This document shows positions 1 to 64,000 of a stretch of 64,000 nucleotides of DNA, piece after piece; the stretch's first letter is position 1, and the number at the start of each line of letters is the position of its first letter. Location: NCBI GenBank assembly GCA_963699165.1, contig OY969413.1, forward strand, positions 63,506 through 127,505. Direction: 5' to 3'. Under the pieces are notes generated by a model, which was not told the DNA's origin, did no database searches, and was given only the letters and a program-made list of their open reading frames with translations. Source of the stretch: Candidatus Kaiserbacteria bacterium. Lineage in GTDB: Bacteria; Patescibacteriota; Minisyncoccia; Phycocordibacterales; Phycocordibacteraceae. Both the position numbers and the translations under genes were made by a program.

Positions 1-15
1 GGCGCGGCGGCAGGA

Positions 16-807
16 GTGCTTATCGCCGCGCCGTGGCACGTCTACGAGACCGTTGTACGCGGGGCCGTGTTTTGGCAGACCTATCTCGGCGTGCATGTCG
101 TCGAGCGCTTCACGTCAAACATTCTTCCGAGCGGGACCTGGACCGTGATGCAAAGTGCGCAATACCTTTGGACATTCACCGAGCCCTGGTTTCCGCTCTT
201 TATTGGCGTCATCGGTCTTTGCGTCTATGCAGTAGCCCGAAGGAAGATTGAACCGTTTCTGCGTCCGGTTCTCGTGAGTGCGATTACCGCGCTCGTCATT
301 TTTGCGATAGTGTTTGCCTCTGCCACGAGAATACCGACGTATTTCCTCCCCGCATATCCGTTTGTCGCACTCGCAATTGCCACGACCGGCCGGTATCTTT
401 TGACTCGTTTTCCCGTCCTTGCGCAAAGGAAAAATGTATTGCTCTGCATCGGTATCGCGCTATTTGCAATCGGATCTGCGGTCACGATGTATGTATGGCT
501 TCATCTGTCACCCGATCAGCGGGCAGGGGACACGGTCGCTTTGGATGAAAAACGCGCAGGGCTCATCATGGCGCAAAATCCGGAAACGCTCGCGTACACC
601 TACCAATATAATTTCTGGGATGCGCTTGAATTTTACAGCGGCAAGCACTTAACCAAACTTGCCCTCGGCCAAAATCTTTCCCAGCCGATATATGTGATTA
701 TCTGGTCCGTCTATCTTCAGCATTTCTCTTTTCCTCCGGCCCTCGCCGCGCATTTCAAGACGCTCTATAAGGGACGAGCGCTCACGCTTTTTTACTTCTC
801 ACCATAA
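16..807 (+). CDS. membrane glycosyltransferase, GT39/ArnT-like, C-terminal part (5' end lies outside the window)
   Basis: The ORF is open to the window edge. It has many hydrophobic TM segments and resembles the C-terminal portion of PMT_2/ArnT-type glycosyltransferases. Confidence 0.45.
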   Translation: MLIAAPWHVYETVVRGAVFWQTYLGVHVVERFTSNILPSGTWTVMQSAQYLWTFTEPWFPLFIGVIGLCVYAVARRKIEPFLRPVLVSAITALVIFAIVFASATRIPTYFLPAYPFVALAIATTGRYLLTRFPVLAQRKNVLLCIGIALFAIGSAVTMYVWLHLSPDQRAGDTVALDEKRAGLIMAQNPETLAYTYQYNFWDALEFYSGKHLTKLALGQNLSQPIYVIIWSVYLQHFSFPPALAAHFKTLYKGRALTLFYFSP

Positions 808-822
808 TCAAACAGTGAACTT

Positions 823-1029
823 ATGAAATGGAAAAAGCCGCCGGTTATAAAAATCTACGAGGCGCTCGGCGCCGTTGCCGACGGCCGAATCGAAGTCGAC
901 GGAAACGCGGCCAAGGTGTATTCGTCGAGCGGCCCCCGTGATGGTTCGTGGTATGTGCCACAAATTCGGAAAAGAGAAAATTCATTCAGGAAAGGCGGGG
1001 GAGAGAAGGAGAAGGGGCAAAAAATTTGA
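823..1029 (+). CDS. small hypothetical protein
   Basis: A 68-aa ORF lies directly downstream of the preceding gene. Its 3' end overlaps a direct repeat and support is weak. Confidence 0.25.
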   Translation: MKWKKPPVIKIYEALGAVADGRIEVDGNAAKVYSSSGPRDGSWYVPQIRKRENSFRKGGGEKEKGQKI

Positions 1030-1214
1030 AGGTGGGTTTGAGAGGGGCGTTTTGAATCGGTGAATTAGAGGTTGAGTACAAGGTCGAACCTTGTAAGTAT
1101 TAAAATTCGGCACTTTCCGATTACAAGGTTCGACCTTGTAGCAAGTTCTGGAAGGTCAGACCTTCCAGAACGAAAATTTGAAGGTGGGTTTGGGGGCGAT
1201 TTGAATCGGTGAAT
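1021..1214. promoter_or_regulatory. operator-like palindrome cluster bracketed by ~42-45 bp direct repeats, ~180 bp upstream of dinB
   Basis: Two perfect 19-bp palindromes are present: TACAAGGTCGAACCTTGTA (~1077-1095) and TACAAGGTTCGACCTTGTA (~1122-1140). A 25-bp palindrome TTCTGGAAGGTCAGACCTTCCAGAA lies at ~1146-1170. Near-identical direct repeats AAAATTTGAAGGTGGGTTTG..TTGAATCGGTGAAT flank them at ~1021-1065 and ~1173-1214. Confidence 0.5.
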
Positions 1215-1391
1215 GGGCGATGGTGGGGGAAATAGTGACCACCCCCCATTTTTTGCTAATGAACCAGTATTTGCGCAAAGGACCGCGGGGGTATTTTCTC
1301 GAACCGGCAAATGCAAAGTACAAACCAATCTATCCGGAAAACACGCTCAACATCGAAGCGGTCGTGACTGCCGTCGTGCGCAAATACTAGT

Positions 1392-2699
1392 ATGGCGTGG
1401 GGCTCACTGGGGTCGTATCCGCGAGCCATCCTCCACGTCGACGGGGACGCTTTCTTTGCGTCGTGCGAAGTGGCGAAGAATCCGTCGCTTCGCGGCAAGC
1501 CGGTCATCACGGGGAAAGAGCGCGGGATTGTCTCGGCCGCGTCGTATGAAGCAAAAGCGCGCGGGGTGAAGCGAGGGATGCGTTTGAGCGAGGTGCGGAA
1601 GGTGTGTCCGGACGCGGTGATACTTCCGTCTGACTACGAAACGTACAGCATTTTTTCCGAGCGCATGTACGCGATAGTGCGGAGGTACACGCCCGCGGTT
1701 GAGGAATACAGCATTGATGAATGTTTTGCTGACCTTACGGGGTTGCGCGGCCGTTTGCACATGAGCTATGGGCAAATGGCCGCGAAGATGAAGCACGAGC
1801 TTGATACCGAACTCGGGATGACTTTTTCAATCGGCGTGTCGGCCACGAAGACGCTCGCAAAAATCGGCTCGAAGTGGCAGAAGCCGTCCGGACTCACGAT
1901 GATTCCGCTTCGGGACAGTGCGGCTTTTTTGGCGAAGACGCCGGTCGGCGCGGTGTGGGGTATTGGGCCGAACACGTCTGCTTTGCTCGCAAAATTTGGC
2001 ATACAAACGGCGCTCGACTTCGCAAAGAAGCCGGAAGCGTGGGTGAAGGAGCACGTCGCAAAACCGTACTTCGAAACGTGGCAGGAGCTGAACGGTTTTG
2101 CCGTAAACGAGCTCGATGTCGCGGGCAGAAAAGGGTACCAGTCCATCAGCAAGACCAAAACATTTACGCCGCCGTCGACGAACCCCGCCTTTGTGTTTGC
2201 CCAGCTTTCAAAAAATATCGAGAACGCGTGCATCAAGGCGCGCCGGTGGGACCTCGCGAGCCCCGTGATTTTCTTTTTCCTCAAGACGCAAGAGTTTGCC
2301 TATCACGGCTACGAAATCAAACTCGCGTACCCGACCAACATTCCGCAGGACATTTTGAAAGAAGTGTCGCGCTACTTTCCGAAAGTGTTTAAGAAGGGCA
2401 CGCCGTATCGGGCGACCGGCATCACGCTCATGGGACTCTCGCACACGGGAGAAACACAGCTCGACCTCTTCGGCTCGGTGCAAAAGTCGGAGGCCATCAA
2501 ACACGTCTTTGCGAGCGTCGACAAGGTCTCCGCGAAATACGGGAAGCACGCTGTTTTTCTCGGTTCGAGTTTCGGCGCGATGACGCACGCGGCGCACTTG
2601 GGCGACCGAGGCGACGTGGCAAAACGCGTTTCAACTTTGTTTAAAGGAGAAACGAACCGCCGCCGCTTGGCGATACCGATGCTGGGGGATGTGCGGTAG
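1392..2699 (+). CDS. dinB: Y-family DNA polymerase IV (DinB/UmuC-like)
   Basis: The N-terminal HVDGDAFFASCE motif is typical of Y-family polymerases (UmuC/DinB domain). It is followed by little-finger-like C-terminal region. Confidence 0.85.
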   Translation: MAWGSLGSYPRAILHVDGDAFFASCEVAKNPSLRGKPVITGKERGIVSAASYEAKARGVKRGMRLSEVRKVCPDAVILPSDYETYSIFSERMYAIVRRYTPAVEEYSIDECFADLTGLRGRLHMSYGQMAAKMKHELDTELGMTFSIGVSATKTLAKIGSKWQKPSGLTMIPLRDSAAFLAKTPVGAVWGIGPNTSALLAKFGIQTALDFAKKPEAWVKEHVAKPYFETWQELNGFAVNELDVAGRKGYQSISKTKTFTPPSTNPAFVFAQLSKNIENACIKARRWDLASPVIFFFLKTQEFAYHGYEIKLAYPTNIPQDILKEVSRYFPKVFKKGTPYRATGITLMGLSHTGETQLDLFGSVQKSEAIKHVFASVDKVSAKYGKHAVFLGSSFGAMTHAAHLGDRGDVAKRVSTLFKGETNRRRLAIPMLGDVR

Positions 2700-2752
2700 G
2701 GGCAACGCATCGAGAAATTTGACCGGCCGCCGGTGGTATAGTTAGGTGATCC

Positions 2753-3415
2753 ATGTGTTTCTCCGCGACCGCGAGCATTGCCGCCGGAGCCGCTTTGAGC
2801 GCGACGGGCGCCGTTACTCTCTCGAAAGTCAGAAAACGAAAAGAGATTCTATTTGCAAGCATTCCGCTTCTCTTCGGCATTCAACAGATTATCGATGGGG
2901 TCGTGTGGCTCTCGTTTGCATCTCCCATTCTCAATACCGTTGCCACGTACGCGTATGCGGTTTTTGCGTTTGCACTTTGGCCGGTATACGTTCCGTGGGC
3001 GGCGCTCCTGCTTGAAACGAAGCGAAAGCGCCGAGAAGTGCTCGAGGCGCTTGCCGTAGTCGGCGCATGCGTGGGAATTGTTTTTGCGTACGCCATCATT
3101 GCCGGCGGAGTGACGGCGCGCGTGCTGAATCATTGTGTCGCGTACGACACGCCGCACCCGCATCCGATTGGAATTCTCGCGTTTTACCTTCTTGCGACCT
3201 GCGGACCTTTTTTCGTCTCGAGCAAAAAATTGCTTAACGTGCTCGGCGCCGTGCTTCTCGTTTCTTTCGGCATCGCGGGATGGTTTTATTTCGATACGTT
3301 TTCTTCAACATGGTGCTTTTTCTCCGCAATTATAAGCGGAATCATTTATTGGTATTTCGAACAGACGTCCACGGTTCGTTCCCGCCGCATCCGTACGCGA
3401 AACGCGGCGGCATAA
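2753..3415 (+). CDS. hypothetical polytopic membrane protein
   Basis: 220-aa ORF with ~6 predicted hydrophobic helices and no recognisable catalytic motif. Confidence 0.5.
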   Translation: MCFSATASIAAGAALSATGAVTLSKVRKRKEILFASIPLLFGIQQIIDGVVWLSFASPILNTVATYAYAVFAFALWPVYVPWAALLLETKRKRREVLEALAVVGACVGIVFAYAIIAGGVTARVLNHCVAYDTPHPHPIGILAFYLLATCGPFFVSSKKLLNVLGAVLLVSFGIAGWFYFDTFSSTWCFFSAIISGIIYWYFEQTSTVRSRRIRTRNAAA

Positions 3416-3987
3416 AAACTGCCCCGTTTGCGGCGGGGCAGTTTGAATGTGCTTGGCGTTATGCGAATACTTCGTAGATTGCGCGAATTGCCTCCTCAAG
3501 ATCGTCCTCATCGACTCCGATGGTGATGTTGCGTTCGCTTCCTCCCTGAATAATCAGCCGTACGTTTATGCCGCGCGCCGCGAGAGCGTCTTTGAAAACC
3601 TTGCCAGCGACACCCGGCGTGTGCGACATCGTATTTCCAACGACGCAGATGAGAGACAGGGGAGGTTCGACTTTGATAGTGTCGGGGTTGAGTTTGTTTT
3701 TAAGGCCCGACAGAACGACCTCGAGTTTGCCGTTTAAACTCTCGCTGCTCACCACGAAACTCGCGTCATCGATGCTCGTCGGAATGTGTTCGAGATTTAC
3801 TCCATATTCCAAAAACACATCGCAAGCGTCTCTCAAGAATCCGCTCAATTCGTTCATTGCGAACTTCGACACTGTTAACGCCATGAATCCTTTGCGTCCC
3901 GCGATGCCGGCGATTGTTCCCGGCGTTCTCGGCCGGGCTTTTTCATCTGGTACAATCCACGTGCCTTCGTCGTGGCACCCAAACCCC

Positions 3988-4911
3988 TCAATTCGAACGA
4001 CGGTTTTTTGCGCTCCTCTGAGCGCGTTGTTTCTTTTCCGCAGCATACGCCTCATCTGGCGTGAGTGAACCGAGCACATCCATGAAGCGGCGATTCATCT
4101 TTGCTTCGAGTTTCTGCACAAATCTTTTTGAATACTTTGAAATATCCGAGCTTTTCGGGATGTACCGCCGCAAGTCCTTGTTCAGATTCTCGATTGATGG
4201 CTTCTCCCATGGCGCATGCACATGACAGAAATATATCTTCACCCCAAGCACCTTCTCTAGCCGTTTGTGTTCGAGAAAGAGAATATCGTTGTCGAATGTG
4301 ATGGTCTGCATCTCGGGATACCGCTTTTTCATTCTGCGAAGCGCTCGCTCCACGTTTCGCACTGACACTGGCAGGATCCGCTCCAGCAGGTTTTTGCGCA
4401 CCCTGCGATCCCGCAGACCAAGAATGATGCCTTGACCGCTCTTGCCCGACACGATGAAGTCGCCCTCCATGTGACCCAATCCCCATCGCTTGTTGATTTT
4501 GCTCGGTCGTTTGTCGATCAGGCGCTTGTCGGCAATGTGTGGTTTCGATGGCCGAGAGCGTCGCCTCTTCTTGAATACCTTTGCTCGATGCGACTCGATC
4601 CGTCTGCCATACGGGCTCTTGATATATCGGCGTATAGCCGAGGATGAAGCATATCCGATATCCTTCTCGATCCGCTTCAATCGAAGTGAGATGTTTTCGG
4701 GCGACTGATCGTCGAAGAGATGCGCCTCGATGAACTTCCGGAGCTTCGGGTCGAGAGCAATCATCTTGCCGACCGCTCGGCTGTATTTCCTTCGTACGTA
4801 TGAAATGTGATGCGCATATGCAGCATCATACGGCCGTCCCTTCCTCTTCTTTTGCGTCTCGTACCATATGACACTCTTCGGTCGGTCGAGTGCATCTCCG
4901 ACATCTTGCAA
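3988..4911 (-). CDS. IS30-family DDE transposase
   Basis: The 307-aa protein has a basic N-terminal HTH region and the GHMEGDFI motif, matching the HWEGDLV signature of IS30 transposases. Confidence 0.8.
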   Translation of the reverse strand: MQDVGDALDRPKSVIWYETQKKRKGRPYDAAYAHHISYVRRKYSRAVGKMIALDPKLRKFIEAHLFDDQSPENISLRLKRIEKDIGYASSSAIRRYIKSPYGRRIESHRAKVFKKRRRSRPSKPHIADKRLIDKRPSKINKRWGLGHMEGDFIVSGKSGQGIILGLRDRRVRKNLLERILPVSVRNVERALRRMKKRYPEMQTITFDNDILFLEHKRLEKVLGVKIYFCHVHAPWEKPSIENLNKDLRRYIPKSSDISKYSKRFVQKLEAKMNRRFMDVLGSLTPDEAYAAEKKQRAQRSAKNRRSN

Positions 4912-5022
4912 AGAGTATCCCTTCGCTAACAGTATCTGTATTTCGTCTCGTTCGGACCTTGTGAAGTGCGCACCGCCGGAGGTTTTTTCATTCGCTCAAT
5001 GTATCAAACGTTCGAATTCAAA
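3988..5022 (-). mobile_element. IS30-family insertion sequence (~1.03 kb) inside lysC
   Basis: It has a single transposase ORF. Terminal inverted repeats ..GAATTCGAACG.. are found at ~3990-4000 and, in reverse complement, at ~5009-5019. Its size fits IS30. Confidence 0.75.
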
Positions 5023-6211
5023 AGACCAGTCGCCCGTCAGGACAGTTCGTGCTTCGCAAATTTACGGGAATGCCGGCCTCCCTCAAAGGAGCCATTGCAA
5101 GCGGATGGAATACTTCCGCTCCGCTGTATGCAAGCTCTCGAATCTCTTTAAAGGTGACTTCGCGAACTTGCTTTGCATGCGGGACTATCCGAGGGGGCGC
5201 GCCGAGAAGGCCCGGGACATCCGTCCAATTCTGATATACGTCCGCGCCTATGAGTGCCGCGACAATCGCACCCGTGAGGTCCGAGCCCCCGCGGGTGAAT
5301 GTTTTAATCGTCCCGTCGGGATTTGCGCCATAGAAACCCGGAATGACGCACTTCGCATCCTTCAAATCGAGAGCGTTCCAGCGCCACCGTGTTTCCTCCA
5401 TGTCGAGCTCGCCGTCTTTGAAGCTGACAAAGTCCACCGCGTCGATGCACTTATACCCAAGCACCTCCGCCATGACGATGGCGTTCAGATACTCGCCTCT
5501 GCTGACGAAATGATCGACGGAACAGTCCGGCTTGAAAGCGAGCCGTCGAAGCTCTTTCAAATCCAAATCGAGCAGATTCGGCGACAGACGCAGACCGGAA
5601 ATGATCTTGCGGTATCGTTTTTCGATGTCAACGAAGATGCTCCTGATTTCGGCTTCCGACAGGCGGCCTCGGTGAATCCTATAGAGCATGTCGGTGACTT
5701 TTTGCCCGTTTTTTCTCAGTTGTCCGGGGGCCGAGACGACTACACATTGGATTTTCCAGTCGTAAACGATTTGACGCACCTTGGCGACTTCTTCGGGTCC
5801 GGCGACCGAGGACCCGCCGAACTTGGCTGCTATCTTAGGCCCGTTCATAGGGACCTCCTTTTAAGGAACGAGAGTAATCTGACTCGAAGGTACCGAAAAA
5901 CACACCTCTCCGCAAGCGCGCTTCACTGACGCCACATGCACCATGCGAAACAATAGGGATTATTTCTAACCATCACGAACATGCTGTACACCATTGCCGC
6001 GATACTCATTGTTCTCTGGCTCCTCGGTCTTGCTACGGCGTATACGCTCGGCGGATTCATTCATATCCTGCTCGTAGTCGCCGTCATCATGATTCTTATT
6101 CGGCTTATACGCGGAGAAAGTCCGGCATAGCGCGCGGAAGACGCGCGTATCACGCTATCTTCAGAGACCTGTCGGTATGATGCGCAGTATTAGCAGTAAT
6201 AGATATCCGGT

Positions 6212-6430
6212 ATGGAAACGTACGAAATGACTTGCACGTGCGGACACGTCATGACGGTCGACGCTTCGAGCCAGTGGGAGGCGGAAGCGAAGATGAAAAA
6301 AATGATGAACGAGCGGGCAGTGCAGAAGCATTGGCAGGAGATGCACGAGGGAAGCGGTCCGGTGCCAAGCGTGAAGGATGTGCACCGCATGATTGAGACG
6401 GAGCTAATTCCTTCGTTCGCCACCGCGTAG
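6212..6430 (+). CDS. small cysteine-containing protein (possible DUF1059-like metal-binding protein)
   Basis: A 72-aa ORF begins ..MTCTCGHVMTVD.. and is followed by a hairpin terminator at ~6437-6468. It is paralogous to the next ORF. Confidence 0.5.
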   Translation: METYEMTCTCGHVMTVDASSQWEAEAKMKKMMNERAVQKHWQEMHEGSGPVPSVKDVHRMIETELIPSFATA

Positions 6431-6436
6431 CGCAAG

Positions 6437-6468
6437 AAAAACCGTTCCGCTTGCGGGACGGTTTTTCT
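6437..6468 (+). terminator. rho-independent terminator-like hairpin
   Basis: Sequence AAAAACCGTTCCGC-TTGC-GGGACGGTTTTT: a GC-rich stem followed by a T-run. Confidence 0.55.
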
Positions 6469-6499
6469 TTCATGCAAATATCAGAGCCATGCGTGTAAA

Positions 6500-6706
6500 A
6501 TGCGCGCTATGAAATTTCTTATGACTTGCGGCGCATGCGGACATCAAATGCAGGGCGACGAAGGCCGCGAGTTGATGAATCGCATCAAGCTGCTGAGCCA
6601 TATCGAAAAATGCCATCCGGAGCGGGTCGCGAGGTTCCGGGAGGCGCTTCGCGCGCACGCCGACAGGCCGATTGCGTCCATCGACACTATCCTCGCGGCC
6701 GCCTAG
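6500..6706 (+). CDS. small cysteine-containing protein, paralog of 6212..6430
   Basis: A 68-aa ORF begins ..MTCGACGHQMQGD.. It shares the CxCGH-M motif and downstream HxxM/H-rich helices with the upstream gene. Confidence 0.5.
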   Translation: MRAMKFLMTCGACGHQMQGDEGRELMNRIKLLSHIEKCHPERVARFREALRAHADRPIASIDTILAAA

Positions 6707-6740
6707 AATGCAAAACCACATACGGTATACTTACCGCAAT

Positions 6741-8834
<2,094 letters not shown>

Positions 8835-8851
8835 AGCATAGATGTCGATAG

Positions 8852-8891
8852 GACGAGAGCGCACCGCCCCGTAGGGGCGGTGCGCTCTCGT
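8852..8891. terminator. bidirectional hairpin between convergent genes
   Basis: GACGAGAGCGCACCGCCCC-GTAG-GGGCGGTGCGCTCTCGT forms a 19-bp perfect stem. Confidence 0.6.
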
Positions 8892-8913
8892 TGCACTCTA
8901 ATCAAATCCCCGA

Positions 8914-10107
8914 TTAATTATTCCATCCGTTTCCGGAACCGTGCCGGTCAGTTGTGTTGCGGATCCCTCCTTGTTGCTGTTGTCCGGATCTGTTGCCCCC
9001 GCCGCCGAATCCGGAGAGCGACGACAATTCCCGTTCAAGCGCCCGCACGCGGTTTTGCAGGTCTCTGATTTCGCTCTGTAAGGTTGCGAGGTCCGGTGTC
9101 GAAGTTGCCGGCGGCGTCACCGTCGTCACGGTTGTCATGAACGTCTGATCCGACGACGTCGCAAGCGTTCCCGACGCATCTGCCGACCATACTTCGTAGT
9201 GATACGCCGTATTAGGCACGAGATCGGCAAGTGTCACCGAATGGTTCGTGACATCGGCCGGGTCGAGCGTGCTCGAAAAGCCGTAAGCCGTTGTCGTGCC
9301 GTAGGTGACTTGCGACGTTGCCGCTTGGTCGGTGGTCCACGCGATGACCGCGGTCGTATCCGCAGGTTTCGCGGCGATTCCCGAAATCACGGGGGCAGCC
9401 GTTGTCGTTGTTGCCGTCTCCTCGGTTGTCACGAACGTTCCATCCGACGAGGTCGCAAGCGTTCCCGACGCATTTCCCGACAGCACCTGGAAGTGATACA
9501 ACGTTCCGGGCGTAAGAGACGTCAGTGAGACCGAATGGCTCGTAACGTCGGCGTTGTCGAGCGCGGAGTAGTTGTCATACGCCGTCGTGGTTCCGAATGC
9601 GACCTCGGAGCTCGACGGCTGGTCGGTGGTCCATGCAATCGTTGCGGCAGTGTCGGTCGCAGTCGCTATGATTCCGGAAATGACGGGCGGACTGTTTACC
9701 GTCGGCGATGTTCCCGTTGTCGTGAACGTCTCATCCGATGATGTTGCCAGCGTGCTCGACGCATTTCCCGACAGCACCTGGAAGTAATACAACGTTCCGG
9801 GCGTAAGAGACGTCAGTGAGACCGAATGGCTTGTAACGTCCGTCATGTCGAGTGTGCTCGATGCGCCGTAACTCGTCGTGGTTCCGTACGCAACCTGCGT
9901 CGTTGCGGCTTGGTCGGTGGTCCACGTGACCGTAGCAGAAGTGTCAGCCGGAACCGCGAAGATTGCCGAGATAACCGGCGGCGTCGAAGATGCCTCCTGC
10001 GCCTCTGCCGAAAGCGGCAGAATTACGCCGCCGGCGAACGTTATTGCCGCAAGAGGGAGCAATCCTCCGGCGTGCAACAGCATTCTGCGAAATATATTTT
10101 TCGTCAT
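8914..10107 (-). CDS. secreted protein with four tandem fibronectin-III / purple-acid-phosphatase-N-like repeats and a C-terminal coiled-coil plus Gly-rich tail
   Basis: A signal-peptide-like N-terminus (MTKNIFRRMLLHAGGLLPLAAITFAGG..) is followed by four ~90-aa repeats (PVISxI.A.PADT.A.I.WTTDQ..TSQV.YGTT..Y..S..D...T.HSV.L..L.P.T.Y.FQV.S..ASG). The annotated start is inferred from the signal peptide; the longest ORF extends to 10218. Confidence 0.7.
   Translation of the reverse strand: MTKNIFRRMLLHAGGLLPLAAITFAGGVILPLSAEAQEASSTPPVISAIFAVPADTSATVTWTTDQAATTQVAYGTTTSYGASSTLDMTDVTSHSVSLTSLTPGTLYYFQVLSGNASSTLATSSDETFTTTGTSPTVNSPPVISGIIATATDTAATIAWTTDQPSSSEVAFGTTTAYDNYSALDNADVTSHSVSLTSLTPGTLYHFQVLSGNASGTLATSSDGTFVTTEETATTTTAAPVISGIAAKPADTTAVIAWTTDQAATSQVTYGTTTAYGFSSTLDPADVTNHSVTLADLVPNTAYHYEVWSADASGTLATSSDQTFMTTVTTVTPPATSTPDLATLQSEIRDLQNRVRALERELSSLSGFGGGGNRSGQQQQGGIRNTTDRHGSGNGWNN
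9100..9990. repeat. four ~270-bp tandem coding repeats (FN3-like modules)
   Basis: Protein-level periodicity is seen in the ORF 8914..10107. The many antisense ORFs here are repeat artefacts. Confidence 0.7.
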
Positions 10108-10283
10108 ACGCGTTTGTAAGTTAGCTGGTAACTCGCAAATTTTGCGATGTTCTCGAGTGTTTGGTGGGCACACAAAGCGGTCTTGTTGCGAGAACAGACA
10201 GTATGGCGCGTATGCCATTAAAGGAGCGTGAATCGAGATACCGAATCATTCATTCGGCGAGCATACGGGCATGTGCCTATATG

Positions 10284-10328
10284 CCGAGGGGGTCGTCTTT
10301 CTTTTAAAAAAGAAGACGACCCCCTCGG
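10284..10328. terminator. bidirectional hairpin terminator
   Basis: CCGAGGGGGTCGTCTTT-CTTTT-AAAAAAGAAGACGACCCCCTCGG. Confidence 0.55.
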
Positions 10329-10488
10329 CTAGACCATACACGTATTTGCCATACAGCAATCTAGTTACACTACAATTGCCAGTAATCGATTTTTCGATTA
10401 GAAGAGACAGTGGCGCGCAAGACGCTTTTCACCGTCGCAACTTCCGGGGCAACTATACAAACGAGCCGCTGAAGACCCGATGAATTTT

Positions 10489-10872
10489 CTACACGATTAC
10501 CGCTTCGTAGAGAAGAATCAAACCCAACAGCAGCGCGATGAATCCGGAAAAAGCGATAACGCCGGCGGTATTCGATTTTTTATAAAGCGAGACGGAAGAA
10601 TCCGGGAGCACAAGTATCCATGCCCCCTTGAGCAGGGCGAGCCAGCCGATAATCGAGACGAGCGACTCCAGTTCGGAGTTCCAGGAATTGTGGACCGCAA
10701 CGAGCACGGAACCGAAAAGCAGGGCTATAAATCCGCCGAACCAAAGAAGGCCATGGCTGCGGGACAATTCATCGAGGAGCCCCGACGCGCTTTTCCTGTT
10801 GATGAGAAGCGAGAGACCTGCGACGGTAAAAATAATACCGAGCACCTCTGCAAGAACCGAAGTTGTATCCAT
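10489..10872 (-). CDS. small integral membrane protein (4 TM)
   Basis: A 127-aa hydrophobic ORF starts MDTTSVLAEVLGIIFTVAG.. The longer 328-aa ORF upstream in this frame is not protein-like. Confidence 0.5.
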   Translation of the reverse strand: MDTTSVLAEVLGIIFTVAGLSLLINRKSASGLLDELSRSHGLLWFGGFIALLFGSVLVAVHNSWNSELESLVSIIGWLALLKGAWILVLPDSSVSLYKKSNTAGVIAFSGFIALLLGLILLYEAVIV

Positions 10873-10986
10873 ACAAGTGTGATTTTGCAACGAATAATAG
10901 AAACTGGTTCGACTGCCGCTAGCATAGCACCGGAAACGGTCCGATTTGCATTTCGCGCTTTGGCGAAAGTCGGCTAAAATGAATGC

Positions 10987-11478
10987 ATGCCGCAACGGAA
11001 ATATCTCTGGATTCTTTTGGCGGCCATTCTTCTCGCAGCCGTTTTTTTCTATAGGACAATTCCGCAGAACTTTTCGACGGGGTCTGCGAGTTCGACGGCG
11101 CAAACCCATGCCGCGCAGTTTGGCGGAGTGTCCTTGAATTTGGAGTATGCGATGACCGAAGCGGAACGAGAGAGAGGGCTTGGCGGCCGCAGCACGCTGG
11201 CGCCGGATGACGCCATGCTCTTTGTCTTCCCGCAGGATGGATATTACGGTTTCTGGATGAAAGATACCCTCATACCGCTCGATATGCTTTGGCTCGATGC
11301 TCAAGGACATGTCGTATATATCGCCGCAAACGTGGCGACCTCCTCCTATCCGAATGTCTTTTATCCGAGCGCGCCCGCTCGGTATGTCCTTGAGACGGCT
11401 GCCGGATTTTCCGCCGCCCACTCGATTGCGACCGGCACGCCGCTTTTGTTGAAAAATCTTCCGACTGTTTCGCAATAA
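10987..11478 (+). CDS. DUF192 domain protein
   Basis: It has an N-terminal TM/signal segment followed by DUF192-like motifs (..FWMKDTLIPLDMLWLDAQGHVVYI..). Confidence 0.65.
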   Translation: MPQRKYLWILLAAILLAAVFFYRTIPQNFSTGSASSTAQTHAAQFGGVSLNLEYAMTEAERERGLGGRSTLAPDDAMLFVFPQDGYYGFWMKDTLIPLDMLWLDAQGHVVYIAANVATSSYPNVFYPSAPARYVLETAAGFSAAHSIATGTPLLLKNLPTVSQ

Positions 11479-11568
11479 CGCTGTCCACAGTATGAGTTTG
11501 GGAGGAGCGGGAGTAAACTGATGTCAACGGAAAATTTTATTAGCGTTTGCCGATAACCGCCACGCCTC

Positions 11569-13959
11569 ATGTCAAAAAACGCGAAAGCAGCCGTTCGCAC
11601 GAAAGCATCGGCAGTCGTTCATGCTCCGAAAGTTGTGCAACCGCCCGTTTCGAAAGACACGCTTCGGTATCGCGAGTACCTTCCGCAAATTGAAAAGCGC
11701 GATGGGCGGCTCGTTGCGTTTGATTTCGACAAAATCGTTACTGCGATTTGGAAGGCGATGGCGGCTTCCGGAGAAGGCACGCAAGCCGATGCGGGACTTA
11801 TCGCGCACCAGGTTGTCGGCGAACTCGGACGTTTCGCGAAAAAATACAAAAACTTTCTGCCGACCGTCGAAGGGATTCAGGACTCGGTCGAGAAGTATCT
11901 CATTCTGAACGACTTCGTAAAAACGGCGAAGTCGTACATTTTGTATCGCGACAAACGGGCGCAGTTGCGCGCATCGCGCGTCGAGGTGCCGGCGCACGTG
12001 AAGAAGCTCGCAGACGAAAGCAAGAAATATTTCGAGGGAAATCCGCTCGGCGAATTCGTGTATTTGCGCACCTATGCGAAATGGATTCCGGCGGAAGGGC
12101 GTCGCGAAACGTGGGTTGAAACCGTTGACCGCTATATGAGTTTTATGCGCGAAAACCTCGGCAACAAACTCACCGATAAAGAGTATGCGGAAGTGCGCAT
12201 GGGCATTTTGAAACAGGAAGTCATGCCCTCGATGCGCCTCATGCAATTTTCGGGCGAAGCCGCGCGCCGCTGCAACACTTGCGCCTATAACTGCAGTTTT
12301 ATCGCTCCGACCAAGCTCGAGGATTTTGCGGAAATCATGTACCTCTCGATGCAGGGTGTCGGCGTCGGATTTGCAATCGAAAGCCAGAACGTCGAGCAGC
12401 TGCCGCAGATTGGAAAACAGCGCGGCGAAAAGCTTCCGACGCATGTCATCGCCGACTCGAAAGAGGGATGGTGCGATGCGCTTACGCTCGGTTTGAAGAC
12501 ATGGTACTCGGGCAAAGACATTTCTTTTGATTTCTCGCAGATTCGTCCCGCGGGAGTGCGCTTGAAGGTGATGGGCGGCAAGGCATCGGGCCCCGAGCCG
12601 CTTCGCTCCCTGCTCGGTTTCGCCCGCGAGCGCATTCTCACTCGCCAGGGACGCCGCCTGCGAACCATCGATGCGCACGACATCATCTGCAAAATCGGCG
12701 AATGTGTCGTTGCGGGCGGCGTGCGCCGCACCGCGATGATTTCGCTTTCCGACCTTGATGACGTGGAGATGCGCGATGCAAAGAAAGGGCAATTCTACAT
12801 GACTGACCCGCATCGCTCGGTTGCGAACAATTCCGCCGTGTACGAAACGCAGCCGACCAATGCGCAGCTCATGGACGAATGGGTTGCGCTCATGAAAAGC
12901 GGCGCCGGCGAACGCGGCATCTTCAATCGCGGTTCTCTTGCCGTGACGTTCCCGAAGCGCCGCGCCGAGCATTTTAAGAAAATCGGTTTCCTCGGCGAAG
13001 ACGGCGTCGTGCACGGACCGATCGGCACGAATCCTTGCGCCGAAATCATTCTGCAATCGAAACAGTTCTGCAATCTTTCGGAAGTCATCGCGCGCGCAAA
13101 CGATACGGAAGCGTCGCTTCTCCGGAAGGCGCGGCTTGCGGCGATTCTCGGCACCTACCAGTCGAGTTTGACAAAGTTCGGCTATATCTCAAAGGAATGG
13201 TCCGAGCACTGCGCGGAAGAACGGCTTCTCGGCGTTTCGATAACGGGGCAGTGGGATTCTCCGGTCGCCCGCGATGAAGCGACTATGCGCAAGGTTCGTG
13301 ATACGGCGGTAAAGACGAACGCATCCTATGCGAAGCGCTTCGGCATTTCGGCGTCGACGTCGGTGACGGCGGTAAAGCCGTCCGGCACCGTGTCGCAGAC
13401 ATTTAATTGTTCTTCCGGCATACATCCGCGCCACGCGCCGTACTATATTCGCCGCGTGCGCATCAGCGCGACCGATTCGCTCTTCAAAATGGTCCGCGAC
13501 CAGGGCGTGCCGTACTACCCGGAAGTGGGGCAGTCGGTCGAGGAAGCGAATACCTTCGTGCTTGAGTTCCCGGTGAAGTCGCCGGATCAGTCGAAAAGCG
13601 CGCATTTCAAGGATAATTTCTCGGCGCTCGAACAGCTCGAATACTGGAAGCGCGTGAAGCTCAATTTCACCGAGCACAATCCTTCCGCGACCATCTCGGT
13701 CGGCGAGGATGAGTGGATTAGCGTCGTCGATTGGGTCCAAAAGAATTGGGACATCATCGGCGGACTTTCATTCCTTCCGCGCTCAAATCACGTGTATCGC
13801 CTTGCGCCGTACGAGACGATTACAAAAGAGGAATATGAGGAACGTTTGTCCCGGTTCCCGAACATCGATTTCGCGCAATTGTACGGGTACGAGCGGCAGG
13901 ACGAAACGGATATGAAGAGGGAGCTCGCGTGCGCCGGCGGCACGTGTGAAATCGTGTAG
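11569..13959 (+). CDS. nrdJ: ribonucleotide reductase, class II (adenosylcobalamin-dependent), monomeric RTPR-like, with N-terminal ATP-cone
   Basis: It has an ATP-cone-like N-terminus and an NPCAEI active-site Cys motif. The C-terminal redox pair CAGGTCEIV resembles the C-terminal CxxxxC tail of L. leichmannii-type RTPR. Confidence 0.7.
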   Translation: MSKNAKAAVRTKASAVVHAPKVVQPPVSKDTLRYREYLPQIEKRDGRLVAFDFDKIVTAIWKAMAASGEGTQADAGLIAHQVVGELGRFAKKYKNFLPTVEGIQDSVEKYLILNDFVKTAKSYILYRDKRAQLRASRVEVPAHVKKLADESKKYFEGNPLGEFVYLRTYAKWIPAEGRRETWVETVDRYMSFMRENLGNKLTDKEYAEVRMGILKQEVMPSMRLMQFSGEAARRCNTCAYNCSFIAPTKLEDFAEIMYLSMQGVGVGFAIESQNVEQLPQIGKQRGEKLPTHVIADSKEGWCDALTLGLKTWYSGKDISFDFSQIRPAGVRLKVMGGKASGPEPLRSLLGFARERILTRQGRRLRTIDAHDIICKIGECVVAGGVRRTAMISLSDLDDVEMRDAKKGQFYMTDPHRSVANNSAVYETQPTNAQLMDEWVALMKSGAGERGIFNRGSLAVTFPKRRAEHFKKIGFLGEDGVVHGPIGTNPCAEIILQSKQFCNLSEVIARANDTEASLLRKARLAAILGTYQSSLTKFGYISKEWSEHCAEERLLGVSITGQWDSPVARDEATMRKVRDTAVKTNASYAKRFGISASTSVTAVKPSGTVSQTFNCSSGIHPRHAPYYIRRVRISATDSLFKMVRDQGVPYYPEVGQSVEEANTFVLEFPVKSPDQSKSAHFKDNFSALEQLEYWKRVKLNFTEHNPSATISVGEDEWISVVDWVQKNWDIIGGLSFLPRSNHVYRLAPYETITKEEYEERLSRFPNIDFAQLYGYERQDETDMKRELACAGGTCEIV

Positions 13960-13976
13960 TTTACCGGTTTGATAGC

Positions 13977-14005
13977 AAAAACCCGCGCAGGAGCGCGGGT
14001 TTTTG
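13977..14005 (+). terminator. rho-independent terminator
   Basis: AAAAACCCGCGC-AGGA-GCGCGGGTTTTTG. Confidence 0.65.
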
Positions 14006-14104
14006 CATTTTCGAAGACCGGGTCGATAAGCCGAATTCTGTCTCGTCCAGCACCAACTTTGCCATCGTTTGGTTTGTGTCAATCCGGACACAATGACAAA
14101 GTTG

Positions 14105-14470
14105 GTGCTGGAGAGCGACGATTATTTATCTGGGACGCCGATTACTCGACGCCTCAAGCGGCACTCCCTAAAACATGCTTCGCATGTTCGCGAAAGCATA
14201 TTTTAAGACACGGCCTTGCATACGGGTAAGGATTTGTTCGTTGCACCTCTTTAGTCACCTAAAGAGCTCATCCCGCTCGATGGCGGGATGCCCGTGCGCT
14301 TTCGCGTACAAGCGTCTCTGTGAGCACCTCTATCCTTGCGGACGACGGGCGTTACCCGCTACCTTGCTCCTGTCGCATCATTACGATGCGCGGATATGTT
14401 CGGACTTTCCTCGCCGAGCATCTTTAAGGTGCTTGGCGCAATCGTCTGACCCGGTCCTCTCTCATTATAC
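14105..14470 (-). ncRNA. rnpB: RNase P RNA (bacterial type A) candidate
   Basis: The minus-strand RNA contains GAGGAAAGUCCGAAC (P4 / CR-I region), GGUAACGCC, GCGAAAGCGCAC and GCUUGAGG elements in canonical order. A P3-like hairpin GCCAAGCA..UGCUCGGC precedes P4, and a possible P2 pairing is GACGAUU / AAUCGUC. It lies in a ~450-bp non-coding gap. Confidence 0.55.
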
Positions 14471-14561
14471 CACAATTATTGGTTGTGGATGAAGGACTAG
14501 ACAAACGTCCGTACGCGGTATACTGGACTCTATTATCATTCAGTAGCATCAAATAATTTAT

Positions 14562-16952
14562 ATGCCCCCGCAACAGACAGGTGATTCAGCGCATGCAACG
14601 TCGCGCCGTTCGCTCGATACCGTCAGCGCACTTGCGCTCATTATTACGTTAGTAGCCGTTCTCTTAATATTTACACCGGGCATTTCAGTCGCTATTACGA
14701 CAAGCAAGACCTTCCTTCTTGCGGCCGGTGCGCTTGTTACGCTTGTAATATACATATTTGCACGTCTTGCGCGCGGGAATGCCGTCTTTCCGCCGTTAGT
14801 TCTTCTCGGGGCAATTTGGTTGCCGGTGCTTGCGTATGCATTCTCGTCCGTTTTCTCGGGCGTTTCTTTCTCGAATGCGTTATGGGGCACCGCGCTTGAA
14901 CCGGATACGCTCGGCGCTCTGCTCATCGTGGCGACCGTCGGGACGCTTTCGGCGCTCACAATCCGCCGTCCCGAACACTACCGAACGTTTCTTAGCGTCG
15001 GCGCGTATACGTTCGGCCTCGTTGCGCTGCTTCAACTTCTCGTGATTCTAGTCGGTCAGTTCGCTCCGAATTTCGTCTCCCCGGCGTTTTCCTTCCTGGG
15101 TTCCTCCGGGGACTTGGCGTCGTTCCTCGGCCTTGGAGTTATCGCCACGCTTGTCTCGGTTCGGTTCACGAAACTGTCACAGCGCACAAAGACGTTGCTT
15201 ATCGTCGCGGGTGCAATTTCGCTTTTCCTTCTGGCAGTTCAGAATTCAACGCTTGTTTGGGTTCTTCTTGCAATTGTATCGCTCGGACTCTTCGTCGAGT
15301 CGGTCATGCGCCGCGGTTCGAAAGGCGCCGATGCCGATATCGACGACTCGGTTGTTCTTGAAGAAGAATCGCCGGTTGAAGCGGGCGGGGGCACGCGTTC
15401 TCTCGTATTCCCGCTTACGGTGCTTGCTATCTCGCTCTTCTTCCTTATTGGGAGCACGCTCGGCAATGCCCTTGCAAGCTCGCTGCACATAACTATCTTG
15501 AATATCCGGCCGTCCTGGCAGTCGACATTCTCGGTCGCGCATTCGGTGTATGGCACGTCGCCGATTTTCGGAACCGGTCCGAGCACGTTTGGCGCCGACT
15601 GGCTCAAATATCGCGATCCTTCCCTCAACACGACGGTATTCTGGGATGTTGACTTTACCTCGGGCATCGGCTTCATTCCGACATCCTTTGCTACTATCGG
15701 CATCCTGGGAATTCTTGCGTGGCTGGCCTTCTTCGGTCTGTTCCTGGTGCTTGGCCTGCGCACACTGATTTTCCGGTCATCGAAGGACGCATATGTCCAA
15801 TATGTCTCGATACTGTCTTTCCTCGCATCGGTGTATCTTTTCACCATTGCGGTGTTTGACCTGCCGAATGTCGTGATTCTCGGTCTGGCATTCGTCTTTG
15901 CGGGCCTGTTCGTCTCTACGACGCGATATGCGGCAAACGGAAAGCAGTGGGGCATTGTCTTCTCGAGAAGTCCGCGGCTTGGCTTCGTGATTGTCTTCTC
16001 GCTCACAATCCTTCTTCTTGCGTCGGTGGTTGCCGCATATGCGCTTGTCGGACGCTATATCGCAGTCAAGGAGCTTGCCGATGCCAGCACCGCATTTGCG
16101 GCCGGCAATTATGCGCTTGCCGAACAGTCGGCGCAGAATGCGGTTGCATTTGCTCCGAACGCGGCCGCGTACCAGGTTGAAGCGGGTGTCGCAACCGCGC
16201 ATCTCAGTCAGATTGCTTCGTCATCGACGCTTCCGGCGGCAGCTGCGCAACAGCAGTTCCAGAACGAACTTTCCGCGGGCATCACGGCTGCGCTTACGGC
16301 AACCCGATACGCGCCGAATGATTATCAGAACTGGCTCGCACTTGGAAATCTCTACGGACAAGCGGTTCCGATAGGAGTTTCCGGCGCATACAGCGCCGCG
16401 GCTACTGCATACAAAAAGGCCGAAACGCTCAATCCGACCAATCCTCAGATTCCGTATATCCTCGCTCAGCTCGATATCGTAAATAAGGATACAAAGTCGG
16501 CCGAGGCGGACCTAAAGACGGCAATTCAACTCAAACCGGACTACACGGCAGCCATCTTCCTTCTTTCGCAGCTTGAAGTTCAGGACGGCAACCTGAAGGA
16601 TGCCCTTACGGCAGCGCTTGCCGCAGCGTACTTCACACCGAACGACCCGAACATTCTGTTCCAGGTCGGACTCTTGAGTGCAGCTTCGGGTGACTACGCG
16701 ACCGCCGAAAAAGCTCTTCAGGGCTCGGTTGCCGCGAATCCTCAGTTCGCAAATGCGCGCTACTTCCTCGCAGCTATCTATGCGAAAAATGGCGACTATT
16801 CGGACGCCACACAGCAGATTCAGGCGGTTTCCGCGATGTCGGCTGACAACGCCAAGTCCGTTGCGACTCAGCTTGCGGCGCTTCAGGCGGGCAAGGATCC
16901 GTTCCCGGCAAATCTGCTCTCCGTAGCGTCTTCGACACCTGTAACGCCTTAG
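14562..16952 (+). CDS. large polytopic membrane protein (O-antigen-ligase/Wzy-like N-terminal region) with C-terminal TPR repeats
   Basis: About 12 TM helices are followed by a periplasmic/cytoplasmic TPR-like Ala/Tyr-rich repeat region (..AYQVEAGVATAHL.., ..ARYFLAAIYAKNGDYSDA..). Confidence 0.65.
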   Translation: MPPQQTGDSAHATSRRSLDTVSALALIITLVAVLLIFTPGISVAITTSKTFLLAAGALVTLVIYIFARLARGNAVFPPLVLLGAIWLPVLAYAFSSVFSGVSFSNALWGTALEPDTLGALLIVATVGTLSALTIRRPEHYRTFLSVGAYTFGLVALLQLLVILVGQFAPNFVSPAFSFLGSSGDLASFLGLGVIATLVSVRFTKLSQRTKTLLIVAGAISLFLLAVQNSTLVWVLLAIVSLGLFVESVMRRGSKGADADIDDSVVLEEESPVEAGGGTRSLVFPLTVLAISLFFLIGSTLGNALASSLHITILNIRPSWQSTFSVAHSVYGTSPIFGTGPSTFGADWLKYRDPSLNTTVFWDVDFTSGIGFIPTSFATIGILGILAWLAFFGLFLVLGLRTLIFRSSKDAYVQYVSILSFLASVYLFTIAVFDLPNVVILGLAFVFAGLFVSTTRYAANGKQWGIVFSRSPRLGFVIVFSLTILLLASVVAAYALVGRYIAVKELADASTAFAAGNYALAEQSAQNAVAFAPNAAAYQVEAGVATAHLSQIASSSTLPAAAAQQQFQNELSAGITAALTATRYAPNDYQNWLALGNLYGQAVPIGVSGAYSAAATAYKKAETLNPTNPQIPYILAQLDIVNKDTKSAEADLKTAIQLKPDYTAAIFLLSQLEVQDGNLKDALTAALAAAYFTPNDPNILFQVGLLSAASGDYATAEKALQGSVAANPQFANARYFLAAIYAKNGDYSDATQQIQAVSAMSADNAKSVATQLAALQAGKDPFPANLLSVASSTPVTP

Positions 16953-16974
16953 TAAATTAGGGTATTATAGGGCA

Positions 16975-18654
16975 ATGGTTCGACGTATTTTCGAACGCAT
17001 TGCTGCACCGATACGCGGCCTGCATCAGGCCGCGTATCTGCTTGCAGCATTGACGCTCGCATCCCAAATTCTCGCGCTTTTGCGCGACCGGACATTTGCG
17101 CACGCCTTTGGGGCAGGGCAGACGCTCGACCTCTACTATGCGGCATTTCGCGTGCCCGACCTCGTGTTTGCGCTCGTTTCGTCGCTTGTGAGCGCGTATG
17201 TCATCATTCCGCGTATCGCCGGCATGGATAAAGAATCGACGAAAGAATTACTCTCCGAATCGGCAACGTTCTTATTGGTTGCCGGCGGCGCCATCTGTTT
17301 TCTCTTCGCCGTGTTCATGCCGCAATTCCTCGCGTTTCTGTATCCGAGCTTAAGCGCCTCGCCGCAGCAGGGCTCGTTCATCATGCTTGCGCGACTGCTT
17401 CTCTTGCAGCCGATTTTGCTTGGCCTATCGGGCGTGCTCGGAAGCGTCACGCAAGTGCACCGGCGATTCGTGCTGTTTGCGATGTCGCCGGTGCTCTATA
17501 ACCTCGGCATTATCCTCGGCACCGTTTTCCTCTATCCGTATTTCGGACTGGTCGGCATCGGCATCGGCGTAATCGCGGGAGCGGTCGCGCATCTTGCGGT
17601 CAATCTTCCGATTATCGCCGAGGCGGGAGTTACGCCGAAGCTTCGCATCCCGCGCTTTGCGCGCATGATGCCGGTGATACGGAGTTCGGTGCCGCGTTCT
17701 CTTGCGCTCGGCATGAGCTCGATTACGGCGCTTGTTCTCACCGCCCTCGCTTCGAGAGTCGGAACCGGCGCCGTTTCCGTCTTTACACTCGCGGGCAATC
17801 TCGAGGCGGTGCCGCTCGCGCTCATCGGTTCATCGTACGCGATTGCGACATTTCCCGCGCTTTCCGAAGCTAGCGCGCTCGAAAAACGCGCGGAATTCAC
17901 GCAGATTCTTTCAGCGGCTTCGCGGCACATCATTCTTTGGTCGCTCGTTTTCATCGGACTCATCGCCGTGCTTCGCGCGCATATCGTTCGCGTGATTCTC
18001 GGCAGCGGCGCATTCGATTGGAATGCGACGCGGCTCACCGCCGCGCTGCTTATTGTGTTTGCCGCCGGCTTGGTTGCGCAGGGATTGGTGCTGCTTTTTT
18101 CCCGCGCGTTGTATGCCGCGCGGCAATCATGGCGGCCGCTCCTGTATCAGCTTATCGGCGGAACATTGACCGTGCTTCTGGCAATCTGTTTCCTCAATAT
18201 GAATCCGGCGCAGCTGTCGTTGCCGCTTGCGGATTATCTTCGCGTCGGCGATGTTCCGGGCACAAACATTTTGCTTCTTGCGCTTGCATCCACGCTCGGA
18301 CAAATTTTTCTCGTCTTTCTCTCTTTGTTTGCGCTTCGCAGCACGGCAGCGCAGCTCGGGCGAATGTTGTGGCGGCCGTTTATTGACGGCTGCATCGCCG
18401 CAATTGCGGGCGGCACGGCGGCGTACGCGACACTTGCGCTTCTCGGCGGCATCGCGCCGCTGACGACGCTGCTCGCCGTTTTTACGCAGGGACTCCTTGC
18501 GGGAATCGTCGGCCTTGCGGTTTCCGCGCTTGCGCTCGTGCTCGTAAAAAATAGGGAGTTTGGCGCAATGGTCGTTGCGTTTGATAAGCTTGCACAGCGA
18601 AGAATGCCTACCGCGGTTTTGTCGCCCTCAGCGGAAGAACCATTACAACCGTGA
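16975..18654 (+). CDS. murJ: lipid II flippase MurJ/MviN family
   Basis: 559-aa protein with 14 TM helices. The N-terminal conserved region (..LRDRTFAHAFGAGQTLDLYYAAFRVPDL..) matches the MurJ signature. Confidence 0.7.
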   Translation: MVRRIFERIAAPIRGLHQAAYLLAALTLASQILALLRDRTFAHAFGAGQTLDLYYAAFRVPDLVFALVSSLVSAYVIIPRIAGMDKESTKELLSESATFLLVAGGAICFLFAVFMPQFLAFLYPSLSASPQQGSFIMLARLLLLQPILLGLSGVLGSVTQVHRRFVLFAMSPVLYNLGIILGTVFLYPYFGLVGIGIGVIAGAVAHLAVNLPIIAEAGVTPKLRIPRFARMMPVIRSSVPRSLALGMSSITALVLTALASRVGTGAVSVFTLAGNLEAVPLALIGSSYAIATFPALSEASALEKRAEFTQILSAASRHIILWSLVFIGLIAVLRAHIVRVILGSGAFDWNATRLTAALLIVFAAGLVAQGLVLLFSRALYAARQSWRPLLYQLIGGTLTVLLAICFLNMNPAQLSLPLADYLRVGDVPGTNILLLALASTLGQIFLVFLSLFALRSTAAQLGRMLWRPFIDGCIAAIAGGTAAYATLALLGGIAPLTTLLAVFTQGLLAGIVGLAVSALALVLVKNREFGAMVVAFDKLAQRRMPTAVLSPSAEEPLQP

Positions 18655-20453
18655 ACCAGAAAAACATCCGCAACTTTTCAATCATCGCGCACGTCGACCA
18701 CGGCAAATCGACGCTGGCCGACCGTCTGCTCGAACGCACGGGAACGATTCCTGCGCGTCTGATGCGCGACCAGGTGCTCGACCGCATGGACCTTGAACGC
18801 GAACGCGGTATTACCATCAAAATGCAGCCGGTGCGAATGCAGTACGGCGAATTCACGCTGAACCTCATCGACACTCCTGGACATATTGATTTTTCGTACG
18901 AGGTCTCGCGCGCGCTCCATGCGGTCGAAGGCGTGCTCCTTTTGGTCGATTCGACGCAAGGCGTTCAGGCGCAGACCTTGACCACCTTCGCCGCCGCGCG
19001 CGCCCAGCAGTGCACCATCATTCCCGTCGTTTCAAAAATCGATTCGCCCTCCGCGCGCGTGCAGGAAGTGAAGAATGAACTTGCACAGCTGGTCGGGGTC
19101 TCTGCCGATGATGTGCTCGCGGTTTCCGGCAAAAGCGGGGAAGGCGTCGACAAGCTGCTTCAAGCCATCATTGAGCGCGTCCCGCCTCCGCACGATGCGA
19201 CGACTGCGCAGGTTCACACCGACGAGCCGCGCGGTCTCATTTTCGACTTTTCGTATTCCGCGCATCGCGGCGTCATCGTGTACATGCGCGTGTTCGACGG
19301 CATTTTCAAAAAGGGACAATCGCTTGCGTTTCGCGCCGCAGACAAGGACTTCATCTCGCTTGAAACGGGAATTTTCACGCCGGGAGAAACGCCCTCCGAA
19401 TCGCTTTCCGCCGGAGAAATCGGCTACATCGTGACCGGCATCAAGGAACCGGGCGTCGTCGCCGTCGGCGATACTATCGGCGCGGCAAAGGGCGCACTGC
19501 CCGCGCTTCCGGGCTACGAACGGCCGCGGCCGGTCGTGTGGGCGTCCGTGTACCCCGAAAGTCAGGATGACCTTCCACTTTTGCGCCACTCGCTCGAGCG
19601 ATTGCGCCTTTCCGACTCGTCGCTATCGTTTGAGGAGGAATCCTCGGGCGTGCTCGGCAGGGGATTCCGGTGCGGTTTTCTCGGACTGCTGCATCTTGAA
19701 ATCATCACCGAGCGATTGAAACGCGAATTCAATCTCTCGCTTATCGTCACCATTCCGACCATTTCGTACGTCGTGACGCGCACAAACGGCGTGCGCGAGA
19801 TTGTGTACACGCCCGCAAAATTTCCGGAACACGGCGACATACTAAAAATCGAAGAACCGTGGGCGAAGGTCGTCATCATCACGCCGCCCGATTCGGTGAG
19901 TTCGCTCATACAATTGCTCTACGAGCACGAAGCACAAACACTTTCGACCGAAACATTCCACGACGGCCGCATCGAGATGATTGTCGAGATGCCGCTTCGC
20001 GAACTCATGCGCGGCTTTTTCGACACGCTCAAAAACATTTCTTCCGGGTATGCGTCGCTCTCGTACGAAATTCTTCCCGAGCGGGAAGCTGATGTGGTGC
20101 GGCTTGATGTGCTTGTCGCGGAAGAGCCGGTGCCGGCGTTTGCGCGCGTCGTTGCGGCGCGCCGCGTGCAGGAAGAAGCGGAGAAGATGGTTGAGAAATT
20201 GCACGGGCTGCTGCCGAAGCAATTGTTCGTCACAAAGATTCAAGCCCGAACCGGCGGCCGTATCATTGCCTCGCGTTCGCTTTCCGCGATGCGCAAAGAC
20301 GTGACGGGATATTTGTACGGCGGCGATGTCTCGCGCAAACTGAAATTATTGCAAAAGCAAAAGCGCGGCAAAAAGAAAATGCTGGAGCGAGGCACGGGCA
20401 AAGTAAATATTCCCGAAGAGGTGTTTATGAAGATGGTGCGGTCGGGCGAGTAA
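18651..20453 (+). CDS. lepA: elongation factor 4 (LepA)
   Basis: G-domain motifs AHVDHGKST, DTPGH and SKID are present. The LepA-specific C-terminal domain carries the GGDVSRKLKLLQKQKRGKKKM motif. Confidence 0.9.
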   Translation: MNQKNIRNFSIIAHVDHGKSTLADRLLERTGTIPARLMRDQVLDRMDLERERGITIKMQPVRMQYGEFTLNLIDTPGHIDFSYEVSRALHAVEGVLLLVDSTQGVQAQTLTTFAAARAQQCTIIPVVSKIDSPSARVQEVKNELAQLVGVSADDVLAVSGKSGEGVDKLLQAIIERVPPPHDATTAQVHTDEPRGLIFDFSYSAHRGVIVYMRVFDGIFKKGQSLAFRAADKDFISLETGIFTPGETPSESLSAGEIGYIVTGIKEPGVVAVGDTIGAAKGALPALPGYERPRPVVWASVYPESQDDLPLLRHSLERLRLSDSSLSFEEESSGVLGRGFRCGFLGLLHLEIITERLKREFNLSLIVTIPTISYVVTRTNGVREIVYTPAKFPEHGDILKIEEPWAKVVIITPPDSVSSLIQLLYEHEAQTLSTETFHDGRIEMIVEMPLRELMRGFFDTLKNISSGYASLSYEILPEREADVVRLDVLVAEEPVPAFARVVAARRVQEEAEKMVEKLHGLLPKQLFVTKIQARTGGRIIASRSLSAMRKDVTGYLYGGDVSRKLKLLQKQKRGKKKMLERGTGKVNIPEEVFMKMVRSGE

Positions 20454-20490
20454 GATCGGCGCACCCCGCCTCTCGCGGTATACTAAAAGC

Positions 20491-20829
20491 ATGCGCGCGA
20501 AACAGTGGCAAAACGGATTCCTCATAGGATTTTTGTTGCTTGTGGCCTTCTGGCTTAGCTGGCTGATTTGGGGGCTTGCGGGGAAAGCGCGGATAGCGGT
20601 TTCGCAGGCGCGTGAGGCGAAAGGGCAGTATGAGGCGCTTGAACAGCGCAAGGCGACGCTTGAGGCAAACTTAAGCGCGCTTGGCACGAGCCGAGGACAA
20701 GACGCCGCCATTCGCACGGCGTTCGGGGTTGCGCGGCCCGGCGAAGAGGTTATCGTGGTTGTGCCGCCGGCAACGGCGACGCCGACAACAACGCCGCCGT
20801 GGTGGCGGCGCATACTGGATTGGTTCTGA
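20491..20829 (+). CDS. septum formation initiator (FtsB/DivIC-like) family protein
   Basis: It has a single N-terminal TM helix followed by a coiled-coil segment, then a Thr/Pro-rich tail. Confidence 0.4.
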   Translation: MRAKQWQNGFLIGFLLLVAFWLSWLIWGLAGKARIAVSQAREAKGQYEALEQRKATLEANLSALGTSRGQDAAIRTAFGVARPGEEVIVVVPPATATPTTTPPWWRRILDWF

Positions 20830-20831
20830 TT

Positions 20832-20902
20832 GCGGGTATGGTTCAGTGGCAGAACGATTGCTTCCCAAGCAATAAACGCGAGTTCGATTCTCGCTACCCG
20901 CA
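20832..20902 (+). tRNA. tRNA-Gly (anticodon CCC)
   Basis: The cloverleaf is GCGGGTA/TACCCGC acceptor, GTTC/GAAC D-stem, ATTGC-TTCCCAA-GCAAT anticodon arm and GCGAG-TTCGATT-CTCGC T-arm. No CCA is encoded. Confidence 0.85.
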
Positions 20903-20962
20903 CAAAACGAATGAAGTGAGATTTCTGCAGTAGGCCGACGTTCGGTTTGACAGCGGCGGCGT

Positions 20963-21475
20963 TTGCAAGCATTATCGAAAATAGGCACACGTGCTGTAAG
21001 CCTGTTCGCATTCTTTAGAGGGAGAAACAAGGTGGATGAAATCCAAGAGCTCATTCAAATAGCGAATGACGGGAAAAATGAGGGGTACTACGCGCCTGCT
21101 AATATTGTTTTCGTAGTGTTGCTGTTACGATATCTAGCAAATGAAGCAGGACTAGTTTTGAAAGTGGAAACCAACGATCCGGAAGGAGCAAATCCGAGCG
21201 AAGCATATTACGACCTGCTGGTTTTGTGCTACGGAGAGCACGAGATCTGCATTCCGGTGACGCTCATCGAGCGTACCTTGCTTTTTACAGCCATGAAAAC
21301 AAAACCGCAGTGTGTTGCCCGGAGGAATCATAGACGTCAGGTCAGCGTAGGAGAACCCGCAAGGGAAATTTGTCGTCAAGAGAGGATCTGTGAACTTCTC
21401 GGTGAAAATCTCATACGATACGCTGTGGATCGCATCGAATCGCCCATGAAATCGGTACGTTCTCACGGGTATTAA
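20963..21475 (+). CDS. hypothetical protein whose 3' end lies inside the IS1595 terminal repeat (probably disrupted)
   Basis: 170-aa ORF with no recognisable domain. Its last codons are encoded by the IS inverted repeat. Confidence 0.3.
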   Translation: MQALSKIGTRAVSLFAFFRGRNKVDEIQELIQIANDGKNEGYYAPANIVFVVLLLRYLANEAGLVLKVETNDPEGANPSEAYYDLLVLCYGEHEICIPVTLIERTLLFTAMKTKPQCVARRNHRRQVSVGEPAREICRQERICELLGENLIRYAVDRIESPMKSVRSHGY

Positions 21476-22320
21476 GAACGAGTTGGCACAAGCGTTAATG
21501 ATTTTAATAAGTAAGTGCGCGGATTTCCGAACAATTCCGGTGAGGAAAATCTGAAGCAGAATTCCCTCACGTATTGCTCGAGGTTCTCGCTCCAGTGATG
21601 ATGATACATCCTCCGCACAAAGGTGCGGTATACGCCGAACACGCCTTCGATTTCGGAGGTATGTTCGAACTCGAATTTTGAATGAATGTCTCTGCTGTGG
21701 GAGACCGGCCATCGCTTGCCGACACCCCGGTATATCGAACCGCCATCGGTCCACAACTCGCTCCCCGGCTTCACTTTGGCAAAGAGAAAGTCCATCACGT
21801 CCGTCTTGTTCGGGAAGCGATTGTGCATGACGGTATAGGCAAGCTTTCTCGTTCCTTTCTGCTTGGCCATCACGAGAGCTGCGTTCTTGAAATATGCCTC
21901 GTCCATCTGCACGATACGCTCGAGAATATGCTCTTCTTGGGGCAAATGCTCACGAAAGGTGGCATACCAGCGGCGTATCGTTCGTTCAGGCAAATGCGTG
22001 AGCTCCATGGCCTGCAAGACGGGTTCTCGTATCGTCCAGCACCAGAGGAGCATCCACCACGTCTGGAGCGGAAGCTTGAGGTTTGAGAGCCAGGTATGCG
22101 AGAGGAGCGAGAACCTTCGGCGGCAGGCAACACACCGGTACCGGTCTTCGTACCGCACAATCCTGCGCGAGCGGCAGAGCGGGCAAAACACATTCTTTCC
22201 GAACAACGTTCGCCGCAAAAACTTTCTAATCTGCACTTCAGACGGAATTTGTTTGAGCGTGTACATAGCTTCCATGATACGGGAGCTGTGCCAACAGAGT
22301 CTGAATACCCGTTCTCACGC
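21456..22320 (-). mobile_element. IS1595-family insertion sequence (~0.87 kb)
   Basis: It has a single transposase ORF. Imperfect terminal inverted repeats CGTTCTCACGGGTATTAAGAACGAGTTGGCACA are found at ~21458 and TGTGCCAAC..AATACCCGTTCTCACG at ~22319. Confidence 0.7.
21472..22275 (-). CDS. IS1595-family transposase (N-terminal Zn-ribbon + DDE domain)
   Basis: It has an N-terminal CPLC..CVAC zinc ribbon and the QMDEAYF DDE core typical of ISXO2/IS1595 transposases. Confidence 0.8.
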   Translation of the reverse strand: MEAMYTLKQIPSEVQIRKFLRRTLFGKNVFCPLCRSRRIVRYEDRYRCVACRRRFSLLSHTWLSNLKLPLQTWWMLLWCWTIREPVLQAMELTHLPERTIRRWYATFREHLPQEEHILERIVQMDEAYFKNAALVMAKQKGTRKLAYTVMHNRFPNKTDVMDFLFAKVKPGSELWTDGGSIYRGVGKRWPVSHSRDIHSKFEFEHTSEIEGVFGVYRTFVRRMYHHHWSENLEQYVREFCFRFSSPELFGNPRTYLLKSLTLVPTRS

Positions 22321-22422
22321 GCTGTAAAGTTTCGGGGCGGCTGCAAGGCAGCCGCCCCGATGTGTTTCTGTGGATAACTCCAAATGGTATACTCTGCTCA
22401 CTCGCCTATAACTTTATCCACT

Positions 22423-22665
22423 ATGGACAAAACAATTACCATCTACAGCACACCGACCTGTCATTTCTGCCAAATGACAAAGGATTTTCTCAAGGAAAAG
22501 GGCATCGGCTATACCGAATACGACGTTGCGCACGACCTCGATAAGCGCCAGGAAATGATTCAAAAGTCAGGCCAGATGGGGGTGCCGGTCATTCTAGTGG
22601 GCGAAGAAGTGATTGTCGGCTTCGACAAGGAAAGGTTGCAGTCCTCCCTTGGTGTCGCCGTATAA
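22423..22665 (+). CDS. glutaredoxin / NrdH-like redoxin
   Basis: 81 aa with the CHFC active site in a thioredoxin fold (..ITIYSTPTCHFCQMTKDFL..GVPVILVG..). The start is chosen at MDKTITIY. Confidence 0.7.
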   Translation: MDKTITIYSTPTCHFCQMTKDFLKEKGIGYTEYDVAHDLDKRQEMIQKSGQMGVPVILVGEEVIVGFDKERLQSSLGVAV

Positions 22666-22674
22666 CTTACTTCG

Positions 22675-22746
22675 GCCCCTTTAGTTCAATGGATAGAACG
22701 GCTCACTCCTAACGAGCTGATTCAGGTTCGACTCCTGGAGGGGGCA
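22675..22746 (+). tRNA. tRNA-Arg (anticodon CCT)
   Basis: Acceptor GCCCCTT/AGGGGGC (one G-U pair), D-stem GTTC/GAAC, anticodon loop CTCCTAA, T-arm TCAGG-TTCGACT-CCTGG. It has a 4-nt variable loop and encodes no CCA. Confidence 0.75.
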
Positions 22747-22795
22747 CAAAAGACACGGAGAAGCGCTCTGCTGCGCTTCTCCGTGCTTTTGTGTC
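22747..22795 (+). terminator. long hairpin directly after tRNA-Arg
   Basis: CACAAAAGACACGGAGAAGCGC-TCTGCT-GCGCTTCTCCGTGCTTTTGTG forms a ~21-bp stem. Confidence 0.55.
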
Positions 22796-22825
22796 TGACG
22801 GAGCCATGTCCGAGTCTTCGAGGAC

Positions 22826-22885
22826 GGCGAGTCGGGGTCGAGAGCGCTTAGCAAAATGCGAATGCTTGGAGCATTTTACTTAGCG
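22826..22885 (+). other. conserved hairpin element, copy 1 (paralogous to 40060..40110)
   Basis: GCGCTTAGCAAAATGC-GAATGCTTGGA-GCATTTTACTTAGCGACTCGTGACC shares ~85% identity with copy 2. Stem substitutions are compensatory (AAAATGC/GCATTTT here versus AGAATGC/GCATTCT in copy 2). Confidence 0.45.
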
Positions 22886-23003
22886 ACTCGTGACCACAAA
22901 CGAGTGGGCCGACTCAGCTCATCAACTGCTTGCCGTGCGCCCAGGAGTCGATTCCTGCCAGTGGCACCAAAATCGCCGCGACGAGATGCTACACTAAAAG
23001 CAT

Positions 23004-23291
23004 ATGGACCCGGAAACTCGACGATTGCTTGAGGAGACGCACGCGCTTGCGCGCGACAATAACCAAATGCTCCGCGCCATACGGCGGCATCAGTGGCTCA
23101 GCTTTTTCTCCAACGTTATCTTCTGGATACTGATGATTGTCTTGCCGTTATATTTTTATCAGCAGTATCTTCAACCCGAAATAGCGAAGTTTTTGGCGAG
23201 CTATGGTATAAACACAAGCCCAAGCCCGCTCAATTTGCCATCTTCCGCAGATCTGCAAAAGCTGATAAACTCGTATAAAGCGGGGAAGTAG
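23004..23291 (+). CDS. small hypothetical membrane protein
   Basis: 95-aa ORF with one hydrophobic stretch (FFSNVIFWILMIVLPLYFY), immediately upstream of tRNA-Phe. Confidence 0.4.
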   Translation: MDPETRRLLEETHALARDNNQMLRAIRRHQWLSFFSNVIFWILMIVLPLYFYQQYLQPEIAKFLASYGINTSPSPLNLPSSADLQKLINSYKAGK

Positions 23292-23301
23292 CCCGCCGTT
23301 T

Positions 23302-23374
23302 GCTTGGATAGCTCAGTTGGTAGAGCACTTCCCTGAAGAGGAAGGGGTCCCCGGTTCGAGCCCGGGTCCAAGCA
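23302..23374 (+). tRNA. tRNA-Phe (anticodon GAA); integration site (attL) of the downstream element
   Basis: GCTTGGATAGCTCAGTTGGTAGAGCACTTCCCTGAAGAGGAAGGGGTCCCCGGTTCGAGCCCGGGTCCAAGCA. Its 3'-terminal 19 bp is duplicated at ~40111..40129. Confidence 0.9.
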
Positions 23375-23534
23375 CACACTAGTGACAAGTCGAGTGACCG
23401 AGTCACCTCGAATATTTACGCCGTATTTTTCACATTTGGTTCGAGACCTGGAAACGCAGCTAACTTGAGATAGGTTCGGACTCCGAGGAGCATGCCTCCT
23501 GTCAAATAGGTTCAGTTTGAAGTAATATACGCTC

Positions 23535-23912
23535 ATGCATGACCTGACGCCCTATAAAGACAAACCGTCTGACGAGTGGCTTTCTGTTACAGAGAAGTTG
23601 ATTAAGGAACATCCATTAGGACCTGAAGCGATGGTCGCAGTAGTAAAGAAATCATGGGATCAGATTTTCACGAGCAAAATCGGTGGAGTTATCCAGATAG
23701 GAGAAGAGATCGCCCTTACCCCTCAAATGATTGGTAATTTTCTGCATGTATTAGTTGCACATAATCTTTCAGAGAGCTCGCCGGAACTATGGCGGATAGA
23801 GGCTGCCGCTGGGGAAAAAGATGTTGTGTACGTGCCGGACGACTACTACTCATTGTACCGACCCCTATTCTTCAGACCACTTCCTAGACGAGTGAAGATA
23901 GTGTACGGGTGA
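23535..23912 (+). pseudogene. hypothetical protein, C-terminally truncated by IS-A copy 1
   Basis: The ORF is real-looking up to ~23853. Its last ~19 codons (..RPLFFRPLPRRVKIVYG) are encoded by the IS-A terminal repeat, and the same tail appears wherever IS-A abuts an ORF. Confidence 0.4.
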
Positions 23913-24696
23913 TGTGCGATTTCGCAAACTCTCTCGGTGCCATCTTGAGTGTTGAGTGTATACGCACGGTGTTGTACCGGTGAATTGTCTGATAGATTTC
24001 AGCAACAAGTTCACCAAGCGTATCGAAGCGATTGGGATCGCCCAGATCAGTTTTGAATTTTCCATAGAACGATTCTTGGTACCCGTTCTCCCACGGACAG
24101 CCCTTTTTTGAGCGAGAGATGCTGATGCCGAAATTGATGAGCATCTCTCGGAAGGATGCGGCATTGTATTCCACTCCGTTGTCGCTGTGAAAGATGGTGG
24201 GACGAGGATGGTTGAGAAGTGCCGCGCACAATGCCTGCGTCACAAGTACGGTTCCACCTCGCGTACCAATGGCGAGCCCAACGACACTTCGAGTGTATAC
24301 GTCCATGGTGGTTGCCACACGAATGTCTTTCCCTTTGAAATACACATGAGTGAAATCAGCGACCCATGCTTGATGCGGATAGGCGGGTACAATCCGCATC
24401 AGGAGATTTGGATACTCCACGGCTTGTTTCCTTGATTTCCTCCACCGTCTTCCTCTTCTTCGATATGCTTTGATACCAAAGAGTCGCATGACTCTTTGAA
24501 CCTTCTTTTTGTTCTCCTTGAGATACAGGGCAACTCTCCGGTATCCATACGAAGGAAACTCTCGAAGGACTTCTTCAATACGGCATTTGAGTGCCCAGTC
24601 TTTGTCAGGCTTCTTCTTTTGATACCAGAAGGTGGAACGAGCTATACCAAGAGTACGCGCTGTTGTGCGCGTACCAATCGGAGATTCTTTGCTCAC
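23884..24696 (-). CDS. IS3-family transposase OrfB (DDE integrase core)
   Basis: 270-aa rve domain (..WVADFTHVY..HSDNGVEY..CPWENGYQESFYGKFK..). Confidence 0.85.
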   Translation of the reverse strand: MSKESPIGTRTTARTLGIARSTFWYQKKKPDKDWALKCRIEEVLREFPSYGYRRVALYLKENKKKVQRVMRLFGIKAYRRRGRRWRKSRKQAVEYPNLLMRIVPAYPHQAWVADFTHVYFKGKDIRVATTMDVYTRSVVGLAIGTRGGTVLVTQALCAALLNHPRPTIFHSDNGVEYNAASFREMLINFGISISRSKKGCPWENGYQESFYGKFKTDLGDPNRFDTLGELVAEIYQTIHRYNTVRIHSTLKMAPREFAKSHITRTLSSLV

Positions 24697-24950
24697 TTCT
24701 TTTTTTGGGTTTCAGACAGCTTGAGCGTCATGAGTCCAACAAGACGAAGGAGTTCGTCATTCTCTTTTCGAAGTCTCGCAATCTCAAGAACAGATGCGGT
24801 ACCGTCTTGCACTTTCGCACCAAGCCAGCCATAGATGGTGGTCTCGTGGATACCATGCTCTTTGGCCGCTTGGGCGACAGTGACACCATCGTTCTTGATT
24901 CGATTAATGATTTGTTCCTTCACCTCAGGAGCGATGCGGTATTGCTTCAT
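24693..24950 (-). CDS. IS3-family transposase OrfA (HTH)
   Basis: 85 aa: MKQYRIAPEVKEQIINRIKNDGVTVAQAAKEHGIHETTIYGWL.. with a leucine-zipper tail. Confidence 0.85.
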   Translation of the reverse strand: MKQYRIAPEVKEQIINRIKNDGVTVAQAAKEHGIHETTIYGWLGAKVQDGTASVLEIARLRKENDELLRLVGLMTLKLSETQKKK

Positions 24951-25029
24951 ATGACGTCATTCTAGCGGTTAATCCCGTCTAGAACATGGTCTGAAATTTG
25001 GGGGTCAGGTCAATTGTCATCCATAAGTT

Positions 25030-25587
25030 CTATCTCTGCTTATATTTTCCCACAATCCGCTTTTTAATATCCTCGAGTTCTCGTTCGTTGAAAAGTTTAT
25101 CGTACTTCCATATTTTTCCTCCTGTGTCGAAAGCGCCGATGTATTGTTCACAATAAATTCTCGGATTAATGGCATACGCAGCGCCGCGTCGTTCCCAACC
25201 CGATGTCATGCCGTAGTCGTAGATGATATCGTGACCCAACGATCCTATCCATTGATGCGCGAGAATATTTCGCCAGTCGTGGATTATTTCGGCGATCTTG
25301 GAGAATTTTGTATCCTCAGAGTCACCATCGACATATGTCTCCAAGAACCATTTATATCCATCGAGTCCATTTTGGTCGACAAACACCTCCGCAATTGTCA
25401 GGGCGACGGCATGAATGCCGAGAAAAAGAAGTGTCGTTTGAGCCTGTCCGACCGTGAGCTCGATTTCATTATTGAAAAAATTGTCGATGGAATTCAGTAA
25501 TGTCTCGATAGCTTCAATCGGATGACCGTTTTGAAGACGTTGCAATCGATGTTCTTTTGACTCCGATTCGTGGGCGTTATTTCTCAT
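25030..25587 (-). CDS. hypothetical protein downstream of the serine recombinase
   Basis: 185-aa ORF with protein-like composition and no recognisable domain. Confidence 0.45.
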   Translation of the reverse strand: MRNNAHESESKEHRLQRLQNGHPIEAIETLLNSIDNFFNNEIELTVGQAQTTLLFLGIHAVALTIAEVFVDQNGLDGYKWFLETYVDGDSEDTKFSKIAEIIHDWRNILAHQWIGSLGHDIIYDYGMTSGWERRGAAYAINPRIYCEQYIGAFDTGGKIWKYDKLFNERELEDIKKRIVGKYKQR

Positions 25588-25633
25588 ATCTCTGGAGTAT
25601 AGAGCAAATTTCTGGTAAGGAAATTCCCAGATG

Positions 25634-26983
25634 CTAGATATTGCTCAGATCAACGTTTCCCATTATTACTTCTCGGTCTTTTAGTATCAACTGACTTTTA
25701 AGGCATGACAGTAGTTCTCGCTTTTCCGTAATCGTACCGTCCTTAAGTAAATATTTTGCATAGGTACGTATGTCGATATCGGGTGCACGATCTTTTTTCT
25801 TCGCACCGAGCACGCCCATTCGGAATTTGTTATATCGCACGATCTCTTCTTCTATTTTTTCTCGCATACCAATCTCATCCAGGTCGAGTGTGTCAAGCAG
25901 TTTCGATAGTTCTTCGATTAGTGCAGTCTCGTTAATGGCCGGATTCGTGCAGTCGGTTTTTGTACTTCGCGTACACATATAGTACACATGGCGATTCGCG
26001 CCTCCATTCTTCAGTTTCTTGAATTTCTCATCGGCAGTGATGCCGCTTCCGCAGTATCCGCATTTAATGAGTTTCGTAAATGCGAACTCCTTGCTCTCGG
26101 TCTTGGGGATATAGCGATCAGTGACCGCTTCATGTACTTTGTCGAATAATTCCTTCGTAATGAGTGGCTCATGTTTACCTTGATACCAATTGCCGCTCTC
26201 GACCGGGTATTCAAATTCGCCGTAGTAGAAGGAGTTGTGAAGAAGGAGAAAGATATTCCCTAAGGAAAGTGTTTTGCCGGTTCGTGTCTTGAATCCCATT
26301 TTCTTGAGCCACCGAAATACATCTCTACCACTCCATCCATCGTTACCAACTTTCTCGAATATCTGACGCACTACAATTGCGCGTTTCGGATCAGGTCGTA
26401 CTTGGCACTTCTTGTCGACATTCTTTTCTGGAAGATATCCGGTTGGTGCAACGCTCGGCCGCCATCCCGTTTCGCAACGTGCTCGCAGTCCGCGCTTCAC
26501 ATTGATTATTTTTTGATCGTTCTCGAGCTTCGCCTGCGAGCCGAGAATCATGAGCATGAATTTCTCGTTCGGATTGTTTGTGAATGTCTGACTATAGGTG
26601 CGGATCTCAACGAGCTTCTTTTGGTCAAACAGATCCACGACGGCGCCAAGGTCTCCGGCGTTACGACTTAACCGATCCGGTGCCCACGTCAGAATGCCGT
26701 TGAATTTGCCACATCGAATATCATCGAGAAGTTGGTTGTATATCGGCCTTTGGCCGACTTCCTTAGAGGAGTGCGATTCGCGCTTGATCTCAACGATCTC
26801 GAGACTTTCGCGCGAAGCGATGTCCGTCATTTCTTTCACTTGTGATTCGATGGAAAGAATTTGCCGATCTTCTTCCAAAGTACTTTTTCTTGCATAAAGG
26901 CAGTATTTAACCTTGATGGGTTCCGGTTTGACGGCCTGCCTCATAATGCCGCTAAAGGGTGCCCGAATTGCTGTTTGTGTCAT
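25634..26983 (-). CDS. large serine recombinase (integrase of the tRNA-Phe element)
   Basis: An N-terminal resolvase catalytic domain (YARKST..S..Q..) is followed by a recombinase domain, a Cys-rich zinc ribbon (CGYCGSGI..YYMCTRS) and a C-terminal coiled-coil. It reads toward tRNA-Phe. Confidence 0.85.
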   Translation of the reverse strand: MTQTAIRAPFSGIMRQAVKPEPIKVKYCLYARKSTLEEDRQILSIESQVKEMTDIASRESLEIVEIKRESHSSKEVGQRPIYNQLLDDIRCGKFNGILTWAPDRLSRNAGDLGAVVDLFDQKKLVEIRTYSQTFTNNPNEKFMLMILGSQAKLENDQKIINVKRGLRARCETGWRPSVAPTGYLPEKNVDKKCQVRPDPKRAIVVRQIFEKVGNDGWSGRDVFRWLKKMGFKTRTGKTLSLGNIFLLLHNSFYYGEFEYPVESGNWYQGKHEPLITKELFDKVHEAVTDRYIPKTESKEFAFTKLIKCGYCGSGITADEKFKKLKNGGANRHVYYMCTRSTKTDCTNPAINETALIEELSKLLDTLDLDEIGMREKIEEEIVRYNKFRMGVLGAKKKDRAPDIDIRTYAKYLLKDGTITEKRELLSCLKSQLILKDREVIMGNVDLSNI

Positions 26984-27135
26984 ACAGACACAAGGAATGA
27001 CGCTGACCGCTCTAGGAGTCCAGAGCGTCCGATGCCCTGAGTTGATAAGAAACGGCTTTATTTCAGGTCATTTTTGTGCTAAAATCACAAAATCCACTCA
27101 CTCTGTGGTCACTTTAAATTGGAGAAAAATAGCTA

Positions 27136-28586
27136 TGTTTGAAAATTCATTCAAAAATATAGACCAAATACTTCATACAGATTCTGGTTCAGCCACTGAA
27201 CTGGACTATGTCGAGCAGACATCGTGGATTCTCTTTTTGAAATACCTTGACGATTTGGACGAGGCAAAGAAAACGGAATCGGCCTTAGCAGGCAAAAAAT
27301 ACAGCTATATTCTTGATCCGCAGTATCGTTGGAACACTTGGGCTGCTCCAAAAACCGCTGATGGGAAAATAGATCATAACAAGACGCTCGACGGTGATGA
27401 TTTAAATGATTTCGTGAATCAAAAGCTATTTCCGTATTTGAAAAAATTTAAAGCCGAGGAACCGAATACTATTGAATATAAGATTGGTGAGATTTTTAGC
27501 GAGCTTAAGAATAAGATTTCTAGCGGCTATAAGTTGCGTGAGATTTTGAATATTGTTGATCGGATGCACTTCCGTCTATATGAAGAGAAGCATGAGCTGT
27601 CGCACCTCTACGAGGCAAAAATTAAAAATATGGGAAATGCCGGTAGAAATGGTGGCGAATACTACACACCGCGACCTCTTATTAAAACCATTGTAAAAGT
27701 AGTCGCGCCGACCATCGGCGAGACAATCTATGACGGTGCCTGTGGCTCGGCAGGATTCTTGGTGGAGTCGTTTAATTTTCTTACGCAGAATCAAGCCAAG
27801 CTGTCATCGGCGCAGATGGCGACACTTCAGAACAAGACGTTTTATGGAAAAGAAATAAAATCCCTTGCCTACATTATCGGCATCATGAATATGATCCTGC
27901 ACGGTATTGAAGCGCCGAACATCAGGCATATGAACACGCTCGCGCAGAACATTAACGACATTCAAGAAAAAGACCGCTACGATATTGTTCTAGCCAACCC
28001 TCCTTTTGGTGCGGGTATTGGGCGAGAGATTCAGCAAAACTTCCCCATAAAGACTGGCGAGACGGCATTTCTATTTCTTCAACACTTCATAAAAATACTC
28101 AAAGCTGGTGGTCGCGCGGGAATTGTTATTAAAAATACATTCCTATCCAACACCGACAATGCTTCTGTCAGTCTCCGCAAACTCCTTCTGGAGAACTGCA
28201 ACCTACATACCGTACTCGATCTGCCGGGAGGTGTTTTCGCCGGGGCAGGAGTGAAGACGGTCGTGCTCTTCTTTGAGAAAGGAAAGCCGACGAAGAAGGT
28301 GTGGTTCTATCAGCTGAATCTAAAGCGCAACCTCGGCAAGACCAATCCCCTTAATGAAGCAGACTTGGCAGAGTTTGTGGCGCTACAGAAGACGAAGGCG
28401 GATAGCGAGAATTCATGGAGCGTTGATATCTCAAGTGTTGATCAAAACACCTTTGACCTGTCAGTGAAGAATCCAAACAAAGGTGATGGGGTAGCTCTTC
28501 GTAGCCCTAAAGAGATTTTGAAACAAATGAAGGATTTAGATAAGGAAAGTGAAAAAATAGTGGCATCTCTAGAAAAACAACTATGA
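27136..28586 (+). CDS. HsdM-like N6-adenine DNA methyltransferase (type I RM M-subunit family) with no HsdS/HsdR partner
   Basis: It has an HsdM_N-like N-terminus, an NPPFG catalytic motif and a SAM-binding GACGSAGFL. An RBS GGAGAAAAA precedes the ATG at 27136. Its stop overlaps the start of the SIR2 gene (cTATGA). Confidence 0.8.
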
Positions 28587-29012
28587 AAGAACTAAAAGAT
28601 ATTAAAAAAACAATAGATAGCGCAAACATTAATTTCTTAATTGGATCAGGGTTGTCTAGTCCTTTTCTAGAAATTCTCAACCAAATTGAAACCAAGCTAA
28701 CGAAAGCAGAAAACGAAAAGAACGATGTTGAAGTTTTAAGATTAATGAAGGAATACTTTGAGAAATCGATGCTTGGAAACCTAAAAATCGTTGCTGAAAT
28801 TACTGATAAGGTTAAAGATGGAGTTCTAAAAAATTATGAAGATTTTTATAAGAAAATTAATCACATAGTTTTAAAGAGGGAGAGTTCCATTCTAACAAAA
28901 CAAATTAATGTCTTTACCACAAACGTAGATATTTTCTCTGAAAAGGCGCTAGAAAATACAGGGATTGGAAGGTACCCCTTTCTTCGTACACTCATTCTAT
29001 AAGTATAGGATA

Positions 29013-29795
29013 CTATGCTCTGCTCAGAGCAACAAACTCTCTTGGCGCCATACGCAGTGCTGAGTGAATGCGAGCGGTATTGTGATAGTGGATGGTGAGG
29101 TAGATCTCAGCCACTAATTCACCTAACGTGTCGAATCGGTTCGGATCACCCAGGTCAATCTTGAACCCTTTGTAGAAGGACTCTTGGTAGCCATTCTCCC
29201 AGGGACATCCAGGACGAGACATAGATTGCTGTATGCCGATCGTTGCCACGAGCATCGCATAATCCTTTGAGGCATACTCGCTGCCTTGATCCGAATGGAT
29301 GACACGAGGTGGCGATTTGTGATGCAATGCAGAGAGAAGTGCATTCATGATGAGTTGCGTGCTGTGGGTGGTGAGGACTGACACACCGACAATCTCTCGG
29401 GAATAGACGTCAAGGATGGTAGCGACGTATACCCAGTACCCGTGGTACTTGAGGTAGGTGAAGTCACTCGCCCAGATGTCACCGTCCTGCTCGGGAGTTT
29501 GATGGAGCAAGAAGTTCGGGAATATACTGTCTTTTGTCTTTAGCACAAATCGCTTCTTTGCGGTCCTCCGATATGGTTTGATACCGAACAATTTCATCAC
29601 ACGCAGAATGCGCTTTTTGTTGACTTTGAGGTAGAGTGCCAACCGTTTGTGCCCATAGGCGGGATGGCTATGCAGAGCTTCTTCGATGAGTTGCTTTGTG
29701 TGCCAATCCCTCCGAGCCTGCTTCGGCTCGTAGTACAGCGTACTGCGAGCAATACCGCTCTCGCGTGCAAGAGCACTCTTGTTTTCTCTCATCAA
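29013..29795 (-). CDS. IS3-family transposase OrfB (IS-B)
   Basis: 260-aa rve integrase core (..HSDQGSEYAS..CPWENGYQESFYKGFK..). Confidence 0.85.
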   Translation of the reverse strand: MMRENKSALARESGIARSTLYYEPKQARRDWHTKQLIEEALHSHPAYGHKRLALYLKVNKKRILRVMKLFGIKPYRRTAKKRFVLKTKDSIFPNFLLHQTPEQDGDIWASDFTYLKYHGYWVYVATILDVYSREIVGVSVLTTHSTQLIMNALLSALHHKSPPRVIHSDQGSEYASKDYAMLVATIGIQQSMSRPGCPWENGYQESFYKGFKIDLGDPNRFDTLGELVAEIYLTIHYHNTARIHSALRMAPREFVALSRA

Positions 29796-30052
29796 GAGCC
29801 CCTTTTTTCTCCGTTTGAGAGTTTAAACGTCAATTCTCCGATGAGTGCTTTAAGGAGACCGTTCTCCTTCTTCACTCTGTTGTGCTCAATGATACTCACT
29901 CCTTTTGCAGAGGTGCCAAGCCAAGCATAGATAGTGACGGTACTGACTCCGTGTTCTTTCGCTGCCTCAGCGACACTGATGCCATCGTTTTTGATACGGT
30001 TGATAATCTGCTCCTTAATCTCAGGAGCAATACGGTATGCTTTCTTTGCCAT
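29792..30052 (-). CDS. IS3-family transposase OrfA (IS-B)
   Basis: 86 aa: MAKKAYRIAPEIKEQIINRIKNDGISVAEAAKEHGVSTVTIYAWL.. Confidence 0.85.
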   Translation of the reverse strand: MAKKAYRIAPEIKEQIINRIKNDGISVAEAAKEHGVSTVTIYAWLGTSAKGVSIIEHNRVKKENGLLKALIGELTFKLSNGEKRGS

Positions 30053-31010
30053 AGGTACATTCTAAATTAGCTGCTGGTATTTAGAATGAGTGTCCGACGT
30101 TTGGGGTACCTTGCAGATCGATTTTAATGATGGTTTCAACGGAAGATTCAATCCTAAATATGATGTGGGAAATTTCAAGAAGTCTTATTTCAAGAAGAGT
30201 CTTCATTATGAGAACACGTCCGAAATACCTGTATTTAATATACTGAAGTTACACGGGTCTCTTTCTTGGAAAGAAACTGATAGAGAGATTTATTTGGATA
30301 GTGTCTTGGAACAAGTAAAAGAAGTCGAAAATAATAAAGTGTCTGAATTTTATGATTGTTTCAAAAAATTGATGGTCGTTAATCCAACTAAACAAAAGTT
30401 TGGAGACACATTATTAAATCAACGCTACTACGACTTGCTCAGAATTTTCTCTAACGAACTAGAGAAGGATAATACCGTACTATTCGCGATGGGCTTTTCA
30501 TTTATGGATGAGCACATTTACGACCTAACATTGAGAGTTGCAAATTCTAATCCTACTCTGAATATTTACATATTTAGTCACGGCTCCAAACCGAGTGATA
30601 CCTATCTAAAACTGGAAGCGGATGCTAAAAATAAAAATATAAAAATCCTTATTCCGGAAAGTGGAAAAGAGTACAGTCTAGAAACAATAACTTCAGACTG
30701 TTTTGATAAGATTATTCTCCCTGAAAAAGAGGTTGGCAAAGGGCTTATAGATACTTCATTGCCACAAAAAGATGACTGACGACCTTACCTTAATGGAGAA
30801 ATACATAATTGATAACTCAATTTTTAGAATTGGGAAGGTTATTGAAATATCAGGTCAATCTGTAAAAGTAAAAGTAGATACTGGGAAAAACACATCCTCA
30901 ATCTTGTATAAGGGGGAGATAATGCAAAATATTTCTGTACAAGGATATGTGAAAATAAAGAAGTGGAAGGTACCCCTTTCTTCGTACACTCATTCTATAA
31001 GTATAGGATA

Positions 31011-31793
31011 CTATGCTCTGCTCAGAGCAACAAACTCTCTTGGCGCCATACGCAGTGCTGAGTGAATGCGAGCGGTATTGTGATAGTGGATGGTGAGGTA
31101 GATCTCAGCCACTAATTCACCTAACGTGTCGAATCGGTTCGGATCACCCAGGTCAATCTTGAACCCTTTGTAGAAGGACTCTTGGTAGCCATTCTCCCAG
31201 GGACATCCAGGACGAGACATAGATTGCTGTATGCCGATCGTTGCCACGAGCATCGCATAATCCTTTGAGGCATACTCGCTGCCTTGATCCGAATGGATGA
31301 CACGAGGTGGCGATTTGTGATGTAGCGCAGAGAGAAGTGCATTCATGATGAGTTGCGTGCTGTGGGTGGTGAGGACTGACACACCGACAATCTCTCGGGA
31401 ATAGACGTCAAGGATGGTAGCGACGTATACCCAGTACCCGTGGTACTTGAGGTAGGTGAAGTCACTCGCCCAGATGTCACCGTCCTGCTCGGGAGTTTGA
31501 TGGAGCAAGAAGTTCGGGAATATACTGTCTTTTGTCTTTAGCACAAATCGCTTCTTTGCGGTCCTCCGATATGGTTTGATACCGAACAATTTCATCACAC
31601 GCAGAATGCGCTTTTTGTTGACTTTGAGGTAGAGTGCCAACCGTTTGTGCCCATAGGCGGGATGGCTATGCAGAGCTTCTTCGATGAGTTGCTTTGTGTG
31701 CCAATCCCTCCGAGCCTGCTTCGGCTCGTAGTACAGCGTACTGCGAGCAATACCGCTCTCGCGTGCAAGAGCACTCTTGTTTTCTCTCATCAA
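31011..31793 (-). CDS. IS3-family transposase OrfB (IS-B copy 2)
   Basis: Identical to 29013..29795. Confidence 0.85.
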   Translation of the reverse strand: MMRENKSALARESGIARSTLYYEPKQARRDWHTKQLIEEALHSHPAYGHKRLALYLKVNKKRILRVMKLFGIKPYRRTAKKRFVLKTKDSIFPNFLLHQTPEQDGDIWASDFTYLKYHGYWVYVATILDVYSREIVGVSVLTTHSTQLIMNALLSALHHKSPPRVIHSDQGSEYASKDYAMLVATIGIQQSMSRPGCPWENGYQESFYKGFKIDLGDPNRFDTLGELVAEIYLTIHYHNTARIHSALRMAPREFVALSRA

Positions 31794-32050
31794 GAGCCCC
31801 TTTTTTCTCCGTTTGAGAGTTTAAACGTCAATTCTCCGATGAGTGCTTTAAGGAGACCGTTCTCCTTCTTCACTCTGTTGTGCTCAATGATACTCACTCC
31901 TTTTGCAGAGGTGCCAAGCCAAGCATAGATAGTGACGGTACTGACTCCGTGTTCTTTCGCTGCCTCAGCGACACTGATGCCATCGTTTTTGATACGGTTG
32001 ATAATCTGCTCCTTAATCTCAGGAGCAATACGGTATGCTTTCTTTGCCAT
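31790..32050 (-). CDS. IS3-family transposase OrfA (IS-B copy 2)
   Basis: Identical to 29792..30052. Confidence 0.85.
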   Translation of the reverse strand: MAKKAYRIAPEIKEQIINRIKNDGISVAEAAKEHGVSTVTIYAWLGTSAKGVSIIEHNRVKKENGLLKALIGELTFKLSNGEKRGS

Positions 32051-33246
32051 AGGTACATTCTAAATTAGCTGCTGGTATTTAGAATGAGTGTCCGACGTTT
32101 GGGGTACCTTGCATAAAGAATTGCCATTAATAGACAATACTTGTTTTTTACTCACAAAAGAGGAGTTTAATAAAATCCATGAATTTGTTAATAAAGATGA
32201 CAAACCTATCGAAATAGGAAGATTGGAATACGACGATGGTCAAAAAATAGAACTAGGCATAAACAAATTATTTGCTAGCCATATAGGTATATTTGGTAAT
32301 ACTGGAAGCGGTAAATCATATACGCTCGCAAAAATCTATAGAGAATTATTCAAAATCTTTAAAGATAGTCCGAAATTTCAAAAAAATGCAAAGATCTTCC
32401 TGATTGATTTTAATGGCGAATATATTGGAGAACTGGAAGAGAGTACTGGTAAATACAAAAGTAGAGATGTAATCGTTGAAGAGAAATATAAGAATATATA
32501 CGAACTAACGACGAGAAAAAAGATTGAAGATATTACGGAAGAAGAAAAGTTTCCTATCCACGAATCAGCAATAAAAGATTCTACGTTTTGGTCAATTTTT
32601 CTCTCGGCAACTGAAAAGACCCAGATACCTTTTTTGGAGAGAGCTATTAGAGATACTTATATTGAAGAAAGATTGAAGAAAGAGAAATCTTTTAAAGACC
32701 TTCTTAGTGCCAAGATATTTGATGCAGTAACACAAATAGACAAAAAGACCGAGAAGAGTGTAATAACGGATTTGTTAAACGAATTATTTCATTATTTAGA
32801 TAAAAACGAATCTATAAAAGAAGCGGAGAAATACTTCAGAGAGAACTACGGTATTTTCCAAAAGGAGGGAAAATCAGTATTTAAGTTAAATAAAAATAAT
32901 GCAGATCACTACTCGGATAATGCTAATGACATAAAGACATTTCAGGATGATATAAATGAGCAGGTTGCAAAAATATCGGAAGTAAAAGTCGACGAACTGT
33001 CCACAATAAAGAGATTGGGGCTACAAATCATAATTAAATACTACGATGAAATGATTCGTGGATTTTCAAACAGAGAACATCTCTCTCCTTTGATCAAGCG
33101 ACTTGACCAAAGGATTTTGGATCTAGAGAAGGTCTTAGTAGTAGTGGAAAAAATCAGTAAATCTGAAAAGAACTTCACTGTTATTGACCTGACCCCCAAA
33201 TTTCAGACCATGTTCTAGACGGGATTAACCGCTAGAATGACGTCAT

Positions 33247-33504
33247 ATGAAGCAATACCGCATCGCTCCTGAGGTGAAGGAACAAATCATTAATCGAATC
33301 AAGAACGATGGTGTCACTGTCGCCCAAGCGGCCAAAGAGCATGGTATCCACGAGACCACCATCTATGGCTGGCTTGGTGCGAAAGTGCAAGACGGTACCG
33401 CATCTGTTCTTGAGATTGCGAGACTTCGAAAAGAGAATGACGAACTCCTTCGTCTTGTTGGACTCATGACGCTCAAGCTGTCTGAAACCCAAAAAAAGAA
33501 GTGA
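33247..33504 (+). CDS. IS3-family transposase OrfA (IS-A copy 2)
   Basis: Identical to 24693..24950. Confidence 0.85.
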   Translation: MKQYRIAPEVKEQIINRIKNDGVTVAQAAKEHGIHETTIYGWLGAKVQDGTASVLEIARLRKENDELLRLVGLMTLKLSETQKKK

Positions 33505-34313
33505 GCAAAGAATCTCCGATTGGTACGCGCACAACAGCGCGTACTCTTGGTATAGCTCGTTCCACCTTCTGGTATCAAAAGAAGAAGCCTGACAAAGACT
33601 GGGCACTCAAATGCCGTATTGAAGAAGTCCTTCGAGAGTTTCCTTCGTATGGATACCGGAGAGTTGCCCTGTATCTCAAGGAGAACAAAAAGAAGGTTCA
33701 AAGAGTCATGCGACTCTTTGGTATCAAAGCATATCGAAGAAGAGGAAGACGGTGGAGGAAATCAAGGAAACAAGCCGTGGAGTATCCAAATCTCCTGATG
33801 CGGATTGTACCCGCCTATCCGCATCAAGCATGGGTCGCTGATTTCACTCATGTGTATTTCAAAGGGAAAGACATTCGTGTGGCAACCACCATGGACGTAT
33901 ACACTCGAAGTGTCGTTGGGCTCGCCATTGGTACGCGAGGTGGAACCGTACTTGTGACGCAGGCATTGTGCGCGGCACTTCTCAACCATCCTCGTCCCAC
34001 CATCTTTCACAGCGACAACGGAGTGGAATACAATGCCGCATCCTTCCGAGAGATGCTCATCAATTTCGGCATCAGCATCTCTCGCTCAAAAAAGGGCTGT
34101 CCGTGGGAGAACGGGTACCAAGAATCGTTCTATGGAAAATTCAAAACTGATCTGGGCGATCCCAATCGCTTCGATACGCTTGGTGAACTTGTTGCTGAAA
34201 TCTATCAGACAATTCACCGGTACAACACCGTGCGTATACACTCAACACTCAAGATGGCACCGAGAGAGTTTGCGAAATCGCACATCACCCGTACACTATC
34301 TTCACTCGTCTAG
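33501..34313 (+). CDS. IS3-family transposase OrfB (IS-A copy 2)
   Basis: Identical to 23884..24696. Confidence 0.85.
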   Translation: MSKESPIGTRTTARTLGIARSTFWYQKKKPDKDWALKCRIEEVLREFPSYGYRRVALYLKENKKKVQRVMRLFGIKAYRRRGRRWRKSRKQAVEYPNLLMRIVPAYPHQAWVADFTHVYFKGKDIRVATTMDVYTRSVVGLAIGTRGGTVLVTQALCAALLNHPRPTIFHSDNGVEYNAASFREMLINFGISISRSKKGCPWENGYQESFYGKFKTDLGDPNRFDTLGELVAEIYQTIHRYNTVRIHSTLKMAPREFAKSHITRTLSSLV

Positions 34314-36083
34314 GAAGTGGTCTGAAGAATAGGGGTCGGTACACTTTGCCTCCTTCGCTCTTATAAGAAGATTCTGTGCGGGATTGTATCCACCTCTCGT
34401 TGTTTCCTGCTTTACGATAAGTTCTTGGTCGGCATCCTTCTCGTTTAACGGATATGGCGGCGGAGGCGTATATGAACCTTCTGGAATGCGAATCTTTCCC
34501 GCCAAACGATCGCGCATTTCCGAAAACGCAAACCATAGCGCCATCAGTGCATCGCCAGTGTGGCCATCGGGGAACGCTCGCATTTCATTTACGAGTTGCG
34601 CGACGAGTTGTCGCGTTCGCGCGTCACTCTGACTATAAGGAAGGATGATCTTCCTCTGTTCAAAGAGAACCGCTAAACTATTCACGCCGATCGCTGGGTC
34701 ATTCTTTTCTCCGCCGGTCTTGTAGCTGGTGACGAGTGCACCGGAGTCGCCCAAGTCGCGATACATCATTTCCTGAAATCCGTTCGTCTCGACACGAGTT
34801 GCGGTCGGTCTCACGATCGCTTCATTGCGGATGACCATATCGCACGTTTCTTTCGGTGAGAACTTCCCGCGCCGTATGTTGCGAAGCACATAGTCGCCAA
34901 CTTTAAAAGTTCCGTCCGTTGAGCCGCGGAGAACACGGTCGAGAGTGAGAAGAACGGTGTCGTCATTCCAATTCTCGGTAGCGATAGCGAGATCGAGACC
35001 AGCGGTTGTCATTTCCACGTCATACTCGGTATACGGCGCGTCTTGCAAGATCAAGTCCTTGCCCTTAGCAAGTGCTGCTTCAATGTCCTTCTCAAGGAAC
35101 TTCTGATTCGGACGAATTGAAGGATCACACATATACATGCGTGCGAAGGCATATGGATTGGCGATGCGTTTCAGATAAAGATCTCCGTACGAGAAACGCT
35201 CCGGCCAGAGGACATCTATACCTTCCTCCATTTCCGCTTTATGCTCGGCACGATACTCGCTCGCTTTTGCTGTTTTTTCTTCAGGTGAAAGCGATTCATC
35301 GAGATGGATATTTGCCCATTCCTGCCACATATCCTGACGATTCGCTTCGTGCAGTATCGATGGTACGCGTTTTCTCACTTGAAATTGCGGGTCCTTGAGA
35401 AGATTGTTCATCAAGTCGTCCATGTGCCATGTGTTGCCAAGACAGATGAGACGACCGTCCGTCATTAAGACCGGCAGAAGCGTCGTGTATACCCAATCCT
35501 TGATCTTCGCACGCTGCTCCTCGGTCGCGGCGTTTTCCTGCGTCACCACATCATCAAGAATGATGATATCGGCACGCTTGGAAACGATTGACCCGAAGAG
35601 ACCGACGGCATTTACAGTCGGATCTTTTAGATTCAGTCCTTCGCGCTCGACCGTGAAAGAACTTCCGGTCCAATGTTCCTCACGTTTCTTTCCGTGACGC
35701 AGGCGCGGGGCGACACTGCGACGCTTCGGGTCGATCATCTTCGACCAAAGTCGATATTTCGGATTGCGCTCGATGTGCCCAATGATATCTGAAACGAATC
35801 CACGCGCGATTTCGCCAGTGCTCGATACGAGAAGAATGCGAATCTCGCGATTTTTGGCGATCTCCCAGAGAGGGTATGCGATGGAGCTATGGGTTGATTT
35901 ACCAAAACCGCGCGGCATCGCGATGGCGAGTTTTTGATAGGTATAGTTGGAGAGAGCATCGTCAAGTTCGTCCTGAAACGGCGCATTGTTTAGACCAATA
36001 ATTTCGGACACGAAGACGCGAAAATGCTCGGCCGCTATCGCGCAAAAGACGGCCGCTTCTTCAAGTTTTGGAATGTTACCCAT
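34302..36083 (-). CDS. terL: phage terminase large subunit (ATPase + nuclease); last ~14 codons supplied by IS-A copy 2 (C-terminally truncated)
   Basis: It has Walker A AMPRGFGKST and Walker B IIILDDV, followed by a C-terminal RNaseH-like nuclease domain. The start is taken at MGNIPKLEEAAVF; the longest ORF begins at 36122. Confidence 0.75.
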   Translation of the reverse strand: MGNIPKLEEAAVFCAIAAEHFRVFVSEIIGLNNAPFQDELDDALSNYTYQKLAIAMPRGFGKSTHSSIAYPLWEIAKNREIRILLVSSTGEIARGFVSDIIGHIERNPKYRLWSKMIDPKRRSVAPRLRHGKKREEHWTGSSFTVEREGLNLKDPTVNAVGLFGSIVSKRADIIILDDVVTQENAATEEQRAKIKDWVYTTLLPVLMTDGRLICLGNTWHMDDLMNNLLKDPQFQVRKRVPSILHEANRQDMWQEWANIHLDESLSPEEKTAKASEYRAEHKAEMEEGIDVLWPERFSYGDLYLKRIANPYAFARMYMCDPSIRPNQKFLEKDIEAALAKGKDLILQDAPYTEYDVEMTTAGLDLAIATENWNDDTVLLTLDRVLRGSTDGTFKVGDYVLRNIRRGKFSPKETCDMVIRNEAIVRPTATRVETNGFQEMMYRDLGDSGALVTSYKTGGEKNDPAIGVNSLAVLFEQRKIILPYSQSDARTRQLVAQLVNEMRAFPDGHTGDALMALWFAFSEMRDRLAGKIRIPEGSYTPPPPYPLNEKDADQELIVKQETTRGGYNPAQNLLIRAKEAKCTDPYSSDHFLDE

Positions 36084-36495
36084 GGTCGTTTGTTTTAGGG
36101 TGATTAAGATACGGTTCGACAAGCCGCTTGGTTTCGGGTTTCAGTGTTCCGAACACTTCGAAGAAGATATTTTCATCTTCATCACGAGCGATGGCGAAGG
36201 CGGACTCGAAGGCGCGCTGACGATAATCGGGATGCTTATTTTTCAACCAGAATATCGTTGCCGTGAGATTGCCGTTTTTGATGCCGGAGAGTATCTGACT
36301 CTCGGCGGCATCGTTCATGAGCGCCGTGCCTTCGGCGAGCGCGTCATCAACGAACTTCGCGAATTCCGAATCTTCTTTCTTCCACCTGTACAGGCTCGCG
36401 CGACTCATGCCGGTTTTCTGACATGCGACTTCAATGATCGGCGTTTTGCGTAATTGTTCAAGCAACAATTCTTTGGTACGAATAGTCTTTTTCAT
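36076..36495 (-). CDS. phage terminase small subunit-like HTH DNA-binding protein
   Basis: 139 aa with an N-terminal HTH (..KTGMSRASLYRWKKEDSEF..) immediately upstream of terL. Confidence 0.5.
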   Translation of the reverse strand: MKKTIRTKELLLEQLRKTPIIEVACQKTGMSRASLYRWKKEDSEFAKFVDDALAEGTALMNDAAESQILSGIKNGNLTATIFWLKNKHPDYRQRAFESAFAIARDEDENIFFEVFGTLKPETKRLVEPYLNHPKTNDHG

Positions 36496-37274
36496 ATTTG
36501 TTTTGCTTTAAGGTTGGTACAGTGCTCCCAGCGAGAAATCGCTGTGAGGCAATATTCGAGATCAATTTCGACCGCGAAGCATCGACGCTTCGTTTGCTCG
36601 CACGCTAACAGCGTGGTACCGCTGCCAAGAAATCCGTCGTATACCACATCGCCGATTTCGCTTGAGTTGAGAATCAAACGACGAATAAGTCCGATGGGTT
36701 TGGTTGTCGGATGAAATTTGCTTTTGACAGGACGCGGATAGAACAAAACCGACTTATCTTTTGAGTGACGGAATATATGCGTGCCATGCCAGCCGTAAAG
36801 GATCAATTCATGTTGGGGTGCGTAATCGAGGCGACCGATAACCGCTTGCGATTTCACCCACACAAGAAGCTGCGCGACCTTGAATCCAGCGTCTAACATT
36901 CCTTCGCGAAGCGACCACACCATTTTGTCTGCATTGAACACATACGCGGCGTTTTTTCGGGCGAGATAAGGAGCGATTGTTTCAAGCCATGCGCGGTTGA
37001 ACGCCCGATATGATTCATCGGATTGTAGTTCGTCGTTCGCAACAATTTTATCTTTTGAGAGTTTTGAGAATCCGCGTTTAGATTCCACTGCCGAGACGGC
37101 ATACGGTACGTCACAACATACGAGATTTATATGGATATTACCTATAAGCCTCTCCAGCAGTTTTTTGTCACGTGCGTCGCCGTATGCGATGCGGTGATCG
37201 CCAAGTTGCCAGATAGTGCCAGGCTTAATTGAGTTTGCGGGCTTTGATTCCAGTTGCGTTTTCATACCGTTCAA
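36492..37274 (-). CDS. DNA methyltransferase (N6_N4_Mtase family, phage-type)
   Basis: It has a DVPY (DPPY-like) motif and the C-terminal SAM-binding motif VVYDGFLGSGTTLLACEQTKRRCFAVEID. Confidence 0.8.
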   Translation of the reverse strand: MNGMKTQLESKPANSIKPGTIWQLGDHRIAYGDARDKKLLERLIGNIHINLVCCDVPYAVSAVESKRGFSKLSKDKIVANDELQSDESYRAFNRAWLETIAPYLARKNAAYVFNADKMVWSLREGMLDAGFKVAQLLVWVKSQAVIGRLDYAPQHELILYGWHGTHIFRHSKDKSVLFYPRPVKSKFHPTTKPIGLIRRLILNSSEIGDVVYDGFLGSGTTLLACEQTKRRCFAVEIDLEYCLTAISRWEHCTNLKAKQI

Positions 37275-38508
37275 TAATTACGTCCACGAATATCGGCTCT
37301 GCTTCGACCATGTAGCAGATTCGTTTCATCTGATCGGCGGCCATGAGCGTACTACCCGAGCCACCAAAGAGATCCAGCACCGCATCACCCGGCTTCGTAC
37401 AACGCTTGAGTGGCCGTTCGTGCAAGGTCACTGGCTTTTGCGTCGGATGACAATATTCTTGACTGGCGACGCGTTTCGCTAACCAAATATCCGCTTGATC
37501 CATGATGTCGTCGAGCAGTTTATTGCCTGACGGTCCAAGTTCTTTGTTCAGAACTTCTGCGAAGTTCTGCCCGACGGGTGCGATGTACGGCTTATTGCGC
37601 GTCGCATAGACGCAGGGCTCGTAACACTTTCCGAAGGCTACGCCAGGTACAGGGTTGGCGGGTCCCTTAATCCACAAACAAACTCGGCGATTTACGAGAC
37701 CAGCATCGGCAGAAAGTGACTGCACCATACCAATATATTTTTGGTCGCAGAAAAAGAATATGTGACAATCAGGGTCGCATACAACAAGCGCGTTCTCCAT
37801 CGAGCGTTTCAAGAAAGAACGATATTCTTCGTCTGGTTTCGAGTCGTCTACATTTCCGCCATACGAACCTTTGCCGCCAACGCCACGATCGTAATCAAGC
37901 GAGATGTTATAGGGCGGATCACAATAAATCATTCCGATTTTTGCCCCACAGGTAACTTTCTTTACAGTTTCGATATCGAGCGAACTTCCGCAGGCAAGAC
38001 GGTGCGACCCGAGCGCGTATAGATCGCCAGTTTTCGCCTTCGGTTCCTTCACGCGCTTTACCGCCTCGTCAAAATCAAATTCATCATCCGAAGTTTCAAG
38101 CGCGTCCGCAAAGATAATCGACAGATCCGAATCATCGAAGCCCGATGCGAGCATCGTATCGATATCGAAGTATTGGGAAATGAGACCATAATCCCAATCG
38201 CCATGAATACGATTACTTGAAAGCAGGTAACGATCGTACTCCGCCTTTGTGAGCTTTCTCGAAGGAACGCGTACTGGAATTTCTTCATCGATACGACCCA
38301 TGGCGGCTAACGCGGCGATACGCTGATGACCTGCAACTAGAGAGTTATCAAGGTCTATAACAGGAGCTTCAACAATTCCGAATTCTTTCAAGCTCTTTTT
38401 GAGGTCTGTCATCTGTTTCGGACTCATAATCCTTGGATTGTGTGGATTCTGAACGAGGTCGGAAACTTTTCTCGTCTCCGTCGTCCACGTGAGCGGCTGC
38501 TTTTTCAT
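37225..38508 (-). CDS. ParB-like nuclease domain fused to DNA methyltransferase
   Basis: It has an N-terminal ParB/Srx domain (..IVEAPVIDLDNSLVAGHQRIAA..) and a C-terminal MTase (..MIYCDPPYNISLDYD.., ..VLDLFGGSGSTLMAA..). The start is chosen at MKKQPLTW; the longest ORF begins at 38613. Confidence 0.75.
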   Translation of the reverse strand: MKKQPLTWTTETRKVSDLVQNPHNPRIMSPKQMTDLKKSLKEFGIVEAPVIDLDNSLVAGHQRIAALAAMGRIDEEIPVRVPSRKLTKAEYDRYLLSSNRIHGDWDYGLISQYFDIDTMLASGFDDSDLSIIFADALETSDDEFDFDEAVKRVKEPKAKTGDLYALGSHRLACGSSLDIETVKKVTCGAKIGMIYCDPPYNISLDYDRGVGGKGSYGGNVDDSKPDEEYRSFLKRSMENALVVCDPDCHIFFFCDQKYIGMVQSLSADAGLVNRRVCLWIKGPANPVPGVAFGKCYEPCVYATRNKPYIAPVGQNFAEVLNKELGPSGNKLLDDIMDQADIWLAKRVASQEYCHPTQKPVTLHERPLKRCTKPGDAVLDLFGGSGSTLMAADQMKRICYMVEAEPIFVDVIIERYENATGIKARKLN

Positions 38509-38627
38509 ATCGGTATATTTGCTGTTAAAAGGCGCATCGCGCGCCCTACAGCAGATACCCACGACTTTCGGCATTTTTGTGACATATAAAAAGCCGCATG
38601 GAAGCGGCTTCAACGGGGAATCCTATT

Positions 38628-39689
38628 TTAGGACAGTAATGGCTTCAGTTTCGGGAGAGCGCGGCTTTTCGCCTTTCGTTCGGTAGCAGTGAGAATTTCA
38701 CCGCGATAATCTTTTTCTATGGCCAGTCGCTCTTTTGGAGGGAGCTTTGTGATCGCACGAGCGATATCGATTTCTTGGATATTGATGGTATCAGTATGCC
38801 TTGCGAGTACCGCATCTGCTCGGGTTTCATCATTGAGAATTTTATCCAACGATTCTTCCAAAAAATTATCTTTGATTTCGTACTTGCCGCGCCCGAGGTT
38901 GTAATCTTTATGGCGGAGACGAAGCCTCTCCGGAAGTTCCGATAGATACAAAGGTTTTCGACGCGGCTTAGCAAGCAGTTTCTGCGTCTCATCTACTGCA
39001 AACGTGAGATTGCCAAGGGAAGTTGAGGCATAGAGATACTGGTAGGTCGATTTGAAACCGCTCCATGCGCGCGTAAGACGCCGCATTAAATCTGCACGAT
39101 GAGGCCCACACGGATCCTTTTCCTTTACACGAGCGAGGAGAGCTCCAACCTCAACAATTTCTGCCCGCCTTATTTCGAGCTCTTTAATGGTTTTGCACCA
39201 GCCGCGAATCATTTCTTTTGTAACGGATGGATACTTTCCCCGGATTTCATTCCATGCTTCTGGAGTGAATTGGTCTTCCCATGACCAAAGAATCTCCGAT
39301 TGATGATCTGGAGAGAACGGCGGTTCGGATTCTTCAGAGATTTGCAATAATGGATTATGTAAAGTTTTGCTCTCTTCGTCCAAATATCCTTCGTATAAAA
39401 TTTCGGTTAGGGAATGCAGAGATGCTAAAACTTCGGGCGATTCTTCACAATCTTTGGCCGCAAAAAGGAAGTACTGTAGGCAAATCAATTGCAATTGAAG
39501 GTCGTTGAGGAAGAAAAGATCTGGGTGTTGAGCCCGCTTCAGTGCGAATTCTTTCATAACAAGACCCAGATCTGCCCATACATCTTCTGCCGTGCGTGAG
39601 GGCAGACGCAAACGCAGTTGGAAGTTATGAATGGCTTGATCGAACTTCGTTCGTTCGTGATTGATAACGGTGCTGTGCGGAGTGGTCAT
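38628..39689 (-). CDS. hypothetical protein (phage-like cargo)
   Basis: 353-aa ORF with protein-like composition and no recognisable domain. Confidence 0.5.
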   Translation of the reverse strand: MTTPHSTVINHERTKFDQAIHNFQLRLRLPSRTAEDVWADLGLVMKEFALKRAQHPDLFFLNDLQLQLICLQYFLFAAKDCEESPEVLASLHSLTEILYEGYLDEESKTLHNPLLQISEESEPPFSPDHQSEILWSWEDQFTPEAWNEIRGKYPSVTKEMIRGWCKTIKELEIRRAEIVEVGALLARVKEKDPCGPHRADLMRRLTRAWSGFKSTYQYLYASTSLGNLTFAVDETQKLLAKPRRKPLYLSELPERLRLRHKDYNLGRGKYEIKDNFLEESLDKILNDETRADAVLARHTDTINIQEIDIARAITKLPPKERLAIEKDYRGEILTATERKAKSRALPKLKPLLS

Positions 39690-40059
39690 ACTCTAATTTT
39701 ACCCCCAATTCAAGCTTTTTATTACGAGAGTGTCGTGAGACACGGCTTCGTAGATTCAGCTACTTTTTTATAGCGCTTCATTCGTTTCAATTCTTAGTGA
39801 ATACGCCATATTCCGCCAAGAATGCTACATCAGTCGCATTCTTCGATTTTGACCCCCAGACCGAGTGGCTTCGTCATGCTACACTGAAAGGATGTCAAAA
39901 ACCCTTACGGTGCCTCGCCGGGCAAGGTTCTAGACGGACTTGGGGCACCTGAACGCGAGTGAAAGGCATTGGACAGCATGCCGACTGCTCGGCATGTGGC
40001 CGGGCTCGAATGCCGGAGCGATGTTCGGCTGAAAGCCGAACCGCGAGGCGGGGTAGCGA

Positions 40060-40110
40060 ATCTTAGCAGAATGCGAATGCGTGGAGCATTCTGCTTAGCA
40101 ATTCGTGACC
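40060..40110 (+). other. conserved hairpin element, copy 2, abutting attR
   Basis: GAATCTTAGCAGAATGC-GAATGCGTGGA-GCATTCTGCTTAGCAATTCGTGACC forms a 13-bp near-perfect stem and lies immediately 5' of the 19-bp tRNA-Phe repeat. Confidence 0.45.
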
Positions 40111-40129
40111 GAGCCCGGGTCCAAGCACT
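40111..40129 (+). repeat. attR: 19-bp direct repeat of the tRNA-Phe 3' end
   Basis: CGAGCCCGGGTCCAAGCAC is identical to tRNA-Phe positions ~23357-23375. The upstream T-arm sequence is not conserved, so only the tRNA 3' fragment is present. Confidence 0.7.
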
Positions 40130-40184
40130 TGAACGTCAGTGGAAGGGGTGCACGATACGCGACCGGTTCGTAGTCCTGGGAGGC

Positions 40185-40285
40185 GCATCGCCTCACTGTC
40201 GAGTGCGATGTCTCATCGCACTGTCGAGTGCAATGCTTCATCGCACTGTCGAGTGCGACGCATCGTCGTGCTGTCGAGTACAGAA
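40185..40285 (+). repeat. four tandem ~25-bp repeats (YCATCGCACTGTCGAGTGCRATG-like)
   Basis: The units are cctcactgtcgagtgcgatgtc / tcatcgcactgtcgagtgcaatgct / tcatcgcactgtcgagtgcgacgca / tcgtcgtgctgtcgagtacagaagca. Copies of the GCACYTGAACG motif flank the array at ~40125 and ~40283, with a third copy at ~39938. Confidence 0.6.
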
Positions 40286-40312
40286 GCACCTGAACGTCAG
40301 CGAGAAAATGGG

Positions 40313-40816
40313 TTAGCCGGCTTTCACGCGCAATTTGGTCTGCTTTGCTTTATCCAGTTTCGGAAGAACGATAGTCAAAAGGCCGTCTTTTGCGCTTGCC
40401 GTTGCCGCTTCAACATCCACTTCTTCGGGAAGAAGAATTGTGCGCGAGAATGAACCCCAAAAAAGCTCTCGGATAAAATAGTCGGGACCTGCGATTTGGC
40501 TGCGTTCGCTGCGCGAGCCGCTTATTTCAACCATATCGCGCCGTATGGAAATATTTAATTCGTCGGGTCGGACGCCCGCGACAAATGCCCGCACGATAAT
40601 TTCCAGAGGGGTCTGATGCACGTCTACCGGCAATTGGCCTTCGCCCGAAGAAGCGTCGTCTTCAAGCGGAGCGGGTCGAGTTCCGTACTCCTCGCGCCGG
40701 GGCGGTATTTCTTTGCGCACCGGCGCGGAGACCGGTTCGTCATCGAAAGAATCGAACGCATCGTCAGCGCTTGGGGTGCCGGAAAGGCGTTCGAAAAAAG
40801 AGCGTTTATTTGTCAT
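40313..40816 (-). CDS. Hsp20/alpha-crystallin family small heat-shock protein
   Basis: It has a C-terminal alpha-crystallin domain (..GLLTIVLPK..) and an acidic disordered N-terminus. Confidence 0.8.
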   Translation of the reverse strand: MTNKRSFFERLSGTPSADDAFDSFDDEPVSAPVRKEIPPRREEYGTRPAPLEDDASSGEGQLPVDVHQTPLEIIVRAFVAGVRPDELNISIRRDMVEISGSRSERSQIAGPDYFIRELFWGSFSRTILLPEEVDVEAATASAKDGLLTIVLPKLDKAKQTKLRVKAG

Positions 40817-41526
40817 GATGAGCGGGTAGGGTTAGGAAAATTATGATACTGAAAATATTTGAGGACCTCGAATGCGGCGAAGAAGACGACGGCAATCATC
40901 CAAATAAGGAAGAATGCGGTCAGAGTGGTCGAAGTGCCTGCACCCATAATAATAGTGTTGAAGGCGGTATGCAATGCGATTGCGAGGATAAGTCCGACAG
41001 CCGCGGCGAAAATCCGCGCGTCCGCGCGGTACCGCTCCGAAAATGCGAGCGCGAAACCGATTGTCGCCGATGAAAGCACATGACAGAGCGTCGAACCGAG
41101 AAAGCGCAGGTCGCCGGTTACAAATGAAGTCGCGATTTGACCGTTCAGAAGCGGTTCTAGAATAAAGAGCGTGTTTTCGAGCGCGGCAAAACCGAGCGCG
41201 ACCGTGAGCATGTAAATGACATAGTCGGGCGTTTCGTCGACCGCTCTGCGCCAGAAGATGAAAATCGCCGCCATTGCATATTTCACTACTTCTTCGATGG
41301 TTGCCCAGCCGAGCATCACGGAGAAATTGTTTTGCAGATTTGCGCGCACATACTGTTCCATCGGAATCGCAATCGGCACCGCGAGCATGCCGACAATAAA
41401 CGCAAAGGCAATCAGTTTTTTCGGTTCGGGATGGCGCGCGTCCTCTCGAAGCAGAAAATAGAGCCAGATGAACGACGGAAGAATCCCGCCGAGAAATGCG
41501 TAACCGAGGGCAGTAAGAATCACCAC
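40813..41526 (-). CDS. PrsW-family intramembrane protease
   Basis: 237 aa with 7 TM helices and the conserved EExxK (IEEVVKYAM), FxxxE (FAALENTLF) and HxxxN (HTAFN) motifs. Confidence 0.6.
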   Translation of the reverse strand: MVILTALGYAFLGGILPSFIWLYFLLREDARHPEPKKLIAFAFIVGMLAVPIAIPMEQYVRANLQNNFSVMLGWATIEEVVKYAMAAIFIFWRRAVDETPDYVIYMLTVALGFAALENTLFILEPLLNGQIATSFVTGDLRFLGSTLCHVLSSATIGFALAFSERYRADARIFAAAVGLILAIALHTAFNTIIMGAGTSTTLTAFFLIWMIAVVFFAAFEVLKYFQYHNFPNPTRSS

Positions 41527-41527
41527 T

Positions 41528-43693
41528 CTATTCTAACGCATCTTCGATGGTCCATTTCGCCACCATGAGGAAAGCGGCGTCTTTTGTCGGTAGCGATTGC
41601 CAGATTTCTTCGGTGACAAACGGCATGAAGGGGTGCAGCATGCGAAGTGTGCGGTCGAGAAGAACGAGGAGAAGCCGCGCGCGCGAAGCGCGCGCGGCTT
41701 CATCCGCTCCCGCAAAAATCGGCTTCGATTCTTCAAGAATCTTGTCGGCGAGCTCGTGCCACGCATAGTGGTACAGTTTTTCGGCCGCAAGATACACGCG
41801 GAATTCTTCCATGTCGCTGGTCACATCTTTTGAAAGTTCTTCAAATGCCGAGAGAATTTCCGTATCTGCCGGTGACAGCGATGCATCCATCTTTGCATCC
41901 TGCGCGTTCTCCAAAATAAACCGCGCAATATTCCACAGCTTGTTTGCAAAATGCTTGTAACCCTTCACTTTATCCTCGCTGATGCGCATGTCGGTACCGG
42001 GTGTATTGCCGACGATGAGCGCCATGCGCGCGGCGTCTGCGCCAAATTTCGCCGAAACATCGAGCGGGTCGAGATTATTGCCGAGCGACTTGGACATCTT
42101 TCGCCCTTGCGCATCGCGGACAAGACCGTGCAGATAAATCGTCTTGAAAGGAATCGTGTTGAGCGTAAACTCGGTCATAAGAATCATTCGCGCAATCCAA
42201 AAGAAAAGAATGTCATAGCCGGTCTCGATGAGGTCGGTTGGGTGATACACATTGAGGTCTTTCGTTTTATCCGGCCATCCAAGCGTCGAGAATGTCCACA
42301 ATCCGGAAGAGAACCACGTATCAAGAGTGTCCTCGTCCTGTACCCAGCCCGCATCTTTCGGCTCAACACCGACGATAATGTCTTCGCCCTTGTACCACAC
42401 CGGAACACGATGCCCGTACCAAATCTGCCGGCTGATGCACCAGTCGCGAAGATTTTCTATCCAATGGTAGTACGTTTTTTCGAAATGCTCCGGAATGATC
42501 TTGATGGCGCCCGAGCGTACCGGTTCAAGCATCAGTTCCTTAAGCGTCTTTTCGCGCCCGGGCACTTTTTTATTGACGTCGACCCACCATTGCATTTTCG
42601 GCAGCGGTTCAATGACGCCGCCCGTGCGTTCCGCAGTCGCGATATTTTGCAAAACATCTTCTTCCTTCTCGAACAATCCCTCGCTTTTGAGCCATTCGAC
42701 GATAATGTCGCGCGCGTCGGCAACCTTCTTTCCTTCAAGACGGCCGGGGACGGCCATCTTTGCGTACTCGTTTATAACGATGACTTCGTGCGATAGCTCG
42801 TGACGGTCGGCAATTGCCCAGTCGATATGGCTGTGCGCGGGAGTGATGCCGACGGCTCCCGTTCCGAATGCAGGGTCGACTTCTTTGTCTGCAACGATTT
42901 TTATGTGAATCGGCACATCGCAAAAAACCGCGTCGTATTCTTTTCCGATAAACGCCGCATAGCGCGCGTCGTCCGGATGCACTGCAACGCCCACATCGCC
43001 GACCTTTGTTTCCGGACGCGTCGTTGCAACCGGAATAGGGAAGTCCTTCGAGTAGCGGAACGTATACAGTTTACCCTTGCGCTCCTCGTACACTATTTCA
43101 TCGTCGGAAATAGTCGTCTGGCCTTTCGGGTCCCAGTTCACGATGCGCTGTCCGCGGTAAATGAGACCGGCGTCATACATTTGTTTGAAAACGGTGCGCA
43201 CCGCAAGGTTGCGGTCTTCGTCGAGCGTAAATGCTTCGCGCGACCAATCAAGCGACGCGCCCATCGTCTTTACCTGATTCACAATGGCGTCGTGGCTCTG
43301 CGTTGCAAATGCTTCGATGCGCTTCAATAATTCTTCGCGGCCGATGTCATGCCTGCCTTTCCCCTCGTCTTTTTTGATTTGTTTTTCAACGACCGACTGC
43401 GTCGCGATGGCCGCGTGGTCCGTGCCGGGAATCCAAAGCGTGCGGAAGCCGCGCATGCGCTTATAGCGGATAAAAATGTCCTCAATAGCGAGCATGAGCG
43501 CATGACCCATGTGAAGGCGTCCGGTCACGTTCGGCGGCGGCAGCACGATTGAATACGGCGTTGCGTCTGCTTTTGTCGCGCCTTGCTTCACGCATTCGTC
43601 CGGATTAAAAAGTCCGCTTTTCTCCCACGCGGCATAGGTGCGTGGCTCGGTTTCGTTGGAATCGTAGGGCTTTAGGAATTTATCGGGCACCAT
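41528..43693 (-). CDS. valS: valine--tRNA ligase (compact form lacking the C-terminal coiled-coil)
   Basis: It has PPPNVTGRLHMGHAL (HIGH) and KMSKSLGN motifs with editing-domain-like insert architecture. The 721-aa length is short for ValRS. Confidence 0.85.
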   Translation of the reverse strand: MVPDKFLKPYDSNETEPRTYAAWEKSGLFNPDECVKQGATKADATPYSIVLPPPNVTGRLHMGHALMLAIEDIFIRYKRMRGFRTLWIPGTDHAAIATQSVVEKQIKKDEGKGRHDIGREELLKRIEAFATQSHDAIVNQVKTMGASLDWSREAFTLDEDRNLAVRTVFKQMYDAGLIYRGQRIVNWDPKGQTTISDDEIVYEERKGKLYTFRYSKDFPIPVATTRPETKVGDVGVAVHPDDARYAAFIGKEYDAVFCDVPIHIKIVADKEVDPAFGTGAVGITPAHSHIDWAIADRHELSHEVIVINEYAKMAVPGRLEGKKVADARDIIVEWLKSEGLFEKEEDVLQNIATAERTGGVIEPLPKMQWWVDVNKKVPGREKTLKELMLEPVRSGAIKIIPEHFEKTYYHWIENLRDWCISRQIWYGHRVPVWYKGEDIIVGVEPKDAGWVQDEDTLDTWFSSGLWTFSTLGWPDKTKDLNVYHPTDLIETGYDILFFWIARMILMTEFTLNTIPFKTIYLHGLVRDAQGRKMSKSLGNNLDPLDVSAKFGADAARMALIVGNTPGTDMRISEDKVKGYKHFANKLWNIARFILENAQDAKMDASLSPADTEILSAFEELSKDVTSDMEEFRVYLAAEKLYHYAWHELADKILEESKPIFAGADEAARASRARLLLVLLDRTLRMLHPFMPFVTEEIWQSLPTKDAAFLMVAKWTIEDALE

Positions 43694-43720
43694 TAATGAG
43701 AATATAGCAAATACGCGAGA

Positions 43721-44950
43721 TTACGCGAGCGGCAGGTTGCCGTTTGCGCGAATATCGGTTGCAAATTCTTTTCGTAGAGCGCGGTAGAAACTGGCGAGCG
43801 CAATCATGACGGCGTTGTCGGTAGTAAGTTCCTTGGAGGGAATGCGGAGCGAAACATGCGGATGTTCCGTCTTAATGTGTTCCGTAAACTCGCGGCGAAT
43901 GTGCGTATTTGCGGAAACACCGCCGCCGAGCACGAGCGTTTGCGCGCCGGTCAGGTCGAGCGCGCGCGATGTTTTCTTCCAGAGCACTTCCGTGACGGCA
44001 TTTTCAAATTCGAGTGCAATCTGCTGTTTGTCGACTTCTCCGACCGCGGGCATTTTTTTCAACAGGTACAGGACAGCCGTTTTCAGCCCCGCAAAAGAAA
44101 AATCGCAGGAGTCATCGTGCAGCATCGGGCGGGGCAGAACGATTTCAGAAGATGCGCTTGACGCCGACCGCGCGATTTCGGCGAGGCGAGAGATTTCCGG
44201 ACCGCCCGGGTAAGGAAGGTCGAGCATGCGCGCGACCTTATCAAACGCTTCACCGACTGCATCGTCGCGCGTGCGCCCGATGAGTTCGTACGAAAGCCAC
44301 TCACGCATGAGCACAAGCTCGGTGTGTCCGCCGGAAATGAGAAGCGCGAGAACGGGCATTGCGATGTTTTCGATGACGAGTTTGCCGTTCTCACTCCGAG
44401 CCAATGCCGACAAGTCGTCGTGTTCGTCCCGAAGGGACGCGACGTGATGGCGGCTAGTTAAGGCCGCCATCAAGTGCCCCTCCATGTGATTCACCGCAAC
44501 GAGCGGTTTGTTCCACAAAAGCGAAAGTGCCATCGCAAAGTTAACGCCGACCCAAAGCGCCGGCTCAAGCCCCGGACCTGCCGTAACCGCGATGACGTCA
44601 ATCGCGGGCGGTTCGCATTCGCTCACAAATTCGAAAAACTGTTCTTCGAGGCCGGGTTCGCGCGACAAAATCGCTGCGATTTTGTCGCGCGTCTCTTCCG
44701 GTATCACCTGCGCGTCCTCATGCAAAAGTTCCGCTTCTTCGAGCGCCGCTTCCAAAATCGGCACAAGATTTTTTGCGTGCTCGCGCTTTGCGAGCGCCGG
44801 GAAGACCCCGCCGTACTCTTTGTGGATTTCTATCTGCGAAAGCAGCGCATTCCCGAGCACCTCGAATTCCGCTTTTTGCTCGTCGCCATTTGCTTCGACG
44901 ACCGCTATTGCGGTCTCATCGCAACTGGTCTCAATCGCGAGGATTTTCAT
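43721..44950 (-). CDS. tsaD: tRNA N6-adenosine threonylcarbamoyltransferase TsaD (Kae1/Gcp family), with a C-terminal extension
   Basis: It begins MKILAIETSCDETAIAVVE.. and carries HMEGH metal-binding motifs. Confidence 0.85.
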   Translation of the reverse strand: MKILAIETSCDETAIAVVEANGDEQKAEFEVLGNALLSQIEIHKEYGGVFPALAKREHAKNLVPILEAALEEAELLHEDAQVIPEETRDKIAAILSREPGLEEQFFEFVSECEPPAIDVIAVTAGPGLEPALWVGVNFAMALSLLWNKPLVAVNHMEGHLMAALTSRHHVASLRDEHDDLSALARSENGKLVIENIAMPVLALLISGGHTELVLMREWLSYELIGRTRDDAVGEAFDKVARMLDLPYPGGPEISRLAEIARSASSASSEIVLPRPMLHDDSCDFSFAGLKTAVLYLLKKMPAVGEVDKQQIALEFENAVTEVLWKKTSRALDLTGAQTLVLGGGVSANTHIRREFTEHIKTEHPHVSLRIPSKELTTDNAVMIALASFYRALRKEFATDIRANGNLPLA

Positions 44951-45809
44951 TTTCTTTTTCTATCGGCGTCCACGGTACTTTTTCTCCAAATCGCACCCGA
45001 AATGCCGCCGCCGCCGGGTGGCCGTTGCCGCCGTATTTCCGGGCAATCGCCGCGACGTCTACGGTTTTGTCGCTTCGCAATGATACTTGCATTTCGGTCG
45101 CATCGACTGAAACAATGAGCGCGATGGGCGGTTTTTGCTCAACCAATGTGTGACCCACATCGCTCTTAAATTCTCCCGTCGCGCACACGAGATAGCATTC
45201 GTATCCTTCAAACGTTACCAATTCTGCATGCCGTACGGCATTGCTGATGATGTGTTCGTGATACTGATTAAAAAGAGAGCCGGTGTGAATGATTCGTTCG
45301 CGTTCCTTGTCATTTTCCATTTCGGCAACGAATACATCCCAATCCTCAAAAGATGAGGCAAGCAGTGGCGAGGTATACGCGTATGCGAGAATCGCGCGCG
45401 AATCCGGCAGCTCGAAGCGATACAAATCCCCGTCGGCAATGTACTGCAGCAAAGTTGGCACGGGCGTGTCGGGGTGAAAATAACTCCATGCGATGGTCGC
45501 GCCGGAGCGGTTCGCGTCAAACACAAAGTGCGGCATGCTCTGGACGATTTCCTTCGTGCCGAGGTGGTGGTCCAGCACGGTGACGGATTTCGCCTCCGCA
45601 ACGATGGCGTCCATGATTTCCTGTGGATAACAAAAATCGATAAAGTAGAGCGTGCGCCCGGCGAGTCCGTCAGGCGCCGGTCGGCCGTGTTTTGCGGGAA
45701 TGTATTCGGTAGCGTCACCAAACTTTTTCCACGCCGCGTACGCGCCGCCGAGTCCGTCCGGGCATCCGCCGTGATACAGAACGGCAATCTCTTTATGTTC
45801 TTCGTGCAT
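44931..45809 (-). CDS. DHH-family phosphoesterase (NrnA-like)
   Basis: It has HGGCPDGLGGA and a DHH motif (VLDHHLG). The C-terminal DHHA1-like region carries GGNGHPAAA. Confidence 0.7.
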   Translation of the reverse strand: MHEEHKEIAVLYHGGCPDGLGGAYAAWKKFGDATEYIPAKHGRPAPDGLAGRTLYFIDFCYPQEIMDAIVAEAKSVTVLDHHLGTKEIVQSMPHFVFDANRSGATIAWSYFHPDTPVPTLLQYIADGDLYRFELPDSRAILAYAYTSPLLASSFEDWDVFVAEMENDKERERIIHTGSLFNQYHEHIISNAVRHAELVTFEGYECYLVCATGEFKSDVGHTLVEQKPPIALIVSVDATEMQVSLRSDKTVDVAAIARKYGGNGHPAAAAFRVRFGEKVPWTPIEKENENPRD

Positions 45810-45846
45810 GCGCTTAGTGTACCGCGGAGTGGTTCAAACCTCTACA

Positions 45847-45889
45847 ACCCGCGCCTGTGAAGGTCAGACCTTCACAGGCGCGGGTTGAC
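45847..45889. promoter_or_regulatory. 43-bp near-perfect palindrome in a divergent promoter region
   Basis: CAACCCGCGCCTGTGAAGGTCAGACCTTCACAGGCGCGGGTTG has the same GAAGGTCAGACCTTC core as ~1150-1166. A related site lies at ~46797-46820. Confidence 0.55.
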
Positions 45890-46065
45890 AAGCTACATCT
45901 AGCAGTTGTATTGTATAAATAGCAAGAACGTTGAGATACATAGCTGTTTCGTCACAGCAGAAAGTGGCATAGTATCTGGGCCATTTCCTGCTGTGGCGAA
46001 TCGCCATCAGTCCCTTAACTCACGGACAGTGAGACACTCATGAGCACCCAGCTCAAGGAGATACC

Positions 46066-46683
46066 ATGAAATACGGCAACCTTACGCTCGGCCAAATCGA
46101 GGCGGGAATCAACAAACTCGGCATCGCACTCAGTATCCCCGGTGAAGAAGCATTTATGCGACTTCTCCGAGACCAGCTGGTGATTTCCGAAGCGGCTGCG
46201 AAGAAGCTTCTCGAACGCCTCCCCGCAACCATCGCTGTTCCGGCCATGACGCAATTCATTGCCGCGGACAACTTCGTCGTCGATACGTCGGCAAGGGCGA
46301 AGGTTAAGATCAGCGGCCTCGGCGACAACCTCAAGAAGCACTTCCTGAAGAAAATCGAGAGCTACGAAGTCGCCGCCGAAAACCTCGCCGTCAACAAGCT
46401 GCTCGAATTCGCCTACGATCCCGCCATCATCACCGCTCTCGGCGGCGAACCGAAGGTGGAGATCACGCTCGGCCAGTTCTTTGCGGTCTTCGCGAAGCAA
46501 CCGAACGGCGAAGCAGGTACGCTCCTGACGAACGGATACGCCAACGTCGGCTACATCCCCGACATCAATGGCGTTCTGGGGGCGGTCTACGGCTACTGGT
46601 GCGTCGGCGGCTGGTTCTTCGAGGCGGGCCCATTCGTTCACCGGTACAGGTGGATCGACGGCCTTCAGTTCCTCTCTCGCTGA
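46066..46683 (+). CDS. hypothetical protein
   Basis: 205-aa ORF with protein-like composition and a good RBS context (GGAGATACC ATG). Confidence 0.5.
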   Translation: MKYGNLTLGQIEAGINKLGIALSIPGEEAFMRLLRDQLVISEAAAKKLLERLPATIAVPAMTQFIAADNFVVDTSARAKVKISGLGDNLKKHFLKKIESYEVAAENLAVNKLLEFAYDPAIITALGGEPKVEITLGQFFAVFAKQPNGEAGTLLTNGYANVGYIPDINGVLGAVYGYWCVGGWFFEAGPFVHRYRWIDGLQFLSR

Positions 46684-46829
46684 TTCTTAATGCCTCAGGG
46701 CATTTGAATCAGACTCTTTGATCCTCCGAATCTTTCCGCGCATTCGTTTGCGTTGCAGAGGTTCGGAGGGTTTTGTTTTATACTGAACGATGGGGAAGTC
46801 CCACCTGTGAAGGTCTGACCTCCACAATG

Positions 46830-47771
46830 CTATCGCACAAAGCGCACATAGATGCCGGCGGGGACGACACGATCCGATGCAGATTCCTTTATGAAAAGCT
46901 CACCGCATTCGCCGTTTGATTCGCCGAAGACACTTTCAATTGCTTGTGCAAACGAGCGCGGCGCGTAGCCGGCGGCGTAGCCGTTTACCAAAAAGAATGA
47001 GCCGGATTTTTTTGAAAGCAGTTGCGAAAGCGCTTCGATGAGCGGAGTAAAATCTTCCTCGATTTTCCATACCTCGCCCTTTGCGCCGCGGCCGAATGCC
47101 GGCGGGTCGAGAATGATACCGTCGTAGCTTGCGCCGCGGCGCACTTCGCGTTTTACAAAAGCGAATGCGTCGTCGAGTATCCAACGGACTGAAGTTTCGG
47201 GAATGTCGGAAAGCCGTGCGTTTTCGTGCGCCCAGTCGAGTGACTGCTTTGATGCGTCAACATGCGTCACGAATGCGCCCGCTTGCGCGGCGGCGAGCGA
47301 GGCGATGCCGGTATAGCCGAAAAGGTTGAGCACGCTCACGACAGGAGACTGCTGCGAAAAAGTCCTCGGTTCTCCCGACTGCGTCGGGCCAGACTGTTTT
47401 CTCGCAGTCTCCTGTCGTTCGCCCAGCGCATTGACCTGATCATGTATCCAAACCCAATTCGGTTCTTGCTCCGGGAAGATGCCGGTGTGTTTAAACCCGG
47501 TAAGTCGCGCGAGGAATTTCGTGTCCTTCCAAGAAAGCTCCCATGATTCCGGAACCGGTTTTCGCGTCGTCCATTTTCCTTTCTTATCTTTAAATGCAAA
47601 TTCGGCCTGCGCGGTTTTCCAAAGTTCGGGACGCTTCTTTTGCCAGAGTGCTTGCGTTTCGGGACGCGCGACAACGATTTCGCCAAAGCGCTCAAGCTTC
47701 ATCGAGTCGCCGGAGTCGAGAAGTTCGTAGTCGCTCCACGGCAGGGCAGTGAGGTGTTGGTCGTATTTCAT
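46830..47771 (-). CDS. class I SAM-dependent rRNA methyltransferase (RlmI/RlmK-like, PUA + MTase)
   Basis: SAM-binding motif LNLFGYTGIASLAAAQAG plus the ILDPPAF motif. Confidence 0.7.
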   Translation of the reverse strand: MKYDQHLTALPWSDYELLDSGDSMKLERFGEIVVARPETQALWQKKRPELWKTAQAEFAFKDKKGKWTTRKPVPESWELSWKDTKFLARLTGFKHTGIFPEQEPNWVWIHDQVNALGERQETARKQSGPTQSGEPRTFSQQSPVVSVLNLFGYTGIASLAAAQAGAFVTHVDASKQSLDWAHENARLSDIPETSVRWILDDAFAFVKREVRRGASYDGIILDPPAFGRGAKGEVWKIEEDFTPLIEALSQLLSKKSGSFFLVNGYAAGYAPRSFAQAIESVFGESNGECGELFIKESASDRVVPAGIYVRFVR

Positions 47772-48229
47772 AATCGGTATATGCGCTTGATGCAGTCGTC
47801 AAGGTCTTCTACGAGCGGCATGGATAGAGCGTCAATGGGAGACACCCATTCGAAATCCTCGTGCTCATCTTTTTTTGTGAGTACTTCCGGTCGGGATTGG
47901 AGCAGCAACGAAAACATGTGATAGATAAAATCATAACCCCCATGGCGCACGTACAGTGTCTCTAGAAATGAAATATGTTCGGGAAGGACTGAAATGCCGG
48001 TTTCTTCGGCAAGCTCGCGAACCATGCCGTCAAGAGGAGTTTCCCCGACCTCGAGTTTTCCAGCCGGCACTCCCCATTTTCCGCCTTGAGATTTAGTCGG
48101 AAGTCGCAGAAGCATGAGGATTGCGCCCTCGTGTTCCGTAAAACAACTAACCACCTCAAAACGAGGGCTAAATCCGTCGATTTTGGTTTCGAAAATCATA
48201 TAAGCGCTTCGGGGTGCTTCTTTGACCAT
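47768..48229 (-). CDS. NUDIX hydrolase
   Basis: Nudix box GKWGVPAGKLEVGETPLDGMVRELAEETGI. Confidence 0.7.
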   Translation of the reverse strand: MVKEAPRSAYMIFETKIDGFSPRFEVVSCFTEHEGAILMLLRLPTKSQGGKWGVPAGKLEVGETPLDGMVRELAEETGISVLPEHISFLETLYVRHGGYDFIYHMFSLLLQSRPEVLTKKDEHEDFEWVSPIDALSMPLVEDLDDCIKRIYRL

Positions 48230-49005
48230 TCGTAAAAAACTACCGCGGCCGAGACGGCGGCGTTTAAGGATTCGGTGCGCTTATGCATCGGAATCGAAAG
48301 CGTGACATCGCATGCCTCGAGCGTTTTCTCGCGGATGCCCGCGCCTTCATTGCCGACGACAAATGCGCTCGGCGCATCGAACGCGTCCGTGCCGAGCGTG
48401 GTTTTGCCGTCCATCGCGAGGCCGTAAATCCAAAAACCTTTTTCTTTGAGTACCGAAATCGCGTGATTTACATTGCCGATGGAAACGAGCGGAATGCGAA
48501 ATGCCATGCCTGCGGATGTTTTGACGACTGCGCCGGTTACGCCTGCCTGATTGTGTTCGGGAATGAGCACGGCCGCAAAACCGAACGCAGCCGCAGAGCG
48601 GATGATGGCGCCGACATTGTGCGGGTCCTGCACTTCAGCGAGCACGGCGACTGCAGGATGTTTTGTGAGGTCGACTTTAGAAAGAAATTCGTCGAGAGAA
48701 ATGAGAAGGGCAGATGTGTCGATGGTGAAAATGACGCCTTGGTGCGCGGTGTCTCGCCCAACAAGCTCGTTGCCCCGGCCCGCCGCGAGCGGCGCAGTCG
48801 AAATGGAGTTTTTCTCAAGAAGAGCGCGCAACTCGCTGTCCCGCAAGTCGGACGCGAGGAAAACTTTTCGAATGATGCGCGGCGTGTTTTGGAGCGCTTC
48901 GACAAGCGCGTGTTTGCCGTACACATAGACCTTGCTGTCCGCGGCGCGCTTCGCGCGCCGCGGCTCCTTCCTATCCGTATGTCTCGCCTTTCTCTTTGGT
49001 CGCAT
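48196..49005 (-). CDS. rlmB: SpoU/TrmH-family RNA 2'-O-methyltransferase (RlmB-like)
   Basis: It has an N-terminal L30e-like substrate-binding domain and the SPOUT motifs ..DPHNVGAIIRSAAAFG.. and ..NLNAAVSAAVV.. Confidence 0.8.
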   Translation of the reverse strand: MRPKRKARHTDRKEPRRAKRAADSKVYVYGKHALVEALQNTPRIIRKVFLASDLRDSELRALLEKNSISTAPLAAGRGNELVGRDTAHQGVIFTIDTSALLISLDEFLSKVDLTKHPAVAVLAEVQDPHNVGAIIRSAAAFGFAAVLIPEHNQAGVTGAVVKTSAGMAFRIPLVSIGNVNHAISVLKEKGFWIYGLAMDGKTTLGTDAFDAPSAFVVGNEGAGIREKTLEACDVTLSIPMHKRTESLNAAVSAAVVFYEWSKKHPEALI

Positions 49006-49078
49006 TAAGTAACGTTATACCACGAAATCAAGTTGCCGGAAAAAGAAAATGCCGCCTCAACGGCGGCATCGGGAATTG

Positions 49079-49546
49079 TTATGGCCTTCCCTCATATTGA
49101 CGAACTGCGGTTTGAACGATTCTCGCAGCGTTTTTGAGCGATGGAATATCGTCTACGGAGAACCATCGTATGTGACCAATTTCCCCATCCCGCTTATTGC
49201 CGGGTTTCGCATTATCGACGACGGCAAGAAATATTTTGACGGTATCTTTCTTTCCCTCTGCCTCGGTGTAGTATTCGCCGAGAGCTTCGACTGTAAGCGG
49301 CGTCAAACCTAACTCTTCGCCTAGTTCTCGTTGGAGTGCATGTATCGCGGATTCTTTCTTTGGATTGTATCCACCACCGGGAAGGTTCCAAAGTAACACA
49401 TCACCATAGGTATGTCGTACAAGCAGGATCTCGTGCGCATTGCCTCTTTGCACAATTACCGCCTTCACGCCAAATGTAGCTGGACGAAAGAGTTTCCAGT
49501 ACATTTGAGCGAAAGGCAGGAGAATTTTGTAGAGGGTTCCTTTCAT
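49079..49546 (-). CDS. NUDIX hydrolase
   Basis: Nudix box GGGYNPKKESAIHALQRELGEELGL. Confidence 0.7.
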   Translation of the reverse strand: MKGTLYKILLPFAQMYWKLFRPATFGVKAVIVQRGNAHEILLVRHTYGDVLLWNLPGGGYNPKKESAIHALQRELGEELGLTPLTVEALGEYYTEAEGKKDTVKIFLAVVDNAKPGNKRDGEIGHIRWFSVDDIPSLKNAARIVQTAVRQYEGRP

Positions 49547-49547
49547 G

Positions 49548-50312
49548 TCAATACCTAAGCGAAGTGTTCAGAGGATCATCAAATCTGACTCTCACCATTA
49601 TTCTTTCCCCTTCGTACGGCATTCTACCATGCAGAGTCAGCTTATTATCAACGAGCAAGATGTCACCTCGTTCCCATGTATGACTGGCAATCAGGCATTT
49701 CTTCAAAGAATGCTCAACTGCTCCATATAGGTCGTCTTCTGTGTAACCCCTCGGGAGTTGCAGTATGCGGTTTCCGAATGTTAGTCCCCGATACCGCAGA
49801 TATTCTCGCTCGCATAGAGGGTGAATTGCCTTTTCCCCAACATACGATGCACTGGAATACTCGATGTCGACATCTACAATCTCAGGGTAATCGCTTCGAA
49901 TCAGGCAGGCAGCTTTCCGGGCGTCATACACATTTGTCATGCCGCCAGTTTCAGAAGGTTTGACGCATCCCAAAGCAAAATATGGGGTTATGCCCGCCCG
50001 CGCATATATGCCTTCCGTATGTATCGCCAAACTATCCTTATCCCTCCGGGCCTGCAGGGTTATATATGACGCCGAACTAGCGATTCTTTGACCAAAAAGG
50101 ACAGCGATTAGAATTATGTACGTCGCCAGGTTGGCATCAGTTTCCGGGAGAGAACCTGGTTTAATCAATACACATCCGAATTCTCTTAATTGTTTTAGAA
50201 CGGGAACGGTCGCCTCATTGATTGACGTCTCGCTGTTTATTGAAGCAATTCCAATCATACACGAACACCTTTCCTGACAAGAAACTTTTAGTTCCCGCAT
50301 GTACAATATCAA
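49548..50312 (-). CDS. TauD/TfdA-like Fe(II)/2-oxoglutarate dioxygenase family protein
   Basis: It has a HTEG (HxD/E) motif and a C-terminal LVDNKLTLHGR matching the TfdA-family WDNRxxxHxR signature. Confidence 0.5.
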   Translation of the reverse strand: MILYMRELKVSCQERCSCMIGIASINSETSINEATVPVLKQLREFGCVLIKPGSLPETDANLATYIILIAVLFGQRIASSASYITLQARRDKDSLAIHTEGIYARAGITPYFALGCVKPSETGGMTNVYDARKAACLIRSDYPEIVDVDIEYSSASYVGEKAIHPLCEREYLRYRGLTFGNRILQLPRGYTEDDLYGAVEHSLKKCLIASHTWERGDILLVDNKLTLHGRMPYEGERIMVRVRFDDPLNTSLRY

Positions 50313-50340
50313 ATAACTACGGACCGCAAGTATTTGTCTT

Positions 50341-51042
50341 GGCCACGCATAATTTTCTGCTGAAAATTTGCGCGGCTCCTAAAGGACTGCGGTTTGTATG
50401 CCAATCGCTTCGCTCTTGGACAAACCGGAAGCCCTCCTCGGGCCTCATTCAGCAGAATGACCTACTGGGGTCGCCCTGCGGCTTTCGAGTCCCTTACTGC
50501 GCTACAAAACAATAATCGCCACACGCTTCGCGTATGACTCGTTTGTTTTGTGGCGGGACTCGGTCACGAATAATTCGTTCGCCGCCGCTCACGAATTTTC
50601 GCGACCCCGTCTCGGCCACGCACTCGCTTCGCTCGCGCGGCTTCGCGGCCTCCGACTTTCGAGTCCCTTACCGCGCTACAAAATGATAGTCGCCGGTCAC
50701 TTTCGTGACCGGCTCCTTCATTTTGTGCGCGGGCTCGGCCACGCATAATTTTCTGCTGAAAATTTGCGCGGCCCCGCCTCCGGCCGTCGCCGTCCGGCTT
50801 TCGAGTCCCTTACCGCGCTACAAAACAATAATCGCCACACGCTTCGCGTATGGCTCGTTTGTTTTGTGGCGGGACTCGGTCACGAATAATTCGTTCGCCG
50901 CCACTCACGAATTTTCGCGACCCCGTCTCGGCCACGCGCTCGCTTCGCTCGCGCGGCTTCGCGGCCTCCGACTCTCGAGTCCCTTACTGCGCTACAAAAC
51001 AATAATCGCCACACGCTTCGCGTATGGCTCGTTTGTTTTGTG
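50341..51042 (+). repeat. complex tandem repeat array containing four copies of a tRNA-Val 3'-end fragment (TTCGAGTCCCTTACCGCGC)
   Basis: There are two full 174-bp units (~50483-50656 and ~50800-50973) plus a 67-bp partial unit, interleaved with a variant unit (~50657-50799). Each unit starts with CTTTCGAGTCCCTTACYGCGCTACAAAA. The motif GGCCACGCATAATTTTCTGCTGAAAATTTGCGCGGC recurs at ~50341 and ~50737. The ORFs here are repeat artefacts. Confidence 0.7.
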
Positions 51043-51106
51043 CCCCCTAACGGTACCGCAAGACACCAAGTGAGGCAATTGCAAGGCCTTTGGGCGACCT
51101 ATACAA

Positions 51107-51125
51107 CGTACGGCTTGAGGCCTAA
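51107..51125 (+). repeat. 19/20-bp direct repeat (left copy) TTGAGG-CCTAACGGTCACG; right copy at ~58281-58300 next to tRNA-Val
   Basis: The two copies are 19/20 identical and 7.2 kb apart. They bracket the DGR, the IS481-like element, two IS-A copies, the IS-B fragments and a serine-recombinase gene fragment. Confidence 0.5.
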
Positions 51126-51537
51126 CGGTCACGATCAGAACTGGACACTTTAGACACTACATAGCGTGTTCCACCAGTGTCCTGTTTTCGGGATTCCAGC
51201 AAGCCTTTCAAGGGTATTTGAGAGATTCGGAGCCTTAACCCACCATCCCGGAGGGAGTCCAACGGTACCGCACCAAAAAACGAACAAACCGAACACGAAA
51301 GCGCATATTTTGAGTGTTCGTATTCTGTTCGGTTCTGGAGGCTCATAGGCACCCAATTCGTGAGACAGGTGTCTCATTTGCCCTCCACAGCATGGCTTAT
51401 TTGCTCAATATGAGACAAATGAGACACAAAAGAGGGGTATTTGGGGTGTCTCATTTGTCGAAGTTAAAATGCCAATAAATGCCAATTTTTGAGAATGTGT
51501 AAGAAATAAAAACAAGGATACATATGTTGCATATGTG

Positions 51538-52563
51538 TCAAAGATTTCGGCTTCGGTTTGTATCTGCGCCGAGGGTGATTGCCACCTTGGTTTTAGGGAT
51601 AAGCGCCGCGAGCGTGTGCGCGTTGCCGTGCGAGAGCAGTCCTCGGTACGATGCGAGTGTAGCCTCCTCCGGTTCTCCTTGGAGCGCCTTGAGCATCCTT
51701 CGCTTGGTGCTGGTGCGCAGCACGTCGTGATCGGGGAAATGCACCCAGCCGAGAAAGTCGATGCCTGACGCGAGGGTGGAGATGGAGACCTTGTTCGGGT
51801 GCAGCTCGAGCTTGAGCGTATCGCGCAGGTATTCGCGTATGTGCGGCAGTAGCGCTTCAAGCTCGATTCGATCCATTGAGAGCACTACGAAGTCGTCGGC
51901 ATAACGGAGGTAGTAGCGGGCTTTGAGGCGATGCTTCACCCATTGGTCGAACTCGTTCATGTACACGTTCACGAGGAGCTGGCTGGTGAGGTTGCCGAGC
52001 GGGAGACCCTTCCCCGGCGTGCCGGAGCGGAAGCTCTCGATTACGTTTTGGAGCAGGGCGAGCGTGCGCTCGTCGTTGACGTGATTGCGCAAAATGCCGA
52101 GGAGCACTTCGTGATCGATGGAGGCGAAGAACTTGCGCACGTCGCACTTGAGTACCCACAGCGTCTTGGTGTGATTCTTGCTCGCTTTGTACGCATAGCG
52201 CTTGAAGGCGGCTATGGCGCGATGGGTACCCTTGTCGAGGCGGCAGGAGTACGAGTCGGGAATGAAGGTGCGATTGAAATAGGGATAGAGAACTCGATAG
52301 ATGGCGTGATGCGTGAGGCGGTCGCGCACTCGTGCCTTGTGAATGTCGCGGGGCTTGGGGTCACTAATCCTGAAATGCGAATACGGGCCGTGGCGATAGG
52401 TGCCGGACGCCAGCTCGTCATGGAGTTGCGAGATGTTTTCAACAAGGTTGTACTCGAAAGCCTGCACATCTTTCTTCTGCCGCTTGCCGCGTATAAATTC
52501 TTTCCATGCGTCGAGCAGATTATTGGGAGAAATGATACTTTCGTATGTATGAGTGATTTCCAT
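51538..52563 (-). CDS. diversity-generating retroelement (DGR) reverse transcriptase
   Basis: The RT domain carries the YADDFVV (YxDD) box and the DGR-specific LPLGNLTSQLLVNVYMNEFD motif. The N-terminus resembles DGR RTs (..RGKRQKKDVQAFEYNLVENISQLHDELASGTYRHGPYSHFRISDPKPRDI..). The start is taken at MEITHTYE; the longest ORF to 52779 adds a GC-rich low-complexity leader. Confidence 0.85.
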   Translation of the reverse strand: MEITHTYESIISPNNLLDAWKEFIRGKRQKKDVQAFEYNLVENISQLHDELASGTYRHGPYSHFRISDPKPRDIHKARVRDRLTHHAIYRVLYPYFNRTFIPDSYSCRLDKGTHRAIAAFKRYAYKASKNHTKTLWVLKCDVRKFFASIDHEVLLGILRNHVNDERTLALLQNVIESFRSGTPGKGLPLGNLTSQLLVNVYMNEFDQWVKHRLKARYYLRYADDFVVLSMDRIELEALLPHIREYLRDTLKLELHPNKVSISTLASGIDFLGWVHFPDHDVLRTSTKRRMLKALQGEPEEATLASYRGLLSHGNAHTLAALIPKTKVAITLGADTNRSRNL

Positions 52564-52604
52564 TCTTTTAGTTCCCCCCCCCCGCAATCGCCCCTGACAA
52601 GCTC

Positions 52605-52964
52605 GTGCCGGTGGTGTTGAAACTAAAGGAAGCATACCTCGCGTGGCAGCAGGCGCTTCCGCATGTCGCCAAGGCGCGGCGGCAGACCGTGGGGGCGCGG
52701 ATCGATGGGGCGCTCCTCGACACGCTTGAGCACGCCTTTCGTGCCGGGTATGCCTCGGGCACTCGCAAGCTGGAGGCACTTGAGTATTCGATCGAGAAAC
52801 TCGATGCCGCGAGGTTCTTCCTGCTTGTGGGCTGGGAAAGCGCCGCGCTCACGAACGCGCAGTACATGCGCATAGCAGGACTCTTAGTGGATGCGAGTAA
52901 GATGCTCGTCGGGTGGAAGGCGTATATGGAAAAGAAAACTCCCGCGAATAGCGAGAGAAAGTAA
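52605..52964 (+). CDS. putative Avd-like four-helix-bundle accessory protein, encoded on the strand opposite to RT/TR
   Basis: 119 aa with a GTG start. Its helical heptad pattern (LKEAYLAWQQA.., ..LEALEYSIEKLDAARFFLLVGWESAALTNAQYMRIAGLLVDASKMLVGWKAYM) resembles DGR Avd / 23S-IVS four-helix-bundle proteins. The same-strand ORF over this region (52568..53062) is Ser-rich and not protein-like. Confidence 0.4.
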   Translation: MPVVLKLKEAYLAWQQALPHVAKARRQTVGARIDGALLDTLEHAFRAGYASGTRKLEALEYSIEKLDAARFFLLVGWESAALTNAQYMRIAGLLVDASKMLVGWKAYMEKKTPANSERK

Positions 52965-52967
52965 GAC

Positions 52968-53079
52968 GAGTTTCGGACGAGGAGTCGATTGTCAGCGTTC
53001 CAGCGATTGTCGTTGCCGAGCCTGTTGACGTTCGCGTTCCACCTCGAGTCGTCGCGATTCACGTTGGCGACCGAGACGC
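52968..53079 (-). repeat. DGR template repeat (TR), 112 bp
   Basis: It is 102/112 identical to the VR. All 10 differences sit at adenines of the TR sense (minus) strand: 9 A->G and 1 A->C. TR codons are rich in AAC/AAT (Asn). Confidence 0.85.
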
Positions 53080-53319
53080 TATGTGCCGCTCACCATCCAT
53101 ACCACCGCCCATCGAATGCTCTCCGGGCTGTATCTGATTTGAGGCCGTGAGCCCGCAAGCGGGCGACACCAACTTGAATTTCTTTTTTCGGGCGTTTATA
53201 CCCGGAACCTCGCCACCCGAAGCCCGAGGGCCGCAAATGCCAGCGTGTTCGTATAAAATTATACCCCTCTTCGCGCAAGCGCGAAGAGGGGTAATTCGAG
53301 GAAGCCCGAATACAGGGAC

Positions 53320-54015
53320 TTAGGATCCCAGTTTCGAAGCGTCCAAGTTGCGGACGAGGAGCCGATCGTCAGCGTCCCAGCGATCGTCGTTGCCGAGCCT
53401 GCTGACGTCCGCGTTCCACCTCGAGTCGCCGCGATTCACGCCGGCGACCGAGACGCTGCCGTTCTTGTCTTCGACGAAGAACCAGTTGGCCCAGCCGTCG
53501 GTGCGCATGCCGGTATTGCCCGGCTTGCTCTCCGTGGCCTCGACCATGGCCTCGGCTTGCGCCAACGTCATGGTGTGGCCGCGCTCTATGAGGAGCGCTG
53601 CCAGCTTCTCGATCGAAGTGTCCGCGGGAACGCCGAGGACAAACGCTGCCCATTGCGCGAACGTCGCGTCCCGCGAGGGAGTGAGCGTCGTGATGGTGCA
53701 GGCGGCCGCTTCAGGCTGTTCCTTGGGGAGCCAGCCGTCGAAGTCGCTGTCGCGGTACGCATAGCGCGAGGCGGTGAAGCACTTCTTCGTCGGCTTGCCA
53801 ACGACCACAGCGAGCTCTGTCGTCGCGGAAGCGGAAAGCAATGCGGCCGGTGCAGTTGCGCTCTCCGGTGGCACGAGGCCAGCAAGGAACTTCTTGGTCG
53901 CGGCGGGATTGTTCATCCAGCCGTCCATGATCTCGTCGGTCAGCGTGTCGGGAAAATTCTGGATCATGAACCCCGCGAATGCGGCGGTTTTCTTGTCGTA
54001 GGCCTTCGCACTCAT
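53320..54015 (-). CDS. DGR target (variable) protein with a C-terminal ligand-binding VR, probably a C-type-lectin/FGE-like fold
   Basis: 231 aa. The C-terminal ~40 residues are encoded by the VR, with the upstream ..GWANWFFVED.. motif common in DGR targets. Confidence 0.75.
   Translation of the reverse strand: MSAKAYDKKTAAFAGFMIQNFPDTLTDEIMDGWMNNPAATKKFLAGLVPPESATAPAALLSASATTELAVVVGKPTKKCFTASRYAYRDSDFDGWLPKEQPEAAACTITTLTPSRDATFAQWAAFVLGVPADTSIEKLAALLIERGHTMTLAQAEAMVEATESKPGNTGMRTDGWANWFFVEDKNGSVSVAGVNRGDSRWNADVSRLGNDDRWDADDRLLVRNLDASKLGS
53346..53457 (-). repeat. DGR variable repeat (VR) at the 3' end of the target gene
   Basis: It encodes ..NRGDSRWNADVSRLGNDDRWDADDRLLVRN.., where TR would encode NRDDSRWNANVNRLGNDNRWNADNRLLVRN. 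It ends ~24 nt before the target stop codon. Confidence 0.85.
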
Positions 54016-54133
54016 GTGCGCTTCTCCTTATGACAGTGGTTACTCAGGCCGGATGGCGCGAGTTGAAGCCCTATGTCCGTAACGGAATCAAGGTGCTTCT
54101 GAGATACATTATACACATAGAATAGAGGTTGCG

Positions 54134-55033
54134 TCAAGGCGTTGTACGCGTCCAGTACTTTTGGCAGTCCCCGACGGTTAATGTCGACACAATATACCGC
54201 AAGGGGGACACCATGCCGAGCGACTGGTGCGGGCGTTTGGTGTTGTACCAGATCAGCCAGTCGACAAGCTTCAGATTGAAGGAATGAATATCGTCCCGCA
54301 GCAGGCCCCGATTCAGCATGATGAAGTCCTCGGAGACGGTGCGATTGAATCGTTCGACGTGGGCATTCATCTTGGGAGTGCGGGGGCGGGTGTGAAAGTG
54401 CGTGAGCCCGAGTTCGGCACAGGCATCCTCGAAGTGTTTGGCGAACTCGCTCCCGTTGTCGGTCTGCAACTCGTCGATATCGAAGGGGCAAACCTCGATG
54501 ACTCGGCGAAGGAAGTCGTCCGCGCTTCTCGACGAGTGGTTCGTATACGCGCCCGCAAAGGCGAACTTCCGCTCCACGTCCACTGCCGTGAGGACGTACC
54601 GCTTCACGCCGTCGATGAAGCGGACGACGGTATCGAGCTCCATGCCGCGCTTGCCGGTGCGGCGAAGCTTGGTACGGCGTTTCTGCGGTGTTTCCGTGTG
54701 ATTGCCCGTACGTGCGTGGAACGAGAGCCGGCTCTGCTGCGGGAGCAGACCGCGGTTCTTCAAATCCAGAATGACCCGCCCAACGTATGACTCCGACACG
54801 GAGTACCCTTCTTCGCGCAGGAGAACGGCAAGCTTTGCTTTCCCAAGCCGGGGATGCGCCTGTCGTTCGCGGATGATGAAATCCTCGACCTCGGGCAGAA
54901 CAGTCCTCCTTCGACGCGCCTTCGGCGCAGTGCTCTTCGGGTCAAGTGCATCAATGCGGCCCTCGTGGGCTTTGAGTTCCTCCTTCCAGCGATACAAGGT
55001 GCGCTCCGAGGTGCCAAAGGCGTCGTATGCGGC
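54134..55033 (-). pseudogene. IS481-family transposase, 5'-truncated by IS-A copy 3
   Basis: rve integrase core (..LQTDNGSEFAKHF.., ..HVERFNRTV..). The N-terminal HTH begins abruptly at the IS-A boundary (~55034). Confidence 0.7.
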
Positions 55034-55095
55034 TGACCTGACCCCCAAATTTCAGACCATGTTCTAGACGGGATTAACCGCTAGAATGACGTCAT

Positions 55096-55353
55096 ATGAA
55101 GCAATACCGCATCGCTCCTGAGGTGAAGGAACAAATCATTAATCGAATCAAGAACGATGGTGTCACTGTCGCCCAAGCGGCCAAAGAGCATGGTATCCAC
55201 GAGACCACCATCTATGGCTGGCTTGGTGCGAAAGTGCAAGACGGTACCGCATCTGTTCTTGAGATTGCGAGACTTCGAAAAGAGAATGACGAACTCCTTC
55301 GTCTTGTTGGACTCATGACGCTCAAGCTGTCTGAAACCCAAAAAAAGAAGTGA
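55096..55353 (+). CDS. IS3-family transposase OrfA (IS-A copy 3)
   Basis: Identical to the other IS-A orfA copies. Confidence 0.85.
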   Translation: MKQYRIAPEVKEQIINRIKNDGVTVAQAAKEHGIHETTIYGWLGAKVQDGTASVLEIARLRKENDELLRLVGLMTLKLSETQKKK

Positions 55354-56162
55354 GCAAAGAATCTCCGATTGGTACGCGCACAACAGCGCGTACTCTTGGT
55401 ATAGCTCGTTCCACCTTCTGGTATCAAAAGAAGAAGCCTGACAAAGACTGGGCACTCAAATGCCGTATTGAAGAAGTCCTTCGAGAGTTTCCTTCGTATG
55501 GATACCGGAGAGTTGCCCTGTATCTCAAGGAGAACAAAAAGAAGGTTCAAAGAGTCATGCGACTCTTTGGTATCAAAGCATATCGAAGAAGAGGAAGACG
55601 GTGGAGGAAATCAAGGAAACAAGCCGTGGAGTATCCAAATCTCCTGATGCGGATTGTACCCGCCTATCCGCATCAAGCATGGGTCGCTGATTTCACTCAT
55701 GTGTATTTCAAAGGGAAAGACATTCGTGTGGCAACCACCATGGACGTATACACTCGAAGTGTCGTTGGGCTCGCCATTGGTACGCGAGGTGGAACCGTAC
55801 TTGTGACGCAGGCATTGTGCGCGGCACTTCTCAACCATCCTCGTCCCACCATCTTTCACAGCGACAACGGAGTGGAATACAATGCCGCATCCTTCCGAGA
55901 GATGCTCATCAATTTCGGCATCAGCATCTCTCGCTCAAAAAAGGGCTGTCCGTGGGAGAACGGGTACCAAGAATCGTTCTATGGAAAATTCAAAACTGAT
56001 CTGGGCGATCCCAATCGCTTCGATACGCTTGGTGAACTTGTTGCTGAAATCTATCAGACAATTCACCGGTACAACACCGTGCGTATACACTCAACACTCA
56101 AGATGGCACCGAGAGAGTTTGCGAAATCGCACATCACCCGTACACTATCTTCACTCGTCTAG
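55350..56162 (+). CDS. IS3-family transposase OrfB (IS-A copy 3)
   Basis: Identical to the other IS-A orfB copies. Confidence 0.85.
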   Translation: MSKESPIGTRTTARTLGIARSTFWYQKKKPDKDWALKCRIEEVLREFPSYGYRRVALYLKENKKKVQRVMRLFGIKAYRRRGRRWRKSRKQAVEYPNLLMRIVPAYPHQAWVADFTHVYFKGKDIRVATTMDVYTRSVVGLAIGTRGGTVLVTQALCAALLNHPRPTIFHSDNGVEYNAASFREMLINFGISISRSKKGCPWENGYQESFYGKFKTDLGDPNRFDTLGELVAEIYQTIHRYNTVRIHSTLKMAPREFAKSHITRTLSSLV

Positions 56163-56192
56163 GAAGTGGTCTGAAGAATAGGGGTCGGTACA

Positions 56193-56756
56193 AGTTTAAA
56201 CGTCAATTCTCCGATGAGTGCTTTAAGGAGACCGTTCTCCTTCTTCACTCTGTTGTGCTCAATGATACTCACTCCTTTTGCAGAGGTGCCAAGCCAAGCA
56301 TAGATAGTGACGGTACTGACTCCGTGTTCTTTCGCTGCCTCAGCGACACTGATGCCATCGTTTTTGATACGGTTGATAATCTGCTCCTTAATCTCAGGAG
56401 CAATACGGTATGCTTTCTTTGCCATAGGTACATTCTAAATTAGCTGCTGGTATTTAGAATGAGTGTCCGACGTTTGGGGTACCTTGCATACTGACTCCGT
56501 GTTCTTTCGCTGCCTCAGCGACACTGATGCCATCGTTTTTGATACGGTTGATAATCTGCTCCTTAATCTCAGGAGCAATACGGTATGCTTTCTTTGCCAT
56601 AGGTACATTCTAAATTAGCTGCTGGTATTTAGAATGAGTGTCCGACGTTTGGGGTACCTTGCAACGGTTGATAATCTGCTCCTTAATCTCAGGAGCAATA
56701 CGGTATGCTTTCTTTGCCATAGGTACATTCTAAATTAGCTGCTGGTATTTAGAATG
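56193..56756 (-). mobile_element. three nested/tandem partial copies of the IS-B orfA-proximal end (~294, ~172 and ~93+30 bp)
   Basis: All three fragments share the IS-B end ...GTCCGACGTTTGGGGTACCTTGCA. The first (56193..~56488) includes a truncated orfA (56159..56425, different C-terminus). The second is ~56489..56663. The third (~56664..56756) is split by IS-A copy 4 and continues at ~57916..57945. Confidence 0.7.
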
Positions 56757-56786
56757 TGTACCGACCCCTATTCTTCAGACCACTTC

Positions 56787-57599
56787 CTAGACGAGTGAAG
56801 ATAGTGTACGGGTGATGTGCGATTTCGCAAACTCTCTCGGTGCCATCTTGAGTGTTGAGTGTATACGCACGGTGTTGTACCGGTGAATTGTCTGATAGAT
56901 TTCAGCAACAAGTTCACCAAGCGTATCGAAGCGATTGGGATCGCCCAGATCAGTTTTGAATTTTCCATAGAACGATTCTTGGTACCCGTTCTCCCACGGA
57001 CAGCCCTTTTTTGAGCGAGAGATGCTGATGCCGAAATTGATGAGCATCTCTCGGAAGGATGCGGCATTGTATTCCACTCCGTTGTCGCTGTGAAAGATGG
57101 TGGGACGAGGATGGTTGAGAAGTGCCGCGCACAATGCCTGCGTCACAAGTACGGTTCCACCTCGCGTACCAATGGCGAGCCCAACGACACTTCGAGTGTA
57201 TACGTCCATGGTGGTTGCCACACGAATGTCTTTCCCTTTGAAATACACATGAGTGAAATCAGCGACCCATGCTTGATGCGGATAGGCGGGTACAATCCGC
57301 ATCAGGAGATTTGGATACTCCACGGCTTGTTTCCTTGATTTCCTCCACCGTCTTCCTCTTCTTCGATATGCTTTGATACCAAAGAGTCGCATGACTCTTT
57401 GAACCTTCTTTTTGTTCTCCTTGAGATACAGGGCAACTCTCCGGTATCCATACGAAGGAAACTCTCGAAGGACTTCTTCAATACGGCATTTGAGTGCCCA
57501 GTCTTTGTCAGGCTTCTTCTTTTGATACCAGAAGGTGGAACGAGCTATACCAAGAGTACGCGCTGTTGTGCGCGTACCAATCGGAGATTCTTTGCTCAC
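56787..57599 (-). CDS. IS3-family transposase OrfB (IS-A copy 4)
   Basis: Identical to the other copies. Confidence 0.85.
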   Translation of the reverse strand: MSKESPIGTRTTARTLGIARSTFWYQKKKPDKDWALKCRIEEVLREFPSYGYRRVALYLKENKKKVQRVMRLFGIKAYRRRGRRWRKSRKQAVEYPNLLMRIVPAYPHQAWVADFTHVYFKGKDIRVATTMDVYTRSVVGLAIGTRGGTVLVTQALCAALLNHPRPTIFHSDNGVEYNAASFREMLINFGISISRSKKGCPWENGYQESFYGKFKTDLGDPNRFDTLGELVAEIYQTIHRYNTVRIHSTLKMAPREFAKSHITRTLSSLV

Positions 57600-57853
57600 T
57601 TCTTTTTTTGGGTTTCAGACAGCTTGAGCGTCATGAGTCCAACAAGACGAAGGAGTTCGTCATTCTCTTTTCGAAGTCTCGCAATCTCAAGAACAGATGC
57701 GGTACCGTCTTGCACTTTCGCACCAAGCCAGCCATAGATGGTGGTCTCGTGGATACCATGCTCTTTGGCCGCTTGGGCGACAGTGACACCATCGTTCTTG
57801 ATTCGATTAATGATTTGTTCCTTCACCTCAGGAGCGATGCGGTATTGCTTCAT
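57596..57853 (-). CDS. IS3-family transposase OrfA (IS-A copy 4)
   Basis: Identical to the other copies. Confidence 0.85.
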   Translation of the reverse strand: MKQYRIAPEVKEQIINRIKNDGVTVAQAAKEHGIHETTIYGWLGAKVQDGTASVLEIARLRKENDELLRLVGLMTLKLSETQKKK

Positions 57854-57945
57854 ATGACGTCATTCTAGCGGTTAATCCCGTCTAGAACATGGTCTGAAAT
57901 TTGGGGGTCAGGTCAATGAGTGTCCGACGTTTGGGGTACCTTGCA

Positions 57946-58196
57946 TACTGTTAGAGAGCATCAGCATCGACGAGATTGGGGCTCGGCATCTCATCGAAAG
58001 AGAGGTATCCCGGTACAACAAGCTCCGGGCGGCCATGCAGGACAAAAGTGAGAAGGTGAAGGCAGACGAAATGGATATACGGAAGTACGCAAAGTATCTT
58101 CTTGAGAACGGGACACCATCGGAACAGCGGGAACTACTCGGGCATCTCAAGGGAAGGATCATCCTGAAAGACCGGAAGGTGGCTATCGAAAATTAG
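57946..58196 (+). pseudogene. 3'-terminal fragment (~80 codons) of a large serine recombinase gene, truncated by the IS-B/IS-A cluster
   Basis: The in-frame translation ..[76 protein letters not shown]-stop is homologous to the C-terminus of the recombinase at 25634..26983 (..[56 protein letters not shown]..). Confidence 0.65.
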
Positions 58197-58210
58197 AGCG
58201 CCCAAAGCAA

Positions 58211-58245
58211 AACCTCGCGATGAAAATCGCGAGGTTTTGCGTCAA
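58211..58245. terminator. bidirectional hairpin terminator
   Basis: AAAACCTCGCGATTTTCATCGCGAGGTTTTG. Confidence 0.6.
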
Positions 58246-58321
58246 ACACCCCGAAAGGTACCGAACCACCTATTCTCATTTTGAGGGCCTAACGGTCACG
58301 TTTTTAGGCCGCTGACTGCTG

Positions 58322-58394
58322 TGCGCGGTAAGGGACTCGAACCCCTGACCCTCTCAACGTCAATGAGATGCTCTACCAACTGAGCTAACCGCGC
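58322..58394 (-). tRNA. tRNA-Val (anticodon GAC)
   Basis: The minus strand reads GCGCGGTTAGCTCAGTTGGTAGAGCATCTCATTGACGTTGAGAGGGTCAGGGGTTCGAGTCCCTTACCGCGCA with anticodon loop TTGACGT. No CCA is encoded. Confidence 0.85.
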
Positions 58395-58453
58395 GTCAGT
58401 GGACTATACCACGACATCTTTTCGGACGAAATACGGCGTTTCAATATTGTGTT

Positions 58454-58981
58454 TTGGTGGTAAAATCCGACCAATCTATGAATTCTTCAACTGAAATTCC
58501 CGAGTTTGGCACGAAGCGAGAAAATGAAGAACGGCGCGACGGCGGCTGTGCGATTGTATTTGACCCCGAAACAAAGCGGTACGCGGTCGGCAGGCACACG
58601 GCCGACGGCAAGCTGCGGCTTTTTTCGGGCGGCGTCGGAGACGACGAAGATATTCAAGCCGGCATTCTTCGCGAGGTTGTCGAGGAAAGCGGTTTGCATG
58701 ATTTTTCGCATGTCGAAGTCATAGGCGAAGCGTTTACGCACTATTACAACATTTTGAAAAAGGTGAACCGGGTGGGGAAGGCGACGTGTCTGCTCGTCAT
58801 TTTGAAAAGCAGGAATCTTGTCGAAACAAAACTCGAGGAGCACGAGAAATTTACGCTTGCGTGGGTGACGGCCGAAGAATTATTTTCAAATTGGAACGCG
58901 CACAACGAAACAAACAATTACGACCACTGGATTTATTTTATGAACATCGCCGTTCGGCGTCTGAAGGAATTGGGATATTAA
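58454..58981 (+). CDS. NUDIX hydrolase
   Basis: Nudix-box-like motif GGVGDDEDIQAGILREVVEESGL. Confidence 0.6.
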   Translation: MVVKSDQSMNSSTEIPEFGTKRENEERRDGGCAIVFDPETKRYAVGRHTADGKLRLFSGGVGDDEDIQAGILREVVEESGLHDFSHVEVIGEAFTHYYNILKKVNRVGKATCLLVILKSRNLVETKLEEHEKFTLAWVTAEELFSNWNAHNETNNYDHWIYFMNIAVRRLKELGY

Positions 58982-59036
58982 AGGGGCGGGGAAACCCGAA
59001 GGTTCCGCCCGCCCGGCATTGTCTGCGCGATGGATA

Positions 59037-59378
59037 TTACTCCGTCTTTCCGCAGTTGCGGAGCCGCTCCGCTGCCGCACCTTCGAAAATTATCTTGAAA
59101 TTACCCGTTGAGTAGAATTCCACCGCAGCGGATTCCGAGTCGAAGAATCCATAAGCGACGAGTTTGCCTCCCGCCCTCGTCCACACGACATCTGTGTCAA
59201 ATTCTCCTTCAAACATAGCCCGATTACACGAGTCAAGTAGCTCCTTTGCTTTTTCAAAAGCCGTTGGCTCATTCGGCAGGGAGCCGGTCGGTTCTTTCAC
59301 GTCAGCATCTCCTTTGTCGCAAGGGGTCTGCACGCGTAATACCAAATGCGGCAAGCGGTGTAAAGCTTCGGGCGACAC
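59037..59378 (-). CDS. hypothetical protein
   Basis: 113-aa ORF with no recognisable motif. Confidence 0.3.
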   Translation of the reverse strand: MSPEALHRLPHLVLRVQTPCDKGDADVKEPTGSLPNEPTAFEKAKELLDSCNRAMFEGEFDTDVVWTRAGGKLVAYGFFDSESAAVEFYSTGNFKIIFEGAAAERLRNCGKTE

Positions 59379-59901
59379 CCCCTATTTGGAAAGCGGGGGT
59401 GTCGCCATTAGGCAGGCGATGGAATTGAGGGCATGAATAGCAAGCAGGTGTGCCCGGCTGACGACGGCGGCCTTGACAGCAGTCCAAGATGGTGTATCTT
59501 GCAAAAAGATCGATGTGGGGATAAGCCAAGTTTTAACCCCACTCGTTGGTACCATTTAAATAGCCCCGCTCTTCACAAAAAGGAAATTTTCGATGCCAGG
59601 CATGATGGTCTTCTCCTCGCTCGGTGAAGCACTGAGAGCCGGATTCCAGGTGTACGACCGGACTCCGGACGGATACCTCGTCCGACGGCTCACATCCAGA
59701 GGATGGGCGTTGGCAGTCGTCGTCGTCCGCCAGGAGGTATACGCCTAGACGTGTACTCCTACCGCTCCCCAGCAGGCCCCCATTTTTATGTGGGGGTCTG
59801 TCTATGTAAAACGACCATTAAATCATTTAATACTCACTGTTCGGCATCTGTTTAATACGTGTGTGGCCGATTGGCGCGCTATTGTTACAATTACTGTAAT
59901 G

Positions 59902-61125
59902 GAATTGGATACGGCTAATCTCGCAAAGGCGCGCGCATACATCGATTCGTACTGGCAGCGTCTCGTTCGAAAAAATGAAACCGATTCGGGCACGCTCATC
60001 GGACTGCCGAATCCGTATCTGGTGCCGTCATACCCGGAAGACAGCGAGTTTAATTACGACGAACTCTACTATTGGGACAGCTACTTCATGGTGCAGGGCA
60101 TGCTCGATGAGCCACACAAGGACTTGGTGCTCGGAATTCTCGACGACCTCATTTACCTGTTCCAGCGGTTCAACATCATTCCGAACGGTTCGCGCTTGTA
60201 TTACACCAGCCGCACCCAGCCGCCATTCCTGACGAGTTTCATTTTCGACGTATACGACGCGTACAATCTCGACGCCGAATGGCTGCGAGAAAAGATTTTT
60301 GTCGCAATGCAAGAATACGAGACGGTGTGGATGGGAACAAAGAAGCCGAATGCGCGGCAGGTCTACCAAGGACTCAGCCGCTACTACGACTTCAATTATC
60401 TGAACGACCTTGCCGAGGCCGAAAGCGGGTGGGACATGACGCCGCGATTCGAGCGGAAGGCGCTCGATTATCTTCCCATCGACCTCAACACGCTTTTGTA
60501 TAAATACGAAAAGGATTTTGCGCGCGCCGCTCGCATACTGGGCGACACTGACGAGGCAGCCGCATGGGATGAGCGCGCGCAGCGCCGGAAGGAAACGATA
60601 GACAAGCTCATGTGGAGCGAGCGCGACGGTTTGTATTACGATTACAATTATGCGACCAAAAAACGGGGAACCGTCGCGTCGCTCGCGAGCTTTTATCCCT
60701 TGTGGGCGGGCATGGTTGATGAAAAAAGAGCCGCGCGTCTGGTCCGTTCTCTCGCACGTTTCGAAAAAGCGGGCGGGCTGGTGACTGCCGTTTTGCAACC
60801 GCTCACGCACCGTTTTCGACGCAGCATTCCTTTGCAGTGGGCATATCCGAACGGCTGGGCGCCGCTGCAATTTTTGATAATCAAAGGCCTTGAGCGGTAT
60901 GGCTTTCATGCCGAATCGAAAAGGATTGCGCTCAAATGGCTGCAGACCAATCTGAATTGGTTCACCGCGCACGGCGAATTTTTGGAAAAATATAACGTGG
61001 TACATCCCGCCGAGGAACCCGCAAAGGGTTTGTACCCGCCGCAAACGGGCTTCGGGTGGAGCAACGCGGTCTTCGAGCGGCTGTGCAGGGATTATGTGGA
61101 TGGGGGCGGACGGAGCGGGGAATGA
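59902..61125 (+). CDS. treA: trehalase (glycoside hydrolase family 37)
   Basis: It carries GH37 signatures: ..DELYYWDSYFMVQGML.., ..SRTQPPFLT.. and a C-terminal ..PQTGFGWSNAV.. The start is chosen at MELDTANLAKA; the longest ORF begins at 59788. Confidence 0.75.
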   Translation, partial: ELDTANLAKARAYIDSYWQRLVRKNETDSGTLIGLPNPYLVPSYPEDSEFNYDELYYWDSYFMVQGMLDEPHKDLVLGILDDLIYLFQRFNIIPNGSRLYYTSRTQPPFLTSFIFDVYDAYNLDAEWLREKIFVAMQEYETVWMGTKKPNARQVYQGLSRYYDFNYLNDLAEAESGWDMTPRFERKALDYLPIDLNTLLYKYEKDFARAARILGDTDEAAAWDERAQRRKETIDKLMWSERDGLYYDYNYATKKRGTVASLASFYPLWAGMVDEKRAARLVRSLARFEKAGGLVTAVLQPLTHRFRRSIPLQWAYPNGWAPLQFLIIKGLERYGFHAESKRIALKWLQTNLNWFTAHGEFLEKYNVVHPAEEPAKGLYPPQTGFGWSNAVFERLCRDYVDGGGRSGE

Positions 61126-61182
61126 CATGCAAACACCGCCCGCGCTAAAGCGCGGGCGGTGTTTTTTGATGGATCTGATGCG

Positions 61183-61476
61183 TTAGCTTATGGAAATGGA
61201 ATGTGAAATCATTGAGTTATGTATCTCCGTGAATTCGCTAAAAGTGATGATGGTGATTTTGTCCAAGTCAAAACCGTAGTGCCGGAAAACTTCCCGCGCA
61301 TCTCCGTCAAATCTTTTTTCCCAATCAAAACCGACTCGCAAGCATAGTTTTTTCAGTGACTCCACCGACGGTCCTTCGATTTCTACGTAGGCGGGAATTT
61401 TCGGCCAGCTGTCGATGTCAATCGTGACATCATCCGGTACTATTTCGTAACAGGGAATCGGGCAAGCGCTCGTCAA
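61183..61476 (-). pseudogene. C-terminal fragment of a CYTH-like (CyaB/thiamine-triphosphatase-type) protein, possibly truncated at an att-repeat zone
   Basis: The region ..YVEIEGPSVESLKKLCLRVGFDWEKRFDGDAREVFRHYGFDL resembles CYTH C-terminal strands. Its N-terminus starts inside repeated tRNA-Glu 3'-end fragments. Confidence 0.3.
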
Positions 61477-61482
61477 AAAATC

Positions 61483-61606
61483 GACCCCACGGGGAATCGG
61501 TCAAGCGCTCGTTCGTCGCCGTCGCTCCTCACTCCGCCTGACCACGCTCGCGCGACCCGACCTGCTGGCCGGGTGCCCGCGCTCGCCTTCGATTCCCCGT
61601 GGGGTC
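61483..61606. repeat. 17-bp inverted pair of the tRNA-Glu 3' end (GACCCCACGGGGAATCG) flanking a 90-bp GC-rich spacer, plus a 20-bp direct repeat GGAATCGGKCAAGCGCTCGT
   Basis: The direct copy lies at ~61483-61499 and the inverted copy at ~61590-61606, both identical to the tRNA-Glu gene 3' end at ~61658-61674. GGAATCGGGCAAGCGCTCGT occurs at ~61454 and GGAATCGGTCAAGCGCTCGT at ~61492. Confidence 0.6.
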
Positions 61607-61656
61607 TACAAAAATATAATCGCCCGATGCTCATCGCATCGTTCTCATTATTTTTG

Positions 61657-61728
61657 TGACCCCACGGGGAATCGAACCCCGATTTACGCCGTGAAAGGGC
61701 GCTGTCCTAACCGTTAGACGATGGGGCC
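61657..61728 (-). tRNA. tRNA-Glu (anticodon TTC)
   Basis: The minus strand reads GGCCCCATCGTCTAACGGTTAGGACAGCGCCCTTTCACGGCGTAAATCGGGGTTCGATTCCCCGTGGGGTCA. No CCA is encoded. Confidence 0.8.
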
Positions 61729-61778
61729 GTCTACAGGCGCACAAACTAGGAGTTGTGTGCACATGTATTGAAACCTTA

Positions 61779-63476
61779 TCATTTCCGCCACGAAATGCTA
61801 GGATAGCCAGCACGGGCTACGGCGAAAACTGACCTTTCGCTCGTCCAGACATCGCATGCGATGCAAATAAGGAGAGGTGGCAGAGTGGTCGAATGCACTG
61901 GTTTCGAAAACCAGCAGGGGTGTAAGCTCCTCGTGGGTTCAAATCCCACCCTCTCCGCAATAGGTAGGACAGTACTAGATTTATCAAAATTATTTTGGGC
62001 TTCACGCAGTGAAGCCCATTGGGGTTGAGCCACGCCGCGCGCTTCGCGCGTATGTAAGGAAAGGTTGGAGCCGAAGATTTTTTGGAGGGAGAGTTTTTTG
62101 GAGCGGAGGTCGCTGCTTTTTCGTATTTCGTCCAGCATTGAAGCGTCCTTTATGAAATCACGCAGAGGTTGGAGCCAAAGCGTAGCGTCATGCTCCAGTC
62201 GGACGATCTGTTCCTCGGCCGACTTGCGCTCAGACATGAGCGCACGCCTCCGCTCAAGGTAGGTATCGCGGTCTATGTCCTGCTCGGAATAGAGATCAAC
62301 GAAGCGGCTCATCTTGCCGTCCAGTTGAGCAATCTTCGCTCGGAGTTCTTGCACGGCAGTCATAGCAACGGACTCGGTCTTCTGCTCGTCTTCGTTAGCC
62401 ATGCGGTATAGCTCTTGCGTCCAATCCGTAGGCATAACATAGAGCGAAAGTAGATCGGAGAGTTGAGCACTCAATACCTCCTCGCGGACATAGGACTGCG
62501 AACAGATACCGCGTTTCTTGGTACAACGGTAGTAGACGTAGCGGTGGACGTTGCCGTTCTTCTGGTGCTTGGTTATCACTTCTCCCGTTATCATCCCGCC
62601 GCACTCGCCGCAACGCATAATGCCGCACAGAGGCTGCGGCTCATTCTTGGGCTTGTGTCGCTGTCTGCCGCGTAGCTCCAAAACGTCCTGCACTTTGTCG
62701 AAAGTGGCTTTTGAAACTAGGGGCGTATGCACACCTTTGTACACCTCTCCGGCGTACTCGAAATGACCGTAGTAGAAGACGTTGGTGAGCATCTTCTTTA
62801 TGCTGTCCTTTTTCAAAGGCTTGTCGCCGCTACTACCGGACTTCTTGATCTTCTTACTTCTGATACCACGCTCATACAGAAAAGTGGCAATGTCCTCGAA
62901 GCGTGATTTGTTCTCAGCGTACAGCTCAAAGGCCGTTCGGATGGCCGGAGCCTTGCGACGATCAACTTCGACGCGCTTCGTTCTGGGATTGTTGATATAG
63001 CCCAACGGAGCAAGCCCCGGATACTCGCCGCGTCTCGCTTTCTCCCGTTGTCCCCGTTTCGTATTCGCACTCAAGTCGCGGATGTAGTGGTTCGCCATTC
63101 CAAGCTCGACAGACATCATCAGCACGTTATCGGCGGGAAGAAAACTGCGATCGTGAGTTTGTATGTGTTGAATTACGGACTGCTGCAAAAGCCAACTGAT
63201 CTGGCCGCCGTCCACCGGATTACGGGCAAGGCGATCTATCTTCCAACACACGATGCCCTGCGCTTCGCCCGCGATGATACGTCGGATTATATCGTTAAAG
63301 ACGGGACGACCCGGCTTCTTCGCGGATTGCTTCTCCACGAACTCGGCCGCAATCTCCAACCCCTCGCGCTTAGCGAGGGAGCGCAACTCAGAGAGCTGCG
63401 CGTCTATCGAGAGGACTTGCTTGTCCTCGACATCGGTACTCTTGCGGGCGTAGAGGAAGTAGTGGGGCATAGGCAT
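61779..63476 (-). CDS. large serine recombinase (integrase of a tRNA-Ser-associated element); ORF reads through the opposite strand of tRNA-Ser
   Basis: It begins MPMPHYFLYARKSTDVEDKQVLSIDAQ.. (resolvase domain), followed by a recombinase domain, a zinc ribbon (CGIMRCGECGG..YYRCTKKRGIC) and a coiled-coil. The last ~58 codons (..ERVGFEPTRSLHP..) overlap tRNA-Ser antisense, so the true C-terminus may lie near 61960. Confidence 0.8.
   Translation of the reverse strand: MPMPHYFLYARKSTDVEDKQVLSIDAQLSELRSLAKREGLEIAAEFVEKQSAKKPGRPVFNDIIRRIIAGEAQGIVCWKIDRLARNPVDGGQISWLLQQSVIQHIQTHDRSFLPADNVLMMSVELGMANHYIRDLSANTKRGQREKARRGEYPGLAPLGYINNPRTKRVEVDRRKAPAIRTAFELYAENKSRFEDIATFLYERGIRSKKIKKSGSSGDKPLKKDSIKKMLTNVFYYGHFEYAGEVYKGVHTPLVSKATFDKVQDVLELRGRQRHKPKNEPQPLCGIMRCGECGGMITGEVITKHQKNGNVHRYVYYRCTKKRGICSQSYVREEVLSAQLSDLLSLYVMPTDWTQELYRMANEDEQKTESVAMTAVQELRAKIAQLDGKMSRFVDLYSEQDIDRDTYLERRRALMSERKSAEEQIVRLEHDATLWLQPLRDFIKDASMLDEIRKSSDLRSKKLSLQKIFGSNLSLHTREARGVAQPQWASLREAQNNFDKSSTVLPIAERVGFEPTRSLHPCWFSKPVHSTTLPPLLICIACDVWTSERSVFAVARAGYPSISWRK
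61871..61957 (+). tRNA. tRNA-Ser (anticodon CGA), class II with a long variable arm
   Basis: GGAGAGGTGGCAGAGTGGTCGAATGCACTGGTTTCGAAAACCAGCAGGGGTGTAAGCTCCTCGTGGGTTCAAATCCCACCCTCTCCG. No CCA is encoded. Confidence 0.85.
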
Positions 63477-63530
63477 TACATTATAGTGTAATACTACCTA
63501 TATAATATAACAAGCTATATACTCTGGATA

Positions 63531-63737
63531 ATGAAAAGTGAGTCCGAGAAACTTGGCAGAAATCTGAAGAGGATTCGGAAAGCGAAGGGTATAACGCAGG
63601 GCGACATAGTCCGTGCACTAGGAGTTGGGAGAGGATATATCAGCAACATTGAGAACGGTAAAATGAATCCTACACTCTCGACAATCACAAGGTTGGCGAA
63701 GGCTCTCGGTGTATCATCTAATGAGTTGCTGAAATAA
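63531..63737 (+). CDS. XRE-family helix-turn-helix transcriptional regulator
   Basis: 68 aa with HTH_3 (..ITQGDIVRALGVGRGYISNIENGKMNPTLSTITRLAKALGVS..). It is divergent from the recombinase, as in phage cI/Cro-like regulators. Confidence 0.8.
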   Translation: MKSESEKLGRNLKRIRKAKGITQGDIVRALGVGRGYISNIENGKMNPTLSTITRLAKALGVSSNELLK

Positions 63738-63740
63738 TTT

Positions 63741-64000
63741 ATGAAATTTGAACTAGAAGAATTCCACAGAAATACATCAGAGGAAGAAATGCTTGCCGAT
63801 GTTAGACGTGTTGCAGAAAAAATAAACAAGAATTCTGTAACAATGGACGAATATAAAGAATTTGGGAAATATCACCCATCAACACTAACTCGTAAGATGG
63901 GTAGTTGGTTTAATATTCTCGAAAAAGCTGGAATGAAAATAAACCGTAGCCCGATGAATATACCTGAGGAGGAGCTTTTTAAGAACTTAGAAGAAGTGTG
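63741..64000 (+). CDS. hypothetical protein (3' end outside the window), in an AT-richer foreign-looking segment
   Basis: The ORF from ATG 63741 (MKFELEEFHRNTSEEEMLADVRRVAEKINKNS..) runs to the window end. Base composition is visibly lower in GC than the flanking chromosome. Confidence 0.4.
   Translation, partial: MKFELEEFHRNTSEEEMLADVRRVAEKINKNSVTMDEYKEFGKYHPSTLTRKMGSWFNILEKAGMKINRSPMNIPEEELFKNLEEV

Follow-up and report, generated by a model that had tools for sequence, protein, structure and literature searches.

What are the perfect palindromes that lie upstream of dinB in this stretch of 64,000 nucleotides from a Candidatus Kaiserbacteria bacterium (GCA_963699165.1 OY969413.1:63506-127505; hereafter the window)? 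The source MAG belongs to the Minisyncoccia (Patescibacteria/CPR), and a second assembly, GCA_049279115.1, is identical over the cluster region. A first-pass annotation had proposed the palindromes as a candidate SOS-type operator in a lineage with no defined LexA box, or else as a small MITE-like insertion in the dinB promoter. We conclude instead, with a probability of roughly 0.8, that they are REP/REPIN-type elements situated at a rearrangement junction where a lexA gene was lost, and are not an SOS operator.

Sequence reading and a repeat finder agree on two perfect palindromes of 19 bp upstream of dinB, just as had been reported, at positions 1077-1095 (TACAAGGTCGAACCTTGTA) and 1122-1140 (TACAAGGTTCGACCTTGTA); neither these nor the other repeats described here carry a strand. 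It is correct that they differ only in the central triplet, which amounts to their being exact reverse complements of each other, whereas the distance given as 27 bp is 26 nt between them, or 45 nt from start to start. The repeat finder returned them as two REP units of 20 nt each, 1077-1096 (TACAAGGTCGAACCTTGTAA, the left arm) and 1121-1140 (TTACAAGGTTCGACCTTGTA, the right arm and the exact reverse complement of the left), which are 100% complementary with 24 nt between them and form an inverted, REPIN-like doublet at 1077-1140. The third palindrome that had been noticed is a perfect one of 27 nt at 1145-1171 (GTTCTGGAAGGTCAGACCTTCCAGAAC), with a variant core (GAAGGTCAGACCTTC) that has G, not C, before AAGGT. 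The whole is bracketed by direct repeats, previously put at about 44 bp, of which the first copy is 45 nt long (1021-1065) and the second 42 nt (1173-1214), the two being ~91% identical with a 3-nt indel. Since the dinB ORF starts at 1392, the cluster lies 178-371 bp upstream of it, a distance first put at ~180-300 bp.

Within the 64-kb window the unit TACAAGGTNNNACCTTGTA had two matches at up to three mismatches, against 0.10 expected, and the core AAGGTNNNACCTT had five at up to one mismatch, against 1.08 expected, a number reached in one of 100 shuffles. The exact dinB-upstream motif occurs in the window only at this cluster, an outcome that the first-pass annotation had itself taken to speak against an operator. 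As single-stranded DNA, the segment 1066-1172 is predicted to fold at -37 kcal/mol (z = -11). In all, five units at three places were seen in the 64 kb of this genome, and another 13 kb of it contained none. The units away from dinB are a perfect intergenic palindrome of 43 nt at 45845-45887 (TGTGAAGGTCAGACCTTCACA), which shares the G-type core of the third palindrome (at 45859), and an imperfect G-type copy between convergent genes at 46803-46828 (CCTGTGAAGGTCTGACCTCCACA, core at 46809). Their neighbours are a DHH-family gene, a gene of unknown function and a methyltransferase gene, with no SOS gene among them. The palindrome at 45845-45887 was also seen to abut a -35-like TTGACA.

The genes on either side of the cluster are both truncated. 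On the left, the plus-strand ORF 823-1029 is an N-terminal remnant of a PF27709 (UCP014422) gene, as judged from its Pfam label and from comparison with homologues: the homology is clear over the first ~37-45 codons (to ~931-957) and weak to ~996, after which the sequence up to the stop is unrelated, and tblastn mapped the remnant to 820-957 and 823-996. Full-length members of this family have ~145-150 aa (an example is in locus L003) and go on with KxYxVxYD...MSNDN...GYPAIA, a stretch that is absent from the ORF. On the right, the plus-strand ORF 1220-1390 holds the last 56 codons of lexA, as found by BLASTP, blastn and tblastn. It matches residues 132-187 of the LexA of a Saccharibacteria locus, L046 (BLASTP, E = 1e-11), and residues 149-189 of the LexA encoded elsewhere in the same genome, at locus L125, are placed on it at 95% identity (tblastn). 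The wHTH domain is missing from the remnant, as are the cleavage site and the GDSM catalytic serine, and the ORF stops one base before the dinB ATG. The dinB gene itself (1392-2699, plus strand) is intact and does encode a Y-family polymerase, as had been stated (Pfam IMS, 3.9e-46, and IMS_C), and neither a lexA promoter nor a LexA box is now left upstream of it. The block made of direct repeat, palindromes and direct repeat (1021-1214) takes up nearly everything between the stumps, which end at ~996 on the left and ~1220 on the right, and the right end of the second repeat abuts the start of the lexA remnant. We rejected the possibility that the two ORFs are one gene split by an insertion, since one is of the PF27709 family and the other is LexA.

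The right-hand stump has an intact paralogue in the same genome. A DinB protein search retrieved L125, in which a full-length lexA ends one base before dinB. Window positions 1266-2692 align without a gap to L125 positions 5875-7301 at 82.5% identity (blastn), the DNA homology of the lexA remnant to the intact copy being firm from 1266, and the window DinB shares 91% protein identity with the paralogue, P0006. For the dinB pair dN/dS is 0.037, with dS at ~1.4; the window dinB is under strong purifying selection. In the portion of lexA that was kept there are 14 nucleotide differences from L125 and one amino-acid difference, which suggests that for most of the time the second operon has existed its lexA was translated, the truncation being comparatively recent.

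The same arrangement, with lexA directly before dinB, was observed in four of four relatives (L126, L127, L128 and L129), and in L046 a LexA/S24 protein precedes the dinB homologue. Every intact lexA promoter examined contains a GAAC-N4-GTTC-type dyad between its -35 and -10 elements: TTGACT-GGTGAACCATAGTTCACC-TATACT in L125, TTGACA-GGTGAACCGTGGTTCACC-TATACT in L129, TAGAACGTTCGTTCTA in L046 and TAGTACGTTCGTACTA in L126 and L127. The LexA box recognisable in this lineage, as predicted from its sequence and its place in the intact paralogous operon, is therefore of the GAAC-N4-GTTC type. A comparative study of the SOS network of Patescibacteria also exists (Sanchez-Osuna, Barbe & Erill 2017, listed as reference 9 of PMC8565304). 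Given these visible boxes and that earlier study, the premise that the lineage has no defined LexA box is wrong. The first-pass annotation was right that neither a CTGT-N8-ACAG nor a GAAC-N4-GTTC box is matched at the cluster, and we found neither there or near the window dinB. However, this Gram-positive-type box is present in the lexA promoters of the window genome and of its relatives, and the window cluster shares neither its sequence nor its position. The window copy would have no LexA box because the promoter that carried it was lost.

Nor does the cluster resemble a promoter. A promoter and terminator scan of 700-1500 gave no sigma-70-like promoter site and listed no terminator at 1077-1171. 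Rfam, searched over 600-1700 with permissive E-values, gave only chance matches to miRNA models, at 17-24 bits against gathering scores of 50-211, which are explained by the hairpins; at gathering scores, a scan of the whole window returned RNase P RNA and tRNAs only.

The suggestion of a MITE-like insertion was roughly correct, in that the palindromes are mobile-element-like (REP/REPIN), but the direct repeats are no target duplication and the unit as a whole was met only once in the DNA searched. MITEs such as Correia and RUP are likewise small non-coding units with inverted repeats, which can land near genes and alter their expression. Unlike them, the cluster has no terminal inverted repeat with a short target duplication, repeats of 45 bp being far too long for one, and the 194-bp unit bounded by the direct repeats has no second copy in the window, the retrieved loci or a metagenome scan. 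The same three sources held no further copy of the direct repeat. In the metagenome scan, a 20-mer common to both direct repeats had nine matches, all of them chance matches in unrelated coding DNA encoding KFEGGF, and when 926-1270 was compared by blastn with all retrieved loci, only the palindromes matched.

The palindromes, in contrast to the unit that contains them, recur widely. In a paired-site scan, which looked in one genome per species for two CAAGGT-N3-ACCTTG sites 15-45 nt apart, we observed at least 119 loci, with several loci per genome and, among the matches listed, ~86 from Patescibacteria of many classes; by our own estimate ~0.1 would be expected by chance. Outside the pairs ascertained in this way, AAGGT-N3-ACCTT has 41 copies in 592 kb, or ~1 per 14 kb, and no other 5-N3-5 palindrome is as common in those 592 kb. 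The stems run past the core by perfectly complementary bases that are lineage-specific, up to 15 on each side, and copies from one genome agree in the central triplet and in the bases at the foot, in which lineages differ. Pairs in CPR genomes are inverted in 40 cases, direct in 37 and otherwise arranged in 11, and the same triplet is found in either orientation, which argues that the copies are related by descent and did not evolve independently as binding sites. The spacers of doublets from one genome are unrelated to each other, and tandem duplications of a palindrome plus its flank are frequent at other loci of the family.

With crude ORF calls, 19 sites lie between convergent genes, 32 between tandem and 7 between divergent ones, often a few bases past a stop codon, and 18 sites fall inside an ORF only by crude longest-ORF calls. 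Where real gene calls were available, 13 of 17 sites are extragenic, three are inside a RAYT gene (RAYT being the REP-associated tyrosine transposase considered below) and one overlaps the stop of such a gene. The check that had been suggested for an operator, namely where else the motif recurs, thus places the family at gene 3' ends, between convergent genes and on the flanks of transposase genes, not at SOS genes.

The link to a transposase came from an all-against-all BLASTP of the ORFs in the CPR loci, in which one family dominates, with 21 members in 21 loci; 19 of these lie within 300 bp of a site, compared with 27.5% of all ORFs. The family matches Pfam PF01797 (Y1_Tnp, IS200-like) above the cut-off, and its best NCBIfam match is the REP-associated tyrosine transposase, at 47-51 bits and so below the equivalog cut-off of 80. 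These RAYT-like proteins are of ~220 aa, with an N-terminal YHxYNRG motif, a conserved HUH motif (MPNHFHLL) and a YIHLNP tyrosine motif. Upstream of the genes, sites lie 7-36 nt from the start codon; downstream, they lie 4-37 nt past the stop. Because these first loci had been chosen by their palindromes, four more (L130, L131, L141 and L142) were fetched by protein homology alone, and in all four there is one site ~28-32 nt before the ATG and another that overlaps the stop or starts no more than 4 nt after it; these loci carry further extragenic copies as well. The 21 transposases are only 24-64% identical, and all are flanked by the same core. The TACAAGGT-N3-ACCTTGTA arms of the window units are the arms of the RAYT-flanking sites in L033, L130 and L131. 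In roughly half of the RAYT genes the core itself is present in frame (Q-G-x-T-L), a hint of possible self-recognition or autoregulation.

Three genomes of the few sampled (L130, L142 and an ENA contig) share a methyltransferase - RAYT - gyrA neighbourhood, in which the RAYT proteins are 71-82% identical, and a common chromosomal neighbourhood of this kind fits single-copy vertical inheritance, which is one of the features separating RAYTs from IS200 (PMC5581495). As for the window itself, tblastn with the 21 RAYT-like proteins gave no homologue in its 64 kb, and no RAYT of the window genome was among the best 120 matches of a protein search with the RAYT of L033. An ORF at 46066-46683, flanked by G-type palindromes, was considered as the associated transposase and rejected: neither Pfam nor NCBIfam gave a match for it, and it belongs to a large protein family of unknown function, not to the Y1 transposases. 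The G-type core, that of the palindromes at 1145-1171, 45845-45887 and (imperfectly) 46803-46828, is rare in the other retrieved loci and was not seen beside any RAYT, so that the third palindrome is less certain as a member of the RAYT-linked family than the other two.

We therefore regard the family as REP/REPIN elements with their RAYT, a new lineage of a known kind. In the related Patescibacteria, as in the REP/BIME sequences of E. coli and the REPINs of P. fluorescens (Bertels & Rainey 2011, PMC3116915; Bertels et al. 2017, PMC5581495), short hairpin palindromes are dispersed, mostly outside genes, and occur both as singlets and as inverted doublets; units stand on both sides of a single-copy, vertically inherited Y1/HUH transposase gene, and the sequence variant is uniform within each genome and differs between lineages. 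There are also differences. The hosts here are Patescibacteria, with genomes of ~1 Mb, copy number is modest (~1 per 14 kb), and the transposase, with its ~220 aa and N-terminal YHxYNRG, scores below the NCBIfam RAYT cut-off. Whereas classical REPINs copy as a unit, the doublet spacers here are not conserved and direct pairs are about as common as inverted ones. It is the top of the hairpin, CAAGGT-N3-ACCTTG, that is conserved, while the foot varies and no GTAG or CGTC tag is kept. In this last respect the family also departs from the GTAG/CGTC superfamilies of palindromic repeats (Di Nocera et al. 2013, PMC3733652), which it resembles in consisting of palindromes of 20-40 bp in many copies: the terminal tetranucleotide that defines those superfamilies is not conserved in this family, where GTAG stands at 27 of 476 hairpin feet, GTAA, GGAA and GTAC are commoner, and feet differ from lineage to lineage. 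REPs are as a rule portrayed as species-specific (PMC6006769), unlike the present core, which appears unusually well conserved across divergent transposases, with the limitation that this phylum-wide conservation is in part built in by the pattern used for ascertainment. A literature search returned no paper describing these palindrome sequences and no relevant one linking RAYTs or REPs with Patescibacteria, which is to be read as absence of evidence only.

Three explanations other than a domesticated RAYT with its REPs deserve discussion, of which the first keeps the transposase and changes its nature: the palindromes might be the ends or solo remnants of active insertion sequences of the IS200/IS605 type, or MITE derivatives of such elements. 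The protein does match the IS200-like Y1_Tnp model while falling short of the NCBIfam RAYT cut-off, it shares with IS200/IS605 TnpA (PMC6006769) the PF01797 fold family, the HUH and tyrosine motifs and hairpins that adjoin the gene, and its homologues, like repeats, often sit on very short contigs (many of 1-3 kb); one contig bears a second, weak Y1_Tnp gene. Yet the gene is syntenic and apparently single-copy, its neighbourhood and degree of divergence in three genomes fitting vertical inheritance; one and the same palindrome lies on both sides of it, in place of a left end and a different right end; and the hairpins, which also occur dispersed away from the gene, far outnumber the gene copies. 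Synteny, a shared palindrome and an excess of hairpin copies are what has been used to tell RAYTs from IS200 (PMC5581495), and we consider an active insertion sequence improbable.

The second explanation would make the palindromes binding sites for a different dimeric DNA-binding protein of high abundance (a nucleoid or partition protein, for instance, or a global regulator), and the association with the transposase secondary. It could account for a core kept beside RAYTs that have diverged so far, for the random orientation of the copies, and for the position of the copy at 45845-45887 against its -35-like hexamer. On the other hand, such a protein would have no need for lineage-specific complementary extensions of the stem by up to 15 nt, nor for a central triplet that is uniform across a genome, and the tight two-sided flanking of the Y1 gene at all four loci retrieved independently of the palindromes is a REP/RAYT signature. 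Accordingly, we find this explanation very unlikely.

It is also conceivable that the palindromes act primarily at the RNA level, as factor-independent terminators or as hairpins that stabilise 3' ends, and are not mobile DNA at all. Many copies stand 3-30 nt past stop codons and fill convergent intergenic regions, and their hairpins are very stable. In E. coli, REPs have such roles secondarily. Roles in mRNA turnover and termination are mentioned for REPs in PMC3479197 and PMC3733652. A role in termination would not exclude a REP origin. Nevertheless, T-tracts are not enriched after the stems, since only 14 of 229 sites have at least six T in 10 nt, which equals background composition, and the window genome has ordinary terminators of unique sequence with A/T tracts. 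Independent selection for hairpins would, moreover, yield neither an identical core and triplet per genome nor a link to a transposase, and very little probability attaches to a primary role in RNA.

Finally, that the palindromes are operators through which LexA or another SOS repressor controls dinB is almost certainly wrong: perfect dyads do stand upstream of a Y-family polymerase gene, and L046 too has two such doublets between lexA and dinB, but the LexA boxes of the lineage are GAAC-N4-GTTC-type dyads within lexA promoters, the sites are spread at ~1 per 14 kb, often between convergent genes and beside transposase genes, those elsewhere in the window adjoin no SOS gene, and the region filled by the cluster is no promoter but the place where two truncated genes meet, lexA being one of the two, and has no promoter-like site.

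Returning to REP-type elements at a lexA-loss junction, the locus may have arisen as follows. The first two palindromes, and probably the third, would be REP-type elements, an inverted REPIN-like doublet with a neighbouring singlet, drawn from a CAAGGT-N3-ACCTTG family that is dispersed through Patescibacteria genomes and that flanks a single-copy, syntenic, RAYT-like Y1/HUH gene. If the family works like the REP/RAYT systems that have been characterised, its hairpins would form when the DNA is single-stranded, and the RAYT may recognise them there and cut and re-join the DNA, thus spreading copies into extragenic DNA; it is through this analogy that we infer the family to be mobile. A rearrangement presumably cost the PF27709 gene its 3' part and, in the same event, took away the 5'-proximal three quarters of lexA along with the promoter and the LexA box of what had been a second, diverged lexA-dinB operon, leaving a junction that the REP doublet and singlet would now fill. 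A partial tandem duplication of ~152 bp could have given the 45/42-bp direct repeats. The window dinB paralogue is likely to be without direct LexA control at present, and any transcription of it would come from read-through out of plus-strand genes upstream, across very stable hairpins.

It follows that these palindromes should not be used to define a LexA box for Patescibacteria, the real one being visible in the intact paralogous operon. What they appear to represent is a well-supported REP/RAYT-type family in organisms whose very small genomes have little DNA to spare, and the window offers a concrete case of a dinB paralogue that has been parted from lexA and from its operator, which is relevant to the control of SOS mutagenesis in these bacteria. 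A bolder combination of these elements can be put forward, which we think possible but doubtful as a whole: an old, vertically inherited RAYT-REP system would have kept a constant hairpin top, and the REP cluster would mark, and may have mediated, the loss of lexA, leaving behind an error-prone polymerase independent of LexA. If this were true, REP-associated rearrangement would be a route by which damage-inducible mutagenesis can be rewired in ultra-small genomes.

As a minor observation, the frequency with which RAYT homologues were met on contigs of 1-3 kb indicates that REP repeats probably fragment CPR assemblies.

In the genome from which the window derives, an intact paralogue of the lexA-dinB operon is found at L125 5394-7308 (contig JBAPNL010000116), where the promoter reads TTGACT, then GGTGAACCATAGTTCACC, which is the LexA box, then TATACT. 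Since only 6 nt separate the -10 element from the ATG, the lexA-dinB mRNA of this locus is nearly leaderless. Both paralogues, i.e. this operon and the window's dinB with its preceding lexA 3' remnant, also have in common a 15-nt inverted repeat that encloses the final 40 codons of lexA, immediately 5' of the dinB start (arms AGTATTTGCGCA and TGCGCAAATACT, at 1263-1277 and 1377-1391 in the window and, equivalently, at 5872-5886 and 5986-6000 in L125). This repeat could form a structure that acts on the coupled translation of dinB, or could reflect a coincidence of YLRK and RKY codons. Downstream of dinB in L125 there is a gene of the phage integrase family (7417-8208).

Copies of the REP, the CPR hairpin repeat with the core CAAGGT-N3-ACCTTG, are also present at lexA-dinB in a Saccharibacteria genome (L046), where 586 bp lie between the two genes (region 3513-4100). 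Directly after the lexA stop there is a perfect REP doublet (4031-4091), and an imperfect doublet of the G-type, in which G replaces the C before AAGGT, is located at about 3565-3615, some 50-100 nt upstream of the dinB start.

The core is likewise found in frame within about half of the RAYT-like transposase genes, about 157-169 nt past the gene start (L130 5556, L131 10158, L142 10158, L033 4223, L062 278, L027 1738 and L059 6342). Read as CAA GGT NNN ACC TTG it encodes Q-G-x-T-L, in a variable linker N-terminal to the HUH motif, and may serve self-recognition or autoregulation, or may represent an in-frame REP insertion. For repeat families with this core in non-CPR genomes, namely one Gammaproteobacteria MAG (L055, L080, L083, L097, L122), Nostocaceae/Rivularia (L024, L070, L072, L088, L091) and Polyangiaceae (L021, L115), one may consider that they are unrelated families picked up by the search pattern. 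The gammaproteobacterial units adjoin the DnaA-box-like TGTGGATAA, and the matches in Polyangiaceae and Bacteroidota are tandem arrays with a period of about 37-42 nt.

Elsewhere in the window (region 45845-46683), a promoter-like TTGACA-N18-TATTGT abuts the right arm of a perfect 43-nt palindrome and lies 5' of an ORF (46066-46683) that had no match in Pfam or NCBIfam. The ORF is a member of a large and conserved family whose function is unknown (1587 representatives at E<=1e-3). A 21-nt inverted repeat (45948-46000; 86% complementary, 11-nt loop) lies in what is presumed to be its 5' leader, which may therefore be structured, and downstream of the ORF the palindrome recurs as a near copy (46803-46828).

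Repeated ORFs in the window fall into two sets, one of 260 aa (29013-29795, 31011-31793 and 36492-37274) and the other of 270 aa (23884-24696, 33501-34313, 55350-56162 and 56787-57599). The one ORF scanned per set had an rve integrase-core domain, as in IS3-type transposases, and these IS copies are numerous for a genome of ~1 Mb. A further IS3-type pair adjoins a PMT gene in another locus (L001). A 413-aa ORF on the reverse strand (51538-52779) has a reverse-transcriptase domain (RVT_1, 2.6e-24). At 61588-61676 there is a 26-nt inverted repeat (88% complementary), one arm of which overlaps tRNA-Glu (61656-61728) at its 3' end. The tRNA end is partly copied here in inverted orientation, which may mark an old integration site.

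The bacterial class A RNase P RNA of the window (14011-14457, reverse strand, 122.5 bits) is 447 nt long against a model of 367 positions, and therefore contains insertions. Finally, the PF27709 gene of L003 (4001-4483) has an in-frame TGA past codon 81, beyond which the frame runs on through conserved sequence; genetic code 25, in which TGA is read as Gly, is probably in use on this contig.

Follow-up and report, generated by a model that had tools for sequence, protein, structure and literature searches.

The IS30 family, typified by IS30 of E. coli and represented in NCBIfam by NF033563, comprises elements described with one uninterrupted ORF that begins at a canonical start codon, with an N-terminal helix-turn-helix region for DNA binding, terminal inverted repeats of about 20-30 bp, and a target duplication of only 2-3 bp; according to the ISfinder rule, they are recognized by an interval of 33 residues separating the second D of the catalytic triad from its E and by a K or R located seven residues after the E. 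IS-mediated pseudogenization is a feature of host-restricted bacteria with IS expansions, e.g., Shigella and Sodalis, and CPR genomes are streamlined and usually carry few IS elements. In several other families the transposase is expressed through recoding, including (i) a −1 ribosomal frameshift at A6C or A6G in IS1 and IS3 and (ii) transcriptional slippage at A8-9 or T5C5 in Deinococcus and Roseiflexus elements (PMC5009743, PMC1088944); the IS30 family is absent from the families listed as frameshifting users. Productive reiterative transcription initiation, the process behind pyrBI-type control, takes place at AAA/TTT tracts genome-wide in E. coli (PMC12709180).

The locus described here combines an ordinary event with an unusual element. 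With a probability of about 0.9, a single-copy monofunctional aspartate kinase (AK) gene in a Minisyncoccia (CPR/Patescibacteria) genome has been split by a 1,061-bp IS30-family insertion. As a gene knock-out by an IS, the event is routine, and its value is that of a dated snapshot in which a CPR genome of ~1 Mb, having retained AK until now, is being deprived of it by an IS. What is unusual is the IS clade itself, in no copy of which do the start codon and the transposase share a reading frame.

The Split Aspartate Kinase Gene

The window, i.e., the whole 64-kb stretch of DNA analyzed, contains on its minus strand a 441-codon AK gene interrupted between D271 and D272. The N-terminal coding part (M1-D271, positions 5036-5848) comprises the amino-acid kinase domain (PF00696 AA_kinase, E = 2e-32; PRK09034 positions 4-281), and the C-terminal coding part (D272-A441 plus TAA, 3459-3971, minus strand) comprises the GTWIV strand and the ACT region (ACT_9, E = 2e-22; PRK09034 positions 281-448; gap-free alignment). 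A preliminary description had read the locus as an AK interrupted by an IS30-family element, and the three parts are present where it had placed them, as the PF00696, ACT_9/PRK09034, and NF033563 matches indicate.

Removal of the IS together with one copy of the flanking ACG restores a 441-residue protein that (i) matches the TIGR00657 asp_kinases profile with 242.7 bits (cut-off 208.7) in one co-linear stretch, residues 6-440 falling on positions 4-440 of 442; (ii) covers the PRK09034 equivalog (NF006540), its nearest model, uninterrupted over positions 4-448 of 454 with 418.2 bits, just below the 434-bit cut-off; and (iii) aligns with PDB 3TVI over residues 6-440 (E = 5e-100), gap-free over the junction, as it also does with seven homologues. 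The two fragments thus derive from one gene, in agreement with the preliminary description. By sequence, the enzyme is nearest to the Clostridial/Firmicutes-type monofunctional class represented by PRK09034 and 3TVI, sharing with it a full-length co-linear match across the kinase domain and the C-terminal ACT region, but it differs in being interrupted, in scoring below the equivalog cut-off, and in reaching an identity of 46-48% at most to full-length relatives, a set of 5.8 billion protein clusters having yielded no full-length AK above 48%. The fragments preserve each of the 118 columns that do not vary in a seven-sequence alignment, including the catalytic and nucleotide-binding motifs KFGGSS, SRGEY, TFxRGGSD, and NWTDV and the residues K9, E119, R186, and D190, which we take to be catalytic from the assignment in E. 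coli AKIII, and neither fragment displays a secondary lesion apart from the IS. Pfam recognizes a single ACT_9/ACT stretch in the last 62 residues; for the first ACT domain, the only indication is that the protein aligns co-linearly with 3TVI and PRK09034. By alignment, the break falls into the loop immediately ahead of 'GTWIV', a segment located before the first ACT domain.

The AK sequence is contiguous across the insert, as had been noted, but the junction earlier given as NCPDG/TWIV is in fact ...STNCPD/DEGTWIV..., since the 'G' and the following RLVF* are templated by the IS. Without the IS, the uninterrupted site would read ...AACTGTCCTGACGACGAAGGCACGTGG..., with AACTGTCCTGACGACGAAGGCACGTGGATTG as the predicted empty-site sequence. 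The N-terminal fragment ORF (276 aa, 5848-5018, minus strand; PF00696 and NCBIfam PRK09034 matches) therefore ends, by direct reading of the sequence, with five IS-templated codons (G-R-L-V-F) and TGA at 5018-5035, a tail also present in contigs L001-L003. On the other side of the element, a chimeric 195-aa ORF (3459-4046, minus strand) starts at an ATG inside the IS (4046), preceded 3 nt upstream by GAGG, in a frame that differs from that of the transposase, and runs into the ACT region; its putative product appears in the public MAG annotation as an 'ACT domain-containing protein' (MFZ1075162.1). Exact look-ups of the 307-aa, 258-aa, and 206-aa ORFs gave no recorded match; a variant-start look-up recovered the 195-aa and 258-aa forms.

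The full-length allosteric AK can no longer be made from the split gene. Two products are predicted to remain. One is the 276-aa kinase fragment, in which GRLVF follows 271 AK residues; the other covers the ACT region and is translatable, as read from the sequence, only as a chimera from the ATG inside the IS. We infer a loss of AK function, and the kinase fragment, with all invariant residues, could keep an unregulated activity.

The IS30-Family Element

The element spans 1,061 bp (3974-5034, minus strand), with ends set by alignment with homologous copies, and its transposase matches NF033563 with E = 2.6e-49 and 168.4 bits (cut-off 80). The IS30-type assignment of the preliminary description is hence retained, whereas its size of ~1.03 kb proves too small. 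The IS ends read GGCGACTGG... and ...GGGTGCC. The left inverted repeat, GGCGACTGGTCTTTTGAATTCGAACG (5009-5034, minus strand), and the right inverted repeat, GGCACCCAAACCCCTCAATTCGAACG as the reverse complement (3974-3999, minus strand), were both defined by alignment with homologous copies; they are 26 bp long, imperfect (16 of 26 positions match by our own count), and intact, and the transposase stop codon TGA (3990-3988) falls within the right one. The terminal repeats previously described as AATTCGAACG-type are present, but this perfect 10-bp sequence (3990-3999 and 5009-5018) is only their inner core, positions 17-26, and is not significant by itself, at least two matches being obtained in 11 of 100 shuffles.

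The insertion is flanked by a perfect 3-bp target-site duplication (TSD), ACG on the minus strand, with copy 1 at 5037-5035 and copy 2 at 3973-3971. Both the IS ends and the 3-bp TSD derive from about 90 related copies, and 17 of the 56 non-redundant ones display a 3-bp TSD, compared with ~0.9 expected by chance. A 4-bp TSD (GACG) with a 1,063-bp IS is ruled out by the homologous ends at ...GGGTGCC and by the five residues between STN and GT, which occur as in homologues only with the 3-bp version. The IS entered between codons 271 and 272, duplicating ACG, by a transposition presumably like that of other IS30-family elements, with a DDE transposase, a copy-out/paste-in pathway, and a circular intermediate. 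Further copies of the element comprise L016, a 1,061-bp IS copy, 98.5% identical and located at a different site, and L004, a stand-alone 1,061-bp contig.

The open transposase frame comprises 335 codons plus TGA (3988-4995, minus strand), as supported by NF033563, HTH_38, the DDE spacing, and frame analysis. HTH_38 (PF13936, E = 8e-7) occupies residues 3-37 of this frame, and the triad D170/D226/E260 of the 326-aa translation gives D(55)D(33)E, with an R at +7 after the E. The transposase was placed through NCBIfam because Pfam gave only HTH_38 on the longer frame, with no match for the 307-aa ORF and no detection of the catalytic core by rve. The element thus resembles the IS30 family in encoding one DDE transposase of ~335 aa with an N-terminal HTH, in the D(55)D(33)E signature, which is followed by a basic residue at +7 from the E, and in its length of ~1.06 kb, 26-bp imperfect terminal repeats, and 3-bp target duplication. 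It departs from the family in that Pfam rve is blind to its catalytic core, in that its left end lacks a −35/−10 pair in a promoter scan, in that the named hosts of its clade are all CPR/Patescibacteria, and in that the conserved ATG of the clade is never in the transposase frame. So far the clade is known from CPR/Patescibacteria MAGs and from metagenomes that are mostly from groundwater.

An Out-of-Frame Start Codon Followed by an A Run

At 4983-4991 (minus strand) the element contains a conserved ATG at 4991-4989 and, directly after it, an A6 run at 4988-4983, the transposase frame being −1 relative to this ATG, with the first canonical in-frame start only at TTG 4911. This arrangement is conserved across copies: the ATG precedes a run of A4-9 in 87 of 88 copies, mostly A6-A7, and is in frame with the transposase in none of the 71 non-redundant copies of the CPR IS30 clade (−1 in 59 and +1 in 12). 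In 12 non-redundant copies the ATG frame reaches a stop after 3-4 codons, and no homologue with a length of 318 aa or more starts with MKK (54 among the 120 matches listed). Upstream of any canonical start, the codon-position entropy in the transposase frame is 0.95/0.74/1.71. The clade therefore combines the features of recoding IS elements, i.e., conservation of a slippery run where the frame changes, constraint on both frames, and absence of in-frame variants, and such variants appear to be selected against as judged from these sequences.

Six nucleotides upstream of the ATG lies a −10-like hexamer, TACATT (4998-5003, minus strand), with TG before it at 5006-5005. Its putative function is suggested by the conservation of TAnnnT at −12 to −7 from the A of the ATG (T 87%, A 92%, and T 99% in the 71 non-redundant copies), exactly where a leaderless transcript would need such an element. 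The 60 nt after the A run display no unusual RNA stability (z = +1.4), so that the window copy gives no sign of a frameshift-stimulating hairpin.

A frameshift introduced into the A6 run by sequencing error is ruled out by two other sequences with A6, the separate MAG contig L001 and the 98.5% identical copy L016, and further by the out-of-frame arrangement throughout the clade. Reading the upstream in-frame TGA as sense (genetic code 4 or 25) is likewise ruled out, TGA ending 20 of the 46 long ORFs in the window, and this 'stop' belongs to the conserved −10-like hexamer and discriminator.

The conserved out-of-frame ATG-A(4-9) and the −10-like element suggest slippage-dependent expression of the transposase. 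We consider it somewhat better than an even bet that the transposase of this clade can be made only via slippage, on a leaderless AUG-A(n) mRNA, along the A run in codons 2-3; the slippage would proceed by reiterative/transcriptional addition of A's or by a ribosomal −1/+1 shift. Compared with IS1, IS3, and the Deinococcus and Roseiflexus elements, the clade shares a conserved A run at the needed frame change, the absence of in-frame versions, and, as the expected effect, low transposase levels (PMC5009743, PMC1088944). It differs in that (i) the run occupies codons 2-3, right after a probably leaderless AUG, instead of lying between orfA and orfB; (ii) the window element would make no upstream DNA-binding ORF product; (iii) its runs, mostly A6-A7, fall short of the A9 considered in connection with slippage during elongation; and (iv) both −1 and +1 arrangements are found. 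The putative A tract within the first 10 transcribed nucleotides, downstream of what would be a well-placed −10 element, is reminiscent of pyrBI-type reiterative initiation, although the known cases are not reported to set a reading frame, a role that the sequence suggests for the window element.

Recoding for the IS30 family is not reported in the 2016 recoding review or in literature searches on IS30 and slippage, and searches on Patescibacteria and IS returned nothing relevant. Judging from these sources, the family would thereby gain its first reported case of programmed recoding, and frame-setting at the very start of the message would be an unusual case. If true, the IS30 family would join IS1, IS3, IS5, and IS630 as recoding users, and annotation pipelines would need a corresponding rule, such transposases now being called truncated, pseudogenes, or given ad hoc starts.

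Host, Age, and Consequences of the Insertion

The N-terminal fragment protein is identical to P0001/MFZ1074949.1, annotated from a Minisyncoccia (CPR) MAG whose longest contig measures 993,452 bp, which fits the reduced or symbiotic lifestyle suggested in the preliminary description. From the perfect TSD, the intact inverted repeats, and the lack of a secondary lesion in either AK fragment, we infer that the insertion is recent on the evolutionary scale; the same possibility had been raised earlier and fits the undecayed fragments with 118 of 118 invariant columns.

Contigs from three other assemblies agree with the window at 99.98-100% identity. The four assemblies and the protein collection yielded no allele free of the insertion, and the AK flank gave no match at all in JGI metagenome contigs, a result uninformative on empty sites. 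Since the four assemblies sample essentially one clone, the insertion looks fixed in that clone, and the statement is confined to it. Neither a second AK nor asd, dapA/B, hom, thrB/C, or lysA is found within the 64-kb window, where the AK stands alone. Within this scope, the auxotrophy that the preliminary description attributed to the interruption, unless a second AK exists, is not supported as its effect. Because Patescibacteria are reported to be consistently without amino-acid biosynthesis genes (PMC12455944), the auxotrophy probably predates the insertion, and the loss of AK is probably of little consequence, since scavenging of amino acids is expected in these bacteria anyway.

An assembly artefact, in which the IS was mis-joined to AK halves while the true genome carries an intact gene or two unrelated fragments, is very improbable. 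It draws on the multi-copy nature of the IS, at which short-read assemblies break, because a second transposase copy differing by 1 aa resides in the same 993-kb genome. The contigs carrying the junctions nevertheless reach 19-126 nt into the IS from unique flanks before breaking inside it, and both junctions recur in GCA_049279115.1, on two separate contigs that break off after 126 and 122 nt of the IS, and in two Logan assemblies built from different sequencing runs; together with the perfect 3-bp TSD, the gap-free AK obtained on removal of the IS, and the lack of an intact allele in the protein collection, this leads us to reject the chimera that the preliminary description had kept as an alternative. 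It is also unlikely, although less so, that the split AK still works as two polypeptides, a feedback-insensitive 276-aa kinase and an ACT fragment from ATG 4046, in which case it would resemble AKs whose catalytic and regulatory functions reside on different chains. Both fragments retain an open frame and every homologue-invariant column, the break is near the kinase/ACT boundary, and the 195-aa ORF with its GAGG 3 nt before the ATG enters the ACT region and is annotated as a protein; yet the absence of decay is equally expected after a recent insertion, and the start of that ORF is an accident of the transposase 3' end. The N-terminal fragment, moreover, lacks the conserved GTWIV segment, present beyond the break in every homologue, and scores far under the cut-offs of short AK-like models (TIGR02078, 87 versus 242 bits; PRK08373, 93 versus 237 bits).

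A tentative reading, to which we give appreciable weight but not preference, refines the proposed splitting of a single-copy AK without excluding it: the insertion would be neutral, the AK having already been an orphan without its pathway in a host auxotrophic beforehand, so that the IS marks the ongoing erosion of a dispensable gene and did not bring about the auxotrophy. The solitary position of the AK in a window devoid of the pathway genes and rich in mobile elements is in line with this, as are the reported lack of amino-acid biosynthesis genes in Patescibacteria and the identity of only 46-48% to the closest full-length relatives. Against neutral erosion, the AK displays no decay other than the IS, and another Patescibacteria MAG retains, amid housekeeping genes, an AK that is intact and stands alone (P0003/P0246, 46% identical); CPR bacteria can therefore maintain such a solitary gene.

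The split of the AK resembles pseudogenization in Shigella and Sodalis in that an IS has disrupted a biosynthetic gene and identical copies of the IS crowd the region, but the host is a CPR genome of roughly 1 Mb. This density is at odds with the usual picture of IS-poor CPR genomes. The 64-kb window is heavily loaded with mobile elements, and by a rough estimate ~15% of the DNA in the region consists of identical IS copies.

Aspartate kinase gene and its interruption

The aspartate kinase (AK, lysC) is encoded on the minus strand by two fragments, including (i) an N-terminal ORF of 276 aa (5848..5018), which contains the PF00696 amino-acid-kinase domain (E 2e-32) and covers positions 4-281 of the NCBIfam aspartate kinase profile PRK09034, and (ii) a C-terminal frame ending at 3459, which shows an ACT_9/ACT match and covers positions 281-448, so that the two halves abut on the family profile. 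Deletion of the insertion and of one ACG copy restores an AK of 441 aa with the junction …NLRSTNCPD/DEGTWIVPD…, which aligns with seven homologues with no gap at this point, for example the database proteins P0048 (NTNAPEDEGTWIV) and P0101 (NAPDDPGT), and preserves 118/118 invariant columns of that alignment. The restored AK matches PDB 3TVI over residues 6-440 (E 5e-100) and exceeds the TIGR00657 cut-off as one single stretch, scoring slightly below the PRK09034 equivalog cut-off (418 versus 434 bits). The GRLVF* that ends the N-terminal fragment and all residues upstream of D272 in the downstream ORF are templated by the insertion. The profile matches and the restored AK bear out the preliminary description, in which AK was disrupted by an IS30-family element, with the coordinates now revised.

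Transposase and exact ends of the element

With 168 bits, the frame located between the AK halves exceeds the cut-off (80) of NF033563, the IS30-family transposase model, and it displays an HTH_38 domain at its N-terminus. Its catalytic core is not detected by Pfam rve, but residues D170/D226/E260 form a D(55)D(33)E triad, with the +7 position occupied by R. The perfect 10-bp repeat AATTCGAACG, previously taken as the terminal repeat, is indeed present in the window, but corresponds to the inner core of 26-bp imperfect inverted repeats (IRs) rather than to the termini, and alone is not significant, with at least two matches in 11/100 shuffles.

When the element is aligned with its relatives (11 from genomes and 80 from metagenomes), conservation sets in at GGCGACTGG… (window 5034) and stops at …GGGTGCC (window 3974), so that its length is 1,061 bp, including the 26-bp imperfect IRs. 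These ends are supported by (i) a copy in a JGI metagenome (L016) that occupies a different site, is 98.5% identical and likewise measures exactly 1,061 bp, (ii) a relative that forms a stand-alone 1,061-bp contig (L004), and (iii) both GCA_049279115.1 contigs with AK halves, which stop 126 and 122 nt inside the element ends, as would be expected if the repeat had broken an assembly made with k=127. An ACG/ACG duplication (5037-5035 and 3973-3971) flanks the element, and a 3-bp duplication is characteristic of the clade of CPR/Patescibacteria IS30 relatives, occurring in 17/56 non-redundant loci with both flanks, where ~0.9 are expected by chance; for the loci devoid of it, chimerism of short contigs built from a repeat is a plausible explanation. 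A 4-bp target-site duplication was rejected because the AK junction would come out one residue short.

Start region of the transposase

The open frame of the transposase extends from 4995, and its first canonical start is a TTG at 4911, the use of which would cost half of the HTH. One nucleotide out of register with this frame stands a conserved ATG (4991-4989, minus strand), followed by six adenines (4988-4983). In none of the relatives with 50-100% aa identity (71 non-redundant copies, loci L004-L097) is the ATG in frame, the transposase being in the -1 frame in 59 and in the +1 frame in 12; since the out-of-frame ATG is found in 71/71, it represents no defect peculiar to the window copy. 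Under neutral run-length drift the chance of 0/71 is ~(2/3)^71, a value that assumes independence, though the copies are related. The run after the ATG varies from A4 to A9, mostly A6 or A7, and 12 non-redundant copies encounter a stop in the ATG frame after 3-4 codons, so that any frame change must fall in the A run. Close relatives with A8 versus A9 fill both out-of-frame states and never the in-frame state. The 21 codons that precede any canonical start are translated, as indicated by their codon-position entropies of 0.95/0.74/1.71. None of the 54 proteins of at least 318 aa among the 120 homologues listed displays an MKK N-terminus, and the starts assigned by gene callers are many, different and ad hoc. 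A plain in-frame ATG is seen in L054, a relative at a greater distance (40% identity).

Counted from the A of the ATG, positions -12 (T, 87%), -11 (A, 92%) and -7 (T, 99%) form a TAnnnT motif whose spacing is exactly that of a sigma-70 -10 box to the transcription start, the hexamer lying 6 nt upstream of the ATG (hexamer, ATG and A run together span window 4983-5003, minus strand); a promoter scan of the element left end found no -35/-10 pair. The position of TAnnnT suggests a leaderless AUG-A(n) mRNA, and it accounts for the upstream "in-frame stops", which are made up of the hexamer's 3' part together with the discriminator.

Sequence comparison suggests that transposase synthesis in the clade depends on slippage at the A run, in which the transcript would gain one A (or two), a single mechanism covering both frame classes. 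In E. coli, reiterative initiation that yields productive transcripts is frequent where AAA/TTT tracts occur in the initially transcribed region (PMC12709180). A ribosomal shift at the A run, instead of transcript slippage, is possible, and no stable RNA structure was found downstream of the run. DNA-level phase variation is also possible.

Known slippage-using IS elements carry A8-9 runs between two ORFs (PMC1088944), and a major review assigns frameshifting to the IS1, IS3, IS5 and IS630 families only (PMC5009743). The disruption of lysC is itself ordinary; the element represents a new IS30-family member whose start architecture departs from the family description. Because the out-of-frame start is typical of the clade, the lysC copy is of the normal type, not a decayed relic, and is presumably active.

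Host, population and aspartate pathway

The exact 276-aa product corresponds to MFZ1074949.1 from a "Minisyncoccia bacterium" MAG and is also encoded on a 993,452-bp contig; the 195-aa chimeric ACT ORF corresponds to MFZ1075162.1. The same junctions recur in GCA_049279115.1 and two Logan assemblies (ERR10755936 and SRR27973122), excluding the assembly chimera contemplated in the preliminary description; their 99.98-100% identity to the window indicates that all samples are one clone. A reduced or symbiotic lifestyle was rightly proposed, the host being a Minisyncoccia MAG. P0244, a second version of the transposase in the same genome, has a single residue changed. No insertion-free AK allele was found, the best full-length AK among 5.8 billion clusters being 48% identical, and a JGI scan with the AK flank returned no match of any sort.

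Within the 64-kb window, tblastn reveals no second AK, and asd, dap, hom and thr genes are absent; the AK neighbours comprise DinB, a DUF6629 membrane protein, small ORFs and a hybrid histidine kinase. A cluster labelled "Patescibacteria group bacterium" provides the best full-length match; its AK is intact and also alone, among ruvABC, aaRS, PBP, dnaN and dnaA. A Patescibacteria MAG other than that of the host retains an intact stand-alone AK (437 aa, 46% identical; L098, a Hainich groundwater contig, 8001-9314; also L099 and L100), which is located between ruvC and a class I aaRS in the vicinity of dnaA/dnaN; no further gene of the aspartate pathway lies closer than 8 kb. Patescibacteria are described as consistently devoid of amino-acid biosynthesis genes (PMC12455944), and for this reason auxotrophy preceding the insertion is the background expectation for the host; auxotrophy as a consequence of the AK interruption, as put forward in the preliminary description, is a hypothesis.

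Other mobile elements and repeats

Four 100% identical IS3-family copies of ~1,160 bp occur in the 64 kb (23853-25014, 33183-34347, 55034-56192 and 56757-57917), with a fifth just outside the window (contig L015, 5475-6633); each contains a 270-aa rve ORF, L015 also has an HTH_Tnp_1 orfA call, and the copies act as break points of short-read contigs. A second IS3-like element, with a 260-aa rve ORF, is present in two 99.4% identical copies (28952-30115 and 30951-32113), surrounded by an HsdM-type methylase, a SIR2-like ORF and a HerA/DUF87-like ORF (26913-28586, 30090-30779 and 32088-33218), a region resembling a defence locus into which IS elements have inserted repeatedly; ~296 bp of this repeat is found again at 56193-56759. 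In addition, the window encodes an IS1595-type transposase (21472-22275), an IS481-like transposase (HTH_32 + rve, 54134-55048) and two large serine recombinases (25634-26983 and 61779-63476). Mobile DNA, IS copies included, is roughly estimated at ~15% of the window, unusual for a ~1-Mb CPR genome.

The region 51538-54015 (minus strand) is probably a diversity-generating retroelement, comprising a reverse transcriptase (RT) ORF (52779..51538, minus strand; RVT_1 E 3e-24) and a 112-bp repeat pair (52969-53080 and 53346-53457), the variable copy of which is located at the 3' end of ORF 54015..53320. All mismatches of the pair (10/10) replace a T of the plus strand by C/G, which reads as A to N on the RT strand, the adenine-specific template-repeat/variable-repeat signature. 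Direct repeats of ~258 bp (91% identical; 50470-50728 versus 50786-51043, region 50338-51043) lie in the non-coding DNA that separates a TauD-like ORF from the RT gene, and are not such a pair because their mismatches are of mixed type. A Pur_ac_phosph_N/fn3 protein (ORF 8914-10218, minus strand) contains ~294-bp internal repeats (72-75% identical, 9120-9981); its product comprises 389 aa in the MAG contig L001 (5766-6935) and 292 aa in the Logan contig L002 (3941-4819), a difference of about one repeat unit, so that the repeat number appears polymorphic between samples.

Follow-up and report, generated by a model that had tools for sequence, protein, structure and literature searches.

An undescribed family of ~100-nt folded elements behind tRNA genes in the tiny genomes of Patescibacteria

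Results

The window analysed here, a stretch of 64,000 nucleotides from Candidatus Kaiserbacteria bacterium (GCA_963699165.1 OY969413.1:63506-127505; positions are counted from its first letter), contains a tRNA-Arg(CCT) gene at 22675-22747 on the plus strand (ARAGORN, Rfam), which is the stable-RNA gene upstream of the first of two similar folded elements. The 48 nt between the end of the tRNA and copy 1 hold a terminator-like hairpin H (22754-22785, plus strand; terminator scan), a conserved part of the unit with a 13-bp stem, the loop TCTGCT and a subsequent U-run. Based on fold and covariation, copy 1 consists of two domains on the plus strand. M2 (22795-22835) comprises P1, the internal loop C-G-GA/GA-G and the P2 hairpin, while M3 (22836-22895) comprises P3 (GGUCG/UGACC), which includes a conserved G·U pair, and a long stem capped by hairpin M1 (22856-22874) with its invariant 11-nt loop GAAUGCUUGGA. 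By sequence reading we recognized, 44 nt past copy 1, a degenerate tRNA-3'-half-like remnant with a CCA end (CCCAGGAGTCGATTCCTGCCAGTGGCACCA; 22940-22969, plus strand), which contains the complement of tRNA-Arg T-arm nt 56-65 and may be what is left of an earlier displaced fragment or of a second unit that has decayed.

The second element lies at the far end of an island. A tRNA-Phe(GAA) gene (23302-23375, plus strand) carries in its last 19 nt, starting from T-loop C56 (23357-23375), the left copy of a direct repeat, CGAGCCCGGGTCCAAGCAC; the right copy (40110-40128, plus strand) is a displaced tRNA-Phe 3' end that adjoins copy 2. The 16.7-kb island, which encodes a large serine recombinase (25634-26983), sits between tRNA-Phe and copy 2. 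A 5' scaffold (39966-40007, plus strand) precedes the copy 2 core and provides the 5' strand of S1 (GCATTGGAC, 39966-39974), the partner of the acceptor 3' strand in the displaced fragment, hairpin H with loop CUGC (39977-39996), and the 5' strand of S2 (CCGGGCTC, 40000-40007), an exact complement of fragment nt 2-9; all three helices form in the minimum free energy fold. Sequence, fold and covariation place the core at 40012-40110 on the plus strand, with M2 at 40012-40049, M3 at 40052-40110 and M1 at 40071-40089. The displaced fragment shares the last base of M3 and contributes the 3' strands of S2 and S1. The complete unit (39962-40130) folds at -88.6 kcal/mol (z = -6.7), and the z-scores of the two cores are -4.4 and -4.7. 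Copy 1 overlaps no ORF, and copy 2 only a mechanical TTG ORF (39969-40316).

Both copies are located where the original prediction had placed them: a 38-nt degenerate consensus matched the window only at 22847-22884 and 40062-40099 on the plus strand and gave no match in 100 dinucleotide shuffles. The compensatory stem change that it had noted (AAAATGC/GCATTTT versus AGAATGC/GCATTCT) is correct as well. The proposed hairpin of 60-75 bp, which corresponds to M3, proved too short. The similarity between the copies runs ~50 nt further 5', and each copy is a two-hairpin core of ~100 nt (22795-22895 and 40012-40110, plus strand) made of M2 and M3.

The two copies are not the only ones. A covariance model built from the core identified matches on the minus strand at 50562-50658 and 50878-50974 (33.6 and 33.3 bits), and sequence reading added two more units next to them and one behind tRNA-Glu, which brings the local copy number to at least 7 per 64 kb. 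The two matches and the two units next to them form a tandem array of four related units on the minus strand (50335-51042, where 50335 is approximate), namely A (51042-50866), B (50868-50725), C (50727-50550) and D (50552 to about 50335). Each reads CAC|AAAA, hairpin H, UUUUG, GCGC(R)GUAA-GGGACUC, M2, M3 without M1, and CGAGUCCCGCCAC or CGAGCCCGCGCAC, a terminal segment that resembles a shortened tRNA-Val 3' end; unit A folds with z = -4.1. Sequence and fold define the unit 3' of tRNA-Glu (tRNA at 61656-61728) at 61483-61655 on the minus strand. It consists of hairpin H (61609-61655), a 19-nt strand with an exact complement to the tRNA 3' end (GACCCCACGGGGAATCGAA, 61588-61606), a core (61500-61587) with an M2-like hairpin (GA/GA loop) and an M3-like hairpin (GGUCA/UGACC), and the displaced copy CGATTCCCCGTGGGGTC (61483-61499), which starts at C56, repeats 61658-61674 and has G and a U-run after it. 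Of GACCCCACGGGGAATCGAA, 17 nt pair with this displaced copy, and the whole unit folds at -87.4 kcal/mol (z = -8.4).

Related elements were found in other Patescibacteria and, in a variant form, in Bacteroidaceae; the sample is small (~25 units at ~16 loci) and was collected via one 19-nt loop pattern. At locus L009, three identical 168-bp units stand in tandem. At L023, M3 is interrupted by a type B module, whereas it is whole at L025, and module order varies, with M1 lying within M3, before M3 or before M2. The cores of copy 1 and L029 are ~90% identical in an alignment judged by eye, yet their tRNAs differ (Arg-CCT versus Lys-CTT); between the two, the stem of hairpin H is wholly compensated with loop and flanks conserved, and L029 and the window have no ORF in common. 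The identical tandem units, the array in the window, the interrupted M3 and the similar cores behind different tRNAs point to mobility or duplication.

We then considered the pairing itself. In a five-sequence alignment, 13 of the 33 pairs showed double changes and 93.7% of cells were paired; with ten sequences, double compensatory changes affected 22 of the 33 pairs and 95.7% of cells were paired. No shuffle out of 500 reached the observed values, and slid controls were 30-43% paired. The P3 G·U pair is present in 5/5 and 8/10 sequences of the two sets, the plus strand folds better than its own complement by 4.4-10.7 kcal/mol in 10/10 elements, and both the internal loop C-G-GA/GA-G and the M1 loop GAAUGCNUGGA are invariant, the latter being the same in Patescibacteria and Bacteroidaceae. 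The pairing in the stems is under selection, as originally proposed. The elements combine compensated structure, strand asymmetry and a non-coding location, the criteria for a structured non-coding RNA; the product under selection is probably a structured RNA, and of the two roles first suggested this remains the best reading of the core, based on covariation and strand bias.

The other suggested role was a double-stranded attP-arm site to which the integrase of the tRNA-Phe island, or its recombination directionality factor, would bind. Copy 2 does abut the crossover-side repeat, and the island carries the large serine recombinase. However, the stems covary instead of keeping their sequence, and neither the conserved G·U pair nor the better folding of one strand would be accounted for by a duplex arm that binds protein. 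Furthermore, we found the tRNA-Phe unit at the same locus without an island in the syntenic relative L003, in the order small ORF, tRNA-Phe, unit (span 169 nt), HSP20, PrsW, aaRS, although the proteins of the two lineages are only 37-47% identical. Five viral contigs encode relatives of the island recombinase (24-67% identity, four at 55-67%). The most similar of these (L039, 67%) and a tRNA-Gln gene 120 nt away are arranged convergently, as are the recombinase and tRNA-Phe in the window, which would fit an attP arm; the element is absent from all five contigs, which may stop short of the far att end. Conversely, two checked Bacteroidaceae loci have no recombinase and housekeeping genes as neighbours, housekeeping genes flank the mini units at L009 and L010, and no recombinase, transposase or recurring protein was found beside the mini units. 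Taken together, the element is not specific to the island or to serine-recombinase att sites, and the attP-arm reading, already largely refuted, is the least probable that we considered.

The adjacency to tRNA genes, in contrast to that to serine-recombinase att sites, was borne out: the elements are linked to tRNA 3' ends as well as to displaced tRNA fragments. At the relevant loci, 9 of 22 tRNAs have an exact 15-22-nt repeat of their 3' end 3' of the core, and the remaining 13 are without such a repeat. Eight of the nine repeats lie 128-169 nt downstream, which is the span of the eight complete units from tRNA to displaced fragment. The repeat starts 19 nt before the annotated tRNA end in six cases and 18, 17 and 24 nt before it in the others. 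The copy begins at T-loop C56 or at most 2 nt from it in eight units, which are of type A or from Bacteroidaceae, and in type A units (G/U)UGAC directly precedes the displaced repeat. A complementary 5' strand was found in copy 2 of the window, the tRNA-Glu unit, L010, L015, L016, L009 and L034. We ruled out that the strand in the tRNA-Glu unit is a relic of the tRNA 5' half: its A faces U71, which in the tRNA itself forms G2·U71, and the strand is therefore an exact complement. Since the complement often lies 5' of the core and the displaced copy 3' of it, the core takes the place of the T-loop in an acceptor/T-stem minihelix. In a complete unit, accordingly, the tRNA is followed by a brief A-rich trailer and a GC hairpin H that often carries a U-run; then come a strand complementary to the last 6-20 nt of the tRNA, the core (M2, which has a tandem G·A internal loop, and M3, which has a conserved G·U pair and is often capped by M1) and a second tRNA 3' end. 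In the predicted fold it is a three-way junction whose closing helix is the acceptor/T-stem minihelix of the tRNA. No displaced fragment was found at copy 1, L012 and L029, and L004 and the 5S-associated copies fall outside the tRNA arrangement, which indicates that the core can exist without the integration signature.

These findings are also compatible with a non-mobile family of host small-RNA genes in which a functional core RNA, for example one that binds protein through the invariant M1 loop and its two tandem-G·A motifs, is displayed on a minihelix copied from the neighbouring tRNA; RNase P, 3' trimming and CCA addition would confer defined ends and stability. Covariation and strand bias speak for this explanation too, as does a closing helix that reproduces an acceptor/T-stem minihelix exactly. 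The tRNA-linked units always have the orientation of the tRNA and lie just downstream of it, and the fragment at L016 has a CCA end that its tRNA gene does not encode. In the window and in L003, the displaced fragment matches the tRNA-Phe variant of its own genome; a tRNA-Phe unit at the same locus in such distant lineages could be an ancient host gene for an RNA, passed on vertically, and not a mobile element. On the other hand, exact minihelices derived independently from at least seven tRNAs would need a templated or recombinational mechanism, and the acceptor strands are truncated in the array units. The minihelix is missing at copy 1, L029 and L012, the copies linked to 5S run antisense to the 5S-like sequence enclosing them, and nesting as well as identical tandem copies resemble selfish spread. 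We regard this explanation as the strongest rival, though on balance unlikely.

Selfish spread could also take the form of terminator-associated repeats of the REP/MITE type that spread into the 3'-flanking DNA of strongly transcribed stable-RNA genes, either through an undefined transposase or through replication slippage or fold-back, their hairpins being kept only as terminators or as single-stranded DNA substrates of the transposase. Such families are likewise hairpin-rich repeats of 100-170 bp in gene 3' flanks, sometimes tandem or nested. The at least seven copies in 64 kb, the tandem arrays, the nesting, the shifting module order and the A-tract, hairpin and U-tract of a terminator-like element in every unit would fit, and an exact inverted copy of the target beside the insert is compatible with fold-back synthesis. 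Intrinsic terminators, however, resemble hairpin H alone, and a simple terminator or REP repeat is contradicted as an account of the core by the invariant M1 loop, C-G-GA/GA-G and the conserved G·U pair. As a rule, REP and MITE families are confined to single species, whereas here unpaired nucleotides (M1 loop; C-G-GA/GA-G) are conserved across phyla; REP/BIME and MITE repeats also differ from the units in lacking their defined three-way junction and link to the adjacent stable-RNA 3' end. A MITE or another IS-derived miniature element was rejected: the trailer and H, which make up the left end, find no inverted counterpart at the right end and thus form no terminal inverted repeat, the sole inverted repeat of a unit is the internal complement of the displaced fragment, and its 15-22-nt direct repeat is the tRNA end. 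A Pfam search of the window ORFs and a minority of the neighbouring locus ORFs gave no RAYT or IS200/IS605 gene. We thus consider this origin improbable.

Comparison with known RNA families, the check that the original prediction had proposed, gave no match. A gathering-threshold scan of the whole window against Rfam 15 detected nothing at the elements. The same held for 39800-40350, 49800-52200 and 15 related loci when scanned at E-value cut-offs as high as 1-10, which reported tRNA, rRNA and RNase P only; the families covered include tmRNA, YrlA/Y RNA, group I intron, hammerhead, twister, pistol, hatchet, HDV-like and HEARO/omega RNA. The units share with tmRNA and YrlA (bacterial Y RNA) an acceptor-like and a T-stem-like helix from tRNA sequence, and with other RNAs a large insertion at the T-loop position; a group I intron occurs in a tmRNA T-loop. 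Unlike tmRNA and YrlA, they have no T-loop, D-arm or tag reading frame. ARAGORN found no tmRNA, the Rfam models for tmRNA, YrlA and group I intron did not match, and the ~100-nt core is far below the size of any group I intron.

Equally, a new small ribozyme or circular-RNA system would be unlike every Rfam ribozyme family. Its candidate cleavage/ligation site would be the M3-C56 junction of unit-length RNAs from arrays, where S1 and S2 would join the ends as in permuted tRNA genes or retrozymes. A three-way junction with invariant junction nucleotides and tandem G·A pairs, circular permutation of the modules, tandem arrays and the precise position of the junction point in this direction; many copies are single rather than tandem, and we consider such an activity very improbable.

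Discussion

The tRNA tail and its exact complement, which usually clamp the core, suggest small tRNA-targeting cassettes. Our preferred reading, to which we give somewhat less than an even chance, is that the units are miniature cassettes that target tRNA 3' ends and encode a structured RNA of putative function. The interpretation first offered for the two copies is partly supported, and the observation itself is larger than first described. Each unit would be a miniature non-autonomous integrative element that recombines at or near C56, through a putative enzyme, and brings a replacement tRNA 3' end and a terminator, pushing the old 3' end away. The displaced end would become the 3' strand of the closing helix of a transcribed cassette RNA, and repeated events would generate tandem arrays and nested insertions. 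Of this picture, the unit architecture, covariation, strand bias, placement of the displaced fragment, arrays, nesting and the orthologous locus that lacks the island are observed, while transcription, mobility, the responsible enzyme and the role of the RNA are inferred. As for the island, it may be a relative that carries cargo; more probably it inserted later, into the trailer of a mini unit already resident there. Speaking against a mini-element, a double-stranded circle no larger than 130-170 bp would hardly be a plausible substrate for recombination.

A regenerated gene plus a displaced fragment at the endpoints is the hallmark of islands integrated in tRNA genes (PMC4383910), and decayed elements retaining attL and attR, as well as tandem accretion, are already known (PMC5704250). 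The units share with tRNA-gene islands the intact tRNA, the insert and the exact tRNA 3'-end copy (PMC4383910, PMC5704250), and with these islands and their decayed derivatives the tandem arrays at one site and the retention of both junctions without an integrase gene (PMC5704250). They differ in that the inserts are just 128-169 bp and have a covarying conserved folded core, that they also hold an exact complement of the displaced fragment, and that the identity block begins at or within 2 nt of C56 in eight units on at least seven tRNAs; no cognate integrase was identified among them. By the Islander criteria, nine tRNAs including tRNA-Phe and tRNA-Glu show a regenerated tRNA with a displaced direct-repeat fragment, and an internal integrase is missing from the 128-169-bp units, which hold no gene; among the units, only the 16.7-kb interval of the window holds a large serine recombinase. 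In sequence layout the units agree with cis-mobilizable elements (CIMEs), which keep attL and attR, have lost their integration and transfer genes and are mobilised in trans by a related element (PMC5704250). No related autonomous element with the same core was found, the viral contigs with recombinase relatives being without it.

With bridge/seek RNA (IS110/IS1111) and omega RNA (TnpB/IscB) the units share a conserved RNA scaffold at the element end beside a target-matching segment, and a specificity-like segment that varies with the target while the scaffold is constant. In the units, however, the guide-like segments pair together as S1 and S2 rather than forming open loops, and there is no sequence or Rfam similarity. 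Membership in these systems was rejected, as the flanking ORFs at the copies checked contain no DEDD transposase, OrfB_IS605 or IscB domains (Pfam). As a long shot, the cassette RNA might itself be the specificity determinant of a programmable integration, with the complement of the last 17-20 nt of the tRNA as a candidate guide that would read the same sequence in donor junction and target gene. The M1/M2/M3 scaffold would then recruit a recombinase encoded elsewhere, or be a ribozyme. This would account for the same core on at least seven tRNA ends with exact complements, and one scaffold could serve any stable-RNA 3' end by change of the guide alone.

Regarding expression of the putative cassette RNA, we did not find a sigma-70-like promoter at copy 1 or copy 2. 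The gap between hairpin H and the core is too short for a promoter, and an H that has a U-run should stop transcription, both of which speak against such an RNA. Sequence reading revealed a -10-like box, TGnTACACT (39878-39886), 73 nt upstream of the copy 2 scaffold, and in two units, that of tRNA-Glu and the tRNA-Ser unit of L034, the displaced fragment has a U-run after it.

Two copies with a shared two-domain fold

The original prediction had described two copies of a hairpin element that differ by a compensatory stem change. Its 38-nt consensus matches the window exactly twice, at 22847-22884 and 40062-40099, both on the plus strand, and did not match in any of 100 shuffles, which confirms both copies; the stated change is correct, and the likeness between copies 1 and 2 reaches ~50 nt further 5' than had been stated. 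Each copy adopts a predicted two-domain fold (z = -4.4 and -4.7). The first domain, M2 (22795-22835 in copy 1 and 40012-40049 in copy 2, plus strand), consists of helix P1, an internal loop C-G-GA / GA-G and hairpin P2. The second, M3 (22836-22895 and 40052-40110, plus strand), opens with P3, GGUCG/UGACC, and has hairpin M1 as its cap; the 11-nt loop of M1 reads GAAUGCNUGGA. No credible ORF covers either copy.

Upstream of copy 1 stand tRNA-Arg(CCT) and then hairpin H (22754-22785), which resembles a terminator. The tRNA-Phe 3' end is repeated exactly over 19 nt (23357-23375 / 40110-40128), and copy 2 ends at 40110, on the base that opens the downstream repeat. An IS1595-family transposase gene (21472-22275, minus strand) is found ~400 bp before tRNA-Arg and copy 1, with no established link to the element. 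A motif TGnTAnACT-nAAAGn-ATG occurs on the plus strand at 20475-20492, 22986-23003 and 39876-39893, and, with a -10-like box 6-7 nt ahead of a start codon, is suggestive of leaderless mRNAs. A 12-codon ORF would begin at the third site, from which transcription could run into copy 2.

Selection on structure and strand

In five sequences of the core family of copies 1 and 2 (type A), RNAalifold predicted 33 pairs, 13 of which show double compensatory changes, and the G·U pair of P3 is invariant. A counting test on the same five sequences found 93.7% of cells paired; none of 500 shuffles equalled the observed values, and slid controls gave 30-43%. Ten sequences aligned by the model, an alignment that is fitted to it and leans towards structure, show double changes in 22/33 pairs and 95.7% of cells paired. 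The doubly changed pairs in both sets uphold the earlier proposal of selection on secondary structure. Between copy 1 and the related locus L029, the cores are ~90% identical by eye, hairpin H is fully compensated, and P1 and P4 show further compensatory pairs. The plus strand folds better than its complement by 4.4-10.7 kcal/mol in 10/10 elements. Next to this strand preference, an attP-arm site acting as a duplex, one of the roles first considered for the hairpin, is very unlikely.

The Rfam search that had been proposed as a check, run as a gathering scan and as E-value scans, returned no family for the element or its relatives. BLAST of copy 2 gave no matches in plasmids and a single chance match of 26 nt in phages, and a search of the full-text literature retrieved no description. 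The element represents a new family, and its architecture is distinctive. Several known identities were rejected. A group I intron in a tRNA was rejected, since the introns described in Patescibacteria sit at position 35/36 and are much larger (PMC13011429). tmRNA, Y RNA, hammerhead or HDV-like ribozymes and group II intron domain V were ruled out on sequence, their defining motifs being missing. The fold could in principle be that of a new ribozyme or circular RNA, which we consider very improbable. A cis-regulatory leader was dismissed because downstream genes differ among copies.

Association with tRNA 3' ends

Of the 22 tRNAs in the relevant loci, 9 have their 3' end repeated exactly, over 15-22 nt, after the core; the other 13 have no such repeat. 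The repeat lies 128-169 nt downstream in eight of the nine, the tRNA-Phe repeat of the window being 16.7 kb away. In six of nine it starts 19 nt before the annotated tRNA end, at T-loop position C56 (18, 17 and 24 nt in the others), and in type A units it is preceded by (G/U)UGAC. Displaced repeats belong to tRNA-Phe (window and locus L003), tRNA-Glu (window), tRNA-Met (L016), tRNA-Ser (L034), tRNA-Val (L004), tRNA-Ala (L015) and tRNA-Arg (L010, Bacteroidaceae); in L009, also from Bacteroidaceae, the tRNA is incomplete at the contig end and three identical 168-bp units stand in tandem. The junction lies within 2 nt of C56 in eight type A and Bacteroidaceae units, which involve at least seven different tRNAs.

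Most repeat-bearing units also carry a complement of the fragment 5' of the core. Paired together, complement and fragment recreate the neighbouring tRNA's acceptor/T-stem minihelix, in which the core takes the position of the T-loop. In copy 2, three scaffold pieces stand just 5' of the core: the strand GCATTGGAC (39966-39974), whose partner is the acceptor 3' strand of the fragment; a hairpin (39977-39996); and the strand CCGGGCTC (40000-40007), exactly complementary to the fragment start. All of these scaffold helices form in the minimum-energy fold of 39962-40130 (-88.6 kcal/mol, z = -6.7). In the tRNA-Glu unit, the complement has an A opposite U71, a position at which the tRNA itself has G2·U71, so the complement is templated on the tRNA 3' strand and not inherited from the tRNA 5' half. 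A family of host small RNAs that is not mobile and uses a scaffold derived from tRNA would also display the minihelix; we regard such a family as unlikely. A retroelement primer-binding site was rejected, the complement missing the CCA end except possibly in L016. In that locus, the displaced tRNA-Met fragment (6023-6042) ends in ...GCCAGCACCA, and the tRNA gene has no encoded CCA (...GCCAGCACAAAG); the CCA of the fragment could be due to chance or to copying from mature tRNA.

The displaced tRNA-Phe fragment is followed by a degenerate 3' half resembling that of tRNA-Phe (~40129-40180) and then by four 25-bp units in tandem, each forming a small hairpin (CATCGCACTGTCGAGTGCGATG; 40185-40282, plus strand). 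A boundary motif, GCAC-YTGAACGYSAG, is present at 39945, at 40125 and again at 40286; copy 2 may therefore be the central one of three arrayed units.

Further units in the window

Covariance model R1 gave two minus-strand matches, 50878-50974 (33.6 bits) and 50562-50658 (33.3 bits), and reading of the surrounding region revealed a tandem array of four units (~50335-51042, minus strand). Each is made up of a trailer, hairpin H, GCGC(R)GUAA-GGGACUC, M2, an M3 that lacks M1, and a 3' end like that of tRNA-Val but shortened; in array unit B, P3 changes from GGUC/GACC to GGCC/GGCC, which is compensatory. Another unit stands behind the tRNA-Glu gene (61656-61728, minus strand). Its hairpin H is followed by a 19-nt strand in which the tRNA end is exactly complemented; 17 nt of this strand pair with the displaced copy, CGATTCCCCGTGGGGTC, after which come G and a U-run. 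The 88-nt core contains an M2-like hairpin with a GA/GA loop and an M3-like hairpin (GGUCA/UGACC), and the unit folds at -87.4 kcal/mol (z = -8.4). With the array and the tRNA-Glu unit, the window holds at least seven units and not the two first counted. Repetition of this kind could come from REP/MITE-like selfish repeats, an improbable source in our judgement.

Two motifs, CGTGACCGTTAGGCC(C)TCAA and GGT(N)CGGTACC, are common to 58220-58320, downstream of tRNA-Val, and 51057-51300, upstream of the array (both minus strand), and may be extra module types of the same repeat system. The class A RNase P RNA (14011-14457, minus strand; 122.5 bits) contains several large insertions, including one of ~60 nt near its 3' end; none resembles M1, M2 or M3.

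Relatives in other genomes

Scanning public genomes and metagenomes with the M1 loop pattern yielded 34 stretches, about 16 of them true relatives, nearly all from Patescibacteria plus two Bacteroidaceae bins; the remainder are chance matches within genes. M1 sits at the tip of M3 in copies 1 and 2, L012, L016 and L029, between M2 and M3 in L003, and 5' of M2 in L004, L011, L018 and L025. In L008, L015, L023, L032 and L034, an M1-like hairpin is followed by a second core type (type B). In L008 (~3560-3900, minus strand), a type B module comes straight after the rplL stop codon, and CTGAAGTAAYACGGAAG of the rplL 3' end is repeated ~250 nt downstream, adjoining an M2-like hairpin; on this sequence, insertion may extend beyond RNA genes.

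Some relatives are linked to 5S rRNA. L018 (3620-3964, reverse strand), L025 (650-965) and L023 have an intact 5S gene and a second, 5'-truncated copy, and L011 is similar but inverted. The truncated copy is interrupted in three places, by M1-M2-M3 in reverse complement, by a hairpin and by a type B module. Rfam matches and re-reading ruled out that these elements lie downstream of 5S rRNA; they are antisense insertions in the second, partial 5S. In L023, M3 is interrupted by a type B module, and in L025 it is intact, so that homologous sites differ in the presence of the module. Between L018 and L025, the two 5S copies have their 3' trailers swapped.

Units as candidate integrative cassettes

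Integration into tRNA genes leaves a regenerated gene and a displaced fragment (PMC4383910), and decayed elements that retain both att sites and form tandem accretions are known (PMC5704250); the layout of the units matches both patterns. Four of their features are unlike anything found: a size of 130-170 bp, a conserved covarying fold, the exact target complement and, in the eight type A and Bacteroidaceae units, a junction at C56 or within 2 nt of it. We tentatively favour, at a little under even chances, the reading that the units are miniature integrative cassettes targeting tRNA 3' ends, whose selected product would be a structured RNA closed by a tRNA minihelix; their transcription, mobility, enzyme and function are all inferred. 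If this is true, the units would be the smallest known elements with the full signature of tRNA-gene integration, and would combine it with a conserved covarying RNA fold and an exact target complement. They would also provide a natural tRNA-minihelix scaffold displaying an RNA module, and raise the possibility that base pairing, rather than a protein, sets target choice at tRNA ends. Very few non-coding RNAs have been characterised in Patescibacteria, for which this would be a new structured-RNA family.

Copy 2 and the serine-recombinase island

The 16.7-kb island between tRNA-Phe and copy 2 carries a large serine recombinase, a truncated ScaI-like gene, a type I restriction-modification methylase gene, further DNA methylase genes, a terminase-like gene, IS3-family copies and a SIR2-HerA defence pair, apparently IS-split; beyond it lie the host genes HSP20, PrsW and an aminoacyl-tRNA synthetase. 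L003 is syntenic with the window (small ORF, 37% identity; tRNA-Phe; 169-nt unit; fragment; HSP20, 47% identity; PrsW; synthetase) and has no island, and its displaced fragment matches its own tRNA-Phe variant. Without the island, the tRNA-Phe arrangement of the window would have typical unit size. Relatives of the recombinase adjoin tRNA genes in the viral contigs L039 and L041; in the five viral contigs with such relatives, we found no M1, M3, type B motif or displaced tRNA fragment, the far att end possibly lying beyond the contigs. Since the unit occurs island-free in L003, the remainder would be unit-sized and the viral contigs with recombinase relatives show no such core, we judge that copy 2 is probably a resident unit and not island cargo, and the proposed link to serine-recombinase islands is not supported. 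Alternatively, the island could itself belong to the family, as a member bearing cargo. A 7-bp direct repeat, CGAGTGA (23391-23397 and 39956-39962), lies near both island ends, inward of the 19-nt tRNA-Phe repeats, and could represent the island's own junctions (chance probability ~0.2 by our estimate). For annotation, a displaced tRNA fragment beside an island is not necessarily its att site: the 19-nt repeat may here be part of a resident unit of 160 nt, and island boundaries based on such repeats may therefore be wrong in these genomes.

All-against-all BLAST of the ORFs of 14 loci detected no recurring neighbour protein beyond the synteny of L003 and L034 with the window. The 353-aa ORF adjoining copy 2 (38628-39689) has no significant Pfam, PHROG or PDB match and a single marginal PADLOC match (PDC-M39B, E = 0.009), and looks unlike a recombinase. 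Within the island, two ORFs that share one IS3-family Pfam profile are inverted relative to each other (23884-24696, minus strand; 33501-34313, plus strand). Two more IS-like ORFs (29013-29795 and 31011-31793, minus strand) are 1998 bp apart in a perfect direct duplication (28966-29265 = 30964-31263). The SIR2 gene appears split (28583-29002 and 30090-30779) and adjoins the HerA gene (32088-33218).
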